64,000 nt of DNA from Actinomycetota bacterium (GCA_023489275.1 JAMDDD010000006.1:29504-93503), one strand, 5' to 3'. Counted from the stretch's first letter, positions 1 through 64,000 are shown. Program-made: numbers and translations. The notes: generated from the sequence alone by a model not told the origin.

Positions 1-827
1 GCGCCGCGCACCGACAGTGTCACCTTTTCGCGCCTGCCATTCCTGCCGCCAGGATAAGAAAGGCTGAAGCTGGTCCCGTCCCGGGTCACCAGGATATTCT
101 CGGCCCGGTAGAGGGCGTCATCATTTAAACCATAAGTAATAACCCTGGCTTCAGTGGCTAAGGCCAGCCGCTGCAGCAGCGGCGAATCCCAGATAATCAG
201 GGCGCCATCTGCGGGCAAACTGGCGGCAAACCGTTCGAATACATCCGCCACCTGCTGAATTGATGAATAATGTGAATGATGATCAAGTTCCACATTTGTG
301 ATGACTCCAATCTCCGGGCTGAGATAGAGCAGGGAACCGTCGCTTTCGTCGGCTTCCGCCACCAGCCAGCTGCCGGAGCCGGCCCGGGCGTTGCTGCCGA
401 CGTCATTTAGCTCGCCGCCAACGATGTAGGTAGGCTCCAGCTTCATCTCCTGCATTGCCTGCGCCACCATTGAGGTTGTCGTCGTTTTCCCATGGGTGCC
501 GGCGATGGCAATTCCCCGTTTCATGTCCATCAGCTCGGCCAGCATCTCAGCGCGGTGTTTGACGGCTATCTGCCGCTCCATCGCCGCCTGCAGTTCCACG
601 TTCTGGTCTGAGATCGCTGATGAGACGACCACGGCGTCCGGGTCGCCAAGATTGACGGGATCATGCCCGAATGAAACGCGGATGCCGCATTCCTCCAGCA
701 TGCGGGTGTACCGGGACCGCTTCAGGTCTGATCCGGTAACAGCATAGCCAAGACGATGCGCAACCTGCGCGATGCCGCTCATGCCGGCGCCGCCGATGCC
801 AATAAAATGTAACTTCCGTGAATTCAT
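1..827 (-). CDS. murC: UDP-N-acetylmuramate--L-alanine ligase, N-terminal part (3' end lies beyond window start)
   Basis: Own reverse-strand translation from the ATG at 825-827 gives MNSRKLHFIGIGGAGMSGIAQVAHRLGYAVTGSDL...IAIAGTHGKTTTTSMVAQ...AEADESDGS. This shows the Rossmann motif and the Mur-ligase P-loop. It is absent from the ORF track because it is open at the window edge. It follows murG as in dcw clusters. Confidence 0.9.
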   Translation of the reverse strand, partial: MNSRKLHFIGIGGAGMSGIAQVAHRLGYAVTGSDLKRSRYTRMLEECGIRVSFGHDPVNLGDPDAVVVSSAISDQNVELQAAMERQIAVKHRAEMLAELMDMKRGIAIAGTHGKTTTTSMVAQAMQEMKLEPTYIVGGELNDVGSNARAGSGSWLVAEADESDGSLLYLSPEIGVITNVELDHHSHYSSIQQVADVFERFAASLPADGALIIWDSPLLQRLALATEARVITYGLNDDALYRAENILVTRDGTSFSLSYPGGRNGRREKVTLSVRG

Positions 828-854
828 ATCAACCTTGCTTCCCCGCTCGCTATT

Positions 855-1988
855 TTAACTTTGAACCTTGAACCTTGAGCTTTGAACCAGCTTAAATATT
901 TCATCCGCGATCCTGCCGGCGCCGTCCCGCCGCCCCAGGGAGGCGCTTGCCGCTCCCATTCGCGCGAGACGCTCCCGGTCGCCGAGCAATAACTCAATCC
1001 TTTCCTTCAGGACCGCGCCGGTCAACCCGCTGTCCGGAACGATCTCGGCGGCTCCGGCGGCCGCCATCCACTCCGCGTTCCGGAGCTGGTGGCCGGCCGT
1101 GGCAAACGGATACGGAACCAGCAGCGCCGGCTTGCCCAGCGCCGTCAACTCCTGCACCGAGGCGCCGGAGCGGCCGACAACCAGATCGGCGGCAGCCATC
1201 GCCCGGGGCAAGTCGTTCGTATAGTCTAACAAATGATAATTCTCCGGATCCGCGCCCTGCTCCTGCAAAATGCGGTTTATCATACTGAAATCGCGCTTGC
1301 CGCTGACATGCAGGACCTGGATTTCCAGCCGCTCTTTGCCAAAAGCCCGGGCGCAAGCAAGGTTGATGGAACGGGCTCCGAGGCTGCCGCCGGTCACCAG
1401 CACCACCGGCAAGTCATCCTTAAGCCTGAAAGTCTTTCTGCCCTCCGCTGCAGTCGCCTGAAGCAGCTTCGCCGGCAGCGGCCGGCCCGTGACCAGATAT
1501 CTGCTTCCCTCCCTTCCCGGAATAGCAAAGCTTAAGCAAACGCGCCGCGCCAGGGTGGCCAGCAACCGGTTGGCCAGGCCCATGTAGGAGTCGAGCTCGA
1601 CGATCAGCGCCGGGCGGCGCCCAAGCTCCCAGAGAAGGACCGGCACGGCGCTGACGTAACCGCCGCCGCCCACAACCACATCGGGGCGCCGCCGGCCAAG
1701 AATCCGCGCGCAATCAACCGCCCCCGCGATCAGCGACCAGACGAACAGGAAAACCCTGGGCGACAGGCGCCGCTCAAGACCACGGAGATTGGCCAGGTCA
1801 AGTTCGTAACCGGCAGCCGGCACCAGCTCGGTTTCCAGACCCCGGGGAGTTCCGATAAATGAGACCGAGGCGCCTCTACGCGTGAGCGCGCCGGCGAGAG
1901 CCAGCGCCGGGACCAGATGCCCCGCCGTACCTCCGGCTGCGATTACCACCTTCAATGGCTCTGAATTTTCTGGTGCCGGGTGCGGCAA
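855..1988 (-). CDS. murG: Undecaprenyldiphospho-muramoylpentapeptide beta-N-acetylglucosaminyltransferase
   Basis: 377-aa ORF with the G-loop VVIAAGGTAGHLVPALALA and the C-terminal GRSGASVQELTALGKPALLVPYPFATAGHQLRNAE (GT28/MurG-like). It lies between ftsW and murC. The start is uncertain (TTG at 1955 is an alternative), and the 5' end overlaps the ftsW 3' end. Confidence 0.9.
   Translation of the reverse strand: MPHPAPENSEPLKVVIAAGGTAGHLVPALALAGALTRRGASVSFIGTPRGLETELVPAAGYELDLANLRGLERRLSPRVFLFVWSLIAGAVDCARILGRRRPDVVVGGGGYVSAVPVLLWELGRRPALIVELDSYMGLANRLLATLARRVCLSFAIPGREGSRYLVTGRPLPAKLLQATAAEGRKTFRLKDDLPVVLVTGGSLGARSINLACARAFGKERLEIQVLHVSGKRDFSMINRILQEQGADPENYHLLDYTNDLPRAMAAADLVVGRSGASVQELTALGKPALLVPYPFATAGHQLRNAEWMAAAGAAEIVPDSGLTGAVLKERIELLLGDRERLARMGAASASLGRRDGAGRIADEIFKLVQSSRFKVQS
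859..893. repeat. 7-nt periodic tract T1
   Basis: CTTTGAA|CCTTGAA|CCTTGAG|CTTTGAA|CCAGCTT. It covers the last codons of murG (tail ...SSRFKVQS*). Confidence 0.8.
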
Positions 1989-3180
1989 CGCGACTCCGTG
2001 GATTTATGGCGATGTTTAACAATATTCCGATACTTGCCATAATGACGACAAGATTGCTGCCGCCGTAACTAATGATCGGCAGCGGCACTCCGGTAAGCGG
2101 CATCAGTCCGGTGACGGCGCCGAAATTGACCGCCGCCTGGCTGATCATCAGCGTTGTGATGCCGGCGGCCACGTATTTGGCGAACGGATCACGGCTTTTA
2201 AGAGCAACGCGGTAGCCAACAAAGGCAAACAGCAGGAAGCCGGCGAGCACCGCCAGGACGCCAACAAGCCCCAGTTCCTCGCCGATGATCGCCAGAATCA
2301 TATCTGTATGGTTCTCCGGAAGCCAGTTGAACTTCTGGACGCTGTTGCCGATGCCGACCCCGAAAAGCCCGCCGGAAGCCAGCGCCACCCATGACTGGAT
2401 TACCTGATAACCGGCTCCCTGGGCGTCTTTCCAGGGGTCGAGGAAGGTCGTGATTCGCGCCGCCTGGTGCGGCGATACCAGCACTGAAAGCGCCGCTCCC
2501 ACCCCGCCGGCCATCGCCGGCATCGCTAGCAGGCGCAGCTGCACGCCGCCCACGATCAGCATCGCTCCCAGCGTAATCGCGATGGTGATGGCGGTACCCA
2601 TGTCCGGCTCGATCAGGACCAGTCCGCAGGCGAGCGCCGGCATCGACAGCAGCGGCAGCAGCGTCCGCAGGCTCGTGAACCGGCTCCGCCGCAGCTGCAT
2701 GATCGAAGCCATGTAGAGGATGACCGCCAGCTTGGCCAGCTCCGCCGGCTGCGGCTGGAAGCCGGCGAGGCCCAGACCGATCCAGCGGCGGGCGCCATTT
2801 GTTTTATGCCCGATTCCCGGCAGGAGCACCAGCGCCAGCAGCACCAGGGAGGCCACCATCAGGGCCGGAGCCAGCCGCCGCAGGCGCGTGTAATCAAAGC
2901 GGGCCATGAAAAACATCAGCACCAGGCCCATGACAGCAAAAATCAACTCGCGCTTTAAATAATAGTAACTGTCGTGCTGGCCCAGGAAAGAGCTGCCCCA
3001 GCTGGCGCTAAACACCATGACGACGCCAAAGGCCAGGAGCGCCATCGCCAGCGCCGCCAGCGCCGCGTATTCAAACGCTCCCTGTTGCCGGCGGGGGCGT
3101 TTCTTGCCCGCCGGCGAGGCTTTCTTGCCGGCTTTCCGGTTTACCCGCCGGCCTTGCCGCTGACGAAACCTAGGGCTCAA
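1876..3180 (-). CDS. ftsW: SEDS-family peptidoglycan glycosyltransferase / lipid II flippase FtsW
   Basis: 434-aa multi-TM ORF with a basic N-terminal tail. Motifs: FQPAELAKLAVILY, ENHTDMILAIIGEELGLVG, PLTGVPLPIISYGGSN. Canonical dcw position between murD and murG. Confidence 0.9.
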   Translation of the reverse strand: MSPRFRQRQGRRVNRKAGKKASPAGKKRPRRQQGAFEYAALAALAMALLAFGVVMVFSASWGSSFLGQHDSYYYLKRELIFAVMGLVLMFFMARFDYTRLRRLAPALMVASLVLLALVLLPGIGHKTNGARRWIGLGLAGFQPQPAELAKLAVILYMASIMQLRRSRFTSLRTLLPLLSMPALACGLVLIEPDMGTAITIAITLGAMLIVGGVQLRLLAMPAMAGGVGAALSVLVSPHQAARITTFLDPWKDAQGAGYQVIQSWVALASGGLFGVGIGNSVQKFNWLPENHTDMILAIIGEELGLVGVLAVLAGFLLFAFVGYRVALKSRDPFAKYVAAGITTLMISQAAVNFGAVTGLMPLTGVPLPIISYGGSNLVVIMASIGILLNIAINPRSRVAAPGTRKFRAIEGGNRSRRYGGASGPGAGSRRRAHA

Positions 3181-4768
3181 TCTCCTCCTCGATCATCTGT
3201 TTGACCAGAGATATAAAATGTTCTCCGCGCTCTTCAAAATTGTCATACTGGTCGTAACTGGCGCACGCCGGCGCCAGCAGCACCGTGTCGCCACTGGCGG
3301 CGCTTTCAGCGGCCAGCTTAACGGCGTCTTCCAGGCCGTCCACCATTTCGATCTCCCTGCCGGAGCGTTTAAAGCTGTCCGCGATCTCGCCGGCGGCTTC
3401 CCCGATGGCAATCACCTGTTTCACCCGCCCCGCGGGGGCAGATGCGGCCAGTTGATCAAACGAGCAGCCCTTCGACCGGCCCCCCACAATCAGGTGAATG
3501 CCCGCGTCAAAGGCGGTAAGCGCCTTGACCGCCGCGTCCGCATTGGTGGCCTTCGAGTCATTCACGTATGCAACTCCCCCGGCAACGGCAACCTGCTGGA
3601 GGCGGTGCGGCACCCCGGGAAAGCTTTTCAGGCCGGCCGCTACCTGTTCCGGCGCCAGGCCCAGCGACAGGCAAACTGCCGTTGCGGCCAGCGCGTTTTC
3701 CAGATTGTGTCCGCCCTTCAGCGCCGCCTCCGGCCAGTAAAATACGCGGGTAAAACCTTCAGGGAACCCTTCGCCGCTTCCATCCCCATTCCTGCTTCCG
3801 CTTGTGCGGCGATGCCTGCTTTCATCCAGGGCTGCTCCGGAACCGGTGCCGGCCGCCTCCGCGGGAAATCCCTTCAGGCGCTCCCGCAGCCCCCGGCCGG
3901 CCGCAGCCACGACCTCAAGATCGGCGCTGATCCATCCCGCTTCGGCGCGGACCGCCGGCATCGCGTTCCCGTGAGCGCCCGCGTTGCCGTGAGCGCCCGC
4001 ACTGCCAGACGGCAGAATCCGGTCGCCGGCAAACCAGACGCGGGCCGCCGCCCCCGGCAGGGCGGCCCCGCGCACGGCCTCATCGTTAATGTTAAGGATG
4101 GCGATGTCTTCCGGCCGCTGGCGGGCAAAGATCTTCAGCTTGGCCGCGAAGTATTCCGGCGCTGTCGCATGCCGGTCAAGGTGATCTTCACTCAGGTTTA
4201 GCAGGATGGCCGCCTCCGGCCGGAAGCTGACGCTGTCCTCCAGTTGGAAGCTGGACAGCTCCAGCACCAGAAGCTCGCCGGGGCTGACCTCGCCGACAAG
4301 CGACGAGAGCGCCGTCCCGACGTTTCCGGCCACCCGGCCGCCCCGGCCGGCTCCACGCAGAACATGTCCGATCAGCTCCGTGGTGGTTGTCTTCCCATTC
4401 GTCCCCGTGACCCCGATCACCGGGTTGGAAAGAAAACGCCACGCCAGCTCGACTTCTCCCCAGACGGGAACGCCGCGCCGGCGGGCATTTCGGATCAGCG
4501 GCGCATCCGCGGGCACGCCCGGGCTCTTGACCACCAGGCCGGCGCCCTCAAGCAGGCTGCTGCTCTCAGTGCCCAGATGCAGATCGATCCCTGCCGCCCG
4601 CAGTTCTTCCAGCGCTGCCAGCGCTGCCGGCTCGGCACTGCGGTCACAGACTACAATCCTGATTTGCGGCGCAAAACGCTTGATCATCAGGGACGCCGCC
4701 CGGCCGGACCTGGCGGCTCCTGCCACCACAATCCGGTCAAGCGCCTCTATCTCTGCCGGTACGATCAA
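3170..4768 (-). CDS. murD: UDP-N-acetylmuramoylalanine--D-glutamate ligase (with low-complexity insertion)
   Basis: 532-aa ORF with GVTGTNGKTTTTELIGHVL P-loop, GGHNLENALAATAV and NDSKATNADA motifs. dcw position between mraY and ftsW. It is about 50-80 aa longer than typical MurD because of an insert near 3735-4025. Confidence 0.9.
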   Translation of the reverse strand: MIVPAEIEALDRIVVAGAARSGRAASLMIKRFAPQIRIVVCDRSAEPAALAALEELRAAGIDLHLGTESSSLLEGAGLVVKSPGVPADAPLIRNARRRGVPVWGEVELAWRFLSNPVIGVTGTNGKTTTTELIGHVLRGAGRGGRVAGNVGTALSSLVGEVSPGELLVLELSSFQLEDSVSFRPEAAILLNLSEDHLDRHATAPEYFAAKLKIFARQRPEDIAILNINDEAVRGAALPGAAARVWFAGDRILPSGSAGAHGNAGAHGNAMPAVRAEAGWISADLEVVAAAGRGLRERLKGFPAEAAGTGSGAALDESRHRRTSGSRNGDGSGEGFPEGFTRVFYWPEAALKGGHNLENALAATAVCLSLGLAPEQVAAGLKSFPGVPHRLQQVAVAGGVAYVNDSKATNADAAVKALTAFDAGIHLIVGGRSKGCSFDQLAASAPAGRVKQVIAIGEAAGEIADSFKRSGREIEMVDGLEDAVKLAAESAASGDTVLLAPACASYDQYDNFEERGEHFISLVKQMIEEEIEP

Positions 4769-4807
4769 TTGCGTCCATTATTTGAATTTGTTATATCAGC
4801 TTTCAAG

Positions 4808-4893
4808 ATCCAGCATCCAAAAACCGCATGATCATCCGCATGAAGGGATTTTGATTTTATCCAGCATCCGGATTCCAGCATCTGCCATCCGCC
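4808..4893. repeat. 7-nt periodic tract T2 (two clusters)
   Basis: 4808: ATCCAGC|ATCCAAA|AACCGCA. 4859: ATCCAGC|ATCCGGA|TTCCAGC|ATCTGCC|ATCCGCC. Fills the murD-mraY spacer. Confidence 0.8.
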
Positions 4894-4896
4894 TTT

Positions 4897-5874
4897 TCAG
4901 TGCTTGCCGATTGAGAGATAAAACATGGTGAAACCGGTAGCGGCGAAGATCGCGCCCACGATCCAGAAGCGCATGATTATCTTCGTCTCCGACCATGACA
5001 TCAACTCGAAATGGTGATGCAGCGGCGTCATCAGGAAGACGCGCTTCCGGAATGATTTGAAGCTGAGGACCTGGATGATTACCGAAAGCGCCTCGGCCAC
5101 AAATATGCCACCAATGACAACCAGGAGGATCTCGGTGCGCGTCAGCACCGCCAGGGCGGCGATCGCCCCTCCCAGCCCCAGCGATCCGGTGTCTCCCATA
5201 AAAACCTCCGCTGGAAACGAGTTAAACCAGAGAAAACCGACGCAGGCGCCGCCGATGCAGGCAGAAATAATCCCCAGGTCCGCCTGATTCGTGATGAATG
5301 CGATCGCGGTATAGGTCAGCATGGTGATGGTGACCAGCCCGGCGGCAAGGCCGTCGAGCCCGTCGGTCAGGTTGACCGCGTTGGAGGATCCCACCACGAC
5401 CAGGAAAACTACCAGGAAGTAGCCGAAACCAAGCCGGATCATCGCGTTGCTTAATGGGATCTTGAGCGATTCATGGATTCCGGGAACGTAACGAACCGCC
5501 AGCAGCCCCACGGCCAGGGCCAGAACCAGCTGCAGGCCAAACTTCCCCCGGGCTCTTAAGCCGAGAGAGCGGCGCATCCGGATCTTGGCCACGTCGTCGA
5601 TGAAGCCAATGGCCGCGCAGCCGAGCGCCGTGCCGAGAACCAGCATACCGGCGGCGGTTCGCTCGCTGATGATCAGGAAGGGCACGGTGATGCCGGTCAT
5701 TATCAGAAGACCGCCCAGTGAGGGAATGCCCTTCTTCGTCCGCTGGTGATCCTCCGGGCCCTCCTCGCGGATATGCTGGCCAAACTCGTTGCGCTCAAGA
5801 AAGGCGATGAATTTTGGCCCCAGAAACAGGGTGATCAGCATCGCCGAGATTCCCGAAGCCAGTATCTGAAACAT
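4897..5874 (-). CDS. mraY: Phospho-N-acetylmuramoyl-pentapeptide transferase
   Basis: 325-aa polytopic ORF with motifs GFIDDVAKIRMRRSLGL, NAVNLTDGLDGLA, MGDTGSLGLGG and LHHHFEL. Confidence 0.95.
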   Translation of the reverse strand: MFQILASGISAMLITLFLGPKFIAFLERNEFGQHIREEGPEDHQRTKKGIPSLGGLLIMTGITVPFLIISERTAAGMLVLGTALGCAAIGFIDDVAKIRMRRSLGLRARGKFGLQLVLALAVGLLAVRYVPGIHESLKIPLSNAMIRLGFGYFLVVFLVVVGSSNAVNLTDGLDGLAAGLVTITMLTYTAIAFITNQADLGIISACIGGACVGFLWFNSFPAEVFMGDTGSLGLGGAIAALAVLTRTEILLVVIGGIFVAEALSVIIQVLSFKSFRKRVFLMTPLHHHFELMSWSETKIIMRFWIVGAIFAATGFTMFYLSIGKH

Positions 5875-5888
5875 GCGAGCGGCTCCCC

Positions 5889-7370
5889 CTAAGAGCCCGC
5901 CGCGGCGTGGCCATCTTCGACCGGGGTGCCGGTAAGAACGCGACTTAAACGCTCCAGCCCCATAAACCGGGAAGCCTTGACAAGGACGGCGTCGCCGGGG
6001 TGGATCAACGGCGACGCTCCGGACACCGCCGCCTCGAGGTCCTCGAAGTGATGGGTCTCCGGGTGGTTGCCGGCTCCCCGCAGACCGGCGGAGAGCGCTC
6101 CATCGAGGTAGCCGGCCGCCAACTTGCCGACGCCGATAATAACTTCAACCCCCAGCCGCGCCGCCGCCGCCCCCACCTCCCGGTGATAACGGGGCGATTC
6201 CGGTCCCAGCTCGGCCATATCCCCCAGGATAGCCACTGTGCGCCTGCCGGTTCCGGCGCCGGCCAGGTACTCGAGCGAAGAGATCATCGACAGCGGGTTG
6301 GCGTTATAGCAATCGTTGAGAAGGATGCCGCCGCCAGCCATGGGCAACGCTTCGCCGCGCATGTCTGGAAGGCTGAGCTTCTCCGCCGCGGCGGCGGCCG
6401 CCGCCAGCGGCTGACCCAGGAGGCGGTAGGCGCCGATCGCCGCCATCGCGTTCAGGAGCTGATGCCGGGCGGTAAAATTAAAACAGATGTCAGCCTCTTC
6501 ATTCAGGCAGGAAAGCGTCAGGCAGAGGCGGCCGTCCCGGACCCTCTCCCCGCCGGCAACGTGGATATCGGCGCGACGGTCGAAACCAAACGTAACCAGA
6601 TTGACATCGAGACCGGCAACCAGGGGCTCCAGGAGGGGCTCCCCGTAAGGGATCACCAGGCCGCCACCCGGCGGCAGGTTTTGCCCGATCTCAGCCTTGC
6701 CGCGGGCGATATTTTCCAGGCTGCCGGCGTGTTCCAGATGCGCCGGCCCGATGTTGGTGATGACGGCGATGCCGGGAGCGGCGAGCGCGCACAGCTCCGC
6801 AATCTCTCCCGGCGCCCGCATGCCCATCTCCAGCACGGCGACCTCGGTCCTGGCCGTTATCTGAAGCAGCGTCAGCGGGACGCCGACCTCGTTGTTGAAG
6901 CTGGCCTTGCTGGCGACGGTATGAAGCCTTTCCCTCAGGAGTCCGTGCAGGATGTCTTTGGTAGAGGTCTTGCCGCTACTGCCGGTGATGGCCACCACCG
7001 TGGCGCTGCTGCGCCCGGCCACCAGCGCCGCTGCCTGTCCGAGCGCCCGGCCGGAATCGGCCACGGCGATAACGATTACCTCGCCGGCCTGCCGGCGCCC
7101 TGCCGCGCCTGCGGCATCGCCGGCTGTCAGCTCGGCCGCGAGCCTGCGGGCGGCGGCCTTCTCGGCAATGACGCCGGCCGCTCCCTTCCGGACCGCTTCG
7201 GCGACGAAATCGCCGCCGTCAAAATTATCCCCTTTCAGCGCCACAAAAACGCTGTCTTGCAGATCATTTCTCGTGTCGGTGGCCAGGGCCGTGACAGCCG
7301 CGCCGCCGGAGCCCGCCAGCAGCTCTCCGGAGCATGCATCACAGATTTCCCGCACCGTTAGAGTAATCAA
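5889..7370 (-). CDS. murF: UDP-N-acetylmuramoyl-tripeptide--D-alanyl-D-alanine ligase
   Basis: Motifs TDTRNDLQDSVFVALKGDNFDGGDF, ITGSSGKTSTKD, NDCYNANPLSM and ILGDMAELG identify MurF rather than MurE. The ORF is open up to 7502, but the N-terminal 44 codons look non-coding. It was trimmed to the TTG at 7370 (GTG at 7355 also possible). Confidence 0.85.
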   Translation of the reverse strand: MITLTVREICDACSGELLAGSGGAAVTALATDTRNDLQDSVFVALKGDNFDGGDFVAEAVRKGAAGVIAEKAAARRLAAELTAGDAAGAAGRRQAGEVIVIAVADSGRALGQAAALVAGRSSATVVAITGSSGKTSTKDILHGLLRERLHTVASKASFNNEVGVPLTLLQITARTEVAVLEMGMRAPGEIAELCALAAPGIAVITNIGPAHLEHAGSLENIARGKAEIGQNLPPGGGLVIPYGEPLLEPLVAGLDVNLVTFGFDRRADIHVAGGERVRDGRLCLTLSCLNEEADICFNFTARHQLLNAMAAIGAYRLLGQPLAAAAAAAEKLSLPDMRGEALPMAGGGILLNDCYNANPLSMISSLEYLAGAGTGRRTVAILGDMAELGPESPRYHREVGAAAARLGVEVIIGVGKLAAGYLDGALSAGLRGAGNHPETHHFEDLEAAVSGASPLIHPGDAVLVKASRFMGLERLSRVLTGTPVEDGHAAAGS

Positions 7371-7803
7371 TTTTTCCAACGAATAACTTTTAAGATGATT
7401 CTTGATTGAATTTGCCTTCAGAGGCTTTGTGATCCCGCTAACCTGACAATCTATATCCACATACCCGCGTCGCCGATGTTCGCATCCCCTTTCCCGCCGC
7501 AATTCCCAGCTGCTGCCAAGCGGGCGCCGGAAACCAGGTCACGGTGCTGCCCGGCAGGATCACGGCAGAACCCCAAACCTTGCCCATCGGAACCGACCAT
7601 GACGGTAGCAGCTCAGGCCAGAATCTTGGGTTTTGGGGATGGTAGACTGCGGTGGCCAGCAGGCCATCGAGAAGGGTGAAGTAGTAATCCGCCTTCATCG
7701 GAGAGTCATTGTATGAGAGAGGCGCGCCAATTGCCACCCGCGGGATCGGGAGCCACCCCCGGCAGATTTATGCTGCCGTGGCCGGCCGCGAAGGGCATGG
7801 ACC

Positions 7804-7906
7804 GGATGCTGGACACTGGATACAGGATTTTGGCTGGACCAAAACTTTAATCCTGTTAAATTGAATGTCAACATCCTAAGTCTGGACCCAGTATCCACTG
7901 TCCTTT
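7804..7906. repeat. 7-nt periodic tract T3 (inverted arms)
   Basis: Arm 1: GGATGCT|GGACACT|GGATACA|GGATTTT|GGCTGGA. Arm 2, from 7873, in the opposite sense: ATCCTAA|GTCTGGA|CCCAGT|ATCCACT|GTCCTTT. Directly downstream of the ftsI stop. Confidence 0.7.
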
Positions 7907-9583
7907 TTAAGGCGTAATCCTCATCTTGTCCAGCGAAAACTGCATGATCTTTTGAAACGCCGGCGCCGCCACGGTGCTGCCACCGCCAAACGGGTGAGGA
8001 TCATCCACCTTCACCACAATCAGCAGTTGCGGATCATCTGCGGGAGCGTAGCCCGCGAACGTGCCGATGTAGTCGCTGTTGGAGTATTTGCCGTCCACGA
8101 TCTTCTGGGCCGTTCCGGTCTTCCCGGCCACCTGATAACCTTCGATCTGTGCCTCTGGGGCTCCGGCGGGATTATTGACAACCTGGGTGAAATAAGCCGT
8201 CATCTGATCCGCGATCGCCTGGCTGATGATCCGGTGCCCCGGCTGGACCGGAGTCTTCCGGTTGCCGATGCGCTCGACCAGATGCGGCGAAACCGTGACG
8301 CCGCCGTTGGCGACCGCGGCGTAGGCGGCCGCCAGTTGCAAGGGCGTTACCGTGATCCCCTGCCCGATGGGAATGTTGCCAATTGTAGATCCGGTCCATT
8401 GATCCGTCGGCGGCATGTTGCCGGTAGCCTCGCCGGGAAAATCAATTCCTGTCCGGGAGAGAAACCCGAACCGGTTAATCCAGCCGGCGAGCCGGTCTTT
8501 TCCCAGCATCATGCCGATGGTGTCGGTGCCGATGTTGCTGGAATGCACCAGGATCTTTCCCAGGTCCCAATCGACCGGCCCCCGGCTGACCGCGTCTTCG
8601 ATGGTATAGCCGCCGAGATCCAGGGTGGGAGGAAGATGAAAGACCTGTCCCGGTCTGACGACGCCGTCTTCAAGGCTGCCGGAGGCGGTGACAATTTTAA
8701 AGACGGAGCCGGGTTCGTAGGTGTCCACCACCGGCCGGTTTCGGCGCTGCTCGTCCGAGAGCTGGTTGAAATCGTTGGCGTTCACCGTCGGGACGCTGGC
8801 CATGGCATAAATGGCGCCGGTCCTGGGATTCATCACCACGGCTTCGGCTCCCTTGGCTTTCCACTGCTTGACCGTGTTGGTGAGAACTTTCTCGGTTTCA
8901 AACTGGATTGACTGATCCAGTGTCAGCCAGACGTCGGTCCCGGGCACCCCTTCCGTCAGGCTGATGGTCTGGATCTGGCTGCCGTCCGCCGCGGTGACAA
9001 CTCTTTGCCGGCCGGGGGTGCCTTTCAGAACGCTGTCCAGCTTAAGCTCCATGCCAGCCAGGCCGGTGTTATCGGTGCCGGCATAACCGATAACTTGCGC
9101 CGCCAACTGATTCTGGGGATAGACGCGCTTCTCTTCCGGCCGTGTCTCGATCCCGGAAATATGGTTGTCTTTCACCAATTGATCAACCTGATTGCCGGCG
9201 GACTCGTCAATCTTCCGGGCTAGATAGACAAAACCCGAATTCTTGTTAGCCGTAATCTCGTTTGCCAGCGTTGCCGGGTCGGTTTTCAGGAGGGGGGCAA
9301 GCAGGCTGGCGATCTTCCAGGGGTCTTTAATCAGCAGCGGATCGGCAACAACGCTCTTGACCGCGACGCCGACGGCAAGCTCGTTGCCGCTGCGGTCGAA
9401 AATAGTGCCACGGTGCGCCGGCGTGTCAATTTCTTCCACGTGATGCATGTCAACCCGGCTGGAAATCTCCTTGGCGTCGACGGTCTGGAGAAAAGCAGCC
9501 TTCGCGGCAACACCGATAAAAAAGATCACAAAAAAGAGGAGAGTCCAGCGGATCCGTTTGTTTGGATCTCCCATCACCGGCAT
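7907..9583 (-). CDS. ftsI: Class B penicillin-binding protein / peptidoglycan D,D-transpeptidase FtsI
   Basis: 558-aa ORF with an N-terminal TM anchor (WTLLFFVIFFIGVAAKAAF) and transpeptidase motifs SVFK (SxxK), HSSN (SxN) and KTGT. dcw position after ftsL. Confidence 0.9.
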   Translation of the reverse strand: MPVMGDPNKRIRWTLLFFVIFFIGVAAKAAFLQTVDAKEISSRVDMHHVEEIDTPAHRGTIFDRSGNELAVGVAVKSVVADPLLIKDPWKIASLLAPLLKTDPATLANEITANKNSGFVYLARKIDESAGNQVDQLVKDNHISGIETRPEEKRVYPQNQLAAQVIGYAGTDNTGLAGMELKLDSVLKGTPGRQRVVTAADGSQIQTISLTEGVPGTDVWLTLDQSIQFETEKVLTNTVKQWKAKGAEAVVMNPRTGAIYAMASVPTVNANDFNQLSDEQRRNRPVVDTYEPGSVFKIVTASGSLEDGVVRPGQVFHLPPTLDLGGYTIEDAVSRGPVDWDLGKILVHSSNIGTDTIGMMLGKDRLAGWINRFGFLSRTGIDFPGEATGNMPPTDQWTGSTIGNIPIGQGITVTPLQLAAAYAAVANGGVTVSPHLVERIGNRKTPVQPGHRIISQAIADQMTAYFTQVVNNPAGAPEAQIEGYQVAGKTGTAQKIVDGKYSNSDYIGTFAGYAPADDPQLLIVVKVDDPHPFGGGSTVAAPAFQKIMQFSLDKMRITP

Positions 9584-10021
9584 CTAGGGAGACGGCGCCG
9601 GATTGCCGCCGGCATCCTGATTTGTCAGCTCCGCAAATTGCCGATTGTCAACCGGATTGATGTAAACATATTGAATCTTGCCGGCCGGCACCATGCCCAG
9701 CGTTCCGGCCGCGATCTGCTGGATGCGGGCGGGCGATGACAGCATCGAGACATTGCTCTCAAGCTGGCTGTTCTGAACGGTCAGATCGTTCCTTTCCCTG
9801 ATCAGGTTGTTGAAAGCCACGTCTTTGTAAAGCAGGCTGACCCGGAGCCCCACCAGACCGATCAGAAGCACCGCGATCACGCCGAGCCAGACGCCGACAT
9901 AGAGCGTGCTCGGCGCGGCCGCCCGGCGCCTTCCGGGAGCACGCGGCCGCACCGGGCGGCGGCGCTCGAACTTCCGTGTAATCTCGGTAAATCCCCAGTC
10001 TTGTTGGGCAGCCCCGGCCAT
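9584..10021 (-). CDS. ftsL: Cell division protein FtsL-like (assigned by position and topology)
   Basis: Small ORF between rsmH and ftsI, trimmed to the ATG at 10021 (MAGAAQQDW...). It has a basic head, a single TM (VGVWLGVIAVLLIGLVGL) and a polar tail. No sequence motif beyond that. Confidence 0.6.
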   Translation of the reverse strand: MAGAAQQDWGFTEITRKFERRRPVRPRAPGRRRAAAPSTLYVGVWLGVIAVLLIGLVGLRVSLLYKDVAFNNLIRERNDLTVQNSQLESNVSMLSSPARIQQIAAGTLGMVPAGKIQYVYINPVDNRQFAELTNQDAGGNPAPSP

Positions 10022-10041
10022 GTCCCCTTTCCTTTCTAAAA

Positions 10042-11004
10042 CTACCTGAGTTTCTCCGCGACCCGCAGCTTGGCCGACTGGGCGCGCGGATTTTCCGAAA
10101 CCTCTGCCGCCGAAGGCGTTACCGGCCGCCGCGTGATGATCCGCAGCTCGGCGCGGGCGCCGCAAACACACTGGGGCAGGTCCGGCGGGCAGACGCAGCG
10201 ACCCGTCTTGCCCGCAAAAAACTTTTTCACCAGCCGGTCCTCCAGCGAATGAAAGCTGATGACGGCAAGCCTCCCGCCCGGTGAGAGCACCTCCAGCGCG
10301 TTATCAAGAGCGCGCGCCAGCGATTCCAGCTCGTCATTGACGGCGATTCTGAGCGCCTGAAACACACGCCGGGCCGGATGACCGGAGCCGAACCGGGCCG
10401 GTGTGGGAATGGCGGATTTAATCGTATCCACCAACTGGAGCGTGGTCTCGAAGGGGGCGCGCTGCCGCTCGCGGGCGATCCGCCGGGCGATCTGGCGGGC
10501 GTAACGCTCTTCGCCAAACTCCTTGAAAATCCGCTCCAGCTCCGCCGCCGGCAGCTCATTTACCAGGTCCCGCGCGGTGACGCGCGCACCGGGATCCATC
10601 CGCATGTCCAGCGGCGCGTTGTAGCTGTATGAAAAACCCCGCTCGGGCCGGTCCAGCTGCATCGAAGACACGCCCAGATCAAGATAGATCAGATCCGCCT
10701 CAAAACCTTTTTCCGCCAGCTCGCTGAGGGCGTCGGCAAAATTGCCGTGCATGAAACGGCATCGAAACGACCGATGCTGGGCAAACAGCTCGAAGTAGCG
10801 CCCGGCCACCGGATCCCGGTCGATACCAATCAGGAGGGCATCCGGGCCCAGCAAGCCGGCAATGCTGCGGGCGTGTCCGCCGGCGCCGAAGGTGCAGTCG
10901 ATGACGGTGTCGTCCGGCCGGGGATCGAGCAGCCCGGCCAGTTCCGCCGCCAGTACCGGCGCGTGGGCCTTATCTGGTTGATCCTGAATGCTGTTTAACT
11001 GCAT
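10042..11004 (-). CDS. rsmH: 16S rRNA (cytosine1402-N4)-methyltransferase
   Basis: Motifs HAPVLAAE, DCTFGAGGHA, DLGVSSMQLD and ISFHSLEDRLVK. Trimmed from the ORF-track start (11280) to the ATG at 11004 (MQLNSIQDQ...). Follows mraZ. Confidence 0.9.
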   Translation of the reverse strand: MQLNSIQDQPDKAHAPVLAAELAGLLDPRPDDTVIDCTFGAGGHARSIAGLLGPDALLIGIDRDPVAGRYFELFAQHRSFRCRFMHGNFADALSELAEKGFEADLIYLDLGVSSMQLDRPERGFSYSYNAPLDMRMDPGARVTARDLVNELPAAELERIFKEFGEERYARQIARRIARERQRAPFETTLQLVDTIKSAIPTPARFGSGHPARRVFQALRIAVNDELESLARALDNALEVLSPGGRLAVISFHSLEDRLVKKFFAGKTGRCVCPPDLPQCVCGARAELRIITRRPVTPSAAEVSENPRAQSAKLRVAEKLR

Positions 11005-11092
11005 GCTTCCCTTCTCCCTTGACGGAGGATGCGCCGGTGGCCGGGGGTCTGGCCTCCCCTTGCGCCCGGCCATGCCGAGGCGCCCCGGCGGC

Positions 11093-11521
11093 TTACGATT
11101 CCTCCCATTGTTTTTTGTAAGCTTTCCTGTATGCCTCCCACTTGTTGCGGTCCCAGATCTCGAAACTGTCGTGCATCCCTCTGAAAACCACCTCCTTGCC
11201 GATGCCCGCCGTCCGGATAAGTTCTGGTGTGAGGCCAATCCTTCCTTGTTTGTCCAGATCGCACTCAACGACCGAGCCAAACATCATTCTTTTGATATCC
11301 CGGTTTTTCTTGCTAATCAGCTCGTCAAGCGAGGCCAGCGGCTCCGCCCGTTTTTCCCACTCCGCCGCCGGGTGCACGCTGAGGCAATCCTCGAAGTTCT
11401 CCCGGACTACCACTTTGCCGCCCGCGAGCTGCTGGCGAAACTTTGCAGGAATCGCCACCCTGTTCTTCGAATCAAGGGAATGTGAAAACTGTCCCCAAAA
11501 TTTGTAAGCGTTCTTTGCCAT
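11093..11521 (-). CDS. mraZ: Transcriptional regulator MraZ
   Basis: 143 aa from the ATG at 11521. Two SpoVT/AbrB-like repeats carry the DxxxR motif (LDSKNRVAIPAKFR and LDKQGRIGLTPEL). First gene of the dcw cluster. Confidence 0.9.
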   Translation of the reverse strand: MAKNAYKFWGQFSHSLDSKNRVAIPAKFRQQLAGGKVVVRENFEDCLSVHPAAEWEKRAEPLASLDELISKKNRDIKRMMFGSVVECDLDKQGRIGLTPELIRTAGIGKEVVFRGMHDSFEIWDRNKWEAYRKAYKKQWEES

Positions 11522-11554
11522 GGCCTGATCAACGTTAGCGCTTGCTTGATTGAT

Positions 11555-11580
11555 CCCCACAATATACCACTTTTCCCCAC
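11555..11580 (-). promoter_or_regulatory. Putative MraZ operator: three GTGGKR boxes at exact 10-bp spacing overlapping a TATATT -10-like element
   Basis: The minus strand reads GTGGGGaaaaGTGGTAtattGTGGGG, 34-59 nt upstream of the mraZ ATG. MraZ is known in other bacteria to bind direct repeats with about 10-bp periodicity in its own promoter. Confidence 0.55.
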
Positions 11581-11951
11581 AGAGCAAGCATTTTTAACCA
11601 AAAAATCAGGGCAAATACCGATAAAACTTAGAATTTTCCTCTGAAAAGCGAATTACTTGCTGCAAAATGAGGTAAAAGCGAGGGTAGGTTCGGAGATTGA
11701 TGCTGGGGACGATCTGGCATGCGAGCCTCGTGCCGGGAAAAATCGAGCATGGAAGCCGGCGCCGGGACGGCCGGGACAGTTCATTCGCTCGCACTCGCGC
11801 GCGTTATTTGCAATCACCTCAACCAGCTCGGCGCTCGCGACCTCGCTCATGAAACATCCGGATCGTGCTCATCGGCGCCGGCATCCCGCAAGCCATTCAA
11901 TTCTTGCGGCCTGCATGGCAGGGGGGAACCAGGGTTGGAACGGTCAGGCTC

Positions 11952-12569
11952 CTATTTCTTTTTCGCCTTGCCGGTCGTGGAAGCAGGTTTGTCCATCTGG
12001 GCGATCAGTTCCGTGGCCGTGTGCCCGAGGTCGTTGGTCGGGTTGACATTTTCTGCTTTCTGCCAAGTGGTCCGGGCCTGATCGTTATTGCCGTCGCGGC
12101 TGTAGACGATGCCCACATCAATCAGGATGGCCTGATTGTTGGGGTCGATGGCCAGGCCGTTATTGAATTCCCGCATCGCGATATCAGTCATGTCAAGAGC
12201 AAAGTATGCTTCTCCCAGCCGCCCGTGATACTCAGCGTCATTTGGCTTGATCTCGCAGGCTTTCTCAAAATTGTCCTTGGCGTTTAAGTACTGGCCCATT
12301 TTTTCATAGACAGAGCCCAGCCCTTCCAGCGCGACGCCATCATTTGGATTGGCCTTGATCAGATCCTGATAGGCCTGGATCTCCGGGGTGTAATCCACGG
12401 TCTGGCCGGGCTGGTTGCCGTGAGGGTTGCTGCCGCTGGAGCTGACGCTGGGAAAGACGCGGGGAAGAACGAACAGGATCAGAACCACGGCGACCGCGAC
12501 GCCGATAATCGCCCAATAATATGATTTAAACTTCAATGGGGGCATCCTCCGGGGAATTGACTTCTCCAT
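11952..12569 (-). CDS. Membrane-anchored TPR-repeat protein
   Basis: 205-aa ORF with an N-terminal TM (YYWAIIGVAVAVVLILFVL) followed by three or more TPR-like 34-aa repeats (e.g. ...ANPNDGVALEGLGSVYEKMGQY..., ...IKPNDAEYHGRLGEAYF..., ...AIDPNNQAILIDVGIVY...). Confidence 0.7.
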   Translation of the reverse strand: MEKSIPRRMPPLKFKSYYWAIIGVAVAVVLILFVLPRVFPSVSSSGSNPHGNQPGQTVDYTPEIQAYQDLIKANPNDGVALEGLGSVYEKMGQYLNAKDNFEKACEIKPNDAEYHGRLGEAYFALDMTDIAMREFNNGLAIDPNNQAILIDVGIVYSRDGNNDQARTTWQKAENVNPTNDLGHTATELIAQMDKPASTTGKAKKK

Positions 12570-12649
12570 TATAGCGAAACCGGGCGGCCCATATCACATC
12601 CGGCAGCCCGTTTTGAAATGTTAATCAAATGTGAATATAATTTTCATTC

Positions 12650-13201
12650 ATGGACTATACACTCTTTCAGGCCATCAACAATCTGGCTGGCCATTCTTCT
12701 CTGCTCGACAACTTCATGATCCTGATTGCCAAGTACGGCCCGGTGTTTTTTGCCCTGCCGCTCCTGTTTATCTGGTTCCGCGGCGATTACAGCGCCAAGC
12801 GGGGAGCGCTCCTCAGCCTGCTGTCGATGGGCATCGCCATGCTGATCGGCCAGGTAATCACTCGCGTCTACGACCGGCCCAGACCATTTACCGTCCATCA
12901 TGTCAATCAACTGATCGCCCACGGCGCCGACGCGTCCTTCCCGTCTGACCACACGCTCTTTTCCTTTGGCATCGCCGGCGTCATCCTGCTGGTAAACCGC
13001 CGCTGGGGCGTCGTTTCCATTCTCTTCGCCTGCCTGGTTGCCTTCTCGCGGGTGTTTGTCGGCGTCCACTATCCGGGGGATGTGATCGGCGGGGCGGGCA
13101 TCGGCCTCGCCGTCGGGGTCCTGCTCTGGCAGGTGCGCCGGATCTTCCGTCCCGTCATGGATTTCCTCATCGGGATCGCCGCCAGACTAAAACTTGCCTG
13201 A
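12650..13201 (+). CDS. PAP2-family phosphatase (undecaprenyl-diphosphatase-like)
   Basis: 183-aa multi-TM ORF with the three PAP2 motifs: YDRPRP, PSDHT and SRVFVGVHYPGDV. Confidence 0.8.
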   Translation: MDYTLFQAINNLAGHSSLLDNFMILIAKYGPVFFALPLLFIWFRGDYSAKRGALLSLLSMGIAMLIGQVITRVYDRPRPFTVHHVNQLIAHGADASFPSDHTLFSFGIAGVILLVNRRWGVVSILFACLVAFSRVFVGVHYPGDVIGGAGIGLAVGVLLWQVRRIFRPVMDFLIGIAARLKLA

Positions 13202-13334
13202 AAGACCGCGGGTTCACCACACCGGCATGACTCGGCGCCGGACGCTACCTAACCTTAAGCTTGATCCTTAGAAATAGAGAAGATGTGCCGGCGCCGGCAA
13301 CATAGATGCTAAATTTTCAGCTAGACCCTGATCA

Positions 13335-14090
13335 TTATCTATTGAACAGACTCAGGTACCGGTCCAGCAACTGCGGCCCATAAAAAAGGGCGATCAGGGC
13401 GCCGACGGACAGGAAAGGCCCGAAAGGAATGCGGCTCTTGCGTCCTTTCGAGCCGGCGGAAATCAGCGCCACCCCCACCAGGGCGCCCAGCAGGAAAGCG
13501 GCGAAGAGCGCGACCAGGATCGAGCGCCCGAGAAAGAAACCCAGCATCACCGCCATTTTTACGTCCCCCATGCCCATCCCTCCCGGTTTCACCATCGCGA
13601 CCGCGAAAAAGAAAGCGCCGCTCGCCAGACCGGCGGCCAGCAGCTCCAGCCAGCGGTCCGGCTCGATGGCGATCATCGCGGCAAGCCCGATCATCGCGGC
13701 AGGAAAGACGACCACATTCGGGATGATGTAATGCTCCAGGTCGATGAAAAAAATGACGACCAGGGCAGAGATGAGCAGCAGCGCCGGCAGCAGCGAAACG
13801 GTGGCGCCGAACTTCCATCCGGCCAGTAAATAAAGTACGCCGGTGAGCGACTCCACCGCCGGGTACCAGAACGAAATCGGCAGGCCGCAGGCGCGGCACT
13901 TCCCTCTCAAGACTGCATAGCTGACCAGCGGAATGTTATCGTACCACTTGACCGGCATGTCGCACTCGGGACAGCGGGACCCGGGAGTGACAACCGATTC
14001 CTGCCTGGGTAGCCGGTAGATGCAGACATTTAAAAAGCTGCCGATAATGGCGCCCGCGGCGAACAAAAAAATGAAAAAAAGAATCGTCAT
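13335..14090 (-). CDS. pilD: Prepilin (type IV leader) peptidase, A24 family
   Basis: 251-aa polytopic ORF. N-terminus IGSFLNVCIYRLP with CPECDMP...CRACG zinc motif, and GMGMGDVKM aspartyl motif. Confidence 0.85.
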   Translation of the reverse strand: MTILFFIFLFAAGAIIGSFLNVCIYRLPRQESVVTPGSRCPECDMPVKWYDNIPLVSYAVLRGKCRACGLPISFWYPAVESLTGVLYLLAGWKFGATVSLLPALLLISALVVIFFIDLEHYIIPNVVVFPAAMIGLAAMIAIEPDRWLELLAAGLASGAFFFAVAMVKPGGMGMGDVKMAVMLGFFLGRSILVALFAAFLLGALVGVALISAGSKGRKSRIPFGPFLSVGALIALFYGPQLLDRYLSLFNR

Positions 14091-14100
14091 AAAACCTCTG

Positions 14101-14135
14101 GTTCAAAGCTCCAGGTTCAGAGTCCAAAGCTTCGC
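14101..14135. repeat. 7-nt periodic tract T4
   Basis: GTTCAAA|GCTCCAG|GTTCAGA|GTCCAAA|GCTTCGC, between the pilD start and the MBL stop. Confidence 0.75.
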
Positions 14136-14162
14136 GAACGAAATTGGCGCGCCGGCATCTGG

Positions 14163-14819
14163 CTAATATGCGGAATCCAGCACAACTATTTTCGGCTTCG
14201 CCGGAAAATTCTCCTTTTTTAAGGATATCTCGCTGGCGCCGGGCCGCTCCACGGCAGGTTTTCTGTCCAGGAACGGATCGGCCGTATCGATGTCAAAACG
14301 GCATTTCTCGTTACGATAGTGCATGGGGATTGTTAGCGGCGGTGGTCCCAGCTGTTGCCAGATTTCGGTGGCGGTGGCGGCGTCGATGGTAAAAAAGCCC
14401 CCAACAGGAATCAGCAGTACGTCAACACTGCCGACGGCAGCGGCCTGGTGCGGCGCCAGTTTATGTCCCAGGTCGCCCAGATGGGCCACGGTTACGCCGC
14501 CGGCCTCGATGACAAAGACGATGTTGCCGCCCCGCTGGGAACCGCCGGCGCCGTCGTGATGCGTGGCCACGCCCCGGATATGGAATGGGCCGGCTTCGAA
14601 CTCTCCGGGAGCGTCAAATACGTGTGGAGACCCGCCCAGGAATCTGACGCCGGCATGGTCGGCATGGCTGTGGCTCACCGTGACGAAGTCAGGGCTCAGA
14701 TCGACCTGGTGGTAAAGCAGGGTTCCCGGATACGACCCCGCGTCGTAGGGATCAGTAAGCAGAGTGCCGCCCCCCGAGGCAAGAAGAAAACAGCTGTGCC
14801 CGATCCATGTGACCTTCAT
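14163..14819 (-). CDS. MBL-fold metallo-hydrolase
   Basis: MKVTWIGHSCFLL start preceded by a GGAGG RBS (trimmed from 14837). HxHxDH motif in VSHSHADHAG. Confidence 0.75.
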   Translation of the reverse strand: MKVTWIGHSCFLLASGGGTLLTDPYDAGSYPGTLLYHQVDLSPDFVTVSHSHADHAGVRFLGGSPHVFDAPGEFEAGPFHIRGVATHHDGAGGSQRGGNIVFVIEAGGVTVAHLGDLGHKLAPHQAAAVGSVDVLLIPVGGFFTIDAATATEIWQQLGPPPLTIPMHYRNEKCRFDIDTADPFLDRKPAVERPGASEISLKKENFPAKPKIVVLDSAY

Positions 14820-14936
14820 GACTGCCTCCGTTATCAAGTTTGAACGGTTGCATCGTGGGAATTCCCCGGGTTTTCCTCATCTCCGCCGGCGCCGCAGCGG
14901 CAAGATCCCGCTAAACCGGCTCGCCTTGATTTTTCC

Positions 14937-14964
14937 TAACCGGAAACTTTAAACCGGAAACTTT
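14937..14964. repeat. 7/14-nt periodic tract T5
   Basis: TAACCGGAAACTTT|AAACCGGAAACTTT, directly 3' of the flxA-like stop. Confidence 0.75.
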
Positions 14965-14965
14965 C

Positions 14966-15823
14966 CTAAAGTTCGTCCGGCAGCGCCCGCAGGTCGCGAA
15001 GGCTGAAGACCGGCCCGTCGGTGCAAACATATTTGGCGCCCACGTTGCAGCGGCCGCAGAGACCAACACCACACTTCATCCGGCGTTCCAGCGTGGTGAA
15101 GACCTGGTCTGCAGCAAAACCCAGTTTTTCCAGGCTTTCCAAGGTGTATTTGATCATCACCGGCGGCCCGCAGGTGACAGCCACCGCATTTGCCGGCGGC
15201 GGCGACATCGACTCGAGCACGCCGGGAACAACCCCGACGCTGCCGCTCCAATCGGGATGCCCGCTGTCGACCGTGGCGATGAACTCGATATCGTCGCGCC
15301 GCTCCCATTCTTCCCTGTCTCCGGCAAAGCAAAGATCAGCCGGCGTCCGGGCTCCGTACACCGCCTGGATGCGGCCAAAATCGCCGCGATGGTCCAGCAG
15401 GTGCATCAGGAGCGAGCGGAGCGGCGCCATGCCGATGCCGCCGCCGGCGATAACGATGTCCTTGCCTTTCCAGGCGTTCACCGGAAAGGGACGGCCCATC
15501 GGCGCGCGCACGGCGACGCGGTCGCCTGCGGACAGCTCGTGAATTGCGGTGGTAACGACCCCCGTCTTCATTACGGAGAACTGGATATAATCCTTCTGTG
15601 ACGGCGGCGAGGAGATGGCGAAGGTCGATTCGCCGGCGCCGAGGATGCTCATCTGGCCGATCTGTCCCGGCTCGAACGAGAAAGCCGCCATCATCCCCGG
15701 ATCATCGAAGACGAGCCGGTAGGTGCGGACTGCGGGTGTCTCCTGAATCACGCGGGTGATCGAGGCCCTTTCCGGCAGCAGTGGTATTTTGGCATTTATG
15801 CCTGATTTTGGTATCGTGCTCAT
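14966..15823 (-). CDS. flxA: FAD/NAD(P)-binding oxidoreductase with C-terminal [2Fe-2S] motif (FlxA / AsrB / HydG-like)
   Basis: 285-aa ORF with a ferredoxin-reductase-type fold (RTYRL..., GGGIGMAPL) and the C-terminal CGVGLCGRCNV cluster motif. Last gene of the hdr-flx block. Confidence 0.8.
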   Translation of the reverse strand: MSTIPKSGINAKIPLLPERASITRVIQETPAVRTYRLVFDDPGMMAAFSFEPGQIGQMSILGAGESTFAISSPPSQKDYIQFSVMKTGVVTTAIHELSAGDRVAVRAPMGRPFPVNAWKGKDIVIAGGGIGMAPLRSLLMHLLDHRGDFGRIQAVYGARTPADLCFAGDREEWERRDDIEFIATVDSGHPDWSGSVGVVPGVLESMSPPPANAVAVTCGPPVMIKYTLESLEKLGFAADQVFTTLERRMKCGVGLCGRCNVGAKYVCTDGPVFSLRDLRALPDEL

Positions 15824-16837
15824 CTAGCGCTCCTGGACCGTCCGTATCACTTCCCGGATGTCAACGCCGGCCGGGCAGCCGCGGATGCAGCGGCCGCATC
15901 CGGTGCAGAGAATCTCTCCCCGGTTTGCCGGGAAATAGCTGAATTTATGCCCGATCCGGTTCCGGTATCGGTGCGCAATTTCCGGTCGCGGATTGTGGCC
16001 TGAAGTCTCCAGCGTGTAACTGTAAAACATGCAGGAGTCCCAGCTGCGGCAGCGTTCACCCTCGCGGTCGCCGCTCATCTCGTCAAAAATGTTGAAGCAG
16101 TGGCAGGCAGGACAGGCATAGGCGCAAAAACCGCAAGACAGGCATTTCTCCGAGACCTGCCGCCATAAGTCAATATCTGAAAACAGGTCAATGAATTTCT
16201 CTCTCAGGCCGGCGGTTTCGACGCGGGCGGTCACGGCCAGCTCCGGCTTCTCAAGCCGGGAATCCTGGAACAGGTCCAGGCGGACCAACTCGCTGCCGGC
16301 ATCCGTGACCGGCTCGGCCAGAAAACCGTTCGCGACCGGATAAAGAATCAGGTCAGATCCGTCCGTCTCCGCCGGCCCCTTCCCAAAGGAAGAGCAGAAG
16401 CAGGCGCTGTCACAGGTAGTGCAGGCCAGGGTGATGACGGTCAGGCCACTTCGCCGTCCGGCGTATCCGGGATCGTTAAATCCGCCACTGGCCGGGAAAA
16501 ACAGGGCGTCCAGCGCCGCCAGCGCCCGGGCGTCGCAGACCCGCGCGCCAAAGAGGACGGGGCTTTCCTCAGGCTCTTCCGGCTCCAGCTCGATCCGTTC
16601 CTCGCCCGCGGCTTGCAGGTAACCGAAGCCGAACAGCCGCTCGGTAGGCGGCAGCAGCGCCGCTTTCGCAGACAGGTGAGTGTAAGCGCCGGTCTCCACC
16701 GGCTCCCCTGCACTCCAGGGAGCAAAAAGGACGGTGTTAACCGAATCCCGGACGACCCGGGGGGCCCACACGGTGCGGCCGCCCCCGGCCAGGTGCTCAA
16801 GCAGCCGGGGAATGGCGTCTTCAGCGATGAACCTCAC
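15824..16837 (-). CDS. flxB: 4Fe-4S dicluster protein (FlxB / AsrA-like)
   Basis: 337-aa ORF with Cys clusters CLSCGFCAYACPACHC and CTGCGRCIRGCPAG. It abuts flxA-like and overlaps flxC-like by 4 nt. Confidence 0.7.
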   Translation of the reverse strand: MRFIAEDAIPRLLEHLAGGGRTVWAPRVVRDSVNTVLFAPWSAGEPVETGAYTHLSAKAALLPPTERLFGFGYLQAAGEERIELEPEEPEESPVLFGARVCDARALAALDALFFPASGGFNDPGYAGRRSGLTVITLACTTCDSACFCSSFGKGPAETDGSDLILYPVANGFLAEPVTDAGSELVRLDLFQDSRLEKPELAVTARVETAGLREKFIDLFSDIDLWRQVSEKCLSCGFCAYACPACHCFNIFDEMSGDREGERCRSWDSCMFYSYTLETSGHNPRPEIAHRYRNRIGHKFSYFPANRGEILCTGCGRCIRGCPAGVDIREVIRTVQER

Positions 16838-17763
16838 CGCCAGCCTCCGTCCCTGTTGATATCATAAGTTAACAATGGTGGTTTATCCTCCAGGCTCGCT
16901 CCCGCCCGATAGGCAAACAGTTCTTCGATAATCTTGTTTTGCTCCTCCAGCAGCAGCATCAGCGGGATCCCCACCGGGCAGGCGCGCTCGCATTCTTCGC
17001 AACCGGTGCAGCGACCGGCCATGTGGCTGATCCGGACCTGCTGAGCCATCTCCGATTCGATAGCGTTTACCTGACCTCCGGTCCAGTGAGGCTCGCGCGT
17101 CTGCATCGAGCAGACATCCCGGCAAAAGCACAGGGGACAGGCCTCGCGGCAGGCATAGCAGCGGATGCAGCGGGAAAACTGCTCCCGCCAGAATTCGCGC
17201 CGCTCAGTGATGCTCATGGCCGCGAACCGCTCCCGGATGCCGGATTTATCCGGCGGGGGAGGCGGCGTCATCGATGTAACATCGCCGGCCGCCAGATCCA
17301 CGATCACCGGTTCCTGGTCCCGGCACTGATGACACTTGTGAAGCAGGATCTCCTCGCGCGGCACCGATCTGCCTTCCATGTGAACCCGGCCGCCGGCGTC
17401 TTCGATCTTCTTGCCGAAACCATAGCACCGCCACGCCCTTTTGACATCGATCACACCCGGGCAAGGGACGCCGATGACCCTGATGCGGTCGCGGCTGACT
17501 TCGCCCTCGACGATCAGCTGGACGATGCTTCTGGCGTCACAGCCTTTGGCGACAATGCCAACCTTGCTGTTTTTCAACCGGGGGAGATGCACGGCCAGAT
17601 TATGTATGCAGGTGGAGTCAAAAATGGCCCCGTCCGCCTCATCCGGAGTATGGAACCGCGCCGGAACGGCAACGCCGGCCGCCGGTGAGCGCGTCCAGCC
17701 CAGAACCACGTCCACTTCCTCCAGCACCTTTTTGATTGCCGGGATTAGATCATTCATGGACAT
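16834..17763 (-). CDS. flxC: Iron-sulfur protein (FlxC-like)
   Basis: Cys clusters CIRCYACREACPLCFC and CTGCEECERACPVG. Trimmed to the ATG at 17763 (MSMNDLIP...), because the ORF-track start at 17835 would overlap mvhD. Confidence 0.7.
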   Translation of the reverse strand: MSMNDLIPAIKKVLEEVDVVLGWTRSPAAGVAVPARFHTPDEADGAIFDSTCIHNLAVHLPRLKNSKVGIVAKGCDARSIVQLIVEGEVSRDRIRVIGVPCPGVIDVKRAWRCYGFGKKIEDAGGRVHMEGRSVPREEILLHKCHQCRDQEPVIVDLAAGDVTSMTPPPPPDKSGIRERFAAMSITERREFWREQFSRCIRCYACREACPLCFCRDVCSMQTREPHWTGGQVNAIESEMAQQVRISHMAGRCTGCEECERACPVGIPLMLLLEEQNKIIEELFAYRAGASLEDKPPLLTYDINRDGGWR

Positions 17764-17783
17764 TTTCGTATCACATAACCCTT

Positions 17784-18176
17784 TTAGATAACCTGCTTGA
17801 CCTGCTGCGTGAATTCGTTTACCACATCTGCCCACTTTGCTCCTTCGGAAGCGCTCACCCAGGTGTAGCGGAACCTGGCCGGATCGATTCCCAGCGCCGG
17901 CAACATCCGCTCCAGCACCTCCAGCCTCCGGCGGGCATAATAATTACCCTCATTGTAATGGCAGTCTCCCGGATGGCAGCCGCTCACCAGCACGCCGTCG
18001 GCGCCTTCCCGAAACGCCTTCAACACCAGCAGCGGGTTTACCCGACCGGTGCACGGCAGCCGCACGGCGCGGAGGCTGGCCGGCTGCTTCATTCTGGCCG
18101 TGCCGGCCATATCAGCCCCGGCATAGGAGCACCAGTTACATAGAAAACCTATTATTTTGACTTCAGTTTTAGGCAT
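17784..18176 (-). CDS. mvhD: MvhD / FlxD-like hydrogenase iron-sulfur subunit
   Basis: 130-aa ORF with IIGFLCNWCSYAGADMAG...LPCTGRV...VLVSGCHPGDCHY, the typical methyl-viologen-reducing hydrogenase delta subunit pattern. Confidence 0.85.
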   Translation of the reverse strand: MPKTEVKIIGFLCNWCSYAGADMAGTARMKQPASLRAVRLPCTGRVNPLLVLKAFREGADGVLVSGCHPGDCHYNEGNYYARRRLEVLERMLPALGIDPARFRYTWVSASEGAKWADVVNEFTQQVKQVI

Positions 18177-18284
18177 TGATCCTTTAGTCCAAAGTTAAAT
18201 CTTCGCTTCGCCCAGAATGACAAATCGAGATACATTTAAGTGAGTTAGGATGTCCATTTTTTCAATAATTGGTTGACAGGTTTT

Positions 18285-18305
18285 CAACTTGGAACTTGGA
18301 ACTAT
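18285..18305. repeat. 7-nt periodic tract T6
   Basis: CAACTTG|GAACTTG|GAACTAT, overlapping the hdrA stop codon. Confidence 0.65.
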
Positions 18306-20338
18306 CTTAGTACTTCCACCACTTCCGCAATCAGTTGATTGTCAGTGTATCCTTTTAATGATATAACTCCGGGCGGGCAGGCGACGTTGCAGAGGCCGCA
18401 ACCCTGGCAGAGTGAGGCAATCACGTGCGCAACTTGTCCGCCCATCGCATCCTGATTCTCGATGGCTCCGTAAGGGCAGACATCCCGGCATTTAAAACAG
18501 CCGGTGCACTTCAGCTGATTGACCTCCGCCACCATCGGGCTCGTCTCGATTTCTTCCCGGGAAAGCAGCCCGATGACCTTTGCCGCCGCCGCGCCAGCCT
18601 GCGCCACGGAAGCCGGAATGTCTTTCGGTCCCTGGCAGGCGCCGGCGAGAAAGACGCCGCCGGTGTTCGTCTCCACCGGCTTCAGCTTCGGGTGGCCTTC
18701 CGCCATGAACCCCTGGCCATCAGTGGAAATGTTCAGCCGCCGCGCCAGCCCGCCGGCGCCCTCGGCGGGCGTCAACCCGGTCGCCAGCACCACCAGATCT
18801 GCCTCAATCTCAACCTGGTCGCCGGCCAGCGTGTCTGTGCCCATCACCACCAGTTTGCCGCCGCGGGGATAGATCTTGCCGACGCGTCCCCTGATATAGA
18901 TAGCGCCAAAGTCTGTCTGGGCCCGGCGGGCGAACTCGTCATATCCCTTGCCGGCGGCGCGGACGTCGATATAAAAAATATAAGACTGCGAATCTGGAAT
19001 GTGCTCTTTTGTTAAAATTGCCTGTTTGGCCATATACATGCAGCCGATGCTGCAGCACTGCGGCCGGCCCACTGACTCGTCCCGCGATCCGATGCAGGAG
19101 ATAAAAACGATATCGCGGGGCTCCTTGCCGTCGGAGGGCCGCTCGATGTGGCCGCCGGTAGGACCGGAGGCCGACAGCAGCCGCTCATACTTGAGAGCGT
19201 TAATTACGTCCGGGTACATGCCCATGCCGTAAGTCGGATATGACTGCTTCCAGTCATAGAGGCCAAAGCCGGTGGCGACAACCACGGCGCCAAACTTTTC
19301 CGTCACCACCGTATCTTCCTGCCCGTAGTCGATAGCGTCCGCCGGACAGACTTTCTGGCAAACGCTGCACTTGCCACTGATAAACAGGCGGCAGTACTCC
19401 TTGCGGAGACTGGCCACCAGCGGCACCGCCTGGGGGAACGGGATCGAGATCGCCTTCGATTCGCCGGCGCAGGCGTTAAAGTCATCCGGCGCCTTGCTGG
19501 GACATTTCTCCTGGCAGATCAGGCAGCCGGTGCATTTCTCCTCGATGACGCAGCTTGCCTTTTTTCTGATATCAATCTCAAAGTTGCCAATATATCCCCG
19601 CACTTTTTCAACCTCAGAATTGACCATCAGCTTGATGTTCTCATGCTGCTTCACCTCCACCATCCGGGGAGTCAGGATGCAGGAAGAGCAATCCAGGGTG
19701 GGAAAGGTCTTGTCCAGCCGGGCCATATTGCCGCCGATGGTGGGGCTTTTCTCCACCAGCGTCACCGGGATGCCGGCATCGGCAATGTCGAGCGCCGCCT
19801 GGATGCCGGCGACGCCCGCGCCAATCACCAGCGCCCGCCGGGCCACCGGCGAGCTGCCGGGCTGAAGCGGCTTCTGCCGCCGCACCCGGGCAACGCCTTT
19901 GCGCACCAGATCAATTGCCTTTTCCGTGGTCTCGTCGATGCCGGAGTGAATCCAGGAGCACTGCTCCCGAATATTGACCATCTCCAGCATGAACGGGTTC
20001 ATGCCGGCGCGGCCGATCGCCCGCCGGAAAGTAATCTCATGCATTCTCGGCGAGCAGCCTGCCATCACCACGCGGGTGAGCCCCTTCTGCTGGATGGCGT
20101 CGATAATCGCCCGCTGCCCGGGATCGGAGCATGTGTACTGAATGCTTTCGGCATGGACGACGCCCAGCATTGATTTTGCCGCCTGCACCACCCTGTCGGT
20201 AGAGACGGTGGCGGCGATATTGGTCCCGCACTGGCAGACGAAGACGCCAATCATGCTGATCCTGGACTCTGGCTGCTGGATTCCGGATAACCCAAAACCC
20301 AGTTTCTGGTATTTTGCCAACTCATTTCTGTCTTCCAA
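18302..20338 (-). CDS. hdrA: Heterodisulfide reductase subunit A-like flavoprotein
   Basis: 678-aa ORF with FAD motif VIGAGVAGIQAALDIADAG and several ferredoxin-type CxxCxxCxxxCP clusters (CTGCLICQEKCP, CSVCQKVCP, CTGCFKCRDVCP, CQGCGLCNVACP). Confidence 0.9.
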   Translation of the reverse strand: MEDRNELAKYQKLGFGLSGIQQPESRISMIGVFVCQCGTNIAATVSTDRVVQAAKSMLGVVHAESIQYTCSDPGQRAIIDAIQQKGLTRVVMAGCSPRMHEITFRRAIGRAGMNPFMLEMVNIREQCSWIHSGIDETTEKAIDLVRKGVARVRRQKPLQPGSSPVARRALVIGAGVAGIQAALDIADAGIPVTLVEKSPTIGGNMARLDKTFPTLDCSSCILTPRMVEVKQHENIKLMVNSEVEKVRGYIGNFEIDIRKKASCVIEEKCTGCLICQEKCPSKAPDDFNACAGESKAISIPFPQAVPLVASLRKEYCRLFISGKCSVCQKVCPADAIDYGQEDTVVTEKFGAVVVATGFGLYDWKQSYPTYGMGMYPDVINALKYERLLSASGPTGGHIERPSDGKEPRDIVFISCIGSRDESVGRPQCCSIGCMYMAKQAILTKEHIPDSQSYIFYIDVRAAGKGYDEFARRAQTDFGAIYIRGRVGKIYPRGGKLVVMGTDTLAGDQVEIEADLVVLATGLTPAEGAGGLARRLNISTDGQGFMAEGHPKLKPVETNTGGVFLAGACQGPKDIPASVAQAGAAAAKVIGLLSREEIETSPMVAEVNQLKCTGCFKCRDVCPYGAIENQDAMGGQVAHVIASLCQGCGLCNVACPPGVISLKGYTDNQLIAEVVEVLR

Positions 20339-20355
20339 AGAATGTCTGTAAGTCT

Positions 20356-21228
20356 TTATCCGGCATCTAGCATCCAGCGTCCAAAATCCGTCGTGGCGTG
20401 CTGATCGATGCCCAGTTCGGCGGGGAGATGGCCCAGCGCCAGGCCGATCACCTGCGTGAAATACAGAACCGGCAGATGGTAATCGGTGCCGTAGGCGGCA
20501 TTAATCTGGCCCTGTCGCAGCTCCAGGTTCTGATGACATAAGGGACACACCGTCACCAGCGCGTCAATTCCGCATTCGAGCGCCACCTCAATAATGCGCT
20601 TGCTTGCCTGGAGCACCATTTCTTTCTTGGCCAGCCCCATGTAGGAGCCGCAACACTCGGTCTTGAAAGGAAAGTGAGGCGTGGCCGCCCCCGTCGCGTT
20701 CAGCAGCGGCTCCATCTTCACCGGATTATTGGGGTCGTCGTACCTGACAACTTCCGGCGGCCGCACCAGCACGCAACCATAGTATGTCCCCAGACTCAAC
20801 CCGGACAGGCGGCGCTGCACCCGCTCCGACAGATCACCCGGAGCAATCTCCCTGTTTAACAACTGGATGACATTTAACACTTCTGTTTGATAACGGACCG
20901 CCTCGCCCAGCGCCGCGCCGGTCCGCTCTCTCAGCTCCGGGTTTCGCTCCAGCTCAAACTGCGCGTACTTGAGCCGGTTGTAACAGCCGGCGCAGGGCGC
21001 CACTACCGAAGGATGGCCGGCGCCGGCAATATGCAGGTTGCGCGCCGGCAGCAGGATGCCCAGCTCACCCCCCCAATGATGGGGCGCGGGCGAGGCGCCG
21101 CAACAGTTCCAGTCGGTCAGCTCGTCCAGGCCGATGCCGAAAGCATTCGCCACCAGCCGGAAGGAGACGTCGTACTCGGCGGCGCTACTGGTAAGGGAAC
21201 AGCCGGGAAAGTAGGAATAGGCCGTCAT
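20356..21228 (-). CDS. hdrB: Heterodisulfide reductase subunit B-like (two CCG domains)
   Basis: 290-aa ORF with CCG motifs NCCGASP and ECCGSYMG. The last ~12 codons run through a heptamer tract. Confidence 0.85.
   Translation of the reverse strand: MTAYSYFPGCSLTSSAAEYDVSFRLVANAFGIGLDELTDWNCCGASPAPHHWGGELGILLPARNLHIAGAGHPSVVAPCAGCYNRLKYAQFELERNPELRERTGAALGEAVRYQTEVLNVIQLLNREIAPGDLSERVQRRLSGLSLGTYYGCVLVRPPEVVRYDDPNNPVKMEPLLNATGAATPHFPFKTECCGSYMGLAKKEMVLQASKRIIEVALECGIDALVTVCPLCHQNLELRQGQINAAYGTDYHLPVLYFTQVIGLALGHLPAELGIDQHATTDFGRWMLDAG
20358..20392. repeat. 7-nt periodic tract T7
   Basis: ATCCGGC|ATCTAGC|ATCCAGC|GTCCAAA|ATCCGTC, translated as the hdrB C-terminal tail (...GRWMLDAG*). Confidence 0.8.
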
Positions 21229-21235
21229 CTCCGGC

Positions 21236-21805
21236 TCACCTCGGCGGCCCGGCGCTGCCGTTGACCTGCTGGAAGAGACGCCTGACCTGGCGCAGGTTTT
21301 TTATCCTGGGCGGGAAAATGCGCACCTTTTTCTTTCGTAGCAGCAACGGGGCCAGGGAGAGGTCATTTGTCAGCTTGCCAGTTCGTAAATTGAACCATAA
21401 AAGCAGGGTAGTCTCGTGCAGCCGTCCGTGCCGGCAGACATTATTGAGAAAGCCACGGCGGAAAAGGCGCAGGTTGGGCTCCGTATCCCGCAGCCCCGCC
21501 TCATCGGCGATGGCCTTGGCGGTTTCAATGACTCCGGCGACATCGATTTTCACCGGGCAGCGCATCGAGCAGGTCATGCAATCAAGACACAGCTGTGCCG
21601 TCTCGGACCGGAGTACTTCCTCAACCAGTCCGATCTGAAGCAAGTGCATCAACCGGTGCGGCGGATAATCGAAAGCAAAGGCTGCCACGCAGGTGGAGGT
21701 GCAGCGTCCGCACTGGAGGCAGGCAGTGATTCTTTGCCCGCTGCGGCGCTCGATCTCGGCAACGACGGCTGCGCCTTCTTTGACAGTTTGGGAGAGATTT
21801 ATCAC
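21236..21805 (-). CDS. hdrC: Heterodisulfide reductase subunit C-like
   Basis: 189-aa ORF (GTG start) with two cluster motifs: CLQCGRCTSTC and CLDCMTCSMRCP. Confidence 0.85.
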   Translation of the reverse strand: MINLSQTVKEGAAVVAEIERRSGQRITACLQCGRCTSTCVAAFAFDYPPHRLMHLLQIGLVEEVLRSETAQLCLDCMTCSMRCPVKIDVAGVIETAKAIADEAGLRDTEPNLRLFRRGFLNNVCRHGRLHETTLLLWFNLRTGKLTNDLSLAPLLLRKKKVRIFPPRIKNLRQVRRLFQQVNGSAGPPR

Positions 21806-21823
21806 TGTTCCTCCCTTTTAAAG

Positions 21824-21917
21824 CAAGTTTCTGGTTTCCAGTTTCCGTTTGCTGGTTGCCGGCCTCTATACCAAAGAACCGGAAACAGGCAGCCGGAAAC
21901 TAAAAACTGGAACTAAA
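21824..21917. repeat. 7-nt periodic tract T8 (inverted arms)
   Basis: Arm 1: CAAGTTT|CTGGTTT|CCAGTTT|CCGTTTG|CTGGTTG|CCGGCCT. Arm 2, from 21876: GAACCGG|AAACAGG|CAGCCGG|AAACTAA|AAACTGG|AACTAAA. CCAGTTT and AAACTGG are reverse complements. Confidence 0.8.
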
Positions 21918-22070
21918 AAGCCCGCCGGCGCCAATGTCTCTTTGCCAACCAGAGGCAGGCCGTCGAGCTGGAATTTGCTTTTTCGCGGCGTTCGCGGCTT
22001 CCCGTCCCTGAGAATCCGCTCACGAACTTGTGAAAAAAATAACAGGAGCTTAGAATTTTAGCAGGACCCT

Positions 22071-23153
22071 CTAGGGGAAGTCAATAAAATTGTAAGCGTT
22101 GTCCCGCTGGACCGGCACGAGGCCGGCGGCGCGAATGGCGTTAACCAGCTCATCCTTGCCGACGCGGTAACTTACCCCGGCCGCGGCGACGACATTTTCC
22201 TCGATCATGGTGCTCCCCATGTCGTTGGCGCCAAAACTGAGGGATATCTGCGCCACCTTCAGGCCTTGCGTCACCCAGGAGGCCTGAATATTGCGGACAT
22301 TGTCCAGGAAGATGCGGCTGACGGCGACGGTCATCAAATAATCGATCCCGCTCGATGATTTCTGGCCCTCCATCTGCGTGTGCGAATCCTGAAAGGTCCA
22401 AGGAATAAACGCCGTGAAACCTCCGGTCTCGTCCTGCAGTTCGCGGATGCGCCCCATATGAACGGCCCTGTCCGCGCAGGTCTCGATGCTGCCAAACATC
22501 ATCGTTGCCGTTCCTCTGAGACCGGCTTTATGGGCCGACCGCATCACTCCCAGCCAGGCGTCGCCATCTGCCTTTCCCGGACTGATCCGGGCGCGGACTC
22601 CATCCGCAAGAATCTCGGCCCCACCCCCGGGCAGCGAATCCAGCCCCGCCGCCTTCAGGCGGCTGATCGCCTCGTCAACCGTTATCCCGCTGATTTTGGC
22701 GATGTGGTATATCTCTGGTGGCGACAGCGAGTGAATGTAGATGTCGAAGCGGGATTTAATCGCGGCGAAAAGATCACAATAATAATTGATGTCAAGCTTA
22801 GGGTGCAGCCCCCCCTGCATCATGATGCCTGTGCCGCCCAGCGCCAGCGTCTGCTCGATCTTGCGGAATATCTCCTCCTGGCTCAGAAGGTAGCCTTCGG
22901 CCGAGCCCGGCTTGCGGTGGAAAGCGCAAAACCGGCAGCCGGCGATGCAGACATTGGTGAAATTGATATTGCGGTCAACCACGAAGCTGGCTTCAACGCC
23001 GGGCGCCCGGCGGCGCCGGAGCCCGCCGGCGACTCGCCCCACCGCGATCAGGTCGCGGCTCTTAAGCAGTGCCACCGCCTCCGTTTCACTGATCCTCTCG
23101 TCGGCGGCGGCTTTCTCAAGGATGCCTGCCACCTTTGCCCGCGCGGCAGCCAT
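22071..23153 (-). CDS. mqnC: Radical SAM cyclic dehypoxanthinyl futalosine synthase
   Basis: 360-aa ORF with radical-SAM CIAGCRFCAF, plus EEIFRKIEQTLALGGTGIMMQGG and LPGGGAEIL. Choosing MqnC over MqnE is from remembered similarity to Bacillus MqnC. Adjacent to mqnA. Confidence 0.75.
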   Translation of the reverse strand: MAAARAKVAGILEKAAADERISETEAVALLKSRDLIAVGRVAGGLRRRRAPGVEASFVVDRNINFTNVCIAGCRFCAFHRKPGSAEGYLLSQEEIFRKIEQTLALGGTGIMMQGGLHPKLDINYYCDLFAAIKSRFDIYIHSLSPPEIYHIAKISGITVDEAISRLKAAGLDSLPGGGAEILADGVRARISPGKADGDAWLGVMRSAHKAGLRGTATMMFGSIETCADRAVHMGRIRELQDETGGFTAFIPWTFQDSHTQMEGQKSSSGIDYLMTVAVSRIFLDNVRNIQASWVTQGLKVAQISLSFGANDMGSTMIEENVVAAAGVSYRVGKDELVNAIRAAGLVPVQRDNAYNFIDFP

Positions 23154-24067
23154 TAGATAAACTCCAGCCGGGGGACGGGAGGCGCTGCCCCCACCGCTGC
23201 GGCGCGCCGGTAAAATTCTTCCAGCCCGCGGCGGTAATCATCGGTAAGATCATAGCGAAGCTTGGCAAAGTAGGAGCGCAGCAGCTCCGGCTGGAAAGGG
23301 TAGGCGCCGGCGGCGGCGCGGACCACTTCGTCCCAGTGCCCGCGGCAGTATTCAACCGAGTAAAGCAGCCGGTCCTGGACCTCAAACGTCTCGTCCGGGC
23401 GAACGTCAAAGAAGGAGCGTCTGACAGCCCAGAGGGCAAAAACCATCGGCAGGCCGGTCAGCTCCTTCCATAACTCTCCCAAGTCATAACTGAACTGCCA
23501 GTCGCCCCCGTAAAAGGCCTCCAGCGCCTGGTCGCCAATCAGGAGCACGGCGTCAAAATCGTGGAGCGCTTCGGCGGCGCCGCCGGAAAGTGGAACGTAT
23601 TCAGGCGCCCCGCGCCGGCGGCCGCCCAGCAAGATCTTCAGCAGAGCGACGGATGTGGCGCTCTGGCTCGTTAGGGCCACCGACTCGACCGCTTCGGCAG
23701 GCCGCCTGGAAATGAGGCGGATGCTGTCCACGGCGCCGTCGGCGGTGATGGAAAGGCTGGGAAAGAGGATGAGGCTCGCCTGGTTGCGTGCGTACTCGAT
23801 TGATGAGATCGGGCTGATGTCGAGATCGCCGGCCAGCAGCAGCCCGTTCAGATAAGTCGGCACGCCGCGCACGAGTTGAAAGCATCCCCACCCTTCCCCT
23901 TTTTCCAGTCCGTAATAAAGCGGGTAGCCGTTGAGAAACTCGAAATGGCCGATCCGGATCGCCGCCTGCCCGGGCAGTGTTTCCTTGACCTGGACCGGCG
24001 CCGCTTTAAAGCCCGCCGGCTCGCTTGCCGCACGGCCGGCAGCCTGCTTTGGCCTGTCAGTCTTCAT
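23153..24067 (-). CDS. mqnA: Chorismate dehydratase (futalosine pathway) MqnA-like
   Basis: IRIGHFEFLNGYPLYYGL start region and a periplasmic-binding-protein-like fold, sandwiched between two mqn radical-SAM genes. Trimmed to the ATG at 24067, giving an 11-nt overlap with mqnE. Confidence 0.7.
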   Translation of the reverse strand: MKTDRPKQAAGRAASEPAGFKAAPVQVKETLPGQAAIRIGHFEFLNGYPLYYGLEKGEGWGCFQLVRGVPTYLNGLLLAGDLDISPISSIEYARNQASLILFPSLSITADGAVDSIRLISRRPAEAVESVALTSQSATSVALLKILLGGRRRGAPEYVPLSGGAAEALHDFDAVLLIGDQALEAFYGGDWQFSYDLGELWKELTGLPMVFALWAVRRSFFDVRPDETFEVQDRLLYSVEYCRGHWDEVVRAAAGAYPFQPELLRSYFAKLRYDLTDDYRRGLEEFYRRAAAVGAAPPVPRLEFI

Positions 24068-25130
24068 AAACCCTGATGACGTTGTAAAGGGTGTCCCGCT
24101 CAACCGGAGTGCGGCCCGCATCCCGGATGAGTCCGATCAGCTCGTCCCGGGAAATGGACTGACCCGTCCGGGCGCCGGCGGCATGGGTGATCTTTTCCTC
24201 CACCACAGTGCCGTCGATGTCATTGACGCCAAAATGCATTGATATCTGCGCCACCTTGATGCCTAGCATGATCCAGAACGCCTTGATGTTGACGAAATTG
24301 TCCAGCATTAGCCGGCCTACCGCCAGCATTTTCAGGTCCTCGACGCCGGTTGTCCCCGGGAGCTCGCTCAGCTTCGTGTTATCCGGATGGAAAGCCAGGG
24401 GAATGAAGCTGCCGAAGCCGCCAGTCTCATCCTGCAGCTCTCGCAGCCGCAGCAGGTGATCGATCCGCTCCCCGGCCGTTTCGACGTGCCCGTAGAGCAT
24501 GGTCGCGTTTGACTTGATGCCAGCTTTGTGCGCTGTCCGCATCACGTCCAGCCATCCCTCGGCTGATATCTTGTTCGGACATACCTGCCGGCGCACCCGC
24601 TCCGAGAAGATCTCGGCGCCGCCGCCGGGAAGTGATCCGAGGCCGGCATCCTTGAGCTCCAGGAGCACCTCCGCCACTGATTTGCCCGCCCGGCGCGCGA
24701 AAAAAGCAATCTCGCTGGCGGTAAAAGCCTGGATGTGCACGGACGGATCCAGGCGCCTCAGCGCCGCGATCATTTCCAGATAATATTCATACGGCAGAGA
24801 CGGGTGCTCGCCGCCGACGATGTGGAGTTCAGTGGCGCCGTCCGCGAGCGACGCCCGGGCGCGCTCGATGACTTCATCCAGCGTCATCGTGTAAGCACCC
24901 GGTGAGTCCTCGCGGGCGTTAAAAGCGCAAAACTTGCAGCCATTGCCGCAGACGTTCGTGTGGTTGATATGCCGGTTGTTGATGAAGAAAACGCGATCGC
25001 CCGCCGCCCGGCGGCGCGCCTGATCGGCCAGGGCGCCCACGCGCAGGAGGTCGTCCGTCTCAAGCAGCTTCAGGCCATCCTCGCGGGACAGCCGCTCGCC
25101 ACTTATTACTTTTTCTTCAATCACATCCAT
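24057..25130 (-). CDS. mqnE: Radical SAM aminofutalosine synthase
   Basis: 357-aa ORF with CGNGCKFCAF, ELHIVGGEHP and LPGGGAEIF; CofH/MqnE/MqnC family. The MqnE versus MqnC choice is tentative. Confidence 0.75.
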   Translation of the reverse strand: MDVIEEKVISGERLSREDGLKLLETDDLLRVGALADQARRRAAGDRVFFINNRHINHTNVCGNGCKFCAFNAREDSPGAYTMTLDEVIERARASLADGATELHIVGGEHPSLPYEYYLEMIAALRRLDPSVHIQAFTASEIAFFARRAGKSVAEVLLELKDAGLGSLPGGGAEIFSERVRRQVCPNKISAEGWLDVMRTAHKAGIKSNATMLYGHVETAGERIDHLLRLRELQDETGGFGSFIPLAFHPDNTKLSELPGTTGVEDLKMLAVGRLMLDNFVNIKAFWIMLGIKVAQISMHFGVNDIDGTVVEEKITHAAGARTGQSISRDELIGLIRDAGRTPVERDTLYNVIRVYED

Positions 25131-25143
25131 ATATGAAACTTTT

Positions 25144-25208
25144 GTTTCCAGTTAAAATCACGATACTCAGAACCAGAAACCAGAAACTGGAAACCGGAAA
25201 CTCGTAAC
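25144..25208. repeat. 7-nt periodic tract T9
   Basis: CAGAAC|CAGAAAC|CAGAAAC|TGGAAAC|CGGAAAC|TCGTAAC from 25168. GTTTCCAGTT (25144-25153) is the exact inverted partner of AACTGGAAAC (25185-25194). Confidence 0.8.
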
Positions 25209-26486
25209 TCAGTCTGCTCGCAGGTTCAGCTCCCGTTTGTCCCCTGCCAGAGAGTCCAGCGCTTTTTCGAAAACCGCCGGCTCCGGACCGATGGCCACCG
25301 CCGTTAACCGGCCCGGCTGGTAAAACTCGGCCGCCAGCTCCATCACCTCGCCGGCGGTAACGGCGTCGATCCGTTCGATAATCTCATCCATGTCAAGGAT
25401 CTCCGAATCAGTGACGGTCAGCTTGCCCAGGCGGCTCATGCGGCTGTGCGTCGTTTCCATTCCCAGGACCACGCGGCCTTTCGCGTTCTCCTTTGCCCGC
25501 GCCAGCTCGTCATCCGGTATCGGCTTTGCCGCCAGCAGTTCAAGCTGGCCATTGATGATGTCCGCCACCTCGCGGACACTGTCACTGCGGCAGCCAAAAT
25601 AAACCCCCAGCAGCCCCGTGTCCGAATAAAGCGTCGAAAAGGAATAAACCGAATAGGCCAGCCCCCGCTTTTCCCGCACCTCCTGAAACAGGCGCGAGCT
25701 GGCGGTGCCGCCGAGAACCGTATCCAGGATTTGCAGCGCAAATCGTCTGGGAGAGTGACGCGAAAGCCCCAAGCCACCGAGGCAGACATGATATTGCTGC
25801 GTGTCCTTGACGTAAAAGGCGTCTCCCGGCTCCCGGCGGGCCGGTTCCGGCGGCGCCAGCGTCCGGGACAGCGGCGGCGAGCCGTTGCCGCCGGCGGTAT
25901 GCCGCCGGGCAAGCTCGACCAGCTCGCTTTGCCCGATGCTGCCGGCGGCAGCGATGACCATGTTTGGCAATGTGTAATGACCCTGGTGATAGGCGCGGAG
26001 CCGCGCCGGCGTAACCGCGCCGATAATCTCCGAAGTGCCCAGCACGCTTTTACCCAGAGGGTGCTCGCCGAAGATGGCCGCTGTCAGGTAATCGGCGATC
26101 AGCTCCGAGGGAGTATCCTCGTACATGGCAATCTCCTCGATCACCACTTCGCGCTCCGGATCGATGTCGGCAAATGCCGGACTAAGCACCATATCGGCAA
26201 TCACGTCAAATGCTTCGGTGAGATGCCGGTCCAGGAAGCGCGCGTGCACCACTGTATACTCGCGGGCGGTGGCAGCATTGATCTCCCCGCCAAACGAGTC
26301 AAAGATCTGGGCGATCTCGGTAGCCCCAAAGCGGGAGCTTCCCTTGAACAGCAAGTGCTCAATGAAGTGGCTGATGCCGCTCTCGGCCGGCTCCTCATAG
26401 CGGGAGCCGGCACCGATCCAGAAGCCGAGCGACACCGAACGGACGGACGGCATTTTTTCGCTGATTACCCGTCCGCCCTGTGGCAA
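25209..26486 (-). CDS. M16-family zinc metallopeptidase (pitrilysin-like)
   Basis: 425-aa ORF with the inverted zinc motif HFIEHLLFKG. It lies directly downstream of pnp, as ymxG/mlpA does in Bacillus-type synteny. Confidence 0.85.
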   Translation of the reverse strand: MPQGGRVISEKMPSVRSVSLGFWIGAGSRYEEPAESGISHFIEHLLFKGSSRFGATEIAQIFDSFGGEINAATAREYTVVHARFLDRHLTEAFDVIADMVLSPAFADIDPEREVVIEEIAMYEDTPSELIADYLTAAIFGEHPLGKSVLGTSEIIGAVTPARLRAYHQGHYTLPNMVIAAAGSIGQSELVELARRHTAGGNGSPPLSRTLAPPEPARREPGDAFYVKDTQQYHVCLGGLGLSRHSPRRFALQILDTVLGGTASSRLFQEVREKRGLAYSVYSFSTLYSDTGLLGVYFGCRSDSVREVADIINGQLELLAAKPIPDDELARAKENAKGRVVLGMETTHSRMSRLGKLTVTDSEILDMDEIIERIDAVTAGEVMELAAEFYQPGRLTAVAIGPEPAVFEKALDSLAGDKRELNLRAD

Positions 26487-26496
26487 CTGTTCTAGC

Positions 26497-28683
26497 TCAT
26501 ATTTTTGGATTTAGGTCAACCACCTTGAGTCCAATGCGCTGCTTGCCGCGGTCTTCCTTAATCTCAATCACCTCAACCTCGATTATCTGACCCCGCTTGA
26601 CTACGTCTTCCACTTTAGCTACCCGCTTATCTGACAGGTTCGAGATATGGACGAGGCCGTCGGTCCCCCGCTTCAGCTCGACAAAGGCGCCGAAGTCGGT
26701 GGTTTTGACAACTTTGCCGACATAATGGTCACCCACCTCGACATCCTTGGTGAGGGCGTTGATGCGCGCGATTACTGCTTCGGCGTTGGCGCCTCCGGGG
26801 CTGGTGATGTAAACAGTGCCATCTTCTTCCACGTCAATGTTGACATCAAACTCCTCCACCAAGCCGCGGATGGTCTCGCCGCCCTTGCCGATCAGCGCGC
26901 CGATCTTGTCGGGGTTGATCTGGATCGTCAGGATGCGCGGAGCATACTCGGAGAGCTCCGCCCGCGCCTGCGGCAGGGTCGCCAGCATCTTTCCCAGGAC
27001 AAATTCGCGGCCGCGCCTGGCCTGCTCCAGGGCCGCGGCCATGATGTCCGGGGTGATCCCCTCCTTGATCTTCAGATCCATCTGGATGGCGGTAATCCCG
27101 TTTGCCGAGCCCGCCACTTTAAAGTCCATGTCGCCAAGATGGTCCTCCACGCCGGCGATGTCAGTGAGGATGACGTAGTTGCGGTCCACATCTTCGGAGC
27201 CGCATTCCAGGCAGCGGCGCAGGAAAACGCCAACGGCGCCGCAGGAGCGGCAGGTGCTGTGCACAATCAGTCCGCAGGCGATGCCGCCAACGGGAGATTT
27301 TATCTTGACGCCGGCATCCATCAGCGCCAGGGTTGAACCGCAGGTGCTGGCCATCGAAGAAGAACCGTTGCTTTCCAGGATCTCACTGACCAGGCGGATC
27401 GTATACGGGAACTCCTGTTCGGCCGGGATCATGGGCCGGAGCGCCTTTTCCGCCAGGGCGCCGTGGCCGATGTCGCGGCGCTTGGGGCCGCGCATGAATC
27501 CCGTCTCACCAACGGAGAACGGCGGGAAATTATAGTGATGGATGTAACGCTTGCTCTCTTCCAGGCCGAGCCCGTCAATGCGCTGGTAATCACCGACCGC
27601 CCCCAGGGTAAGCAGCGTCATCGCCTGCGTCTGGCCCCGGGTAAATAGCGCGGAGCCGTGCGTACGCGGCGCGACGCCCACATCGCAGCTGATCTCGCGG
27701 ATCTCTTCAGCGCCGCGGCCATCGGGGCGACGCTTGTCCAGCACGATGCTGCGACGGACGACATCCTTCTCCACCGCTTTGGCCAGCTCCAGGACCTCAC
27801 GGGCCATCTCCTCCGGCGACTCCTCGGTTACAAGCTGATCACGGACCGCAGCCCGGATCTGCTCGATGCGATCGCTGCGCTCCTGCTTGTCGGTGATGCG
27901 ATTGGCTTCTTCCAGCTGCGCCCGGCAGATCGAACCAACCTGCGCCGCCAACTGCTTGTCGGGTTTGTACTCCTCGAACGTCCATTTTTTCTTGCCAGCG
28001 GCCTCCCGGAAGTCCAGTTGCAGCTCGCACAGCCGCCGGATCGGCTCCTGTGCCAGCTGGATGGCCTGCATGACAGTTTCTTCGCTAACTTCGTTACCGC
28101 CAGCCTCCAGCATCAGGATGGAATCCGCGGTGCCGGCGACGACCAGGTCCAGATCACAGGCTTCCTCCTGAAGCTGCGGCAAGGTTGGGTTGATGATCAG
28201 CTCACCGCCCAGCCTGCCGATCCTGACGGCGGCAATCGGTCCCTGGAAGGGAACTTCCGAGATCGTCAGCGCCGCTGAAGCGCCATTAAGCGCGAGGACG
28301 TCATATGCATTTTCCTGGTCGGTGGAGAGGATGGTGGCGATCAGTTGCACCTCATTGGCGAATCCCTTGGGGAAGCGTGGCCGCACCGGCCTGTCAATCA
28401 GCCTCGCGGTCAGAATCGCTTTTTCGCTGGGGCGCGCCTCGCGTTTGATAAAACCGCCCGGTATCTTGCCAGCGGCATACATTCTCTCTTCGATATCAAC
28501 CGTCAGAGGAAAGAAATCAATCCCCTCGCGCGCCTCAGCCCTGGCTGTGGCGGTAACCAGAACCATCGTATCGCCGGAGCGGACCAGCACGGCTCCGCCG
28601 GCCTGCTTGGCCAGGCGGCCGGTTTCCAGCGAAACGGTCTTGCCGCCGATGTCAATGCTCTTCTCTATTATTGAATTATCCAA
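26497..28683 (-). CDS. pnp: Polyribonucleotide nucleotidyltransferase (PNPase), with Cys4 insertion
   Basis: Two RNase PH domains ([20 protein letters not shown]), a KH domain ([10 protein letters not shown]) and an S1 domain ([16 protein letters not shown]). Trimmed to the TTG at 28683, which is preceded by AAGGAG; the ORF is open to 28827. Confidence 0.9.
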   Translation of the reverse strand: [728 protein letters not shown]

Positions 28684-28816
28684 ATCAATGATCTCCTTGA
28701 ATTTTTCCGGGTGAATCCCGGCCTTCGGAAAACGCCGCTTCCTGAGGCCGGCATCCCGGCGAAAGGCGGACAACATTTTCCCCCAATTGCTGACATAAAA
28801 AACTCGCTCCGGCAAG

Positions 28817-28849
28817 AAAAAAGCCACGGGAAAGCGTTGCTCCCGTGGC
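28817..28849 (-). terminator. Rho-independent terminator in the rpsO-pnp spacer
   Basis: The minus strand reads GCCACGGGAgcaacgcttTCCCGTGGC followed by TTTTTT: a 9-bp perfect stem with a U6 tail. Confidence 0.6.
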
Positions 28850-28851
28850 CT

Positions 28852-28928
28852 GCTCTAGGCTTAAGGCTCAAAATCCGTCATCATGGCGAAAAATACCACC
28901 GGCGGATTCTCAGCCTCAGGCCTAGAGC
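28852..28928 (-). promoter_or_regulatory. Long imperfect stem-loop (candidate RNase III / PNPase autoregulatory hairpin)
   Basis: Nested pairings found by hand: GCTCTAGGC/GCCTAGAGC (9 bp), GGCT/AGCC and AATCCG/CGGATT. It lies immediately 5' of the terminator on the rpsO-pnp transcript. Confidence 0.4.
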
Positions 28929-29193
28929 TGCTTTGTTGGGGACACGGTTAGCAGCTTTTGCTAAAGCAGAGTCAGAAAAGCGAATCGTTGGCGGGTCGTT
29001 GAAGACATCAGGCAGGACCAGAACTTGAATCTGCCTCAAAATCACATTCTGCTGCGTCACGTCGCGACGAACAACGTTTGAGTCAGATTTCCGGGATCAG
29101 ACAGAGGCGCAAAGCGGCCGCGTGAGCTTGGATAGCGGTTCCGGCGCGGGGCCAACCGTCAGCCGCCTCCCCACGGTCTTCAGGACCACCCCT

Positions 29194-29463
29194 TTACTTC
29201 CTCAGTCCCAGCTCCTTAACCAGGGCGCGGTACCGTGTCACTTCCTTGTTTTGCAGGTAAGTGAGCAACCGTCGCCTCTTCCCCACCATCTTCAACAACC
29301 CTCTGCGAGAGTGGTGATCCTTTTTATGAGTCTTCAGGTGTTCGGTCAGGCCATTGATGCGCTCTGTCAAAAGTGCTATTTGTACTTCCGGAGAACCCGT
29401 GTCTCCCGCATGGCCGGCAAACTTGCCAATCACCTGATCCTTGTCTTCCTTGCTCAGCGTCAA
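29194..29463 (-). CDS. rpsO: 30S ribosomal protein S15
   Basis: 89-aa ORF with a TTG start after AAGGAGGTGA. The sequence ...[38 protein letters not shown]... is diagnostic of S15. Confidence 0.95.
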
Positions 29464-29638
29464 ACCGTCACCTCCTTACCCGACTTGATGTGGGGAATCA
29501 TACGTTCCGTCAAAGCTTATCATACTTAAGCTGCAAATGGCGAACAGGCGGCCCGCCTGAAAGACATCATTATTGCCTTTATTAATCAGGAAAATTGCCG
29601 ATTTTTATACCCACAACGCGTTACCCAAGGGAGGCGTC

Positions 29639-30736
29639 ATGAGCACCACGATCGATAACGCCGGGACGGCCTCCAGCCGTCTTTCTTTCCGCGATTTCAT
29701 CGGCAGGGACGGACCGGGCCTGCTGCTCTCGGCGGCAATTGCCCTGCCGGCTTATGAGATTTCCCGGTATACCTCGTCGCTCGATCCGCTGGCGACCTCA
29801 TTGATTCTGGGGATCGTCCTCGGCAACGTTCTGGGCCCGGGAGCCGCGATCAAGCCCGGCGTCCGCTTCACGGCATCACTGTTTATCCCGATCGGAATTA
29901 TCCTCTATGGGACCATGCTTCACTTTGACATGCTTTCGGGCCTGCCGGGTTTCGCCATAGCCGCCATTTTGCTGGGCATGGCCACCTTTTACCTGGTCAT
30001 ACTCCTGGGAGGACGGATGCTTAAAGTTGATGCCGGCACCGGGCTGTTGATCGCTTCCGGCTCGGCAATTTGCGGCGCCTCCGCGATTGCCGTGCTTGCT
30101 CCGGTAGCGGGGGCCCATTCCAAGGATACCTCCATGGCGGTGATCGTGATTACCACTGTCGGCCTGACCGGCGCCATTCTCTATCCCCTCATCTGTGATT
30201 TCCTCTCGATGTCCACGATGTCGTATGGATTCTTTTGCGGCTCGACGCTGCAGCAGATCGGTATCGTCAAGCTGGCAGCGTCGCATCTCGGGAGAGAGGC
30301 GGGCAAGATAGCGGTGACGGTCAAGATGGTGAGAATCGCCATGCTGGCGCCGATCATGATGATCCTGGCGCCGGCAGTCTCGCTGGCTTCTGGCAAGGCC
30401 AGAGGAGCAGTTCCGGGGGTGGAAGAACCGCGGGCGCCGGCCCGCTCAATGAGCGTTATGCGCCTGGCGGCAAGGAGAGCCTGGTTCGTACCGGTGTTTG
30501 TGTGCATGGCATTTTTAAGCTCGTTTGTCCAGCCGGTTATGAACGCCGGCCCCGTATTAAGGCCGGTCGCGACCATCACCCTTTCCCTGGCCCTGGCGAG
30601 CATCGGGCTGGCCGTCGACTTTGATTCAATCAAATCAAGCGGCTCCAAGCCCTTGCTGCTCGGCTTTGCCGGCTGGGCAATTGCCGCCGGATTTTTTCTG
30701 TTCGTGACGATGCCCTTGTTCTCGCTGGGAGGCTGA
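29639..30736 (+). CDS. YeiH/UPF0324-family membrane protein (putative sulfate exporter family)
   Basis: Roughly 365-aa polytopic ORF from the ATG at 29639, preceded by GGAGG. The Gly/Ala/Ile-rich TM pattern resembles YeiH; family assignment is from memory. Confidence 0.7.
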   Translation: MSTTIDNAGTASSRLSFRDFIGRDGPGLLLSAAIALPAYEISRYTSSLDPLATSLILGIVLGNVLGPGAAIKPGVRFTASLFIPIGIILYGTMLHFDMLSGLPGFAIAAILLGMATFYLVILLGGRMLKVDAGTGLLIASGSAICGASAIAVLAPVAGAHSKDTSMAVIVITTVGLTGAILYPLICDFLSMSTMSYGFFCGSTLQQIGIVKLAASHLGREAGKIAVTVKMVRIAMLAPIMMILAPAVSLASGKARGAVPGVEEPRAPARSMSVMRLAARRAWFVPVFVCMAFLSSFVQPVMNAGPVLRPVATITLSLALASIGLAVDFDSIKSSGSKPLLLGFAGWAIAAGFFLFVTMPLFSLGG

Positions 30737-30737
30737 A

Positions 30738-32723
30738 ATGAACCGGCACGAGTTCAAACGGAAGAAAAGCATTTTCCGGAAGACGGCGGTCATTTTTGTG
30801 ATCGTGGCGATGGTGCCGATCACCATCCTGGGGCTGCGGGGTTACCATACTTATTCCGAAGAGCTGGGCAAGCTGGTCAACAGCGGCTCCATCTCCCAGG
30901 CGCGAAAGGACGCCCTGTTGCACGATACCGAGGTGCAATCACTGACCTATGCCGGTTACGGGCTCGTGATCGCGCTCGTGCTCGGCTACTTTTTTGCCGC
31001 CAGCGTGGTCCGGCCCATCCGCACCCTCCAGGACGGAGCCAGCCGCATTGGAGAGGGCGACCTGGATTTCCGGGTAGCGACGGATACAGAGGACGAGCTG
31101 GAAGAACTGGCCACCACGATCAACAACATGGCCGTCTCACTCCAGGAGCGCGAGGTGGAGATCAAGAACCGCAGCCGCGATCTTGAAGCTCTGTACGAGA
31201 TTGCTCACTCAATGACCGAATCGCTCGATCCCAATGAGCTGCTTAACAAAGCGCTGGACAGGGCGGTCAAAATCACCGGCTCGCTGATTGGCTGCCTGCT
31301 TTTGGCGGCAGAAGACGGATCGATGAACCCGATCATCTGGCGCGGCGCCGGCAGGGATTTCGGCGGTAAAGACACCAGCGTGTTTGAGTTTGCCGCCGGC
31401 ATGGCCACCGGCTCCGGAGAACCTGTCGTTTTCGATTATCCGGGCCGCGACTTCGGGTTTGATTCGGTCGCCTGCGTGCCGCTGAAATGTGAAGGGAGGC
31501 TGGAGGGAGCTCTCTGCCTGGCTGTGGTCCGGGAAAAATTTTCCCAGCAAGCGCTGCAGCTGCTAACGACGATCGGCAGCGAAGTGGCGGTCGCGATTGA
31601 AAACGCCAGCCTGTTCAAGAAAATGGAGAGGCAGAATCTGGAGCTGGCCCAGGCGACCTCTGAAATCGCCAGCCTGATCGCCCAGGCCGAGTCGCAGGGG
31701 AGCTTCGGCATCAGATACCAGAACCGCAACCTGATCAACTGCTGGGAACACAGGAATTGCCGGCAGGATCATTGTCCGGCATATGGCTCAGAGAATCTGC
31801 GCTGCTGGCAGTTGGCCGGCACCCACTGCGGTGGTGAAATCCAGGGCGTCTTCGCGCAGCAAATCGGCCGCTGCGAGGATTGCGAGGTGTTCCGGCTTGC
31901 CTGCCCCGACAAGATCACGATGCTTGGCGAGACCTTTAACAACATGATGGTGGTGCTGGAGCAAAGGGTGCAGGAACAGGAAGAGCTGCAGCAGCGGCTG
32001 TTCAGTTCGGCAAAACTGGCCGCTATCGGCGAGCTGGCCGCAGGTGTCGCTCACGAAATCAACAACCCGCTGACGGGGATCCTGGGAAACGCCGCCCTGC
32101 TGAAAAACGGGCCGGTGACGGCGGAGAAGCTGGGCAAGCGCCTGGCGGTAATCGAAAGTGAGGCTCTCCGCGCCCGTGACATCGTCCGCAACCTGCTTGA
32201 TTTCGCCCACCAGGGGAGCTACGGGATGAAGGCAAGCCCGGTTTCCGTCAACAGCCTTGTGGAGCACACGATGTTTCTCGTCCGCCATCAAGCGGACCTG
32301 TCTGATATCCGCGTCAGGACGCTGTTTGACGACAGCTTGCCGTCCATCATGGTTGACGCCAACCAGATCAAACAGGTGTTCATGAATATCATGCACAATG
32401 CCGTCCAGGCAATGCCCGGCGGCGGCGAGCTCGACATTGCCACCTTGTTGTTAAAAAGCCGGGACGGGCTCAAGCAGATCGCGGTCCGGTTTTCTGACAC
32501 AGGCCCCGGCATCGAGAAGGAAGAAATGGCCCGCATTTTTAATCCCTTCTATACCACCAAGCAGGCGGGAGAAGGGACCGGCCTGGGCCTGTCGGTTTCG
32601 CAAAGGATTATCTCGGAGCACGGCGGCGAGATCAAGGTCAGGTCGACTCCGGGCTGCGGCTCCACCTTCACGGTGGTGCTGCCGGTTAACGTCTGCGCTT
32701 TGGGTGAGCAGGAAGTAGCGTAA
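30738..32723 (+). CDS. Orphan sensor histidine kinase (TM-HAMP-GAF-Cys/Trp-rich module-HisKA-HATPase)
   Basis: 661-aa ORF. HAMP-like region (RPIRTLQDGASRIGEGDLDF), GAF-like region, H-box AAGVAHEINNPL, and N/G boxes NIMHNAVQAM, DTGPGI, GTGLGLSVS. No response regulator is adjacent. Confidence 0.85.
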   Translation: MNRHEFKRKKSIFRKTAVIFVIVAMVPITILGLRGYHTYSEELGKLVNSGSISQARKDALLHDTEVQSLTYAGYGLVIALVLGYFFAASVVRPIRTLQDGASRIGEGDLDFRVATDTEDELEELATTINNMAVSLQEREVEIKNRSRDLEALYEIAHSMTESLDPNELLNKALDRAVKITGSLIGCLLLAAEDGSMNPIIWRGAGRDFGGKDTSVFEFAAGMATGSGEPVVFDYPGRDFGFDSVACVPLKCEGRLEGALCLAVVREKFSQQALQLLTTIGSEVAVAIENASLFKKMERQNLELAQATSEIASLIAQAESQGSFGIRYQNRNLINCWEHRNCRQDHCPAYGSENLRCWQLAGTHCGGEIQGVFAQQIGRCEDCEVFRLACPDKITMLGETFNNMMVVLEQRVQEQEELQQRLFSSAKLAAIGELAAGVAHEINNPLTGILGNAALLKNGPVTAEKLGKRLAVIESEALRARDIVRNLLDFAHQGSYGMKASPVSVNSLVEHTMFLVRHQADLSDIRVRTLFDDSLPSIMVDANQIKQVFMNIMHNAVQAMPGGGELDIATLLLKSRDGLKQIAVRFSDTGPGIEKEEMARIFNPFYTTKQAGEGTGLGLSVSQRIISEHGGEIKVRSTPGCGSTFTVVLPVNVCALGEQEVA

Positions 32724-32726
32724 AAA

Positions 32727-32761
32727 CAAGTTCAAAGTTTGAAGTTTCTTGTTGCTGGTTT
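32727..32761. repeat. 7-nt periodic tract T10
   Basis: CAAGTTC|AAAGTTT|GAAGTTT|CTTGTTG|CTGGTTT, 3 nt after the kinase stop. It can fold as AACAAG..TTCAAAgTTTGAA..CTTGTT. Confidence 0.75.
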
Positions 32762-32851
32762 TGTGACTCACAGGTAAAGCGGGGTTTAATGAAATCCGAG
32801 ATTAGGAAAATTGAGACAGGCTCCGCGCCGCCGATTCATGTTTTTTCGTTT

Positions 32852-33829
32852 CTATATCTGGCTGCTGGGTGGCTTTTTCTGCCTTTTGACGGCAAAGCCT
32901 TTGTACCGGCGCGCAGTGGAGATGTCTTTTTTAATCTGTTTGACAAGCTCCGCCGGGCTATCAAACTTCATCTCATCACGCAATCGCTTAAGGAAATCGA
33001 TGCGAACGTTGAATCCGTACAGATTGCGGTCGAAATCAAGGATATGGGCCTCGATCCGCATCTTTTCTTTCACATCCTCGTCATTTGTACAAAAAGTAGG
33101 ATTGTGACCTATATTGACAAGGCAGGCATACGGGTCGGCGCCAATGTAGAGATCGGCCAGATACACGCCACGGCCGGGAAAGATGCAGTCAACCAGCGCC
33201 TCGATGTTGGCGGTGCGGACTCCCAGGGTGCGGCCTCGCTTGTCTCCATGGATGACCTTGCCGTGCGTCGAAGGCGGCCGGCTGAGTATCTTCCTCACTT
33301 CTACCAGGGAACCATCGATCAACAGGTTGCGGATGCGGGTCGAGGAAATGGTGTCGCCGCCAGCCGTCACCAGCGGCTCGGCTGTGACTTTCACCCCATT
33401 TTTTTTGCCGTATTGCCGGAGAAAATCCGTATCGCCGCCGCCCTTGTAGCCAAAATGGAAATTGCTGCCGACGATCACGTGCTCCGCGCCCAGGCTGGAC
33501 GAGAAAAGCAGATCACAAAACTCTGGCGCGGGCAGGCGGGAAAACTCCTTGGTAAACGGGATGATGAGCAGCTCGTCGGCGCCCAGACGGCCGATTAGAT
33601 CGGTCTTGACGTTAAGCGGTGTCAGAATCGGTGGGCATTTGGACGGGGCGATCACGCAGAGCGGATGGGGATGAAATGTGATGATCATGCTGCGGGCGCC
33701 CCGGCCCCGCGCCGCTTTCACCGCGTCGCCGATGATACGCTGATGCCCGACGTGCACGCCGTCAAAAGTGCCGATCGCCACGACGCGCTTGCCGGGCGGG
33801 ACTTCTTCAAGCGTCCGGTAGACCCTCAC
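32852..33829 (-). CDS. ribF: Bifunctional riboflavin kinase / FMN adenylyltransferase
   Basis: 325-aa ORF with VAIGTFDGVHVGHQ and a C-terminal riboflavin kinase region (GRTLGVRTANI, ...FDRNLYG...). Follows truB. Confidence 0.9.
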   Translation of the reverse strand: MRVYRTLEEVPPGKRVVAIGTFDGVHVGHQRIIGDAVKAARGRGARSMIITFHPHPLCVIAPSKCPPILTPLNVKTDLIGRLGADELLIIPFTKEFSRLPAPEFCDLLFSSSLGAEHVIVGSNFHFGYKGGGDTDFLRQYGKKNGVKVTAEPLVTAGGDTISSTRIRNLLIDGSLVEVRKILSRPPSTHGKVIHGDKRGRTLGVRTANIEALVDCIFPGRGVYLADLYIGADPYACLVNIGHNPTFCTNDEDVKEKMRIEAHILDFDRNLYGFNVRIDFLKRLRDEMKFDSPAELVKQIKKDISTARRYKGFAVKRQKKPPSSQI

Positions 33830-34713
33830 ACCATCACCACCAGCGGCCGCAACTGCCCGGCGGCAGCCGCGGGCCGGTAGACGGCCACCGTCTCGCCGGC
33901 GCGGGTGAGCACCACCGGCCCGTCCTCGTCACCGTCTATGCATCGCCCGTTAGTCACGGCCGCGGCTTCTTCGGTATTTAGTTCTCTCACGGGTAGGAAA
34001 TATAGCGCACCCACACAGGAAAGAAAAGACGGGTTGGCGCCGGAGAAGAGCGCTTCCGGCCGCATTTCCTGAAGCCGGTCAACCGTAACCGCGCGGGAAA
34101 CCTTGAAGTCTCCCACGGCCTCGCGCCTGAGAGCGGCGGCGTAAGCAGCGGTCCCGAGCGCCGCTCCGATATCCTCGGCCAGCGACCGGATATATGTCCC
34201 TTTCGAGCAAACCACCCGAAGCTGAGCCCGCTGGCTGTCCTCGTCAAATGCAAGCGTCTCGAGGCTGTGCACCTCGACCAGCCTCTCGGGCAGCGTTACC
34301 GCTTCGCCGCGGCGGGCCTTTTTGTACAGCCGCTCTCCGCCCTGCTTCACAGCCGAGTAGGCGGACACCCGCTGGGTGATCCGTCCGCGGAAGGAAGGCA
34401 GCGCCGCGGCCAGGGCAGCCGCGGAAACCCGGCCAGGCACGGGTTCGATGACCCCGTCAATGTCGCCGGTGGTGGATCTGGCTCCGAACTGAACGGTGAC
34501 CACATATTGCTTGACCAGGGGAGCAAGCAGATCGAAGAAACGGGTGGCTCTGCCGATCAGTAACACCACCAATCCGGTAGCAAAAGGATCAAGCGTGCCG
34601 GCGTGCCCAACCCGGCGGATACCCGTCATCCGGCGAACAGACGCCACTATGTCATGAGACGTCATTCCTGTTTCTTTATCAACCAGAAGCGCGCCCGCGG
34701 CAGCCGGCCGCAA
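33826..34713 (-). CDS. truB: tRNA pseudouridine(55) synthase
   Basis: Motifs LLVDKETGMTSHD, GHAGTLDPFATG and YSAVKQGGERLY. The start is uncertain: the ORF is open to 34803, which would overlap rbfA. The TTG at 34713 is proposed. Confidence 0.85.
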   Translation of the reverse strand: MRPAAAGALLVDKETGMTSHDIVASVRRMTGIRRVGHAGTLDPFATGLVVLLIGRATRFFDLLAPLVKQYVVTVQFGARSTTGDIDGVIEPVPGRVSAAALAAALPSFRGRITQRVSAYSAVKQGGERLYKKARRGEAVTLPERLVEVHSLETLAFDEDSQRAQLRVVCSKGTYIRSLAEDIGAALGTAAYAAALRREAVGDFKVSRAVTVDRLQEMRPEALFSGANPSFLSCVGALYFLPVRELNTEEAAAVTNGRCIDGDEDGPVVLTRAGETVAVYRPAAAAGQLRPLVVMV

Positions 34714-34732
34714 GAGGGCGGGGCCGGCCCCG

Positions 34733-35077
34733 TTATTTTTGCTCGATATCCTTGAGAAGTTTTTCAATGTGGAACCCGTAATCAATGCTTTCATCCCTGA
34801 CAAAAGTCAACTGAGGCGTCCGTTTTAGCGACAGCTGCGTGCCGATCAGAGACTGCAGGTAACCGCGGGAACGCTCCAGACCGGCCAGCGTATCCTGTTT
34901 TTCCTTGTCCCCGCCCAGGACACTGACAAAAACGCGAGCCTGCCTCAAATCGGCGGTTGTTTCCACGGAGGTAACGGTGACAAAACCGATGCGGGGATCT
35001 TTCAGTCCTTCGGTAATCGCCTCACTCAAGACTTCGCGGATTGCTTCATTCACGCGTCTCATTCGCTGACCAGCCAA
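34733..35077 (-). CDS. rbfA: Ribosome-binding factor A
   Basis: 114-aa ORF, RMRRVNEAIREVLSEAI...VTVTSVETTADLRQARVFVSV..., the typical RbfA pattern. Confidence 0.9.
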   Translation of the reverse strand: MAGQRMRRVNEAIREVLSEAITEGLKDPRIGFVTVTSVETTADLRQARVFVSVLGGDKEKQDTLAGLERSRGYLQSLIGTQLSLKRTPQLTFVRDESIDYGFHIEKLLKDIEQK

Positions 35078-35103
35078 ACAAACCTCTTTCGTTCACGTAA
35101 ATC

Positions 35104-35523
35104 TTAAACGTTTTCATCCATGCTTTCTTCCCGCCAATGGCCCTCCCCGCCGCCGCCGCCCTCCAGGCTCCACCGGCCGCCACCAGAAGATGGCTCGCCG
35201 TCTACTTTGATGATCTCGCGAAACACTGCCGAAAGCTGAAGATCGCGGCCTTCGATGATGCGGGCGGCCCGGTCAAGCACGCGGTCTGTCTCAGGGTATG
35301 ACATGGAACTGACGGAGACGATCAAACGGGAACGCTGCCAGAGATCATGGTAGCCGACCTCGGCGACAGAAGCCCCCAGCCGGCGGTTGAGAACCGCCCT
35401 TAAGCTGCGGAGATGCTGGCGCTTGTCCTTGAGGGAAGCGTTTCCCGGAAAGTGGATGTCAGCCGCCAAAATCCCGACATAGCCATCAGCCCGGCTTAAC
35501 TTCTTTCGTCTGGTAGAACTCAA
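35104..35523 (-). CDS. DUF503 (YlxP-like) protein
   Basis: GYVGILAADIHFPGNASLKDKRQHLRSL...VAEVGYHDLWQRSRL matches my memory of DUF503. It sits between infB and rbfA as in Bacillus ylxP. The start is unclear (TTG at 35523 proposed). Confidence 0.65.
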   Translation of the reverse strand: MSSTRRKKLSRADGYVGILAADIHFPGNASLKDKRQHLRSLRAVLNRRLGASVAEVGYHDLWQRSRLIVSVSSMSYPETDRVLDRAARIIEGRDLQLSAVFREIIKVDGEPSSGGGRWSLEGGGGGEGHWREESMDENV

Positions 35524-37861
35524 GGACGTCGCCCTCTTTAATATCGTTGAAGTCTTCCAGGAGAACGCCGCATTCATAGCCCTCCTCGACTTCACGAGTG
35601 TCTTCTTTAAACCGTTTCAGGGAGGCCAGCTTGCCTTCCCAGACAATCGTGCCCTCACGCACCACGCGCACCTGCGCGTTGCGCGTTACTTTCCCCCGGG
35701 TGACATAGCAACCGGCGATGGTGCCCAGCCGGGAAGCCTTGAACGTCTGACGGACCTCCGCCTCGCCCAGTTCCTCCTCCACGTAAGTCGGCTCCAGCAT
35801 GCCGATCAAGGCGGCTTTGACGTCCTCGGTCACCTTGTAAATGACGCCATAGGTGCGCACGTCAATCCCCTCAATGTCGGCTACCGTCTTGGCAGCCGCA
35901 TTGGGACGGACATTAAAGCCGATCACAATCGCCTGCGAAGCAGCCGCCAGCATGACGTCGGATTCATTAATGGCGCCAACGCCGCTGTGGATGATGTTGA
36001 CCTTGACCGCTTCATGCTTGATCTGCCTGAGCGCCTCTTCCAGCGCCTCAACCGATCCGGCCACGTCCGCCTTGACGATCAGGTTCAGGTCCTTGACCTC
36101 ACCCTGTTTTATCTTGGCAAAAACATCATCGAGAGTAAATGCGCGCCGCTTGGCCAGCATCTCTGCCTTAAGCCGGTCCGAGCGCTGGCTGGCCAGAATG
36201 CGGGCGCGCCGTTCGTCTTCGACGACGCGGGTATATTCGCCCGCCTGCGGAATGGAGTCAAAACCGAGAATCTCCACCGGCACCGAAGGCCCGGCTTCCT
36301 TGAGCGGCCTGCCCTTGAAGTCATTCATCGCCTTCACCTTGCCCGACGCCTGCCCGGCCACGATGGCGTCCCCTACATGGAGCGTGCCCCGGTTGATCAG
36401 CACGGTGGCGACGACGCCGCGACCGGGATCAAGCTTTGATTCAATCACCACGCCACTGGCGCGCGCGCTCGGGTTTGCTTTCAGCTCCTGCACCTCGGAC
36501 ACCAGCAGGATCATTTCCATCAGGCTATCGAGGCCGATGCGCTGCTTGGCGCTCACATCGGCGAAGATGGTATCGCCGCCCCAGTCTTCCGGGATCAGTC
36601 CTTGCTCGGAGAGCTCCTGCCGGACCCGGTCGGGGTTTGCTTCCGGCTTGTCGATCTTGTTGACGGCCACGACCACCGGGACGCCGGCCGCCTTCGAGTG
36701 GTCGATCGCCTCTATCGTCTGCGGCATGACGCCGTCATCGGCCGCCACCACCAGCACGGCCACGTCAGTCACTTTGGCGCCGCGGGCTCGCATTGCCGTA
36801 AATGCTTCATGACCGGGAGTATCCAGGAAGGTAATCTTCTTGCCGCCGTGCTCAACCTGGTAGGCGCCGATGTGCTGCGTGATCCCGCCCACTTCGGTCG
36901 CGGTCACCTCGGTCTCACGGATGGCGTCAAGCAGTGAGGTCTTGCCGTGATCAACGTGACCCATAATGGTTACCACCGGGGCGCGCGGAACAAGATCTTC
37001 CGGATTATCAACGACCTCGGCCTGCACCTCCTCGTCGGCGGCGTGGACTATTTCCACCTTGCGGCCGATGTCATCGGCAAGCGTGGTCACGGCCTCGTCG
37101 CTGAGCGATTGAGTTATGGTCGCCATCTCTCCGTAACTCATCAGCCGCTTCATGATATCGGCGGTGGAAGATCCGAGCAGTGACGCGAGCTCTTTGACCG
37201 TAACGCCGGAATTGACTTTGACCGCCTCGCCGTGATCGGCCGGCGCCGGCGCTTCCACCGGACGTTCGACAACTGCAGTGGCCTCTTTCCGGCCGCCTTT
37301 GTGGCGGACACGCTGATGCCGGCCGGAGGGCACAAAGCTCCGCCGCTTGGCGGCGCTGGGATCGATGATGACGCGGCGGCGCTTGCCCTGGGCAGCCGCG
37401 GGCACGGGCGCCTTGCGCAGTTTCTTGGGCGGGTTGGAGACGCCTGCCGGTTTCGGCCGGGCGCCGCCGTTGCCGCGCGTAGTTTCGGTTCTGGCGGCCG
37501 GTGGAGCCGCTTTTGCCGCAGCTGCCGTGTTTGTTACCGGCTGTTTCGGCCGGGAGGCGCCGGCTTTTGCACCGTCACGGACCCTGGCCTGCTTTTTAGC
37601 AGCCGCATCCGGCAAGACCGGGCGGCTTTCCGCCGCTTTTTTGGAACCTGCGGCCGGTTCCTTGCCGGCGGCCGGTTTGGGCGGCGCTTTTGTCTTTGAC
37701 GCCGGAGCGCCGGAGCCATCCAGCGCTTTACGGGCGGCGGCCTCATCGACGCTGGCGAAATTGCCGCTTACGCTCATCCCGGCGCGCTTTAGCCGCTCGA
37801 CCACCTCGGCGGTAGCAAGGCCAGATTCTTTCGCTATCTCATAAACTCTCTTTTTTGTCAT
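35486..37861 (-). CDS. infB: Translation initiation factor IF-2
   Basis: 791-aa ORF. G-domain motifs GHVDHGKTSLLD, DTPGH and NKID. Ala/Pro/Lys-rich N-terminal region. Confidence 0.95.
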   Translation of the reverse strand: MTKKRVYEIAKESGLATAEVVERLKRAGMSVSGNFASVDEAAARKALDGSGAPASKTKAPPKPAAGKEPAAGSKKAAESRPVLPDAAAKKQARVRDGAKAGASRPKQPVTNTAAAAKAAPPAARTETTRGNGGARPKPAGVSNPPKKLRKAPVPAAAQGKRRRVIIDPSAAKRRSFVPSGRHQRVRHKGGRKEATAVVERPVEAPAPADHGEAVKVNSGVTVKELASLLGSSTADIMKRLMSYGEMATITQSLSDEAVTTLADDIGRKVEIVHAADEEVQAEVVDNPEDLVPRAPVVTIMGHVDHGKTSLLDAIRETEVTATEVGGITQHIGAYQVEHGGKKITFLDTPGHEAFTAMRARGAKVTDVAVLVVAADDGVMPQTIEAIDHSKAAGVPVVVAVNKIDKPEANPDRVRQELSEQGLIPEDWGGDTIFADVSAKQRIGLDSLMEMILLVSEVQELKANPSARASGVVIESKLDPGRGVVATVLINRGTLHVGDAIVAGQASGKVKAMNDFKGRPLKEAGPSVPVEILGFDSIPQAGEYTRVVEDERRARILASQRSDRLKAEMLAKRRAFTLDDVFAKIKQGEVKDLNLIVKADVAGSVEALEEALRQIKHEAVKVNIIHSGVGAINESDVMLAAASQAIVIGFNVRPNAAAKTVADIEGIDVRTYGVIYKVTEDVKAALIGMLEPTYVEEELGEAEVRQTFKASRLGTIAGCYVTRGKVTRNAQVRVVREGTIVWEGKLASLKRFKEDTREVEEGYECGVLLEDFNDIKEGDVLEFYQTKEVKPG

Positions 37862-38162
37862 GATTATTCCGCAACCTCAAAAAATGCTCGAAATCTTGCT
37901 TGAGCCCGGGAGAAACAGCCGCCGCCCGAAGTCGCCGGGTCAGCGCGTTTTTCTTCATTGCTTTACCAAAGCAAACCGGATTGGGGCAAATGTAGGCTCC
38001 CCTGCCGCCGCTCCGATCCTTGTCCCCCGAGCCGGGGTCTATTCCAACAATCCGGCCGGAAACCTCACCAAACACAGTAAACCTGACCAGCGACGCTTTG
38101 GCAAATTTACCGCCGCAACCGGCGCAGGTACGCAGCGGCACGTGGCCGCGGCCTGCAGTCAA
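37839..38162 (-). CDS. ylxR: YlxR/RnpM-like (DUF448) RNA-binding protein
   Basis: 107-aa ORF with the motif PLRTCAGCGGKFAKASLVRF and ...GRGAYICP.... Located between nusA and infB. Confidence 0.8.
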   Translation of the reverse strand: MTAGRGHVPLRTCAGCGGKFAKASLVRFTVFGEVSGRIVGIDPGSGDKDRSGGRGAYICPNPVCFGKAMKKNALTRRLRAAAVSPGLKQDFEHFLRLRNNHDKKESL

Positions 38163-38164
38163 TT

Positions 38165-39625
38165 TCAGGATCCAGGCTCGGCCGTCGGCGTCCCGCCCGG
38201 ACCGGTCTTGCCGGCCGGCGTGTTTGCTCCGGCAGCGACCTCCTGGCCATCATCCTCCTGGCCGTCAACGGGCGCCACTCCTTCCCCTTCCGCGGCAGTA
38301 TCCGCAGCATCCGGCTCCTCATCGGGGGCCGTCTCGCCGGCCACTCCCGCGGCATCTTCCGCGTCCAGCGCCGCCGCTTCCTCGGCAAGCTTCTGGTGCG
38401 CCGGAATGCCGCAATAGCGGCTGCCGGCGAGCGCTGCATTCGGGCAGCGCTTGCCTCCCTTGGTCAGAGCGCAGCAGCGGCCCGCCAGCTCCTCGGCCTC
38501 CTCGTCGGAAAAGGCCATTACCGATTCCTCCTCCGACATCTGGCTTTCGCTCTTAATGTCAATCCGCCATCCGGTAAGCTTGTTGGCCAGTCGGGCATTT
38601 TGCCCTTCCTTGCCAATTGCCAGTGACAGCTGGTCATCCGGAACCACGACCGTGGCAGATTTTTCCTCATCGTCAACGAGAACCTCGCGCACCATTGCCG
38701 GGCTGAGAGCCTTGGCAACAAAACGGGCGGGCTCATCGTTGTAAGGAATGATGTCGATCTTCTCGCCCCGCAGTTCGCTGACAACCATCCGCACCCGTGA
38801 GCCTCGCGGTCCGACGCATGCTCCCACCGGATCGATACCCTCTTCGCGCGATTCGACGGCGATCTTGGAGCGGTAACCGGGCTCCCGGGCAATATTTCTG
38901 ATGATGACCAGGCCGTCGGCGACCTCGGGCACTTCCAGCTCAAACAGTTTGCGGATGAGTTCTTCGCTGCGGCGGGACACGATCACCTGCGGTCCCTTGC
39001 TATGCTCACGCACATCGACGATCACGGCCTTGATCCGCGAACCGTGGTCGTAACGCTCGTGATCGACCTGTTCGCTCTCGGGCAGCAGAGCCTCTACCTT
39101 GCCCAGGTCTACCAGAGTATAGCGCTGGTCGCTTTGCTGCACGATGCCGGTGACGATCTCACCGATGCGGCCGGCGTATTCATCGTACATCATATCGCGC
39201 TCGGCCTCGCGAATCCTTTGAAAGATGACCTGCTTGGCAGTTTGCGCCGCAATGCGGCCGAAGTCCTCCGGCGTTTCCACCGGCACTTTCTCAATCTCGC
39301 TCTCGTCGTACATCGAGAGATCGAATTCTTCTTCCGCTTCTGCTTCCGCTTCAGACTCTTCCGCTTCCTCGCCGGGCGCGGGCACGGCCGCCGCCGGCCG
39401 CTCCGGCAAGATCAGCTCGAAAATTCTGATCTCGCCGTCCCCGGGATCAATCTCGACCTTGGCGTGCTCAGCGGCGCCCGGAGTCTTCTTGTAAGCAGAA
39501 AGAAGAGCATCCTCCAGAGCGGCCAGCAGCACCGTGAAGCTAATCCCTTTCTCTTCTTCCATGGCCCTGAGGGCCTCAACGATTTCCTTGCTCACTTTGG
39601 ACTCCTTTATCTCCCAGCCTGCCAC
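38165..39625 (-). CDS. nusA: Transcription termination/antitermination factor NusA (with acidic insert and C-terminal Cys-His/acidic extension)
   Basis: 486-aa ORF with NTD, S1 ([12 protein letters not shown]...) and KH1/KH2 ([24 protein letters not shown]), followed by an extra C-terminal ~130 aa. Confidence 0.95.
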
Positions 39626-39634
39626 AAATTGTGA

Positions 39635-40141
39635 TCAACGGCCTTTCTTTTTCCTCTTCCCGCTGCCAGACGGCACCTGTTTGCCAAACTCAAAAACCGT
39701 GCGCGCCCGCGATATCTCCGAAAGCGGTATTGAAACCTCATGTCCGCTTCCATCCAGACTCATTGTCAGGAACTGGCTGTCTGATGAAACTAAAAAACCG
39801 GTGAAGTTCCGTTGTCCTTGCACCGGGCCAAATGTTCTTACATTGATCTTTTTTCCAGCCGCCGCCTGAAAGTGCTCTGGCTTGCGCAGCCGTCTTTCCA
39901 GCCCCGGAGAGGAAACCTCTACCCTGTTATCCCGCAGATACCCGGCCAGCAGGCCAGTCACGCGAGCGCAAAGGGAATGGCTTACTCCGTCTGGATGGTC
40001 GATGAACACCCGCAGGATCCGATTGCCGCGGTTGCCCCCGCTACCACCGACTTCTACGTCAACAACTTCCACCTCAGGCAAATTCTCCGCCAGAGTCCGC
40101 TCAACATCAGCAATTATTGACGCCTTGCTCACCGCAAACAC
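39635..40141 (-). CDS. rimP: Ribosome maturation factor RimP
   Basis: ...LRVFIDHPDGVSHSLCARVT...VEVSSPGLERRL... is the RimP pattern, and the gene lies upstream of nusA. GTG start at 40141 or 40132 proposed; the ORF is open to 40288. Confidence 0.8.
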   Translation of the reverse strand: MFAVSKASIIADVERTLAENLPEVEVVDVEVGGSGGNRGNRILRVFIDHPDGVSHSLCARVTGLLAGYLRDNRVEVSSPGLERRLRKPEHFQAAAGKKINVRTFGPVQGQRNFTGFLVSSDSQFLTMSLDGSGHEVSIPLSEISRARTVFEFGKQVPSGSGKRKKKGR

Positions 40142-40324
40142 AAATTCCTTCGGAGGCGCCGGGCGGCGCTCGGGCGCCACACCGGCAAAAAACCACGCCC
40201 CTGACAAATAAAAAGTGGGTACAAAACCCACTCCGAAAGAAACCTCGCAGTTTAGTGAAATTATATCACTGACGAAAAACACCCGCAAGTAACGGCGGGA
40301 TTGCCACGCCTGTCCACGGTAAGG

Positions 40325-40352
40325 AAAAATCCCTGAAAATGACGGGATTTTT
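40325..40352 (-). terminator. Hairpin terminator overlapping the rhomboid stop codon
   Basis: AAAAATCCC-N10-GGGATTTTT: a 9-bp perfect stem flanked by A/T runs on both sides, so potentially bidirectional. Confidence 0.5.
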
Positions 40353-41079
40353 ATCCCTGCTCATTGGGCGCGCGAGGAGCCCGGCAGTATCGCTGCTTCT
40401 CGTTGACGCACTGCCTTCCCATTGTAAACAATTTAATGGTCAGAAGTCCCGCCGCAAAACCTCCGATATGGGCGAAATAAGCCACCCCTCCGGCATTGAT
40501 CCCTCCGTAACCAAATGCTCCCGAGATAAGTTGGAGCACGATCCAGAACACCAGCACGATTACAGCCGGCAATTCAATGAAAGTAAAAAAGATTCCTAAA
40601 AAGACAAGAGTTAAAACTTTTGCCCGGGGAAACAGGAGCAGGTAGGCTCCAAGGACGCCGGCGATGGCGCCGCTGGCGCCGATGTTGGGAGTGGTCGAAT
40701 CCGGAATCACGGCAATCTGGGCGGCGCTGGCCGCCAGCCCGCAAATCAGATAAAAGACCAAAAACCGTCCCCGGCCCATGGAATCCTCGACGTTGTTGCC
40801 GAAGATCCATAAAAACAGCATGTTGCCGCCAATGTGCAGCCAGCCCCCATGAACGAACATGGAGGTGAAGATGGTCAGAAATACGGGGAAGCTGCGGCTG
40901 ATGAGCGAAACCCCATGCGTGATCTCGAAGGGCGTCATGCCGTACTGCATGAAAAAAAAGTTCTGCTGATGCGAGCCCAGGCTGAGCTCGTAAATAAATA
41001 CCACGGCGTTGGCTGCGATTAGCAGTACCGTGACAATGGGGAAACGCGCCGTGGGAATGTTGTCTTTAAGCGGCAGCAA
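40351..41079 (-). CDS. Rhomboid-family intramembrane serine protease
   Basis: 242-aa polytopic ORF with motifs FVHGGWLHIGGNMLFLW, GASGAIAGVLGAY (GxSG) and AHIGGF. Confidence 0.85.
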   Translation of the reverse strand: MLPLKDNIPTARFPIVTVLLIAANAVVFIYELSLGSHQQNFFFMQYGMTPFEITHGVSLISRSFPVFLTIFTSMFVHGGWLHIGGNMLFLWIFGNNVEDSMGRGRFLVFYLICGLAASAAQIAVIPDSTTPNIGASGAIAGVLGAYLLLFPRAKVLTLVFLGIFFTFIELPAVIVLVFWIVLQLISGAFGYGGINAGGVAYFAHIGGFAAGLLTIKLFTMGRQCVNEKQRYCRAPRAPNEQG

Positions 41080-41674
41080 TTGATATCAATTATACTCCTG
41101 GTAATCAAATTGAATCCGGTTTACCGCACGAAGGAAGAATATCAGAATCAAGCAAGGAAGTGGGGCAGGCTCCGCTGCCGGATGAATCTTACAGCCGGCA
41201 GGGCCGGACCGGCATCTTAAACAGCCGTCGTACCAGGCCGGTCCGATACGGGGCAGGTACACTTCACTGCCGGCGAAATCAGTAACAGACACCGGGCCGG
41301 GCCGATTTTGATCCGGCCAGACTTGACTCCGCTGCCGGCGAAATGTGCCCTGGAGCTCCCGGCAGGTAATTCGTTTCAAGGCAAGCGAACCGGCTACAAA
41401 ACCGGATAATGGATATTGGTGCTGGGAGTTGACATTAGGTTATACAAGATAAAGGTTAATGGTCTTGAACTTGCTCAGGAAGCGCCCGAGCATGGTCATG
41501 CCGAGGCAGCGTTCGGGATGACAGTTTTCGTTATCCTGAGCCAATAGAATGATTAGTCAATTGAATGAGCATATATGGACCTCCCGTCAAGAGACTCCCG
41601 GCAGAGTGGATCTGGATTGCACCCATACATCCGGCTTGGCGGAGGAGTCCATTTCATCAGTTAAATTTTGGTTT

Positions 41675-41695
41675 ATCCAAAATCCAGAATCCAAA
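41675..41695. repeat. 7-nt periodic tract T11
   Basis: ATCCAAA|ATCCAGA|ATCCAAA, just 3' of the beta-propeller gene stop. Confidence 0.7.
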
Positions 41696-41707
41696 TCTGC
41701 TTTATTG

Positions 41708-43813
41708 CTACTGATCAGGCTCCCGTGCGGGGAACAACAAATCGGTGCCGGCATCATCCTTGCACCGGGCCTGTAAAGTAGTCCGGAACCTTAAGATCCC
41801 CTCGGGTACGTAGTAACGCATCGCCACCTCCTGAAAAGCGCCAGGCATCATCGTCGCAATAGTTTCCGGCGTGTTGCTTAACCAGTTTACCTCGCCCGGG
41901 CTGGTCGACATATTTGCCAGTGACACATCTTCAGCCGGACCGGCTCCTTCGTTGACGAGACCATAGACAACCGTAAGCTGCCGCGACGCATATTCTTGCA
42001 GGCTGTCCCAGCGAACCGAATCCATCGACAGCGACAACTCGGGTTGAGCGGGAGGCGCGATTAACTCGGCGCCGTAAATATCCCAGCCACCATTGCGATT
42101 GTCCTGCCAGACTATCTTGTTGCCTTTGATGACTGGGTTGATCTGATCTCCCGCCGCCACGCAGACGGGCTGCTCAACACCTGTGGACAAGTCCTTGAGA
42201 TAAATGTTCCAGTCATCAACCCAGTTGCCATCTGTATCGAAATATCCCCCGCGGTTGTCCTGATACACGAGCAAATTACCGCTAAGGGAAGGGTTAATCT
42301 GGTCTCCGGATTCCTGTACGGCTACATCTCCGAATGTATCGGAGTCCGCCAGAAAGATATGCCATTTTTCTCCCGGCGCATTTGTTTTTTGTTGATATGC
42401 TACCCTTCCGTTGCTAATTGTTGGATTTCTGCGCAGGTAGCGTGAACCTCCGTCCGGCGCCTCGCCGCCCCCGGTTTTTGTCAGGTAGGTGCTGGTGCCG
42501 GTAGCGAGGTCATAAGCGGTGATCAGCGGTTCATAATACTTTCCGGCATAACCACGTTCTTTTACCCAGACAACCGTATTATTTTCGATATCGGGATCGT
42601 AACGCATGTTCGGCATATCATAACTGTCAAGCATGCGGCTGCGCATGGTGTCAAAATCCAGCAGCCGGATGGTGCTGCCGTTATCACTGATTACTGCCTT
42701 GCTGCCCGATAACGCTATTGAGGACGCCTCAGGCGCCGAAATGCAACGATCAGTTCCTCCGCCAGCCGGCCGCAGGCAACCGTCTCCCGCCGGAGTCTGC
42801 CAGGCCACGCCGCCATCCGCCGCGGCCGGGCCGGCCCAGAATCCTTCGCTCAATAACAGCTGCTCAGCGATATCGCCGCCGAAATTCTTTCTCATCAAGC
42901 TTTCCGACCCCGGCGTTCCCCGATCAAGATAGACAACATTATCGCCATCGAAAGAAGGCGATACCTGATCGCCGGCTTCGGTCGAAAGGGCAGTTTCGTG
43001 CACCAGCCACGGATCGTGGGTTTCCGCCTTTGACGTCGCGGGAAATTGCCAGCTCGCCCAGAAAATCAATCCGGAAACAATAAGGATAAACTTTAGCCTT
43101 AGTTTTGATGGAAACGACCGCTGGGTCAGGGCCGCCGAGCCAGCCGTCGCACTCAGCCGCGACAAGCGCCGGCTTGCTCTCTGGCGCCCGCGGAGCACTG
43201 GATTGTATGACGTGGAGTTTCCTGATGCGCATTGGCCAGAAAGCACACAATCGTGCAACCTGGAGTTCCACGAGGCCCAATTTCGCCGCATGTTCGTGGC
43301 AAAATGCATTTTTCCGCGGGGCCGCGTTTTCCCGCAGGCAACAACTCTGCCGCTTACTCCCTGGCGAATTAACCTGCCGGGGTCTCCCGCCCACCCGTCG
43401 ATTCCATCGTCTTCACTGGAAAAACGCGTCCGGGTCGAACCAAATTCAATTAAGTCATGCCCAATTTCGGCTTCACTCTCAAGCTCTGCCGGCTCCAGCT
43501 CTGCCGGCTCCAGCGCATCGTCAGCGATCTCACCGCTCCTGCTATCGATCTCGCCCCCGGTTCCATTGTCAGAAGAACCGCCGCGGGTCCGGGAGCGGTT
43601 GATATTGCGCTCCGGCGGCGGCGCATCAAGTCCTCGAGACGTGACTGGATTGGTCTCAGCGCCTTCGGCACCATCGCAAACTTTTGCTTCCGCGAAGATG
43701 AAATCTTTAAACTTCTTGCAGCTCTCCCCCAACAAGATTGGCTCACGAACTGCCAAACTCTCATTTCCCCTTGACAAGGCCCGTTTTTCTATTCCGGACA
43801 TCCGCCTCAACAT
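41708..43813 (-). CDS. Membrane-anchored beta-propeller-repeat surface protein (start uncertain)
   Basis: The ORF is open for 701 aa. The C-terminal ~420 aa carry repeated strands of the type P.IsGn.vVyqDnR.G.wDIY (ISNGRVAYQQ, LSGNLLVYQDNRGG, IKGNKIVWQDNRNGGWDIYG, IENNTVVWVKERG). A single TM/signal-like segment is present (FILIVSGLIFWASW). Internal ATGs at 43309 and 43291 are alternative starts. Confidence 0.6.
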   Translation of the reverse strand: MLRRMSGIEKRALSRGNESLAVREPILLGESCKKFKDFIFAEAKVCDGAEGAETNPVTSRGLDAPPPERNINRSRTRGGSSDNGTGGEIDSRSGEIADDALEPAELEPAELESEAEIGHDLIEFGSTRTRFSSEDDGIDGWAGDPGRLIRQGVSGRVVACGKTRPRGKMHFATNMRRNWASWNSRLHDCVLSGQCASGNSTSYNPVLRGRQRASRRLSRLSATAGSAALTQRSFPSKLRLKFILIVSGLIFWASWQFPATSKAETHDPWLVHETALSTEAGDQVSPSFDGDNVVYLDRGTPGSESLMRKNFGGDIAEQLLLSEGFWAGPAAADGGVAWQTPAGDGCLRPAGGGTDRCISAPEASSIALSGSKAVISDNGSTIRLLDFDTMRSRMLDSYDMPNMRYDPDIENNTVVWVKERGYAGKYYEPLITAYDLATGTSTYLTKTGGGEAPDGGSRYLRRNPTISNGRVAYQQKTNAPGEKWHIFLADSDTFGDVAVQESGDQINPSLSGNLLVYQDNRGGYFDTDGNWVDDWNIYLKDLSTGVEQPVCVAAGDQINPVIKGNKIVWQDNRNGGWDIYGAELIAPPAQPELSLSMDSVRWDSLQEYASRQLTVVYGLVNEGAGPAEDVSLANMSTSPGEVNWLSNTPETIATMMPGAFQEVAMRYYVPEGILRFRTTLQARCKDDAGTDLLFPAREPDQ

Positions 43814-44232
43814 CGCTCCTCACTTTCTCCACGCGTACGCAACATCCAGTGGCAAGGTACAAATACCCTTGCAACCACCGACTGTAATTCCCAGCCTGAG
43901 CCCAGCAATAGTCCAGATTATTCTTTTTTAGTTGGCACGAAGACGCTGCTTAAAGACAACCTCCTTTGCCTCGATCTTGATCACCTGGCAACAAATTTAT
44001 CATCTTCTCCTCGATTTTTAATCAAACTTTGGTTGTATTTTTTTTGTGCAAAAGTAGTATTTTTACAGGGAAGCAATTAACGGAGCCGCCGGGCCGGGGC
44101 CTCGACAGCCTAAGGCCTTGCCGGAACACTGAATTTAACCTCCGGATCCGCCGGGACCCCGGCCTTGCTTAATTACCGGATCCGCCGCCGGATTTTGATT
44201 TGGAATAAAAAATAAACTGGCTTGGAAAACTG

Positions 44233-44622
44233 ATGCTGATTGTAAGCGCCGCCGCGCTGGCGGCGTCGTTAAGCGCCTGCGGCTCCGGGTCAGGCAGACA
44301 ATCTCGGATGCAGACAGGCTTGACCGGAGCGGTTACCGTCCCGGCCGATGACCTCGCAGCCCGGCTGGCTGCCCAGACACAGCTCGAAACAGCGGCGGCG
44401 GATGAAGAATCATTTTTCCGCACTCACGATATTTACGCCGGCACGGCCGCCGAGCTGAAAAAAGAAGATCCCCGCCTGAGCCCGAAAGTCAAAGTAGTGA
44501 GCGGCAGCGTCGACGGGTTTGAGGTTGATATACAAGCCGGTGACTCAACCGGGACTGTTTTCATCATTCGCAAATCGGGAGATTTGACGCACCGGATTGA
44601 TAATCATCATAATTCATGGTAG
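44233..44622 (+). CDS. Hypothetical lipoprotein
   Basis: 129-aa ORF with a signal peptide and lipobox (MLIVSAAALAASLSAC|GSGSG). No other recognisable motif. Confidence 0.5.
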   Translation: MLIVSAAALAASLSACGSGSGRQSRMQTGLTGAVTVPADDLAARLAAQTQLETAAADEESFFRTHDIYAGTAAELKKEDPRLSPKVKVVSGSVDGFEVDIQAGDSTGTVFIIRKSGDLTHRIDNHHNSW

Positions 44623-44774
44623 GGAAAAAGCTGGCAGGACCAATCACGCTCGCTGGCTGAATGACCATGTCTGCCAGCATCAACTGGCTGCGGTGCGGCA
44701 AATACAGTTACCCGGCAGATCATCGCCGTCAAGGAAGATTATCGGCTTATGCCAGTTTACCGCGAGACGCCGCC

Positions 44775-46175
44775 CTAACCGGTCCCCGTCCCCTGATCGG
44801 CGGAAGAGCCGGCGCTGCCACCGATACCCGAGCCGGTTGACGTATTTCCATAACCGGCATCAGAACCGCTGCTTTCCAGGCGATATCTGCTTTTCATTTC
44901 CAGAATCCGCACCACGGACTGATTGATGCTGTCCTCGCTGATCTTGCCTGACTTGACCGCGGCGATGATCGCCTTGTAAGCCTCATCGGCTTTCGCGGGC
45001 GTATGGGCGAACATCACAATGTCAGCGCCCGCGGAAACCGCCGCAACCGCGGCGTCTCCGGGGCTCCGGGTGATGGCGCCCATCTCCAGATCGTCAGTGA
45101 TGACCACGCCCTGGAATCCCATTTGATTTCGCAATAGATCAGTGATGATCGGCCGCGACAGTGAAGCCGGGGTCTTGGTGGGGTCAAGCGCCGGTACGAT
45201 CACGTGCGTTACCATGATCATCGGGGCCCCGTCCTTGATCGCTTCCTTAAACGGGGGCAGATCGGTGTTGTCCAGGGTTGATTTGCTTGATGAAACCGTG
45301 GCGGAACCGCTTTCCGGGTCACCGTCGGCAAAGCCCAGGCCCGGAAAATGCTTGACACAGGAAATGGTTGTCGCGTCATTAAAGCCCGTGACGGCGGCGC
45401 CCGTCAGCAGCGACGTCACTTCGGGGTCGTTACCGTAACTGCGCGTGTCCATCAGCGTTCCCCAGCCGGCGCTGACATCCGCCACCGGCGCCAGATCGGT
45501 ATTAATGCCGATCTGCCTCAGCTGCCGCGCCGCCAGGAAGGACATCTCCCGGGCGGCGTCCTGGCCGGCTCCGCCTCTCATCTCACCGATGAACGGCTCT
45601 GAATAATTGGGGCCAATATCCATGAAACGGCGGGTCTTGCCGCCTTCCTGATCGGTGGCAATCATGAGCTTGGCCGGAGCGCCCGCCTGGGCCGCCAGTT
45701 GCTGAAATGAAGCGTCCAGCTGGGCCACTTGCGTCTGGGAATCAATGTTGGCGGTTCCGATAATAATTCCGCCGATATGATCATCCTTGATCAGGCCCGA
45801 CAGGCTGTCGGTTGTCTTGCCGTCAAAGCCGGCCATTATCATCTGGCCCACCTTTTGCTCCAGGGGCATCGAGGCGACAATCTGCTCGACTGAGGAGGGA
45901 ACTTTGGTATTTACACTCGTCTTTGCGTGCACTGCCGCGTCGGTCGAACTTGCCGCTTTTGCCGAGCTGCTGCCCCGCAACTTTATCGCCAGCACCGATC
46001 CCGCCGCTACCGCAATCAAAAGGATGACCGCGATTAATATGGCAAACCAGCTTCGATACCAGCTTTTTCGGTTCAACTTATGGGGGGATTGATTCTTCTT
46101 GCTGCGCCTGATGTCACGCCCGCCACCGTATCTCCGGGCGGCCCCGGAGACTCCGCCTCTGTCTTTTTTTCTCAC
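44775..46175 (-). CDS. Membrane-anchored glycoside hydrolase family 3 (NagZ-like beta-N-acetylhexosaminidase)
   Basis: 466-aa ORF (GTG start) with an N-terminal TM. GH3 N-domain motifs: MIMAGFDG, TDQEGG, KHFPGLG, VVITDDLEMGA. Gly/Ser-rich C-terminal tail. Confidence 0.85.
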   Translation of the reverse strand: MRKKDRGGVSGAARRYGGGRDIRRSKKNQSPHKLNRKSWYRSWFAILIAVILLIAVAAGSVLAIKLRGSSSAKAASSTDAAVHAKTSVNTKVPSSVEQIVASMPLEQKVGQMIMAGFDGKTTDSLSGLIKDDHIGGIIIGTANIDSQTQVAQLDASFQQLAAQAGAPAKLMIATDQEGGKTRRFMDIGPNYSEPFIGEMRGGAGQDAAREMSFLAARQLRQIGINTDLAPVADVSAGWGTLMDTRSYGNDPEVTSLLTGAAVTGFNDATTISCVKHFPGLGFADGDPESGSATVSSSKSTLDNTDLPPFKEAIKDGAPMIMVTHVIVPALDPTKTPASLSRPIITDLLRNQMGFQGVVITDDLEMGAITRSPGDAAVAAVSAGADIVMFAHTPAKADEAYKAIIAAVKSGKISEDSINQSVVRILEMKSRYRLESSGSDAGYGNTSTGSGIGGSAGSSADQGTGTG

Positions 46176-46320
46176 GTACCTCTCCTAATTTTTTCCCGGC
46201 GGGCGCCTGCGCCCCACTTTTATCCCCGGCCCTGGGGGGATGCAAACCTAAAAGGTGATCCACCAAATCAATGATTCTATTGCAAAATCAGGCAATCGTA
46301 AAGAGGGAAAAAAGCTGAAA

Positions 46321-46345
46321 AATGCCAAAAGCTCCCGAAGGAGCC
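46321..46345 (-). terminator. Rho-independent terminator after RNase P RNA
   Basis: The minus strand reads GGCTCCttcgGGAGC followed by TTTTGGCATTTTT. Confidence 0.55.
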
Positions 46346-46348
46346 TTT

Positions 46349-46765
<417 letters not shown>

Positions 46766-46954
46766 GTCAAAATTAGCCTCCGCCCAAAAAGGGAGCCGAA
46801 AAAAATGACGGGGCGGCCGCTCGGCCTGCATCTATATTTTACCAGCCCAAGCGAGAGGATTAAACATCGGGTTTCAGCGGCGTTGGCACCGGCGGCGCCA
46901 GACCGGCGCCGGTCGCCTCCATGGCCGCATCAGGCGGCGCTGGCTGCTGCGGCG

Positions 46955-47845
46955 CTAGACATCCGGAGCCGGCAAGTCCACCCGGTCGGGATGCTTGAAC
47001 CGGCCGTCCCGCCACTCCCGCCACATAACGTTGATCTCGGCGCCGATCAGGAAGGTCATGGCGCTGATCCACATCCAGGTGAGCAGCACGATCACCGAGC
47101 CGAGGCTGCCATAGACGTTCTGGTAGGAGCTGTAGTTGTTGACATAGTAGCCGAATCCTAGCGTAGCGACCAGCCACGAACCGGTGGCGAACAGCGTCCC
47201 CGGACTGACCAGCCCGAACCGGAGCCGGCCGCTGGGCGCGTAGCGGTAGGTGCTTTCGATGCCCACCAGCGCCAGGATGAGGATCGCCGGCCAGCGCAGC
47301 CGGTCCAGCCATACCCCGGCGACCTGGTTGAACCCCTGGTCGTCGGAGAGGGCTTTGATGATCAGCGGCGCCACCAGCGCCAGCGCCAGCGCCGCGATGA
47401 TGAAGAAGGCGGCAACGACGCTGAGGATGAGCGCCTGCAGGCGCACTCGCAGCCAGCGACGGCGCTCCTCGAAACCGAAGATGCGGTTGAGCGAGCTGAT
47501 CAGGCCGGCGTAGCCGTTGTTCATGACGTAGAGGGCGCCCAGTAGCGAGAGCAGCAGCGTCGGCACCGTCTCCGCACCCTGCCTGAGCGTGCGCCGCATG
47601 ACACGCGTCAGCAGGCTGAGCACATCGGACGGCACCAGGCCGGAGAGCTGCCGCGTAATCTCGTCGACAATGTCGCCCACCGGCAGCAGCGCCAGCACGG
47701 TGGCGATGAGGATCAGTACGATCGGCAGCGCCAGAAAGAAATTGTAGGCGATCATGCCAGCCAGGCCGGTGCAGCCGTCACGGCGGGCGCGCTGGATCAG
47801 CTTCCAGATAGTTTTCATGCCAGATGTATTCCCGCTGGCGGCCAA
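46955..47845 (-). CDS. YihY/BrkB-family inner membrane protein
   Basis: 296-aa ORF with about 6 TM. N-terminal ...GLAGMIAYNFFLALPIVLIL... and C-terminal ...VIVLLTWMWISAMTFLIGAEIN... are typical of YihY. Confidence 0.8.
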   Translation of the reverse strand: MAASGNTSGMKTIWKLIQRARRDGCTGLAGMIAYNFFLALPIVLILIATVLALLPVGDIVDEITRQLSGLVPSDVLSLLTRVMRRTLRQGAETVPTLLLSLLGALYVMNNGYAGLISSLNRIFGFEERRRWLRVRLQALILSVVAAFFIIAALALALVAPLIIKALSDDQGFNQVAGVWLDRLRWPAILILALVGIESTYRYAPSGRLRFGLVSPGTLFATGSWLVATLGFGYYVNNYSSYQNVYGSLGSVIVLLTWMWISAMTFLIGAEINVMWREWRDGRFKHPDRVDLPAPDV

Positions 47846-48007
47846 AACATCCTTGCGTGGATTTCAGGGAAATTCCCGAGCGCCGACCTGAAACCTCCAG
47901 GCAGCCGCCGGCGACGAAAGTGGCAAGCAGGCACAGGCAAGCCCGAAAGGGTTCGAAACGTGCCGGGGAACAGGAGGCCAAAAATGTTAAGGAGCGGCGG
48001 CGGCTTC

Positions 48008-48036
48008 TTGCCCGGTGAGGCCGCTTTCCCTATAAT
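48008..48036 (+). promoter_or_regulatory. Sigma-70-type promoter for tRNA-Leu
   Basis: TTGCCC, then 17 nt, then TATAAT. The -10 element ends 33 nt upstream of the tRNA 5' end. Confidence 0.5.
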
Positions 48037-48069
48037 CCAGTCTCGGACCGAAAGCCCACCCCACCCCAC

Positions 48070-48158
48070 GTCGGAGTGGCGGAATTTGGTAGACGCGCTA
48101 GGTTGAGGGCCTAGTGAGCGATAAGCTCATGGGGGGTTCAAGTCCCCCTCCGACACCA
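48070..48158 (+). tRNA. tRNA-Leu (anticodon GAG), class II with long variable arm, CCA encoded
   Basis: Hand fold: acceptor GTCGGAG/CTCCGAC, U8, D-arm GCG-GAATTTGGTAGA-CGC, anticodon arm CTAGG-TTGAGGG-CCTAG, variable arm GAGC-GATAA-GCTC, T-loop TTCAAGT, A73, CCA. The C-run between the T-loop and the acceptor is one nt shorter than canonical in my fold; verify with tRNAscan-SE. Confidence 0.85.
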
Positions 48159-48413
48159 CTTCGATTGCCCCGCAATTAGCTGCTTATATCGTCGGCAATC
48201 ATGAACCTCTAGGCCGCCGTGAGTCCTCGAAGCAACAGCTTCGAAACGTCTTGTCTGTTCGCTGGCATGTTCAACGGTAATGCCGGTCACCCGCCCATCC
48301 GGGTCCAGATCGATCAAAGTATTTTCATCCAGATCACGGGTTTCGGTTTCACGCTGCGGCTTTCGAAACTCGATATACAGAGTATCCGTGTCAGCAAAGT
48401 ATTCCACCTTCAT
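48138..48413 (-). CDS. DUF2283-like small protein (putative antitoxin); C-terminal tail runs into the tRNA gene
   Basis: MKVEYFADTDTLYIEFRKPQRETETRDLDENTLIDLDPDGRVTGITVEHAS matches my memory of DUF2283. 4-nt overlap with the upstream DUF4258-like gene. The last ~35 aa look like read-through. Confidence 0.55.
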   Translation of the reverse strand: MKVEYFADTDTLYIEFRKPQRETETRDLDENTLIDLDPDGRVTGITVEHASEQTRRFEAVASRTHGGLEVHDCRRYKQLIAGQSKWCRRGT

Positions 48414-48643
48414 GGCTTAAACCTCCGGTCAAGGAAAGCGTTCTGTACCGTTTCTCCGTCTTCAAGAGGTATAATCCGCAGATATCGTTTCTGGCCAGGG
48501 ATTTTCCCCCACAGCTTGAGACGCCCATCCCGTTGTATTTCCGCGCAGACGGGGTTCTCTATGACAGATACAATCCAATCGTCGGTAATCATTTTGCGGT
48601 CAGGCTCTCGCCGCCGTCTGTCAAAATAGACAGTTGTCTTCAT
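48410..48643 (-). CDS. DUF4258-like small protein (putative toxin)
   Basis: 77-aa ORF with ...ITDDWIVSVIENP...RYLRIIPLEDGETVQNAFLDR.... It is paired with a DUF2283-like gene, a recurrent predicted TA pair. Family assignment is from memory. Confidence 0.5.
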   Translation of the reverse strand: MKTTVYFDRRRREPDRKMITDDWIVSVIENPVCAEIQRDGRLKLWGKIPGQKRYLRIIPLEDGETVQNAFLDRRFKP

Positions 48644-48652
48644 TTCTGATCT

Positions 48653-48756
48653 TCTTGCTCATCCTCCACCTCCGGGAGTCGCCGGCGTGGGAGAAATGAC
48701 GAGGTGGGGAACCTCGTGAGTGAATATATCAGATGAGGCGGACGGAAAACCAATCA
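48653..48756 (-). repeat. Copy 1 of ~105-nt direct repeat (structured 5' leader with RBS and ATGAGCAAG start)
   Basis: About 90 percent identical to 49567-49675. Shared core: ctccacctccgggagtcgccggcgtgggagaaatgacgaggYggggaacctcgtgagtgaatatatcaRatg..gcggacggaaa. Confidence 0.85.
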
Positions 48757-48793
48757 AGCTTTTAATACTTCCGACCCAGCTACCCAAGGTGTG

Positions 48794-49156
48794 TTAACCA
48801 ACCGCCCGCTTACGAGCAGTATTTGTCCGGCGCGTTCCGCGCCGGGAAGCTGGCACTAGTTTAATTTCTACCTCGCACCCGACAGCTTGCGCATACTTCT
48901 TAAGAGTAGTCACGGATGGGGAAAGTTTTCCGGCGGCCTCCAATCTCGATACCGCGCTTTTAGTTGTTCCCATCCTCTCCGCAACCGCTTCTTGAGTCAG
49001 GCCCGCTTCCGACCGGGCACGGAGAAGTTCGCTGACAAGGGAATATTTGTCCGCCAGCTCATCGTGCGCCTCTTTGAAACCAGCACGCTTTTGAGCCTTC
49101 CTGAGAAATTTCTCATGGTCATGACGCGCGGGGCGATATTTGAGATCGTCAGCCAT
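48794..49156 (-). CDS. higA: XRE-family HTH antitoxin (HigA-like)
   Basis: 120-aa ORF with HTH LTQEAVAERMGTTKSAVSRLE. 8-nt overlap with the upstream toxin gene. Confidence 0.75.
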   Translation of the reverse strand: MADDLKYRPARHDHEKFLRKAQKRAGFKEAHDELADKYSLVSELLRARSEAGLTQEAVAERMGTTKSAVSRLEAAGKLSPSVTTLKKYAQAVGCEVEIKLVPASRRGTRRTNTARKRAVG

Positions 49157-49475
49157 TTAGAACCTCTTTCATTCTTTTCCTGGCAAGCCTTAAATCACGC
49201 TCGGAAGTCTTCCGGGTTTTCTTGATAAAGGCGTGCAGAATAACAACACGCTTGCCCACGACAAAGCAGTACATCGCCCGCCCGATGCCCTCACGTCCGC
49301 TTGCTCGCAGCTCGAAGAGTCCCTTTCCCATCGCCTTCGAGTGGGGCATTTTAAGATCGGGGCCAAACTCCATCAGCAGCTCTGCCAAACGCGCGTAATC
49401 GGCCAGGATACCAACCGGCCAGCTTTCGATCTCGGCTTCCACGCGATGGTGAAAGTATACGATTTCGAAGTGCAT
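49149..49475 (-). CDS. higB: Gp49/HigB-like (RelE superfamily) toxin
   Basis: 108-aa ORF with ...PHSKAMGKGLFELRASGREGIGRAMYCFVVGKRVVILHAFIKKTRKT..., typical of phage Gp49-like/HigB toxins. Toxin-first gene order as in higBA. Confidence 0.75.
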   Translation of the reverse strand: MHFEIVYFHHRVEAEIESWPVGILADYARLAELLMEFGPDLKMPHSKAMGKGLFELRASGREGIGRAMYCFVVGKRVVILHAFIKKTRKTSERDLRLARKRMKEVLNG

Positions 49476-49480
49476 GGCTA

Positions 49481-49500
49481 TGTTAGCATATATGCTAACA
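49481..49500. promoter_or_regulatory. Perfect 20-bp palindrome, putative higBA operator
   Basis: TGTTAGCATATATGCTAACA lies 6 nt upstream of the higB-like ATG and contains TATAT -10-like sequence. Confidence 0.5.
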
Positions 49501-49566
49501 TATTTCCCATAGCTTCGAACGCTAACCGTTGCCCAGAATGATGATTACGTGCCTGGTAACTTTGTT

Positions 49567-49675
49567 GCTTGCTCATTATGCTCCACCTCCGGGAGTCGCC
49601 GGCGTGGGAGAAATGACGAGGCGGGGAACCTCGTGAGTGAATATATCAAATGCAGCGGACGGAAATCCTCAATCA
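49567..49675 (-). repeat. Copy 2 of ~105-nt direct repeat
   Basis: See copy 1. Here the conserved ATGAGCAAG opens a 32-codon sORF (MSKQQSYQARNHHSGQRLAFEAMGNMLAYMLT) that ends just before higB. Confidence 0.85.
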
Positions 49676-49815
49676 CCGGGCTATCAGCACGTCCTTTAAT
49701 CCGTCCTCCTCGCCGCATATAATCGATTTCGATTGCATAAAAGGACAGCGGTTGGCGATCCGACGCAGATTGAACAATCATCGCTTTCCCAAGATTGAGG
49801 AACGGAAAGGAACAA

Positions 49816-50331
49816 ATGCCCGGCAAGAAGATGTCAACAGACCAAGAATCATTTCTGAGCAATATTGAGCCGAGACCCTTTAAGCTGGAAGGAATCACCG
49901 ACATCGCCCCAGTCGGCCCCGCCATCGGCCCCGGCTCCGGCGGCCTCAGTCTATGAGGCATGGGAGTCCGCCCGCCGCGACATCTACGATGAATGGATGT
50001 TTTCCACCGACCCGGCCAACATCCAGCCGAGCATCCGGCCGCTATTCCTTCGCGCGGCGGATCATTTGCGCCAGCACCCGCCAGCAGGTTCAACTCAGGC
50101 TGAGATCGACGAGGCTGTCGAGGCCCTGGAGGCGCCTGGGGTCGCAGGCACGAAAAGGCTATCCGGGAAGTGATGGATCAGGAGGGCTCGGAGTCCCAGG
50201 AAATATCAGTGGAGCTGTTAGAAAAAGGGCAGGAGCTGGGCCTCCAGCCTTTTGTTCAACCCGAACCGCTGCCGGTCATTGATGAGGAAGAGATTCATTT
50301 GATATGTTGGATGGCTATTGATGTTAAATAA
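49816..50331 (+). pseudogene. Frameshifted remnant of the C-terminal region of a larger (possibly helicase/defence-associated) gene
   Basis: Three consecutive plus-strand frames give protein-like text: ...FKLEGITDIAPVGP...; VYEAWESARRDIYDEWMFSTDPANIQPSIRPLFLRAADHL...STQAEIDEAVEALE; WGRRHEKAIREVMDQEG...PLPVIDEEEIHLICWMAIDVK*. No intact start or N-terminal domains. Identity not established. Confidence 0.25.
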
Positions 50332-50544
50332 AAGGTTACTTTCATGGGATACCGCTTTTGTGTTATTGATGGCTCCATCCTCTCAAATGATGAAGCCTCC
50401 AGAAAAAGCGGGACGATTCACTGAAGCTTGTTGGTTTTGCCAGGCCAAAATCTAGCAGGGGCCTTGCTTCCGCTCAACGAATAAATGACGTGGACGTAAA
50501 GGGCCGGCCGGAAGTAACCCTGTTTCCAGAAGCTGAGGAGAATC

Positions 50545-51459
50545 TTGCCGCGGACCAACCACGCCATCGCTTGCCGCGAACTGACCAAGTTTTACGGCCG
50601 CCAGCGGGGCATCGAAAACCTCAACCTCGCCGTAAGGAAGGGTGAGATCTTCGGCTTTCTCGGCCCCAACGGCGCCGGGAAGACCACCACCATCCGCCTG
50701 CTGATGGGAATGTTGAAGCCGACCGCGGGCGATGCGTCGATCATGGGAATGGATAGCTGGCGCGACTCCGTGAACATCAAGCTAAAAGTGGGAAACATAC
50801 CCGGCGATGTCAGCCTGTATGAGCAGATGCGGGTTCACGATCTGCTGGACTACGTTGACCGGTTCCGCCCCGGACCCGACCGTCTGCGCGACGAGCTTTC
50901 CCACAGGCTGGACCTGGATATGAAGAAGAAGGTGAAGTCCTTGTCCCGGGGCAACCGCCAGAAAGTCGCCATCCTGATAGCGCTCATGCACGACCCGGAA
51001 ATTCTGATCCTGGACGAGCCCACCCTGGGCCTCGATCCCCTCATGCAGCAGGAATTCTATGCCATCCTGGCCGAATTCAAGGAACGCGGCCGGTCCATCT
51101 TCCTCTCGTCGCACATTCTCTCCGAGGTGGAACGCAGCTGCGACCGGGTGGGCATCGTCAAGCAGGGCCGGCTGGTGGATGTGCGCGCTATCGAGGACTT
51201 GAGAAAGAACAAGATCCGTCACATGGACGTGGCTTTCCGGGAACCTGTGGCAACCGCGGAGTTCGAAAGCCTGCCGGCTGTGCTCTCGGTGGAGCGGCTG
51301 AACCGGCACCTGCGCATCACTATCCGGGGCGAGGTGGATCCCCTGATCAAACAGATCGCTCGCCACGAGGTCCTCGACCTGACGTTCACCCAGCCGAGCC
51401 TGGAGGATTTCTTCCTCAGCTTTTACGGACCGGAGCCGTCCAACAGCGGGGAAAGATGA
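50545..51459 (+). CDS. ABC transporter ATP-binding protein (ABC-2 exporter type)
   Basis: 304-aa ORF (TTG start) with Walker A GPNGAGKTT, signature LSRGNRQK and Walker B ILILDEP. Confidence 0.9.
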   Translation: MPRTNHAIACRELTKFYGRQRGIENLNLAVRKGEIFGFLGPNGAGKTTTIRLLMGMLKPTAGDASIMGMDSWRDSVNIKLKVGNIPGDVSLYEQMRVHDLLDYVDRFRPGPDRLRDELSHRLDLDMKKKVKSLSRGNRQKVAILIALMHDPEILILDEPTLGLDPLMQQEFYAILAEFKERGRSIFLSSHILSEVERSCDRVGIVKQGRLVDVRAIEDLRKNKIRHMDVAFREPVATAEFESLPAVLSVERLNRHLRITIRGEVDPLIKQIARHEVLDLTFTQPSLEDFFLSFYGPEPSNSGER

Positions 51460-52256
51460 TGAACCTGAACCTATTCCGGCGCAGCTTTGCTGATAAAAGA
51501 ACCTCACTGGCTTTTTATGCCGCCGGCGTCATCCTCTACAGCATCTTCATCCTGTTGATCTGGCCCTCCATCAGAAACAGCGCCCTTTCCCAGATCTGGA
51601 ACAGCTATCCCGAGAACCTGAAGAAGGCCTTTGGCGCCAGTATCAACTATGCCAGCTTTGACGGCTTTCTGACACTCGAATATCTCTCCAACATCTGGGT
51701 CATCGTCATGGCGGTCTTTTCCATCGGCACCGGAGCCGCATCCCTGGCCGGAGAGATAGAAAAGGGCACCATGGAGGTGCTCCTGGCGCAGCCCATCTCC
51801 CGAAGAGCGGTTGTTGTCAGCCGTTTTCTTTACTACGCGGCGGCCCTGCTGATGCTGATTGCCGCCACGCTTGTCCCCATCGCCGCCGGCTCACCGATCG
51901 TCAGCGGCAATATCAGCTATCCTGGCCTCCTGGCCGTCGGCCTGCTGGCCTTCCTCTTCTTCGCCGCCATCGGCTCTTATACGTTTATGTTCTCCGCCAT
52001 GTTCAACAGCCGTGGCATGGCCGTATCTGTGGCGGCGGGAGTGATCATCTTCTCTTATGCTCTGAACCTGCTGGCCAAGTTCAATGACACCGTGAACAGG
52101 TTCAATTTCCTGTCCCTGTTCAACTACTTCGATCCCTACCGTTTTCTGCACGGCGCCTCCATCGCTTGGGGTGACCTGGCGGTGCTTGCGGGGATAATCG
52201 CGGCCTGCCTGGCAGCAGCGGTAATCTGGTTTGAAAGACGCGACATCGCCGTGTAA
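51456..52256 (+). CDS. ABC-2-type transporter permease
   Basis: 266-aa ORF with about 6 TM, translationally coupled (ATGA overlap) to the ATPase gene. Confidence 0.75.
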   Translation: MMNLNLFRRSFADKRTSLAFYAAGVILYSIFILLIWPSIRNSALSQIWNSYPENLKKAFGASINYASFDGFLTLEYLSNIWVIVMAVFSIGTGAASLAGEIEKGTMEVLLAQPISRRAVVVSRFLYYAAALLMLIAATLVPIAAGSPIVSGNISYPGLLAVGLLAFLFFAAIGSYTFMFSAMFNSRGMAVSVAAGVIIFSYALNLLAKFNDTVNRFNFLSLFNYFDPYRFLHGASIAWGDLAVLAGIIAACLAAAVIWFERRDIAV

Positions 52257-52266
52257 AAACCAGCTG

Positions 52267-52560
52267 TTATTGCCCCAGCACCTCGTTAAAGTAGCCGTTC
52301 CAAAGGACGCGCTGCGAGGCCATGACGCTGCCGCCGGTTGAGGTTACCTCCACAGGGCCGTTCTGCTGCCCGGGGAAGGTAGGCGTGATGTTTCCTCCCG
52401 CGGGGATGGGGACGCCGCTATCGTCCTTGACCTTAACCCCGGCGATATCGATCCCGTAGTACATCGGGCTCGCTGACGGGTTGGCGATCATCACCCAGTC
52501 CAGATTACCTGCGGTCTGGTCGTACCAGGCGTCAACCGTTATCGTCGAAAGGCGACGCAC
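52267..52560 (-). CDS. Hypothetical beta-rich 97-aa protein
   Basis: GTG-start ORF with plausible composition (…VDAWYDQTAGNLDWVMIANP…GPVEVTSTGGSVMASQRVLWNGYFNEVLG). No signal peptide and no recognised family. Confidence 0.35.
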   Translation of the reverse strand: MRRLSTITVDAWYDQTAGNLDWVMIANPSASPMYYGIDIAGVKVKDDSGVPIPAGGNITPTFPGQQNGPVEVTSTGGSVMASQRVLWNGYFNEVLGQ

Positions 52561-52621
52561 CTGAGGCAGGGCGCAGGACTTTGGATATTTGACATTTGAT
52601 TACATAGACTGTTCTTTGCTA

Positions 52622-52656
52622 TTTCCAAATCCAGTATCCGGGATCCATTATCCGCT
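52622..52656. repeat. 7-nt periodic tract T12
   Basis: TTTCCAA|ATCCAGT|ATCCGGG|ATCCATT|ATCCGCT, in the divergent spacer upstream of the MFS gene. Confidence 0.8.
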
Positions 52657-52674
52657 TGTGAGGGCTTCTTTTAA

Positions 52675-54006
52675 GTGACCGATCCAGGGAAAAATTCAAA
52701 CGCAGGGAATAACCGCGGCGGCGATGCTGGCCAGGATACCTTCACTTTGGAGGCGGAGACAGAGACGGCGGCGCCCCGGCGCGGGAACCCGTTTGCCTCG
52801 CTGAAGCACCGCGATTACCGTTATTTCTGGAGCGGGGCGCTCATCTCCAACGTCGGCACCTGGATGCAGAACGTCGGCATCGGCTGGGTCGTCTTTGACC
52901 TCACCCGCGGCGGCGATTCCTCGCTGGCGCTGGGAGTTATCAACTTCCTCAACCTGCTGCCAATGACTCTGCTGACCCTGTTTGCCGGCGTCATCGCCGA
53001 CCGCGTCGACCGCAGGCGGCTGATCATCATCATGCAGGCGCTGCTGATGCTGCAGGCGTTCGTGCTGGCGCGCCTGACCCAGATAAATGAAGCCACGATA
53101 ACGATCATCGGCGTGCTGGCGCTGCTCGGCGGCATCTTCACCGCCTTTGCCTTCCCCGCCTGGCAGGCGATCATGCCTGATATCGTTCCCCGCCGGTCCC
53201 TGATGAACGCCATCGCCCTCAACGCCGCCCAGTTTAACAGCGCCCGGCTGCTGGGGCCGCTGCTGGGCGGGATCGTGTTCGCCCGCTGGGGGGCCCCGGA
53301 GATCTTCTATATCAATGGCATAAGTTTCCTTTTTGTCATCTGGGCGCTCTGGGTTATCCATCCGCAGCAGGAACGGCAGCGGCTGCGGGGCGGCGGCGCC
53401 ATGGCGACCCTCACGGCCGGCATCCGGTACGCCCGCGAAAACATCCACATCGGCTGGATGCTCATCAGCGCCTTTGCGCTCGCGCTGCTGGGGATGCCTT
53501 ATGTCACCTTGATGCCGGTGATGGCGGCCGAAGTCCTCGGCCGGGGGGCGTCCGGCTACGCGATGTTGATGGCCGCGGGCGGCTTCGGCGCTGTCGGCGG
53601 CGCCCTCTTCGTCGCCAGCAGCCCGCCCGGCGTCGGCCGGGACAGGCTGCTGCGATTCGGCCTGATGGGCATGGGCGGCTCCCTCCTTCTGTTCTCCCTG
53701 TCACGCAACTTTTACCTGTCGCTCGCCGCGGTAGCGGCGGCCGGCTTCTTCTTCCTGATGGGGATGTCGGCCAGCACGACCGGCTTGCAGGAGGCGGCCC
53801 CGGCCCGGCTCCGGGGCCGCGTCATGGCGCTGTTCGTCCTTTGCTTCGGAGGCATCCAGCCCTTTTCCGCCCTCGGTTTTGGCTCGCTGGGCCAGGTCGT
53901 TGGCGTGCCGCTCGCGATCGGCGCTGGCGCCGCGCTGCTGATGGCGTACGCCGGATTCCATTTCCTGCGGCGGGGCCTGTTGCGGCCAGCCGCGGACAGC
54001 GGCTGA
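52675..54006 (+). CDS. MFS transporter
   Basis: 443-aa ORF with about 12 TM. MFS loop motif GVIADRVDRRRL. EntS/MFS_3-like by general appearance. Confidence 0.85.
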   Translation: MTDPGKNSNAGNNRGGDAGQDTFTLEAETETAAPRRGNPFASLKHRDYRYFWSGALISNVGTWMQNVGIGWVVFDLTRGGDSSLALGVINFLNLLPMTLLTLFAGVIADRVDRRRLIIIMQALLMLQAFVLARLTQINEATITIIGVLALLGGIFTAFAFPAWQAIMPDIVPRRSLMNAIALNAAQFNSARLLGPLLGGIVFARWGAPEIFYINGISFLFVIWALWVIHPQQERQRLRGGGAMATLTAGIRYARENIHIGWMLISAFALALLGMPYVTLMPVMAAEVLGRGASGYAMLMAAGGFGAVGGALFVASSPPGVGRDRLLRFGLMGMGGSLLLFSLSRNFYLSLAAVAAAGFFFLMGMSASTTGLQEAAPARLRGRVMALFVLCFGGIQPFSALGFGSLGQVVGVPLAIGAGAALLMAYAGFHFLRRGLLRPAADSG

Positions 54007-54028
54007 TACAGAAACCAAGCGCTGGCTC

Positions 54029-54049
54029 ACGGTTTCCTGTTTCCGGTTT
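54029..54049. repeat. 7-nt periodic tract T13
   Basis: ACGGTTT|CCTGTTT|CCGGTTT, between the MFS stop and the queD start. Confidence 0.6.
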
Positions 54050-54125
54050 TGAAAAAATAAACGGGAAACTCATTGGCGCCGCCGGTTGCGGTACAATCTT
54101 TTTAGCAAATCGACCGCGGTGTTTT

Positions 54126-54491
54126 ATGGAAGTTTTCAAGACATTTTCAATCGAGGCAGCCCATTATCTGCCCACACTGCCGGCGGGCCACAAATGCCGG
54201 CGGCTCCATGGACACTCTTTCCGGGTGGAGATACACATTGCCGGTCCGGTTGACGCAGCAAGCGGCTGGGTGATGGACTTTGCCGGCATCAAACGAGCAT
54301 TTGCGCCGCTGTATCAGCAGCTGGATCATCGCTGCCTCAACGACATCCAGGGCCTGGAGAATCCAACCAGCGAGAACCTGGCCCGGTGGATCTGGAATCG
54401 GCTGCAGCCGGAACTGCCACAGCTGTCCAGAATCGTGGTCCGGGAGACCGCGTCCGCCGGCTGCGTCTACGACGGTCCGGAAGATTCTTAA
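54126..54491 (+). CDS. queD: 6-carboxy-5,6,7,8-tetrahydropterin synthase
   Basis: 121 aa from the ATG at 54126: MEVFKTFSIEAAHYLP...CRRLHGHSFRVEI...DHRCLND...PTSENLA. The ORF-track entry 53841..54491 was trimmed. Confidence 0.9.
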   Translation: MEVFKTFSIEAAHYLPTLPAGHKCRRLHGHSFRVEIHIAGPVDAASGWVMDFAGIKRAFAPLYQQLDHRCLNDIQGLENPTSENLARWIWNRLQPELPQLSRIVVRETASAGCVYDGPEDS

Positions 54492-54501
54492 AGGAGCATC
54501 G

Positions 54502-55149
54502 ATGGCTGGGAAAACCGTCTGCGTCTTCTCCGGGGGGATGGACTCGACTACACTTCTTTATCATTTGCTTGACATTAGCGACGAGGTGTTGCCGGTCTCC
54601 TTCGACTATGGCCAGCGGCACCGCAAGGAGCTTGAGTTCGCCGCCCGGACCTGCGCCCGCCTGGGCCTGAGCCACCGGCTGGTGGACATCCGCGGCGCCG
54701 GCGAGCTGCTTCAGGGCAGCGCCCTGACATCAGAGGAAATCCCTGTACCCCACGGTCATTATGAGGATAAATCCATGAGATCAACTGTAGTTCCCAATCG
54801 CAACATGATCATGCTGGCGATTGCGGGCGGCTGGGCCGTAGCCACGGGGTGCCGCCGGCTGGCAGTGGCGGTGCACGCCGGCGACCATGCGGTTTACCCG
54901 GATTGCCGGCCGGAGTTTATCCTGGATTTCGAGGCAGCGCTTCAGTCCGGGAACTACGAAAAAGTCGAAGTTTACGCCCCTTTTCTCAAGTGGAGCAAGA
55001 CAGATATAGTGAGACTTGGCCTCAGGCTGGGGATAGACTTTGAGCGAGACACCTGGAGCTGTTACGAAGGCGGCGCGGAGCCGTGCGGCAGATGCGGCAC
55101 CTGCGTGGAGCGCGCCGAGGCGCTGGCGGCGGCTCAGAGGCTAAAATAA
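54502..55149 (+). CDS. queC: 7-cyano-7-deazaguanine (preQ0) synthase
   Basis: 215 aa from the ATG at 54502, preceded by AAGGAG. PP-loop VFSGGMDSTT, VPNRNMIML, and C-terminal zinc motif CYEG...CGRCGTCVER. Confidence 0.9.
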   Translation: MAGKTVCVFSGGMDSTTLLYHLLDISDEVLPVSFDYGQRHRKELEFAARTCARLGLSHRLVDIRGAGELLQGSALTSEEIPVPHGHYEDKSMRSTVVPNRNMIMLAIAGGWAVATGCRRLAVAVHAGDHAVYPDCRPEFILDFEAALQSGNYEKVEVYAPFLKWSKTDIVRLGLRLGIDFERDTWSCYEGGAEPCGRCGTCVERAEALAAAQRLK

Positions 55150-55171
55150 ACAAACAAATGAATTGGCGGCC

Positions 55172-55603
55172 ATGACCGGCAGTTGGGAATACAAACCAAA
55201 CATTGAAGCCATGTCAGACGGGGAGCTGGCCGAGCGAATCAGTGCCGCGATGGCGTTTGATAATCCACACCCGATCCAGACGATTCCCTACGTGGGCAAA
55301 GTGTCCGAGCTTGTCACCTACGATTTTTCCGAGCTGGTAGCCCGCTGTCCGGTAACGGGTTTGCTCGATTTTTACCGCGCCCGGATTGATTTTATCCCCG
55401 GGAGCCTGCTTCCGGAGCTAAAATCGCTCAAGCTCTACTATTTCGGATTTGCCGACCTGCCGATCTCGCACGAGCATCTGGCCGCCCGCGTTTATACGGA
55501 TTTCTGTCACGCGGTGGGGCCGGTCGCCTGCCGCCTGGTGCTCACGGCCGGCATCCGGGGCGGCATCGAGACAACCGTGCTGGTCGGGGAGAAACACCTT
55601 TAA
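55172..55603 (+). CDS. queF: NADPH-dependent 7-cyano-7-deazaguanine reductase (unimodular type)
   Basis: Catalytic Cys context ARCPVTGLLDF and the motif ELKSLKLYYF. A TTG at 55163 is also possible as the start. Confidence 0.85.
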   Translation: MTGSWEYKPNIEAMSDGELAERISAAMAFDNPHPIQTIPYVGKVSELVTYDFSELVARCPVTGLLDFYRARIDFIPGSLLPELKSLKLYYFGFADLPISHEHLAARVYTDFCHAVGPVACRLVLTAGIRGGIETTVLVGEKHL

Positions 55604-55653
55604 GAAATTCGGGCAACGTTTAATGCTTAATGTTTTACCTTTGATCATGAAAG

Positions 55654-56274
55654 ATGACTTTCCTGGTAAATGATTTTTTTGTATCGCTGCAAGGCGAGGG
55701 GCCCGCGATCGGCGAGCCGGCCGCGTTCATCCGTCTCTCCGGCTGTAACCTCGCCTGCGCCTACTGTGATACCGCCCATGAAGTTGGCCGGCCGATGGAA
55801 GTGGATGCGATCCTCGATGCAATCCGAAGCTGGCCGGCGCGGGTTGTGCTCACCGGCGGCGAGCCGCTGCTGGCGGGGGGAAAACTGGTTGAGCTGGCGG
55901 CGGCGGTCAGCAATACCGGGCGGATGGTTGACATCGAGACAAACGGAACCATAGCGCCGCCTTCAGAACTTGCCGGGCTGATCGATAACTATGTCATCTC
56001 ACCCAAATTGTCAAATTCAGGGATGAGCGTGACAGAGCGGCGGCTGGCTGAGGGTTTGCCGCCGGGGCCCCTCAAGTTCGCGGTTGGCGTGGCTGAGGAA
56101 TTGGACGAGGTCGCTGCCATCGCCGCGGAGCACCCTGAGCGGCAAGTGATCATCATGCCGCTGGGCACCGGCCGCGATCAGATGCTGACCGGTCTGGAGC
56201 GGCTGCGCGCCCCGGTGCGGGCGCGGGGCTGGCGGCTGCTGCCGCGGCTCCAGGTTTTACTGGGTTTAAAATAA
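55654..56274 (+). CDS. queE: 7-carboxy-7-deazaguanine synthase (radical SAM)
   Basis: 206-aa ORF with FVSLQGEGPAIGEPAAFIRLSGCNLACAYCDT and VVLTGGEPL. Confidence 0.85.
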   Translation: MTFLVNDFFVSLQGEGPAIGEPAAFIRLSGCNLACAYCDTAHEVGRPMEVDAILDAIRSWPARVVLTGGEPLLAGGKLVELAAAVSNTGRMVDIETNGTIAPPSELAGLIDNYVISPKLSNSGMSVTERRLAEGLPPGPLKFAVGVAEELDEVAAIAAEHPERQVIIMPLGTGRDQMLTGLERLRAPVRARGWRLLPRLQVLLGLK

Positions 56275-56278
56275 AACC

Positions 56279-56350
56279 ATGGTTGCCAGTTTCCAGCTTC
56301 GAGTTTCTAGTTAAAACTTTATTCCGGTCAACCCGGAAACCAGCAACCGG
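56279..56350. repeat. 7-nt periodic tract T14 (inverted arms)
   Basis: ATGGTTG|CCAGTTT|CCAGCTT|CGAGTTT|CTAGTTA|AAACTTT, then AACCCGG|AAACCAG|CAACCGG. Starts 5 nt after the queE stop. Confidence 0.75.
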
Positions 56351-56440
56351 GATTTATCGTTATCTGGTCATAAATTAGACAAACAGGCTGCCACCGGCGG
56401 CAAAGCAATAAGCGGCGAAGGGATTGAGCCGGTTGGTCTG

Positions 56441-56463
56441 GAAAAAACGCGGCAGAAACCGCG
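56441..56463 (-). terminator. Rho-independent terminator ~180 nt downstream of pstS
   Basis: The minus strand reads CGCGGtttctgCCGCG followed by TTTTTT. Confidence 0.5.
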
Positions 56464-56568
56464 GGGAGAGACAAGCGGCAAACCCCGGCGATAACCGAGC
56501 CGGCCAGGGCAAACCTGAGAAGGGACCGGTTGGCGACGCTGAGCCGGCCGGGCAGCTCTCGCCGAAAG

Positions 56569-56605
56569 CCGTTACGGGCCCGCCGGTGTGGCGGGCCCGT
56601 AACGG
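56569..56605. terminator. 16-bp perfect hairpin just downstream of pstS
   Basis: CCGTTACGGGCCCGCC-ggtgt-GGCGGGCCCGTAACGG lies 36 nt after the pstS stop. Only a weak U-tract (CTTTCGG) follows on the minus strand. Confidence 0.45.
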
Positions 56606-56640
56606 ATCAACCTGGTACGCCATGTGCCGTAATTTGTTGC

Positions 56641-57765
56641 CTATGAAGACGGCGCCAGGCTCTTGCCGTGGTAGGTGATCTTCCGAATCTGGGCTTCGAC
56701 CTTGGTCACCATCGAGGGGGGCTGAGAGACGAAATCAAGCGAAGCCGCGTACTGCTGGCCCTGGTGAATCCCCCACCAGAGGAAGTCAACCAGCGCCTTG
56801 CCCTTGGCCTGGTCTGTCTGATCCTGGTAGACCAGGATGTAAGTGAATCCGGAGATCGGATAGGCGTTGACGCCGGGAGGATCACCGACGGATCCGGACC
56901 GGAAGTCGGCCGGCATGTTGGCCACCGCGGTCTGGATTGCCGCGTTGGTGTTATCCAGCGTCGGCGCGACAAAGTTGCCATCCTTGTTCTTCATCAGCGC
57001 CACGGGCAGATTGTTCTGCTTGGCATACGACAGCTCCACGTATCCGATAGACCCATCGGACTGCTGCACCTGGGCAGTGACGCCTTCGCTGCCCTTGCCA
57101 CCAAGGCCGACAGGCCATTTGACATCAGTGCCGTGGCCGACCTGGCTGCTCCAGTCAGGGCTGACAGCTGACAGATAACTGGTATAGATATTTGTCGTGC
57201 CGCTGCCGTCAGAACGGTGCACCACGGTAATCGGCTCGTTGGGGAAGTTGACGCCCGGGTTATCCGCCTTGAGGGCTGGATCGTTCCAGTTCTTGATCTT
57301 GCCGAGGTAGATGTCTGCCAGCGTCTGACCGGTCAGCTTCAGATTGTTGGGGACGCCCTTGACGTTATAAGTGATAGCCACGGCGCCGGCCACCGTCGGG
57401 ATGTGCAGAACTGTCCGCGGGGCCTTCTTCAGCTGGGCGTCGGTCATCGGCGCGTCGGATGCGCCCCAGTCAACCGTCTGCGCCGTGAACTGCTGGATGC
57501 CGGCACCGCTACCGATCGACTGGTAGTTCATGGTTACGTTTGGCTGAACCTTGCTGTACTCATCAAACCACTTCGTATAAATAGGATAGGCAAACGTTGA
57601 GCCCGCGCCGGTGAGGCTGGCGTTGTCGTTCCCGGCAGCGGAGCCGGTGGTGCCGCCGCCGCTGCTGCCGCAGCCGGCCGCGACGGCGATGATCCCGACA
57701 ACCACCATCATGACCGCCGCCAGCGCCACGATTTTTATAACCGCCTTGTTTTTCAAACCGATCAA
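56641..57765 (-). CDS. pstS: Phosphate ABC transporter substrate-binding lipoprotein
   Basis: 374-aa ORF with signal peptide and lipobox (VAAGC|GSSGG). PstS motifs GAGSTFAYPIY, SIGSGAGI and VHRSDGSGTT. Confidence 0.9.
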   Translation of the reverse strand: MIGLKNKAVIKIVALAAVMMVVVGIIAVAAGCGSSGGGTTGSAAGNDNASLTGAGSTFAYPIYTKWFDEYSKVQPNVTMNYQSIGSGAGIQQFTAQTVDWGASDAPMTDAQLKKAPRTVLHIPTVAGAVAITYNVKGVPNNLKLTGQTLADIYLGKIKNWNDPALKADNPGVNFPNEPITVVHRSDGSGTTNIYTSYLSAVSPDWSSQVGHGTDVKWPVGLGGKGSEGVTAQVQQSDGSIGYVELSYAKQNNLPVALMKNKDGNFVAPTLDNTNAAIQTAVANMPADFRSGSVGDPPGVNAYPISGFTYILVYQDQTDQAKGKALVDFLWWGIHQGQQYAASLDFVSQPPSMVTKVEAQIRKITYHGKSLAPSS

Positions 57766-57830
57766 TCCTCCTGAATCTTGACTTGAACTTCTCTTGACAG
57801 GCCTACGCTAGCAGAATGAAAAAATCCATA

Positions 57831-57869
57831 GGTTACAAACTGGTAAAGAATTTGTGAAAAAAAAGTTAA
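57831..57869 (-). promoter_or_regulatory. Candidate Pho box upstream of pstS (4 hexamers at 11-bp period)
   Basis: The minus strand reads TTAACTtttttTTCACAaattcTTTACCagtttGTAACC, 66-104 nt upstream of the pstS start. It resembles PhoP/PhoB-type direct repeats (TTxACA spaced 11 bp). Confidence 0.45.
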
Positions 57870-57984
57870 CAGCGCCAGATGACCGGGGGAATCTTCGGTT
57901 TCACTGCCTGGGGCGGTGGCGATCAGACGGAAGCCACGCGGGCATTTCGAGACGGTAAGGTTTTTTGCCATAATATGAACTGGT

Positions 57985-58659
57985 TTGGCAAAGCATAATC
58001 AAAAAAAGGCATCCGGCGGCAGTGGTGACGCGTCGACGGGCCCCATTGAACCCCTCCCGAGCCGGTTGCGTTTCCCCGCCGATGAGAAACAGCTGCCCTG
58101 GCTGACGGCGCTGCTCGATTCCTATGCCATCGTGGATGAGGGTGTCGTGGCTGAAATAAGGGACAGGCAGGAAAGCAGCGGCCAGCGGCCGGCCTGTCGC
58201 AAGGGCTGTGGCAACTGCTGCCAGTACCAGAAAGATGTGCCGCTCTTCCCGCATGAGCTGATGGGCATTTACTGGTACGTTTCCGAGAAGATATCAAAAG
58301 AGCGGCGGTCGAGACTGGAGCAGCGTTTCGCCGCCCACGGACCGGATTCGCATTGCCCCTTCCTGCTGGACGCCCAGTGCCAGATTCATCCTCTGCGGCC
58401 GATGGGCTGCCGCCAGTTCAACGTCTTTGGCAAGCCGTGCGAGCCCGGCGAGGATCCGTATTACACGCGCCGGGGCGATGTCATGATTCCCCTGCCCCGG
58501 TACACCGACCGCGCCTTCGCCGCCGTTTTCTCCTTCTACAGGATCAATGAGGAAGATGTCGACGGGGCAATCGGGCTCATCCGCGCCCAGATGATCAACC
58601 TGCTGGACTACAACTGGCCAAAGCTGGCGGCCGCGCTATCGGGGCTGGGAGAGGACTGA
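57985..58659 (+). CDS. YkgJ-family cysteine-cluster protein (UPF0153, CxxCxxCC)
   Basis: 224-aa ORF (TTG start, uncertain). Signature CRKGCGNCCQ, plus later CPFL...CQIHPLRPMGCRQF. Confidence 0.7.
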   Translation: MAKHNQKKASGGSGDASTGPIEPLPSRLRFPADEKQLPWLTALLDSYAIVDEGVVAEIRDRQESSGQRPACRKGCGNCCQYQKDVPLFPHELMGIYWYVSEKISKERRSRLEQRFAAHGPDSHCPFLLDAQCQIHPLRPMGCRQFNVFGKPCEPGEDPYYTRRGDVMIPLPRYTDRAFAAVFSFYRINEEDVDGAIGLIRAQMINLLDYNWPKLAAALSGLGED

Positions 58660-58748
58660 AGCGCCCGTACTGCCCGGCCCCGGCGCGAACGCCCCCCGGG
58701 AACGGGGACGCTCGCGACCTCAACCTGACCAGCTGACTATAACTATAT

Positions 58749-58970
58749 CTAGCTGATAAACACGGCTTGGCTGCTGCAGCGGGCCCGGTGGATATAAGCG
58801 CTGGCGTCATTATCCGGATGGCCGCCAACCGGCCCTTCCAGCTCGTCAAGTTCAGTCTCAACATGCTCCAGCGACAGCCCGGTCGCTTCGCAGATCTCCG
58901 CCAACGGCACCGGCAGATCCTGGTGGGAAATCAGGCAGCAGATTGTGATGTTTTGGGTTTCATCCAGCAT
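58749..58970 (-). CDS. Possible small winged-helix (FeoC-like) protein
   Basis: 73-aa ORF; ...LISHQDLPVPLAEICEATGLSLEHVETELDELEG... looks like a wHTH. The start codon lies inside a heptamer tract. Weak call. Confidence 0.3.
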   Translation of the reverse strand: MLDETQNITICCLISHQDLPVPLAEICEATGLSLEHVETELDELEGPVGGHPDNDASAYIHRARCSSQAVFIS

Positions 58971-58996
58971 CCAGCGTCCAGAATCCAGTATCCGAT
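58962..58996. repeat. 7-nt periodic tract T15
   Basis: ATCCAGC|ATCCAGC|GTCCAGA|ATCCAGT|ATCCGAT, immediately upstream of the pstC Pho box. Confidence 0.85.
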
Positions 58997-58999
58997 ATA

Positions 59000-59038
59000 T
59001 TCACATTTTTGTAACAACTTTTTAACGGCTCTGTAACC
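59000..59038 (+). promoter_or_regulatory. Candidate Pho box upstream of pstC (4 hexamers at 11-bp period)
   Basis: TTCACAtttttGTAACAactttTTAACGgctctGTAACC ends 62 nt upstream of the pstC ORF start. Confidence 0.55.
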
Positions 59039-59099
59039 TTACACCGGGATGAATCTGTTACCGTTGCCGTGATGGGTCAATTTTGCAGTTTTTCAGCTT

Positions 59100-60131
59100 T
59101 TGGAACCAAAGCGGCGCGGCACCGCCGCCGCATTGAAGGGAACACTTATATCTGACTTGAAGTCACTGGTGCGAGGCATTGGCCTGCAGGGAGCCAACCC
59201 CCTGCGGCGGCGGCTGGGCGATTCCATTTTTACCGCCCTTGTCTTCCTGGCCGCGTTCACCGTCATCATCCTGATGGCGATGATGGTGTACGAGCTGGTC
59301 CGGCAATCGCTGCCGTCAATCGAGCAGTTCGGCCTCGGATTTCTGATTTCCCGCAACTGGGACCCAATCAACAACATTTATGGCGGCCTGCCATACATTT
59401 ACGGCACTGTCGTCTCGTCCCTGCTGGCGCTGCTGATGTCGGTGCCTCTCAGCCTGGGAATCGCCATCTTCCTCAGCCAGTTTGCGCCCCGCTGGCTTCG
59501 ATCCCCGCTGGGCATCCTGGTTGATTTGCTGGCGGCCATCCCCAGCGTCGTTTACGGCCTTTGGGGAATCTTTGTCCTGGCGCCGTTTCTGGACAAGACA
59601 GTCGAGCCTTTTTTAATCAAGTACCTGGGCGGCATCCCTATTTTCGCGGGGCCGGCGTTCGGCGTCGGCCTGTTTGCCGCTTCGGTAGTGCTGGCGATCA
59701 TGATCACCCCGACGATCTCGGCTATCTCCCGGGAAGCAATGTTGAACGTGTCGCGTGACCAGAAAGAGGCGGCGCAGGCGCTGGGGGCGACGCCCTGGGA
59801 AACCGTGAGAATGTCCGTCTTGCCGCTGGCGCGGCCGGGCATCGTCGGCGCGATCATCCTGGGACTCGGGCGGGCGCTGGGAGAGACAATGGCAGTGACG
59901 ATGCTGATCGGCAACGTCCGCCAGCTGAACACCTCCATCTTTGCACCCGCTTATTCGATCGCCAGCGTCATCGCCACTGAGTTCGCCGAAGTTACGGAAG
60001 GCCCGCATATGGCGGCTCTGATTGAGATGGCGCTTATCCTGTTATTCATCACGCTCCTGCTGAATCTGCTGGCCCGCCTGCTCGTACAGAAAACCGGTAG
60101 CCGGGCCGCCAGAATCAAGGGCAGGTCATGA
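59100..60131 (+). CDS. pstC: Phosphate ABC transporter permease PstC
   Basis: 343-aa polytopic ORF (TTG start, uncertain) with the EAA-loop region SREAMLNVSRDQKEAAQALGATPWETV. Confidence 0.9.
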   Translation: MEPKRRGTAAALKGTLISDLKSLVRGIGLQGANPLRRRLGDSIFTALVFLAAFTVIILMAMMVYELVRQSLPSIEQFGLGFLISRNWDPINNIYGGLPYIYGTVVSSLLALLMSVPLSLGIAIFLSQFAPRWLRSPLGILVDLLAAIPSVVYGLWGIFVLAPFLDKTVEPFLIKYLGGIPIFAGPAFGVGLFAASVVLAIMITPTISAISREAMLNVSRDQKEAAQALGATPWETVRMSVLPLARPGIVGAIILGLGRALGETMAVTMLIGNVRQLNTSIFAPAYSIASVIATEFAEVTEGPHMAALIEMALILLFITLLLNLLARLLVQKTGSRAARIKGRS

Positions 60132-61138
60132 GCGAGGGGCTCCGGATACAAAGAGAAGAAGAATACGAAGCGGTGGAGCAAACTCCACGGCTGGCCCCCC
60201 CGTTGACAAAGCCAGAGGTTCCACCTCACGAGTCCGCGGTCGAGGGAACCGATGTCGAAATCAGCCGTGACAGCGAGCTAATCGGCCATAGCGCCGGCCG
60301 GCGGCGCAGCCGTAATTTCCGGAGCAAACTCGCTTTAACTCTCTGCGCCCTCTCGACGGTGATTGTGATGGTCCCGCTCGCGCTGATCCTGTTTTATATC
60401 GTTTACCAGGGCGCCGGCGCCCTCAACCTGAGCTTCTTTACCAGCCTGCCAAAACCCGTCGGCGAGAGCGGCGGCGGCATGGGCAACGCCATTGTCGGCT
60501 CGCTGATCCTGATCGGCATCGCGGCCGTCATCGGGGTGCCGTTCGGCGTGCTGGCCGGCACCCAGCTGGCGGAATACCGCAACCCGCGCTTAAGCTGGGT
60601 CGTCAGGCTGATGTCGGATATCTTGAGCGGCGTTCCCTCGATCATCGTCGGCATCTTCGTCTACACGCTGCTCGTTTTGACCTTTAAGCAATTCTCGGCT
60701 ATTGCCGGCGGCGTCGCCCTTGGCATTCTGATGCTGCCCACTATCGCCCGCACCACGGAAGATATGCTCCGGATGGTGCCTGACACCCTGAGGGAAGCGT
60801 CGCTGGCGCTGGGAATCCCCCGCTGGCGCACGATCACTAGCATCATGATCAAGACGGCGGGCGGCGGCATCGTCACCGGCATCATGCTGGCAACGGCCCG
60901 CGTCGCCGGCGAGACGGCGCCGCTCCTGTTCACCGCCTTGGGCAGCCGCACCTGGCCCACCGGCCTTGACAAGCCGATCGCGTCGCTGCCGGTGCAGATC
61001 TATACTTACGCGATCGCGCCATTTGACGCCTGGCACAAACAGGCATGGGCCGGATCGCTGGTGCTTGTTCTGATAGTGTTACTTTTAAGTATTGGATCAA
61101 AAATTTTCTTTGGCAGAAAAATGAAGCGAGCGAACTAG
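60128..61138 (+). CDS. pstA: Phosphate ABC transporter permease PstA
   Basis: 336-aa ORF with a 4-nt overlap with pstC. EAA-loop TTEDMLRMVPDTLREASLALGIPRWRT. About 60-aa hydrophilic N-terminal extension. Confidence 0.9.
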   Translation: MSEGLRIQREEEYEAVEQTPRLAPPLTKPEVPPHESAVEGTDVEISRDSELIGHSAGRRRSRNFRSKLALTLCALSTVIVMVPLALILFYIVYQGAGALNLSFFTSLPKPVGESGGGMGNAIVGSLILIGIAAVIGVPFGVLAGTQLAEYRNPRLSWVVRLMSDILSGVPSIIVGIFVYTLLVLTFKQFSAIAGGVALGILMLPTIARTTEDMLRMVPDTLREASLALGIPRWRTITSIMIKTAGGGIVTGIMLATARVAGETAPLLFTALGSRTWPTGLDKPIASLPVQIYTYAIAPFDAWHKQAWAGSLVLVLIVLLLSIGSKIFFGRKMKRAN

Positions 61139-61141
61139 AAA

Positions 61142-61924
61142 ATGGCAGGATATTTAGCTACAAATAACCTGAGCGCCTCCTTTGGTGGCGGCGTGCAGGC
61201 AATCGAGAATATCACGGTCGAGATTCCGGCCAACAAGGTGACCGCGATCATCGGCCCTTCCGGCTGCGGGAAGTCAACGTTCCTCCGCTGCCTCAACCGC
61301 ATGCACGAGCTGGTGCCGGGAGCCAAGGCCTCCGGCGAAGTCGTCTGGGACGGCAGGAACATTTACGCATCAGGGATGGACGCCACCGAGGTGCGGCGCG
61401 GCATCGGCATGGTGTTTCAGAAACCGAACCCGTTCCCGCTGATGTCGATCGAGGACAATGTCAGCGCCGGCCTTCGGCTCGCGTCGGGCAGGATCGGCAA
61501 GGCCAAGATCGCCGAGGTCGTTGAGCGCAGCCTGAAGCTGGCGGCGCTCTGGGATGAGGTCAAGAACAAGCTGCATAAACCGGGCGGCAGCCTCTCCGGC
61601 GGCCAGCAGCAACGGCTCTGCATTGCGCGGGCGCTGGCGGTGCAGCCAGACGTGATCCTGATGGACGAGCCGTGCTCCGCGCTCGATCCCGCCTCGACGC
61701 AGAAGATCGAGGACACGATCGACAAGCTGAAAAAGAACTATACCATCGTGATTGTCACGCACAACATGCAGCAGGCGGCGCGAGTATCTGATTTTACCGG
61801 TTTTATGCTCTCCAAGGAGATGGGCGAGCCCGGGCGGATGATTGAATACGGGCCGACAAACAAGATCTTTACGATGCCAGAGCGCAAGGAGACGGAGAAT
61901 TACATCACAGGGAGGTTCGGTTAG
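61142..61924 (+). CDS. pstB: Phosphate ABC transporter ATP-binding protein
   Basis: 260-aa ORF with [23 protein letters not shown] and [13 protein letters not shown]. Confidence 0.95.
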
Positions 61925-61926
61925 CA

Positions 61927-62628
61927 ATGACCCGGCAAATGTTTCATGAAGGACTAGAGCAGCTTAACCAGGAGATCCTTCATCTGGGCAGCCTGGTGGT
62001 GGAGGCGGTTGACCTTTCCACACAATCTCTGTTTACCGGAGACAGAAAGCTGGCCAACAGCGTCATCGCCGGCGACGAAGACATCAACGAGCTCACCCTC
62101 CGGATTGAAGGACGCTGCCTGGCGTTGCAGGCGCGGCAGCAGCCGGTGGCCAAGGACCTGCGGCTGTTGCACGTCTGCCTGCTGGTCAGCCTGCACCTGG
62201 AGCGCATCGGCGATCTGGCCGTCAATATTGCCAAGATCGCCAAGCGCCTGGAGCGAACCAGCGCCGCCGAGCCTTATTTCGACCTGCTGCGCAAAATGTC
62301 GGCGCAGGCGCTGGAGGTACTCCGGCAGGGCATCAAGGCGTTTGCCGACCGTGATGTGGAGCTGGCGGCTTCGCTCGAGGATATTGACGAACCGATCGAT
62401 GAAATGTTCAAAGAAATCCTTTCCCGGCTGCTGCATCCGGAAGAAAAAGACGAAGAGACCTCATCGGAATGGTCTACTCATATCGCGCTGGCCAGCCGCT
62501 ATATCGAACGAATCGCCGATCAGGTGGTTGACATGGGCGCACGGGTCAGTTTTCTGGTCACAGGACAGCTCGATGGTCAATATTTCGACCGGCCGGCGCC
62601 CGACCTCCAGCGCCAGTTCGGACAGTAA
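61927..62628 (+). CDS. phoU: Phosphate signalling complex protein PhoU
   Basis: 233-aa ORF with two PhoU repeats (…EDINELTLRIEGRCL…LERIGDLAVNIAK…; …IDEMFKEI…IERIADQVVDMG…). Confidence 0.9.
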   Translation: MTRQMFHEGLEQLNQEILHLGSLVVEAVDLSTQSLFTGDRKLANSVIAGDEDINELTLRIEGRCLALQARQQPVAKDLRLLHVCLLVSLHLERIGDLAVNIAKIAKRLERTSAAEPYFDLLRKMSAQALEVLRQGIKAFADRDVELAASLEDIDEPIDEMFKEILSRLLHPEEKDEETSSEWSTHIALASRYIERIADQVVDMGARVSFLVTGQLDGQYFDRPAPDLQRQFGQ

Positions 62629-62738
62629 CCCGGCGGCGTTACGTGTCCTTTCGGAATCAAGCTCCAAAGGTCATTCGTAGCGAGGCCCGGCGGACGACAG
62701 CGGACGACAGATTTTAAACCGGTGACAGGAAGGCTGCC

Positions 62739-63968
62739 ATGAGTGGTTTGACAATCATCCTGCTGGTCTTTGTCGCGGCGCTGCTCCTGGCTATTCTGGT
62801 GCTCAGCGCTGTCTTGCTGAGACTGCTAAAGGAGCGCTCAGGCCTGATCGCCGTTCTCGATCCGCCCCATCCCGATCAGCTCCTTGAAACCGCCCGCCGG
62901 CAGCACGAAGCCGCCGCCACCGCCGAAAAATGCGAGCTGGCCGAGCGCCGTCTCCGGCAATTTGTGCTGAACTCTCCAATGCCGGTGTTGCTAATCAACC
63001 AGAGCCGCAGCATCGTGGGGCTCAGCTCTTCCGCCGAAGAGGAGCTGGATCAGCCCCGCATCAACCGCGGCCTGCTGGAGACGCTGGAGAATCATGAGCT
63101 GGACGACGCCGCCGCCGATGCGATTGCCTCGCTAAAGCCGGCCGAGCTGACGGTACGGCTTTACGCCAAGGGCCGCCGGCCCTACCTGGCGCAACTTTTT
63201 CCATTCCGGAACGGGCGGCAGCGCGAATGCCTCATCTTTCTCAAGAATGCCGCCGCCACCGTTGATTTCGGCGAACTGCGCTCGCAATTTGCCGCGACGG
63301 TCTCCCATGAGCTGCGGACACCGCTGGCCGGCATCAGGGCCCTGGTCGAGAGCCTGCGGGATCCCGACATCAACCGTGAAGACGCTGGCCGCTTCCTCGA
63401 CCGTCTCGATCATGAGACGAGCAGGCTGGGACAGCTGATCGACGATATCCTTTTCCTGTCTTCCCTTGAATCCGGGCGCGCCGAGATCCAGGGATCCTCC
63501 CCGGCTCAAGCGGCGCTGGACCGGGTGATGGAAAAGTTGACGCCGCTGGCGGAGCGGTTCGACGTCAAGGTCAGCGCGGAGCTGCCGGCGGAGATCGAAA
63601 TTCCGCTGCCGGAGCGGATGGCGGCCACCGTACTGGGCAACCTTCTCGAGAACGCGATCAAATATAGCGGGCGCGGCTCCCTGGTGAGCGTCAAGGCCGG
63701 GCGCGAAAACAGCTCGGTCTGGGTCGCCGTCAAGGATGACGGCATCGGCATCGACCCGGAGCACCTCCCCCACATCTTTGAGCGGTTTTACCGGGTGGAC
63801 AAGTCCCGAAGCCGGCACCTCGGCGGCACCGGGCTGGGCCTCTCGATCGTCAAGCATGTCGTCGAGAGCGCCGGCGGCGAGGTCGAAGCCGACAGCCGTG
63901 AGGGATTCGGCACCGAGATTACCATCCGCCTCCCTCTGACCCCGGACAAGGAATCCCCGGAAATTTAA
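62739..63968 (+). CDS. phoR: Sensor histidine kinase, PhoR/SenX3-like
   Basis: 409-aa ORF with an N-terminal TM, H-box FAATVSHELRTPLAGI, and N/G boxes LLENAIKYS, DDGIGI and GGTGLGLSIVKH. Follows pstCAB-phoU. No cognate response regulator lies within the window. Confidence 0.75.
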   Translation: MSGLTIILLVFVAALLLAILVLSAVLLRLLKERSGLIAVLDPPHPDQLLETARRQHEAAATAEKCELAERRLRQFVLNSPMPVLLINQSRSIVGLSSSAEEELDQPRINRGLLETLENHELDDAAADAIASLKPAELTVRLYAKGRRPYLAQLFPFRNGRQRECLIFLKNAAATVDFGELRSQFAATVSHELRTPLAGIRALVESLRDPDINREDAGRFLDRLDHETSRLGQLIDDILFLSSLESGRAEIQGSSPAQAALDRVMEKLTPLAERFDVKVSAELPAEIEIPLPERMAATVLGNLLENAIKYSGRGSLVSVKAGRENSSVWVAVKDDGIGIDPEHLPHIFERFYRVDKSRSRHLGGTGLGLSIVKHVVESAGGEVEADSREGFGTEITIRLPLTPDKESPEI

Positions 63969-64000
63969 GAAGCAGATTCAAATCCGGCCGGATTCAGCTT

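Follow-up and report, generated by a model that had tools for sequence, protein, structure and literature searches.

Heptanucleotide arrays in the gene spacers

The window analysed here, that is, the whole 64-kb stretch of DNA, is a housekeeping region that carries the dcw cluster, hdr/mvh, pnp and infB and comes from an uncultured Actinomycetota MAG lineage with 60% GC. Non-coding DNA makes up 15% of it, and almost confined to this fraction are ~23 arrays of three to six degenerate 7-nt units each, at ~18 loci (Table 1). The claim of at least 15 loci in the original prediction therefore holds, and the three tracts quoted there were verified: CTTTGAA CCTTGAA CCTTGAG CTTTGAA at 859, CAGAAAC CAGAAAC TGGAAAC CGGAAAC at 25174, and ATCCAGC ATCCAGC GTCCAGA ATCCAGT ATCCGAT at 58962. 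The arrays occupy intercistronic or 3' regions rather than predicted promoters; 17 of the 23 lie within 40 nt of a start or stop codon, and 12 are no more than 11 nt from a stop codon. Their density in the window is ~1 per 3 kb; the relatives were covered by loci of ~20 kb.

Table 1 Arrays of 7-nt units in the 64-kb window. Positions are counted from its first nucleotide.
Array and units	Position	Strand	Context
C, CTTTGAA/CCTTGAA x5	852..889	+	Solo, no predicted structure; spans final ~11 codons and stop of murG (855-1988, -); terminates 25 nt ahead of murC start
A, TCCAGCA-type, 3 units	4802..4825	+	34 nt from murD start; direct partner 4858-4891
A, ATCCAGC ATCCGGA TTCCAGC ATCTGCC ATCCG	4858..4891	+	6 nt past mraY stop
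A, minus-strand reading (plus strand CTGGAYA x4)	7800..7829	-	Inverted partner 7870-7908; hairpin 7795-7912(-), z -2.9
A, arm ATCCTAAGTCTGGACCCAGTATCCACTGTCC	7870..7908	+	Overlaps stop codon of PBP gene (7907-9583, -)
C, sense CTTTGGA CTCTGAA CCTGGAG CTTTGAA CCAG	14098..14129	-	8 nt ahead of prepilin-peptidase start; 88% complementary to array 859-890, variant units in same order
B, 14-nt double unit, sense AAAGTTTCCGGTTT x2	14938..14964	-	2 nt past oxidoreductase gene stop; one additional 14-nt unit in L055 (97.8% identical)
Short partner arm CCAAAGTT...	18184..18200	+	Adjoins mvhD Shine-Dalgarno; pairs with 18281-18306
C, sense UAG UUCCAAG UUCCAAG UUGAAAA	18281..18306	+	Starts at hdrA stop codon
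A, 3' arm in sense, ATCCGGA ATCCAGC AGCCAGA GTCCAGG ATC	20258..20289	-	Hairpin 20250-20395(-), -51.5 kcal/mol, z -5.4; stops 4 nt short of true hdrA ATG (20254); AGGA Shine-Dalgarno of hdrA within last unit
A on plus strand, 5' arm in sense GGAUUUUGGACGCUGGAUGCUAGAUGCCGGAUAA	20357..20389	+	TRF, hairpin fold; codes for final 11 codons and stop of hdrB
B, GTTTCTG GTTTCCA GTTTCCG TTTGCTG GTTGCCG	21823..21862	+	hdrC 5' UTR; inverted partner 21876-21915; hairpin 21818-21925(-), z -3.8
B, minus-strand reading (plus ACCGGAA ACAGGCA GCCGGAA ACTAAAA ACTGGAA)	21876..21915	-	Partner of 21823..21862
B, sense GUUUCCG GUUUCCA GUUUCUG GUUUCUG GUUC	25170..25210	-	Begins at M16 peptidase gene stop; short partner AACTGGAAAC at ~25140-25152; one additional 7-nt unit in L055
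C-like, AAGTTCA AAGTTTG AAGTTTC	32725..32749	+	2 nt past histidine-kinase stop; convergent spacer
Weak A-type (plus strand AACCGGATAATGGATATTGG)	41399..41419	-	Distant inverted partner 41672-41697
A, ATCCAAA ATCCAGA ATCCAAA	41672..41697	+	11 nt from orf701 stop; preceded by TTTTGGTTT, forming one-unit arm
Degenerate A-type arm (plus TTTGGAT ATTTGAC ATTTGAT)	52576..52601	-	5' UTR of MFS transporter gene
A, ATCCAGT ATCCGGG ATCCATT ATCCGCT	52625..52656	+	19 nt ahead of GTG start at 52675
B, GGTTTCCTGTTTCCGGTTTT	54027..54052	+	21 nt past MFS gene stop; short GAAAC partners on flanks
AT-rich, D-like, AACGTTT AATGCTT AATGTTT	55614..55638	+	queF-queE spacer
B, GTTGCCA GTTTCCA GCTTCGA GTTTCTA	56282..56313	+	8 nt past queE stop; hairpin 56276-56352, z -2.4
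Inverted partner of 56282-56313 (plus strand AACCCGGAAACCAGCAACCGGG)	56330..56353	-	Fold, relaxed scan
A, B-like lead-in (GTTTTGG GTTTCAT CCAGCAT CCAGCGT CCAGAAT CCAGTAT CCGATAT)	58945..58998	+	Solo, no predicted structure; 102 nt upstream of pstC

The period-7 arrays between genes are real. A lag-7 scan (21-nt windows, at least 15 matches) found 10 tracts in the window against 0.7 in dinucleotide shuffles, and the same scan at lags of 4, 5, 8, 10, 11 and 13 gave 0-2. A column-invariance scan confined to intergenic DNA, with every spacer shuffled separately, gave 8 arrays where 0.14 were expected at a stringent threshold and 21 where 2.0 were expected at a relaxed one, with no excess over chance in this DNA at periods of 5, 6 and 8-11. 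TRF reported period-7 arrays at 857, 18286, 20358, 25171, 54030, 56282 and 58961, and across the stringent scans 8-11 arrays were observed against 0.1-0.7 in shuffles. Among the 34 relaxed-threshold tracts, 22 fall in non-coding DNA and two more on the final codons of murG and hdrB. The strict periodicity, non-coding location and proximity to gene boundaries described originally are thus borne out: the arrays are head-to-tail units of exactly 7 nt, above chance frequency. A CRISPR array, which has repeats of 23-55 nt and unique spacers of similar length, was rejected because these are contiguous 7-mers without spacers.

Each unit combines a 4-5-nt core, held in phase, with 2-3 free positions; the units are without G-runs and AT-richer than the genome. 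ATCC, GAAAC and GAAC/TTGAAC form the conserved cores, joined in relatives by AACGTT, and the proposed consensus AWCCWKN is too loose for them. The accompanying idea of a single superfamily fares better, since the flavours intergrade, mixed arrays occur, and inverted pairs show a single polarity in the alignment on which the idea was based. In the A arrays CAG or TAG recurs each 7 nt; no NAG periodicity was found in the B, C or D arrays. Arrays that lie far apart have variant units in the same order (859 and 14098; 20348 and 58952) and a lead-in, TTTTGGTTT, in common, which suggests copying between loci or selection. The lead-in TTTTGG(G)TTT is shared by A arrays that stand at unrelated loci and belong to different genomes. 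In the mqnC-hdrC spacer, B-type units seem to arise from local T-tracts 3' of a terminator.

Distribution and turnover among relatives

The unit families of the window also occur in five related species (L055, L001, L006/L058, L009 and L061), at orthologous and other spacers of independently assembled genomes, so the tracts are neither a local duplication nor an assembly artefact. In a neighbour-joining (NJ) tree of seven proteins the array-bearing species form one clade, to which L002 belongs but in which it is array-poor; L006, L058 and L059 were counted together in the lineage comparison. The clade consists of uncultured anaerobic Actinomycetota, and the relatives' MAGs are named Thermoleophilia bacterium or Actinomycetes bacterium. 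Arrays are absent from the six lineages outside the clade (L003, L004/L056, L005, L007, L008 and L060) and from Methanolobus and other outgroup loci. Outside the clade the M16-mqnE, hdrB-hdrA and hdrA-mvhD spacers measure -19 to 45 nt, with the exception of the L005 hdrB-hdrA spacer, which is 137 nt long and array-free. Array-bearing spacers are longer by 50-130 nt than those of array-free relatives. The same repeat syndrome was seen in some GC-rich phages (L233, L198) at ~10x the density.

Comparison of the window with L055 (97.8% identity over 22 kb) revealed eight indels, of which only three are 7 nt or longer; these measure 7, 7 and 14 nt and all lie in a period-7 context. The two genomes differ by unit-length indels only; no whole element is present in one and missing from the other. 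Substitutions affect 4.1% of array positions (12/294), compared with 4.6% of 4-fold sites and 2.4% of the remaining intergenic DNA. Given these indels and a substitution rate close to the synonymous one, the arrays behave as slippage-driven microsatellites, which bears out the earlier suggestion of slippage-prone spacers. When the window is set against L001, the flanking genes are 93-95% identical and the arrays are not alignable; arrays turn over almost completely between ~93% identical species. Species that share ~75% identity in HdrA have arrays in the same spacers, a long persistence for short, imperfect, neutral arrays.

Inverted pairs and predicted hairpins

Where a spacer has two arrays, these mostly face in opposite orientations (nine inverted pairs versus four direct), and polarity is identical in 9 of 9 inverted pairs, with none opposite. 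Slippage gives no explanation for this uniformity. The inverted pairs are predicted to fold into stems of 25-35 bp with a mismatch at every unit boundary, at z -2.4 to -5.4. At 58940, 828, 25131, 52565 and 18177 the fold is no better than in shuffles, and roughly half of all arrays stand alone and have no structure. The 5' arms begin 0-11 nt from stop codons, and the 3' arms overlie or adjoin Shine-Dalgarno sequences.

One predicted hairpin extends from the stop codon of hdrB to the ribosome-binding site of hdrA in four genomes of three species (the window and three relatives), at z -4.1 in L001 and -2.7 in L006, where its sequence differs; the hdrA start of L001 has no Shine-Dalgarno sequence. 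Other folds in these relatives have z -1.9 (L001 M16-mqnE), -1.5 (L001 mqnC-hdrC) and -0.6 (L006 M16-mqnE). Of the four substitutions that distinguish the window's arms from those of L055, three preserve pairing. The variable unit position is mismatched in the hairpins and does not covary.

The folds partly support the original prediction of terminator or RNA-processing structures, but not to canonical intrinsic terminators (a GC-rich stem-loop followed by a U-tract), which were rejected because no predicted terminator in the window coincides with an array; the number predicted equals that in shuffles. RNase P RNA was the sole match in an Rfam 15 search of the window, and for the region 21780-22100 the only matches were weak ones to generic hairpins (miRNA precursors).

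Origin and possible roles of the arrays

The tracts are probably a lineage-specific family of heptanucleotide microsatellites of the long SSR or STRR kind. Slipped-strand mispairing in 7-nt steps would create and maintain the arrays, and their persistence would be mainly mutational rather than the result of sequence-specific selection. Most arrays appear to lie inside operons and would therefore be transcribed, in which case the hairpins would act as generic intercistronic stem-loops and could shield the upstream mRNA segment. At hdrB-hdrA and hdrA-mvhD, with the 5' arm at the upstream stop and the 3' arm over the downstream Shine-Dalgarno sequence, such hairpins could tie initiation to unwinding by the terminating ribosome, i.e., translational coupling. 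From the predicted folds we infer that arrays may contribute to mRNA stability or to translational coupling; arrays that stand alone are probably inert spacers. Slippage alone leaves unexplained why so few unit cores recur over many loci, and the uniform polarity of the inverted pairs, the matching unit order and lead-in of distant arrays, the long persistence in the same spacers and the folds that do not exceed shuffles also weigh against this reading.

We regard as unlikely the reading in which selection maintains the inverted pairs as cis-regulatory RNA elements and the repeats are secondary. As intercistronic stem-loops, the pairs would then control differential mRNA stability or processing (as RNase III or exonuclease barriers, for instance) or would enforce translational coupling within operons. 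The folds are significant, but z-scores are weak in the M16-mqnE and mqnC-hdrC spacers of L001 and the M16-mqnE spacer of L006, and the arms grow and decay independently. Arms are placed at stop codons and Shine-Dalgarno sequences, yet about half of the arrays have neither a partner nor a structure. Pairing survives most arm substitutions, whereas the variable unit position is mismatched without covariation. Retention of the hdrB-hdrA stop-to-start hairpin in three species despite sequence turnover, and the excess of inverted pairs with a single polarity, also speak for selection; against it, the arrays evolve at the synonymous rate, above other intergenic DNA, and in sister lineages the same operons have array-free junctions that are short (mostly <45 nt) or overlapping.

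It is improbable, in our estimation, that the arrays are not passive microsatellites but act in cis in a system specific to the clade, either as a new kind of self-copying heptamer-armed foldback element or as operon-internal RNA modules that a protein with a 7-nt register would recognise. If true, the former would account for the uniform polarity, the common lead-in and the common unit order, and the latter would mean that the relative expression of adjacent cistrons is tuned.

Slightly less probable again is that the arrays come from, or remain, a small palindromic element of foldback, MITE or REPIN-like type, mobile or copied but non-autonomous, with arms of heptamer units that slippage later reshaped. 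One palindromic ancestor would be expected to leave uniform polarity, and the TTTTGG(G)TTT lead-in, the matching unit order of distant arrays and the extra length of array-bearing spacers are consistent with such an element; its other expected marks are missing, in that the arrays have no conserved loop or internal sequence, target-site duplication or recognisable motif at their ends, the 64 kb contain neither a transposase nor a RAYT-like gene, and whole elements are not polymorphic between the window and L055. The apparent birth of B-type units from local T-tracts also argues against it.

The original prediction further proposed a binding array for a periodic protein, and an oligomeric protein that binds nucleic acid in a 7-nt register would have precedents in ribbon-helix-helix omega-type repressors (DNA heptads), HutP (UAG+4 repeats) and cold-shock proteins (~7 nt each). 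Direct and inverted arrangements both occur in omega heptads, as they do here. We give this reading little credence: an in-phase core with free positions and the CAG or TAG period of the A arrays would suit a protein register, but a single such array fits poorly with at least four different cores, solo arrays in both orientations relative to transcription, near-neutral substitution, and intercistronic or 3' rather than promoter positions. Binding of S1, Csp or CsrA has been proposed for TAACTGA heptamer repeats (PMC4679880). A HutP-type RNA site, in which three NAG triplets are spaced by 4 non-conserved nt, in two blocks of a leader terminator, was rejected since the conserved positions are the 'spacer' of the A arrays and the other array types have no NAG periodicity. 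Finally, chance matches, assembly artefacts or local duplication, favoured only by the shortness and degeneracy of single tracts, can be set aside with near certainty in view of the shuffle controls and control periods, the same arrays in independently assembled genomes, and their spread over ~18 unrelated loci.

Comparison with known repeat systems

REP, BIME and REPIN sequences are dispersed intergenic elements in operons whose hairpins can stabilise mRNA; REP units are palindromes of 20-40 nt mobilised by RAYT transposases. Mycobacterial MIRUs are intercistronic actinobacterial tandem repeats with units of 46-101 nt, for which translational coupling has been proposed. The present arrays are likewise dispersed, intergenic and in operons, but neither REP elements nor MIRUs are known to have 7-nt periodicity. 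REP/BIME/REPIN identity was rejected because no conserved 20-40-nt palindromic unit or loop was found among the arrays and no transposase-like domain within the window. Omega/ribbon-helix-helix operators, contiguous 7-bp heptads of promoter regions to which the dimers bind cooperatively, resemble the arrays in their 7-bp register and mixture of direct and inverted arrangements, but the arrays are intercistronic or in 3' regions and not at predicted promoters.

STRR units are CCCCAAT, TTGGTCA and CAACAGT, whereas the units here are ATCCAGN, GTTTCYR and GTTCAAR, in arrays that, unlike STRR, are short and degenerate. Because the host belongs to the Actinomycetota (MAGs with 60% GC) rather than the heterocystous cyanobacteria, and the units are not STRR1-3, STRR in the strict sense was rejected. 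The analogy with STRR drawn at the outset is nevertheless apt: both have 7-nt tandem units in a few families dispersed over many intergenic sites, are lineage-restricted and lie within operons. Both also have inverted arrays that form intercistronic hairpins (here as predicted folds), as with the 7-bp repeats between hupS and hupL, for which transcript stability or translational coupling was suggested (PMC2670836; PMC4692102).

Equivalents also exist outside the cyanobacteria. The GC-rich genome of Xanthomonas has ~180 intergenic heptamer arrays, mostly of ~4 units (PMC4692102). Like the present arrays, the Xanthomonas/Nostoc GGGAATC / GGGGAYT repeats lie near start and stop codons, include some inverted pairs, and occupy the same gene spacers in related species with highly variable length and sequence; their units differ in being G-rich and G-quadruplex-capable (PMC4692102). 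Geobacter metallireducens has GGACCGG / MTYCTGA heptanucleotide elements (PMC2700814), and marine Beggiatoaceae have TAACTGA direct repeats (PMC4679880). Both share with our lineage intergenic arrays of 2-6 heptamers, often just 5' of start codons and beside housekeeping genes, and canonical ribosome-binding sites are sometimes missing, as at the L001 hdrA start. In contrast to the several cores and inverted pairs described here, Beggiatoaceae arrays have one dominant unit, are nearly all direct (one indirect repeat in 170 sets), and have no predicted RNA structure (PMC4679880).

The statement that nothing equivalent was known from a GC-rich Gram-positive-type genome is contradicted by Xanthomonas and Geobacter, and also by the survey of Mrazek et al. 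2007 as cited in PMC4679880, in which heptanucleotides were the commonest long SSR (LSSR) in most genomes and three Actinobacteria ranked among the ten richest. Polymerase slippage has been proposed as the cause of long SSRs with 5-11-nt units, according to PMC4679880 and PMC4692102. As described there, the survey lacks the present lineage, concerns mostly perfect repeats and does not describe paired inverted arrays; it matches our arrays in the predominance of heptamers, the intergenic excess and a sporadic taxonomy that includes Actinobacteria, to which unit-length indels can be added here. Being tandem in 7-nt units, dispersed in non-coding DNA, polymorphic by unit lengths and lineage-restricted, the arrays fall within the broad heptanucleotide LSSR/STRR-like class, and they represent a new lineage for a known heptamer-repeat phenomenon rather than a new type of element.

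Results

The window (59.6% GC) is an ordinary housekeeping region, which includes a dcw cluster (murC, murG, ftsW, murD, mraY, murE/F, a PBP gene and mraW), a futalosine-pathway mqn cluster, hdrCBA-mvhD with associated Fe-S and flavin subunits, and pnp, ribF, truB, infB, nusA, rimP, RNase P RNA, queCFE and pst genes. Two copies of a 91-nt direct repeat, 93% identical and spaced 917 nt, flank an HTH_3 (XRE-type) gene and unannotated ORFs.

Tandem Repeats Finder located period-7 arrays, i.e., degenerate heptanucleotide units in tandem, at 857, 18286, 20358, 25171, 54030, 56282 and 58961, and the three tracts quoted in the original prediction are present in the sequence where it had placed them. 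In a lag-7 identity scan of the window (21-nt windows, at least 15 matches required), 10 tracts were observed versus 0.7 in dinucleotide shuffles, so that the predicted periodicity exceeds its controls within the window; the same scan at lags 4, 5, 8, 10, 11 and 13 gave zero to two tracts. Eleven tracts have three consecutive units with at least five of seven columns invariant (control periods, zero to two). With the scan confined to the window's 33 intergenic segments, each of them shuffled separately, period 7 gave 8 tracts versus 0.14 expected under stringent settings and 21 versus 2.0 under relaxed ones, with periods 5, 6 and 8-11 at chance level. At the relaxed threshold, 22 of 34 tracts lie in non-coding DNA, which makes up 15% of the window, two more overlie the final codons of murG and hdrB, and the 10 intragenic tracts are GC-rich and chance-like. 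With additions from the repeat finder the total is ~23 arrays at ~18 loci; 17 of these arrays lie no more than 40 nt from a stop or start codon, which agrees with the prediction that they hug gene boundaries, and 12 lie within 11 nt of a stop codon. The period-7 feature is confirmed as real and statistically robust, its arrays are intergenic, and an origin by chance or artefact is excluded.

By column consensus, the units belong to family A (ATCCAGN, including AAAATCC and ATCCGGC), family B (GTTTCYR; reverse complement NNGAAAC), family C (GTTCAAR and TTCCAAG) and family D (AACGTTT, found in relatives and at 55614 in the window). Array GC ranges from 24 to 66%, AT-richer than the genome. The families grade into each other: one arm in the related locus L001 reads ACTGGAT GCTGAAC ACTGAAA ACCGGAA, and the array at 58945 mixes families in one phase (GTTTTGG GTTTCAT CCAGCAT CCAGCGT). 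One loose superfamily, as originally proposed, is therefore a fair label, but the accompanying AWCCWKN overstates the shared consensus.

Features of the window and their positions
Feature	Position	Strand	Remarks
Arrays added by repeat finder	4849-4891; 14098-14129; 14938-14962		
hdrB-hdrA hairpin	20250-20395	-	Sense-RNA fold -51.5 kcal/mol, z = -5.4
hdrC 5' UTR hairpin	21818-21925	-	Sense-RNA fold z = -3.8
Inverted-pair hairpin	7795-7912	-	Sense-RNA fold z = -2.9
Inverted-pair hairpin	56276-56352		Sense-RNA fold z = -2.4
Indel versus L055	after M16 gene		One additional GTTTCNN unit
Indel versus L055	14965		Additional 14-nt double unit
Indel versus L055	28962		7 nt, within two-unit proto-array
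Small ORF, hdrB-hdrA spacer	20255-20326	-	MSWQNTRNWVLGYPESSSQSPGSA; ends in ATGA overlap with downstream start
Small ORF, mraY-murD spacer	4765-4882	-	Ends in ATGA overlap with downstream start
rpsO-pnp element	28821-28880	-	Conserved
mqnC-hdrC element	21925-22084	-	Conserved
PBP gene-murE spacer	around 7503-7800		~300 nt
orf701-rhomboid gene spacer	around 41080-41671		628 nt
91-nt direct repeat	48661-48751; 49578-49668		
HTH_3 (XRE-type) gene	48794-49156	-	
RNase P RNA, bacterial class A	46348-46757	-	249 bits

Relatives were gathered by a related-locus search and an HdrA homologue search. The HdrA scan of species-representative genomes returned syntenic loci (L001-L009) in MAGs named 'Thermoleophilia bacterium' or 'Actinomycetes bacterium', the remaining matches being mostly Methanolobus loci at 43-46% identity, so that the source organism is an anaerobic, uncultured member of the Actinomycetota. 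Exact-sequence look-up of the window's proteins gave no match, and a metagenome scan yielded almost no further close relatives. The window's unit families also occur in L055 (97.8% nucleotide identity over 22 kb), L001 (~93%), L006, L009 and L061, where L006 and L059 are one contig and L058 is near-identical to L006. They are absent from L003/L027, L004/L057/L056, L005, L007, L008, L060 and the distant loci. A neighbor-joining tree from the concatenation of seven proteins clusters the array-bearing genomes, with the array-poor L002 among them, and places the array-free genomes outside this group.

We compared four orthologous junctions (M16-mqnE, mqnC-hdrC, hdrB-hdrA and hdrA-mvhD). Array-bearing genomes have spacers of 59-380 nt containing arrays, whereas spacers at the three intercistronic junctions of array-free genomes measure -19 to 45 nt, the exception being hdrB-hdrA in L005 (137 nt, no array). 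Thus, the arrays, which are restricted to one clade, are clade-specific expansions of originally short spacers, and nearly all co-directional spacers longer than 50 nt in this region are long because arrays fill them. Two spacers are unusually long, that between the PBP gene and murE (long in L060 too) and that between orf701 and the rhomboid gene; arrays at their ends leave the rest of the length unaccounted for.

Over the aligned 22 kb, the window and L055 differ by eight indels, five of 1-3 nt and three of 7, 7 and 14 nt, which bears out the suggestion of slippage-prone spacers. Substitution in arrays is 4.1% (12/294), versus 4.6% at four-fold sites, 1.0% at codon positions 1+2 and 2.4% in intergenic DNA outside the arrays. 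L001 and the window share 93-95% identity in the genes on either side, yet arrays of the same spacer are no longer alignable; in the mqnC-hdrC spacer the conserved leader is nearly identical despite this. At one junction the window, L001 and L006 have TTCCAAG units, and L009 has five perfect copies of GATACTG. The arrays therefore behave as fast-evolving microsatellites that slip by whole units and are near-neutral at the nucleotide level.

Two elements are distinct from the arrays. The rpsO-pnp spacer contains GGATTTT GAGCCTT RAGCCTA GAGC and then a canonical terminator hairpin (GGCCACGGGAG...CCCGTGGCTTTTTT). This element, found also in L001-L009, L055, L056, L058, L060 and L061, is near-invariant in all relatives, array-free ones included, some of which have a complementary copy upstream; though scoring as a period-7 tract, it is a conserved pnp/rpsO leader or terminator and not a hypervariable array. 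The mqnC-hdrC spacer carries a promoter-like TTGACT-18-TAAAAT, a conserved CTGTTAAAAnnTTCACAAG box and a terminator-like GCTCGACGGCCTGCC...GGCGCCGGCGGGCTTTTT, in that order, an arrangement conserved in all relatives and with no Rfam match; it could serve the hdrCBA-mvhD operon as a leader or attenuator.

Arrays can also enter coding sequence. Array sequence makes up the final 11 codons and stop of hdrB (20356-20389) and the final ~11 codons of murG (855-889), and the resulting C-terminal tails are not conserved in relatives. The true start of hdrA is the ATG at 20254 on the minus strand (MIGVFVCQCG), with its AGGA Shine-Dalgarno supplied by the last array unit, GTCCAGG; the listed TTG at 20338 is an artefact, since the 28-codon extension is array sequence. 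In practice, the arrays inflate spacers and lengthen ORFs, and hdrA is easily mis-called with this N-terminal extension. MIRU-like small ORFs coupling cistrons were also considered and are a weak candidate: an ATGA overlap with the downstream start occurs in only two of seven spacers, its A derives from a conserved Ile codon, and the overlaps are possibly due to chance.

Arrays sharing a spacer are mostly inverted relative to each other, and inverted pairs are predicted to fold in the sense RNA (z -2.4 to -5.4) into stems of 3-10-bp blocks with a single mismatch per unit boundary. Solo arrays (58940, 828, 25131), like some weak pairs, give folds no more stable than those of shuffles, and the RNA structures originally proposed are thus supported in part. 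The proposed terminator role is not supported by a terminator scan of the window, in which no canonical terminator coincides with any array; likewise, no predicted promoter overlaps an array in the promoter scan, and an Rfam search found no known RNA family at the arrays. In the predicted hdrB-hdrA hairpin, the 5' arm lies on the final codons and stop of hdrB and the 3' arm reaches the hdrA start; L001 (z = -4.1) and L006 (z = -2.7) have this hairpin too, with different arm and loop sequences. In the hdrA-mvhD fold, UUC immediately 3' of the stop pairs with GGA of the mvhD Shine-Dalgarno, and all four arm changes between the window and L055 are single transitions. The M16-mqnE spacer of the otherwise array-poor L002 (~5090-5195) holds a perfect 33-bp hairpin of ACGTTCC/TTTCCTA units (-76.9 kcal/mol for the enclosing 143-nt stretch, z = -8.6).

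Discussion

Several features poorly fit purely neutral slippage: (i) Among neighbouring arrays <130 nt apart in five species, nine inverted pairs have the polarity 5' NCTGGAT/GTTTCNN/TTCCAAG ... ATCCAGN/NNGAAAC/CTTGGAA 3', against no pair of the opposite polarity and four direct pairs; roughly seven of these nine loci count as independent. Because an inverted repeat reads alike on both strands, this polarity is independent of transcription direction. (ii) TTTTGG(G)TTT, which serves as a one-unit 5' arm, precedes A arrays at unrelated loci and across genomes. (iii) Variant-unit order is common to distant arrays (859-890 and 14098-14129, 88%), and also to those at 20348 and 58952. These features leave room for a palindromic ancestor copied between loci, or for counter-selection of the opposite polarity, in which a U-rich arm would lie 3' of the stem and so mimic a terminator in both directions.

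The arrays are presumably transcribed. At junctions like hdrB-hdrA, their paired arms could couple translation or make the upstream mRNA more stable, a plausible candidate role for the hairpins. That the pairs are selected regulatory hairpins is suggested by their architecture and its recurrence, but this explanation is weakened by the neutral substitution rate, the independent decay of the arms, the unstructured solo arrays and the array-free operation of the same operons in sister lineages. A mobile foldback or REPIN-like element would account for pair polarity and shared flanks; it is weakened in turn, as we found neither a conserved loop nor a target-site duplication, no transposase in the window and, between the window and L055, no polymorphism of whole elements. 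Binding sites for a protein with a 7-nt register have precedents in omega/RHH, HutP and Csp, but several different cores, both orientations, the neutral substitution rate and positions away from promoters weaken this explanation too. A HutP-like reading (NAG every 7 nt) was rejected: the supposed spacers are the conserved positions, and NAG is missing from arrays of families B, C and D.

The best-supported interpretation is that the arrays are a lineage-specific family of heptanucleotide long simple sequence repeats (SSRs), equal in kind to the STRR of heterocystous cyanobacteria, the analogy drawn originally. The accompanying statement that nothing equivalent was known in a GC-rich Gram-positive-type genome does not stand: Mrazek 2007, as summarised in PMC4679880 and PMC4692102, found heptanucleotides to be more common than any other long SSR in most prokaryotic genomes, Actinobacteria among them, and slippage was proposed as the cause. 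Intergenic heptamer arrays near start and stop codons, some as inverted pairs, are described in GC-rich Xanthomonas (PMC4692102), and comparable arrays in Beggiatoaceae (PMC4679880) and Geobacter (PMC2700814). Given this literature and that on STRR, the class of element is already known; novelty lies in the lineage, its unit sequences and the series of genomes compared.

Viral DNA points the same way. Scans of IMG/VR for (ATCCAGN)3 and (GTTTCCN)3 returned 119 and 61 stretches of DNA from viral contigs, respectively, and several contigs of 60-66% GC (L233, i.e., IMGVR_UViG_3300050028_000085, and L198, L217, L073, L235 and L168) carry very dense multi-family arrays of GGACCAC, CAGTGGA, GTTTCCA, GAACTGA and other units, often as inverted pairs between genes. 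The phage contig L233, which has genes for terminase, Mu-like portal and protease, contains 26 arrays in 13.6 kb, many as inverted pairs; portals of the array-rich phage contigs show ~29% identity to those of Arthrobacter and Gordonia phages. The syndrome is therefore broader than the actinobacterial clade, which again favours a known kind over a new one.

The present work adds an actinobacterial clade that is uncultured, anaerobic and GC-rich to the known carriers of STRR-type repeats and provides a clean series of genomes with and without arrays at identical operon junctions, including a pair, 98% identical, in which 7-nt slippage is directly visible. This series could address two questions of long standing: what makes seven the preferred unit length of bacterial long SSRs, and whether heptamer hairpins between cistrons influence mRNA stability or translational coupling. 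The arrays would also serve as strain-typing markers in this lineage. As for STRR themselves, insertions have been reported in cyanobacterial RNase P RNA genes, whereas the RNase P RNA gene of the window has no heptamer array inserted. The paired arrays of the window resemble the STRR hairpins of 7-bp repeats between hupS and hupL, for which a role in transcript stability or translational coupling has been proposed (PMC2670836).
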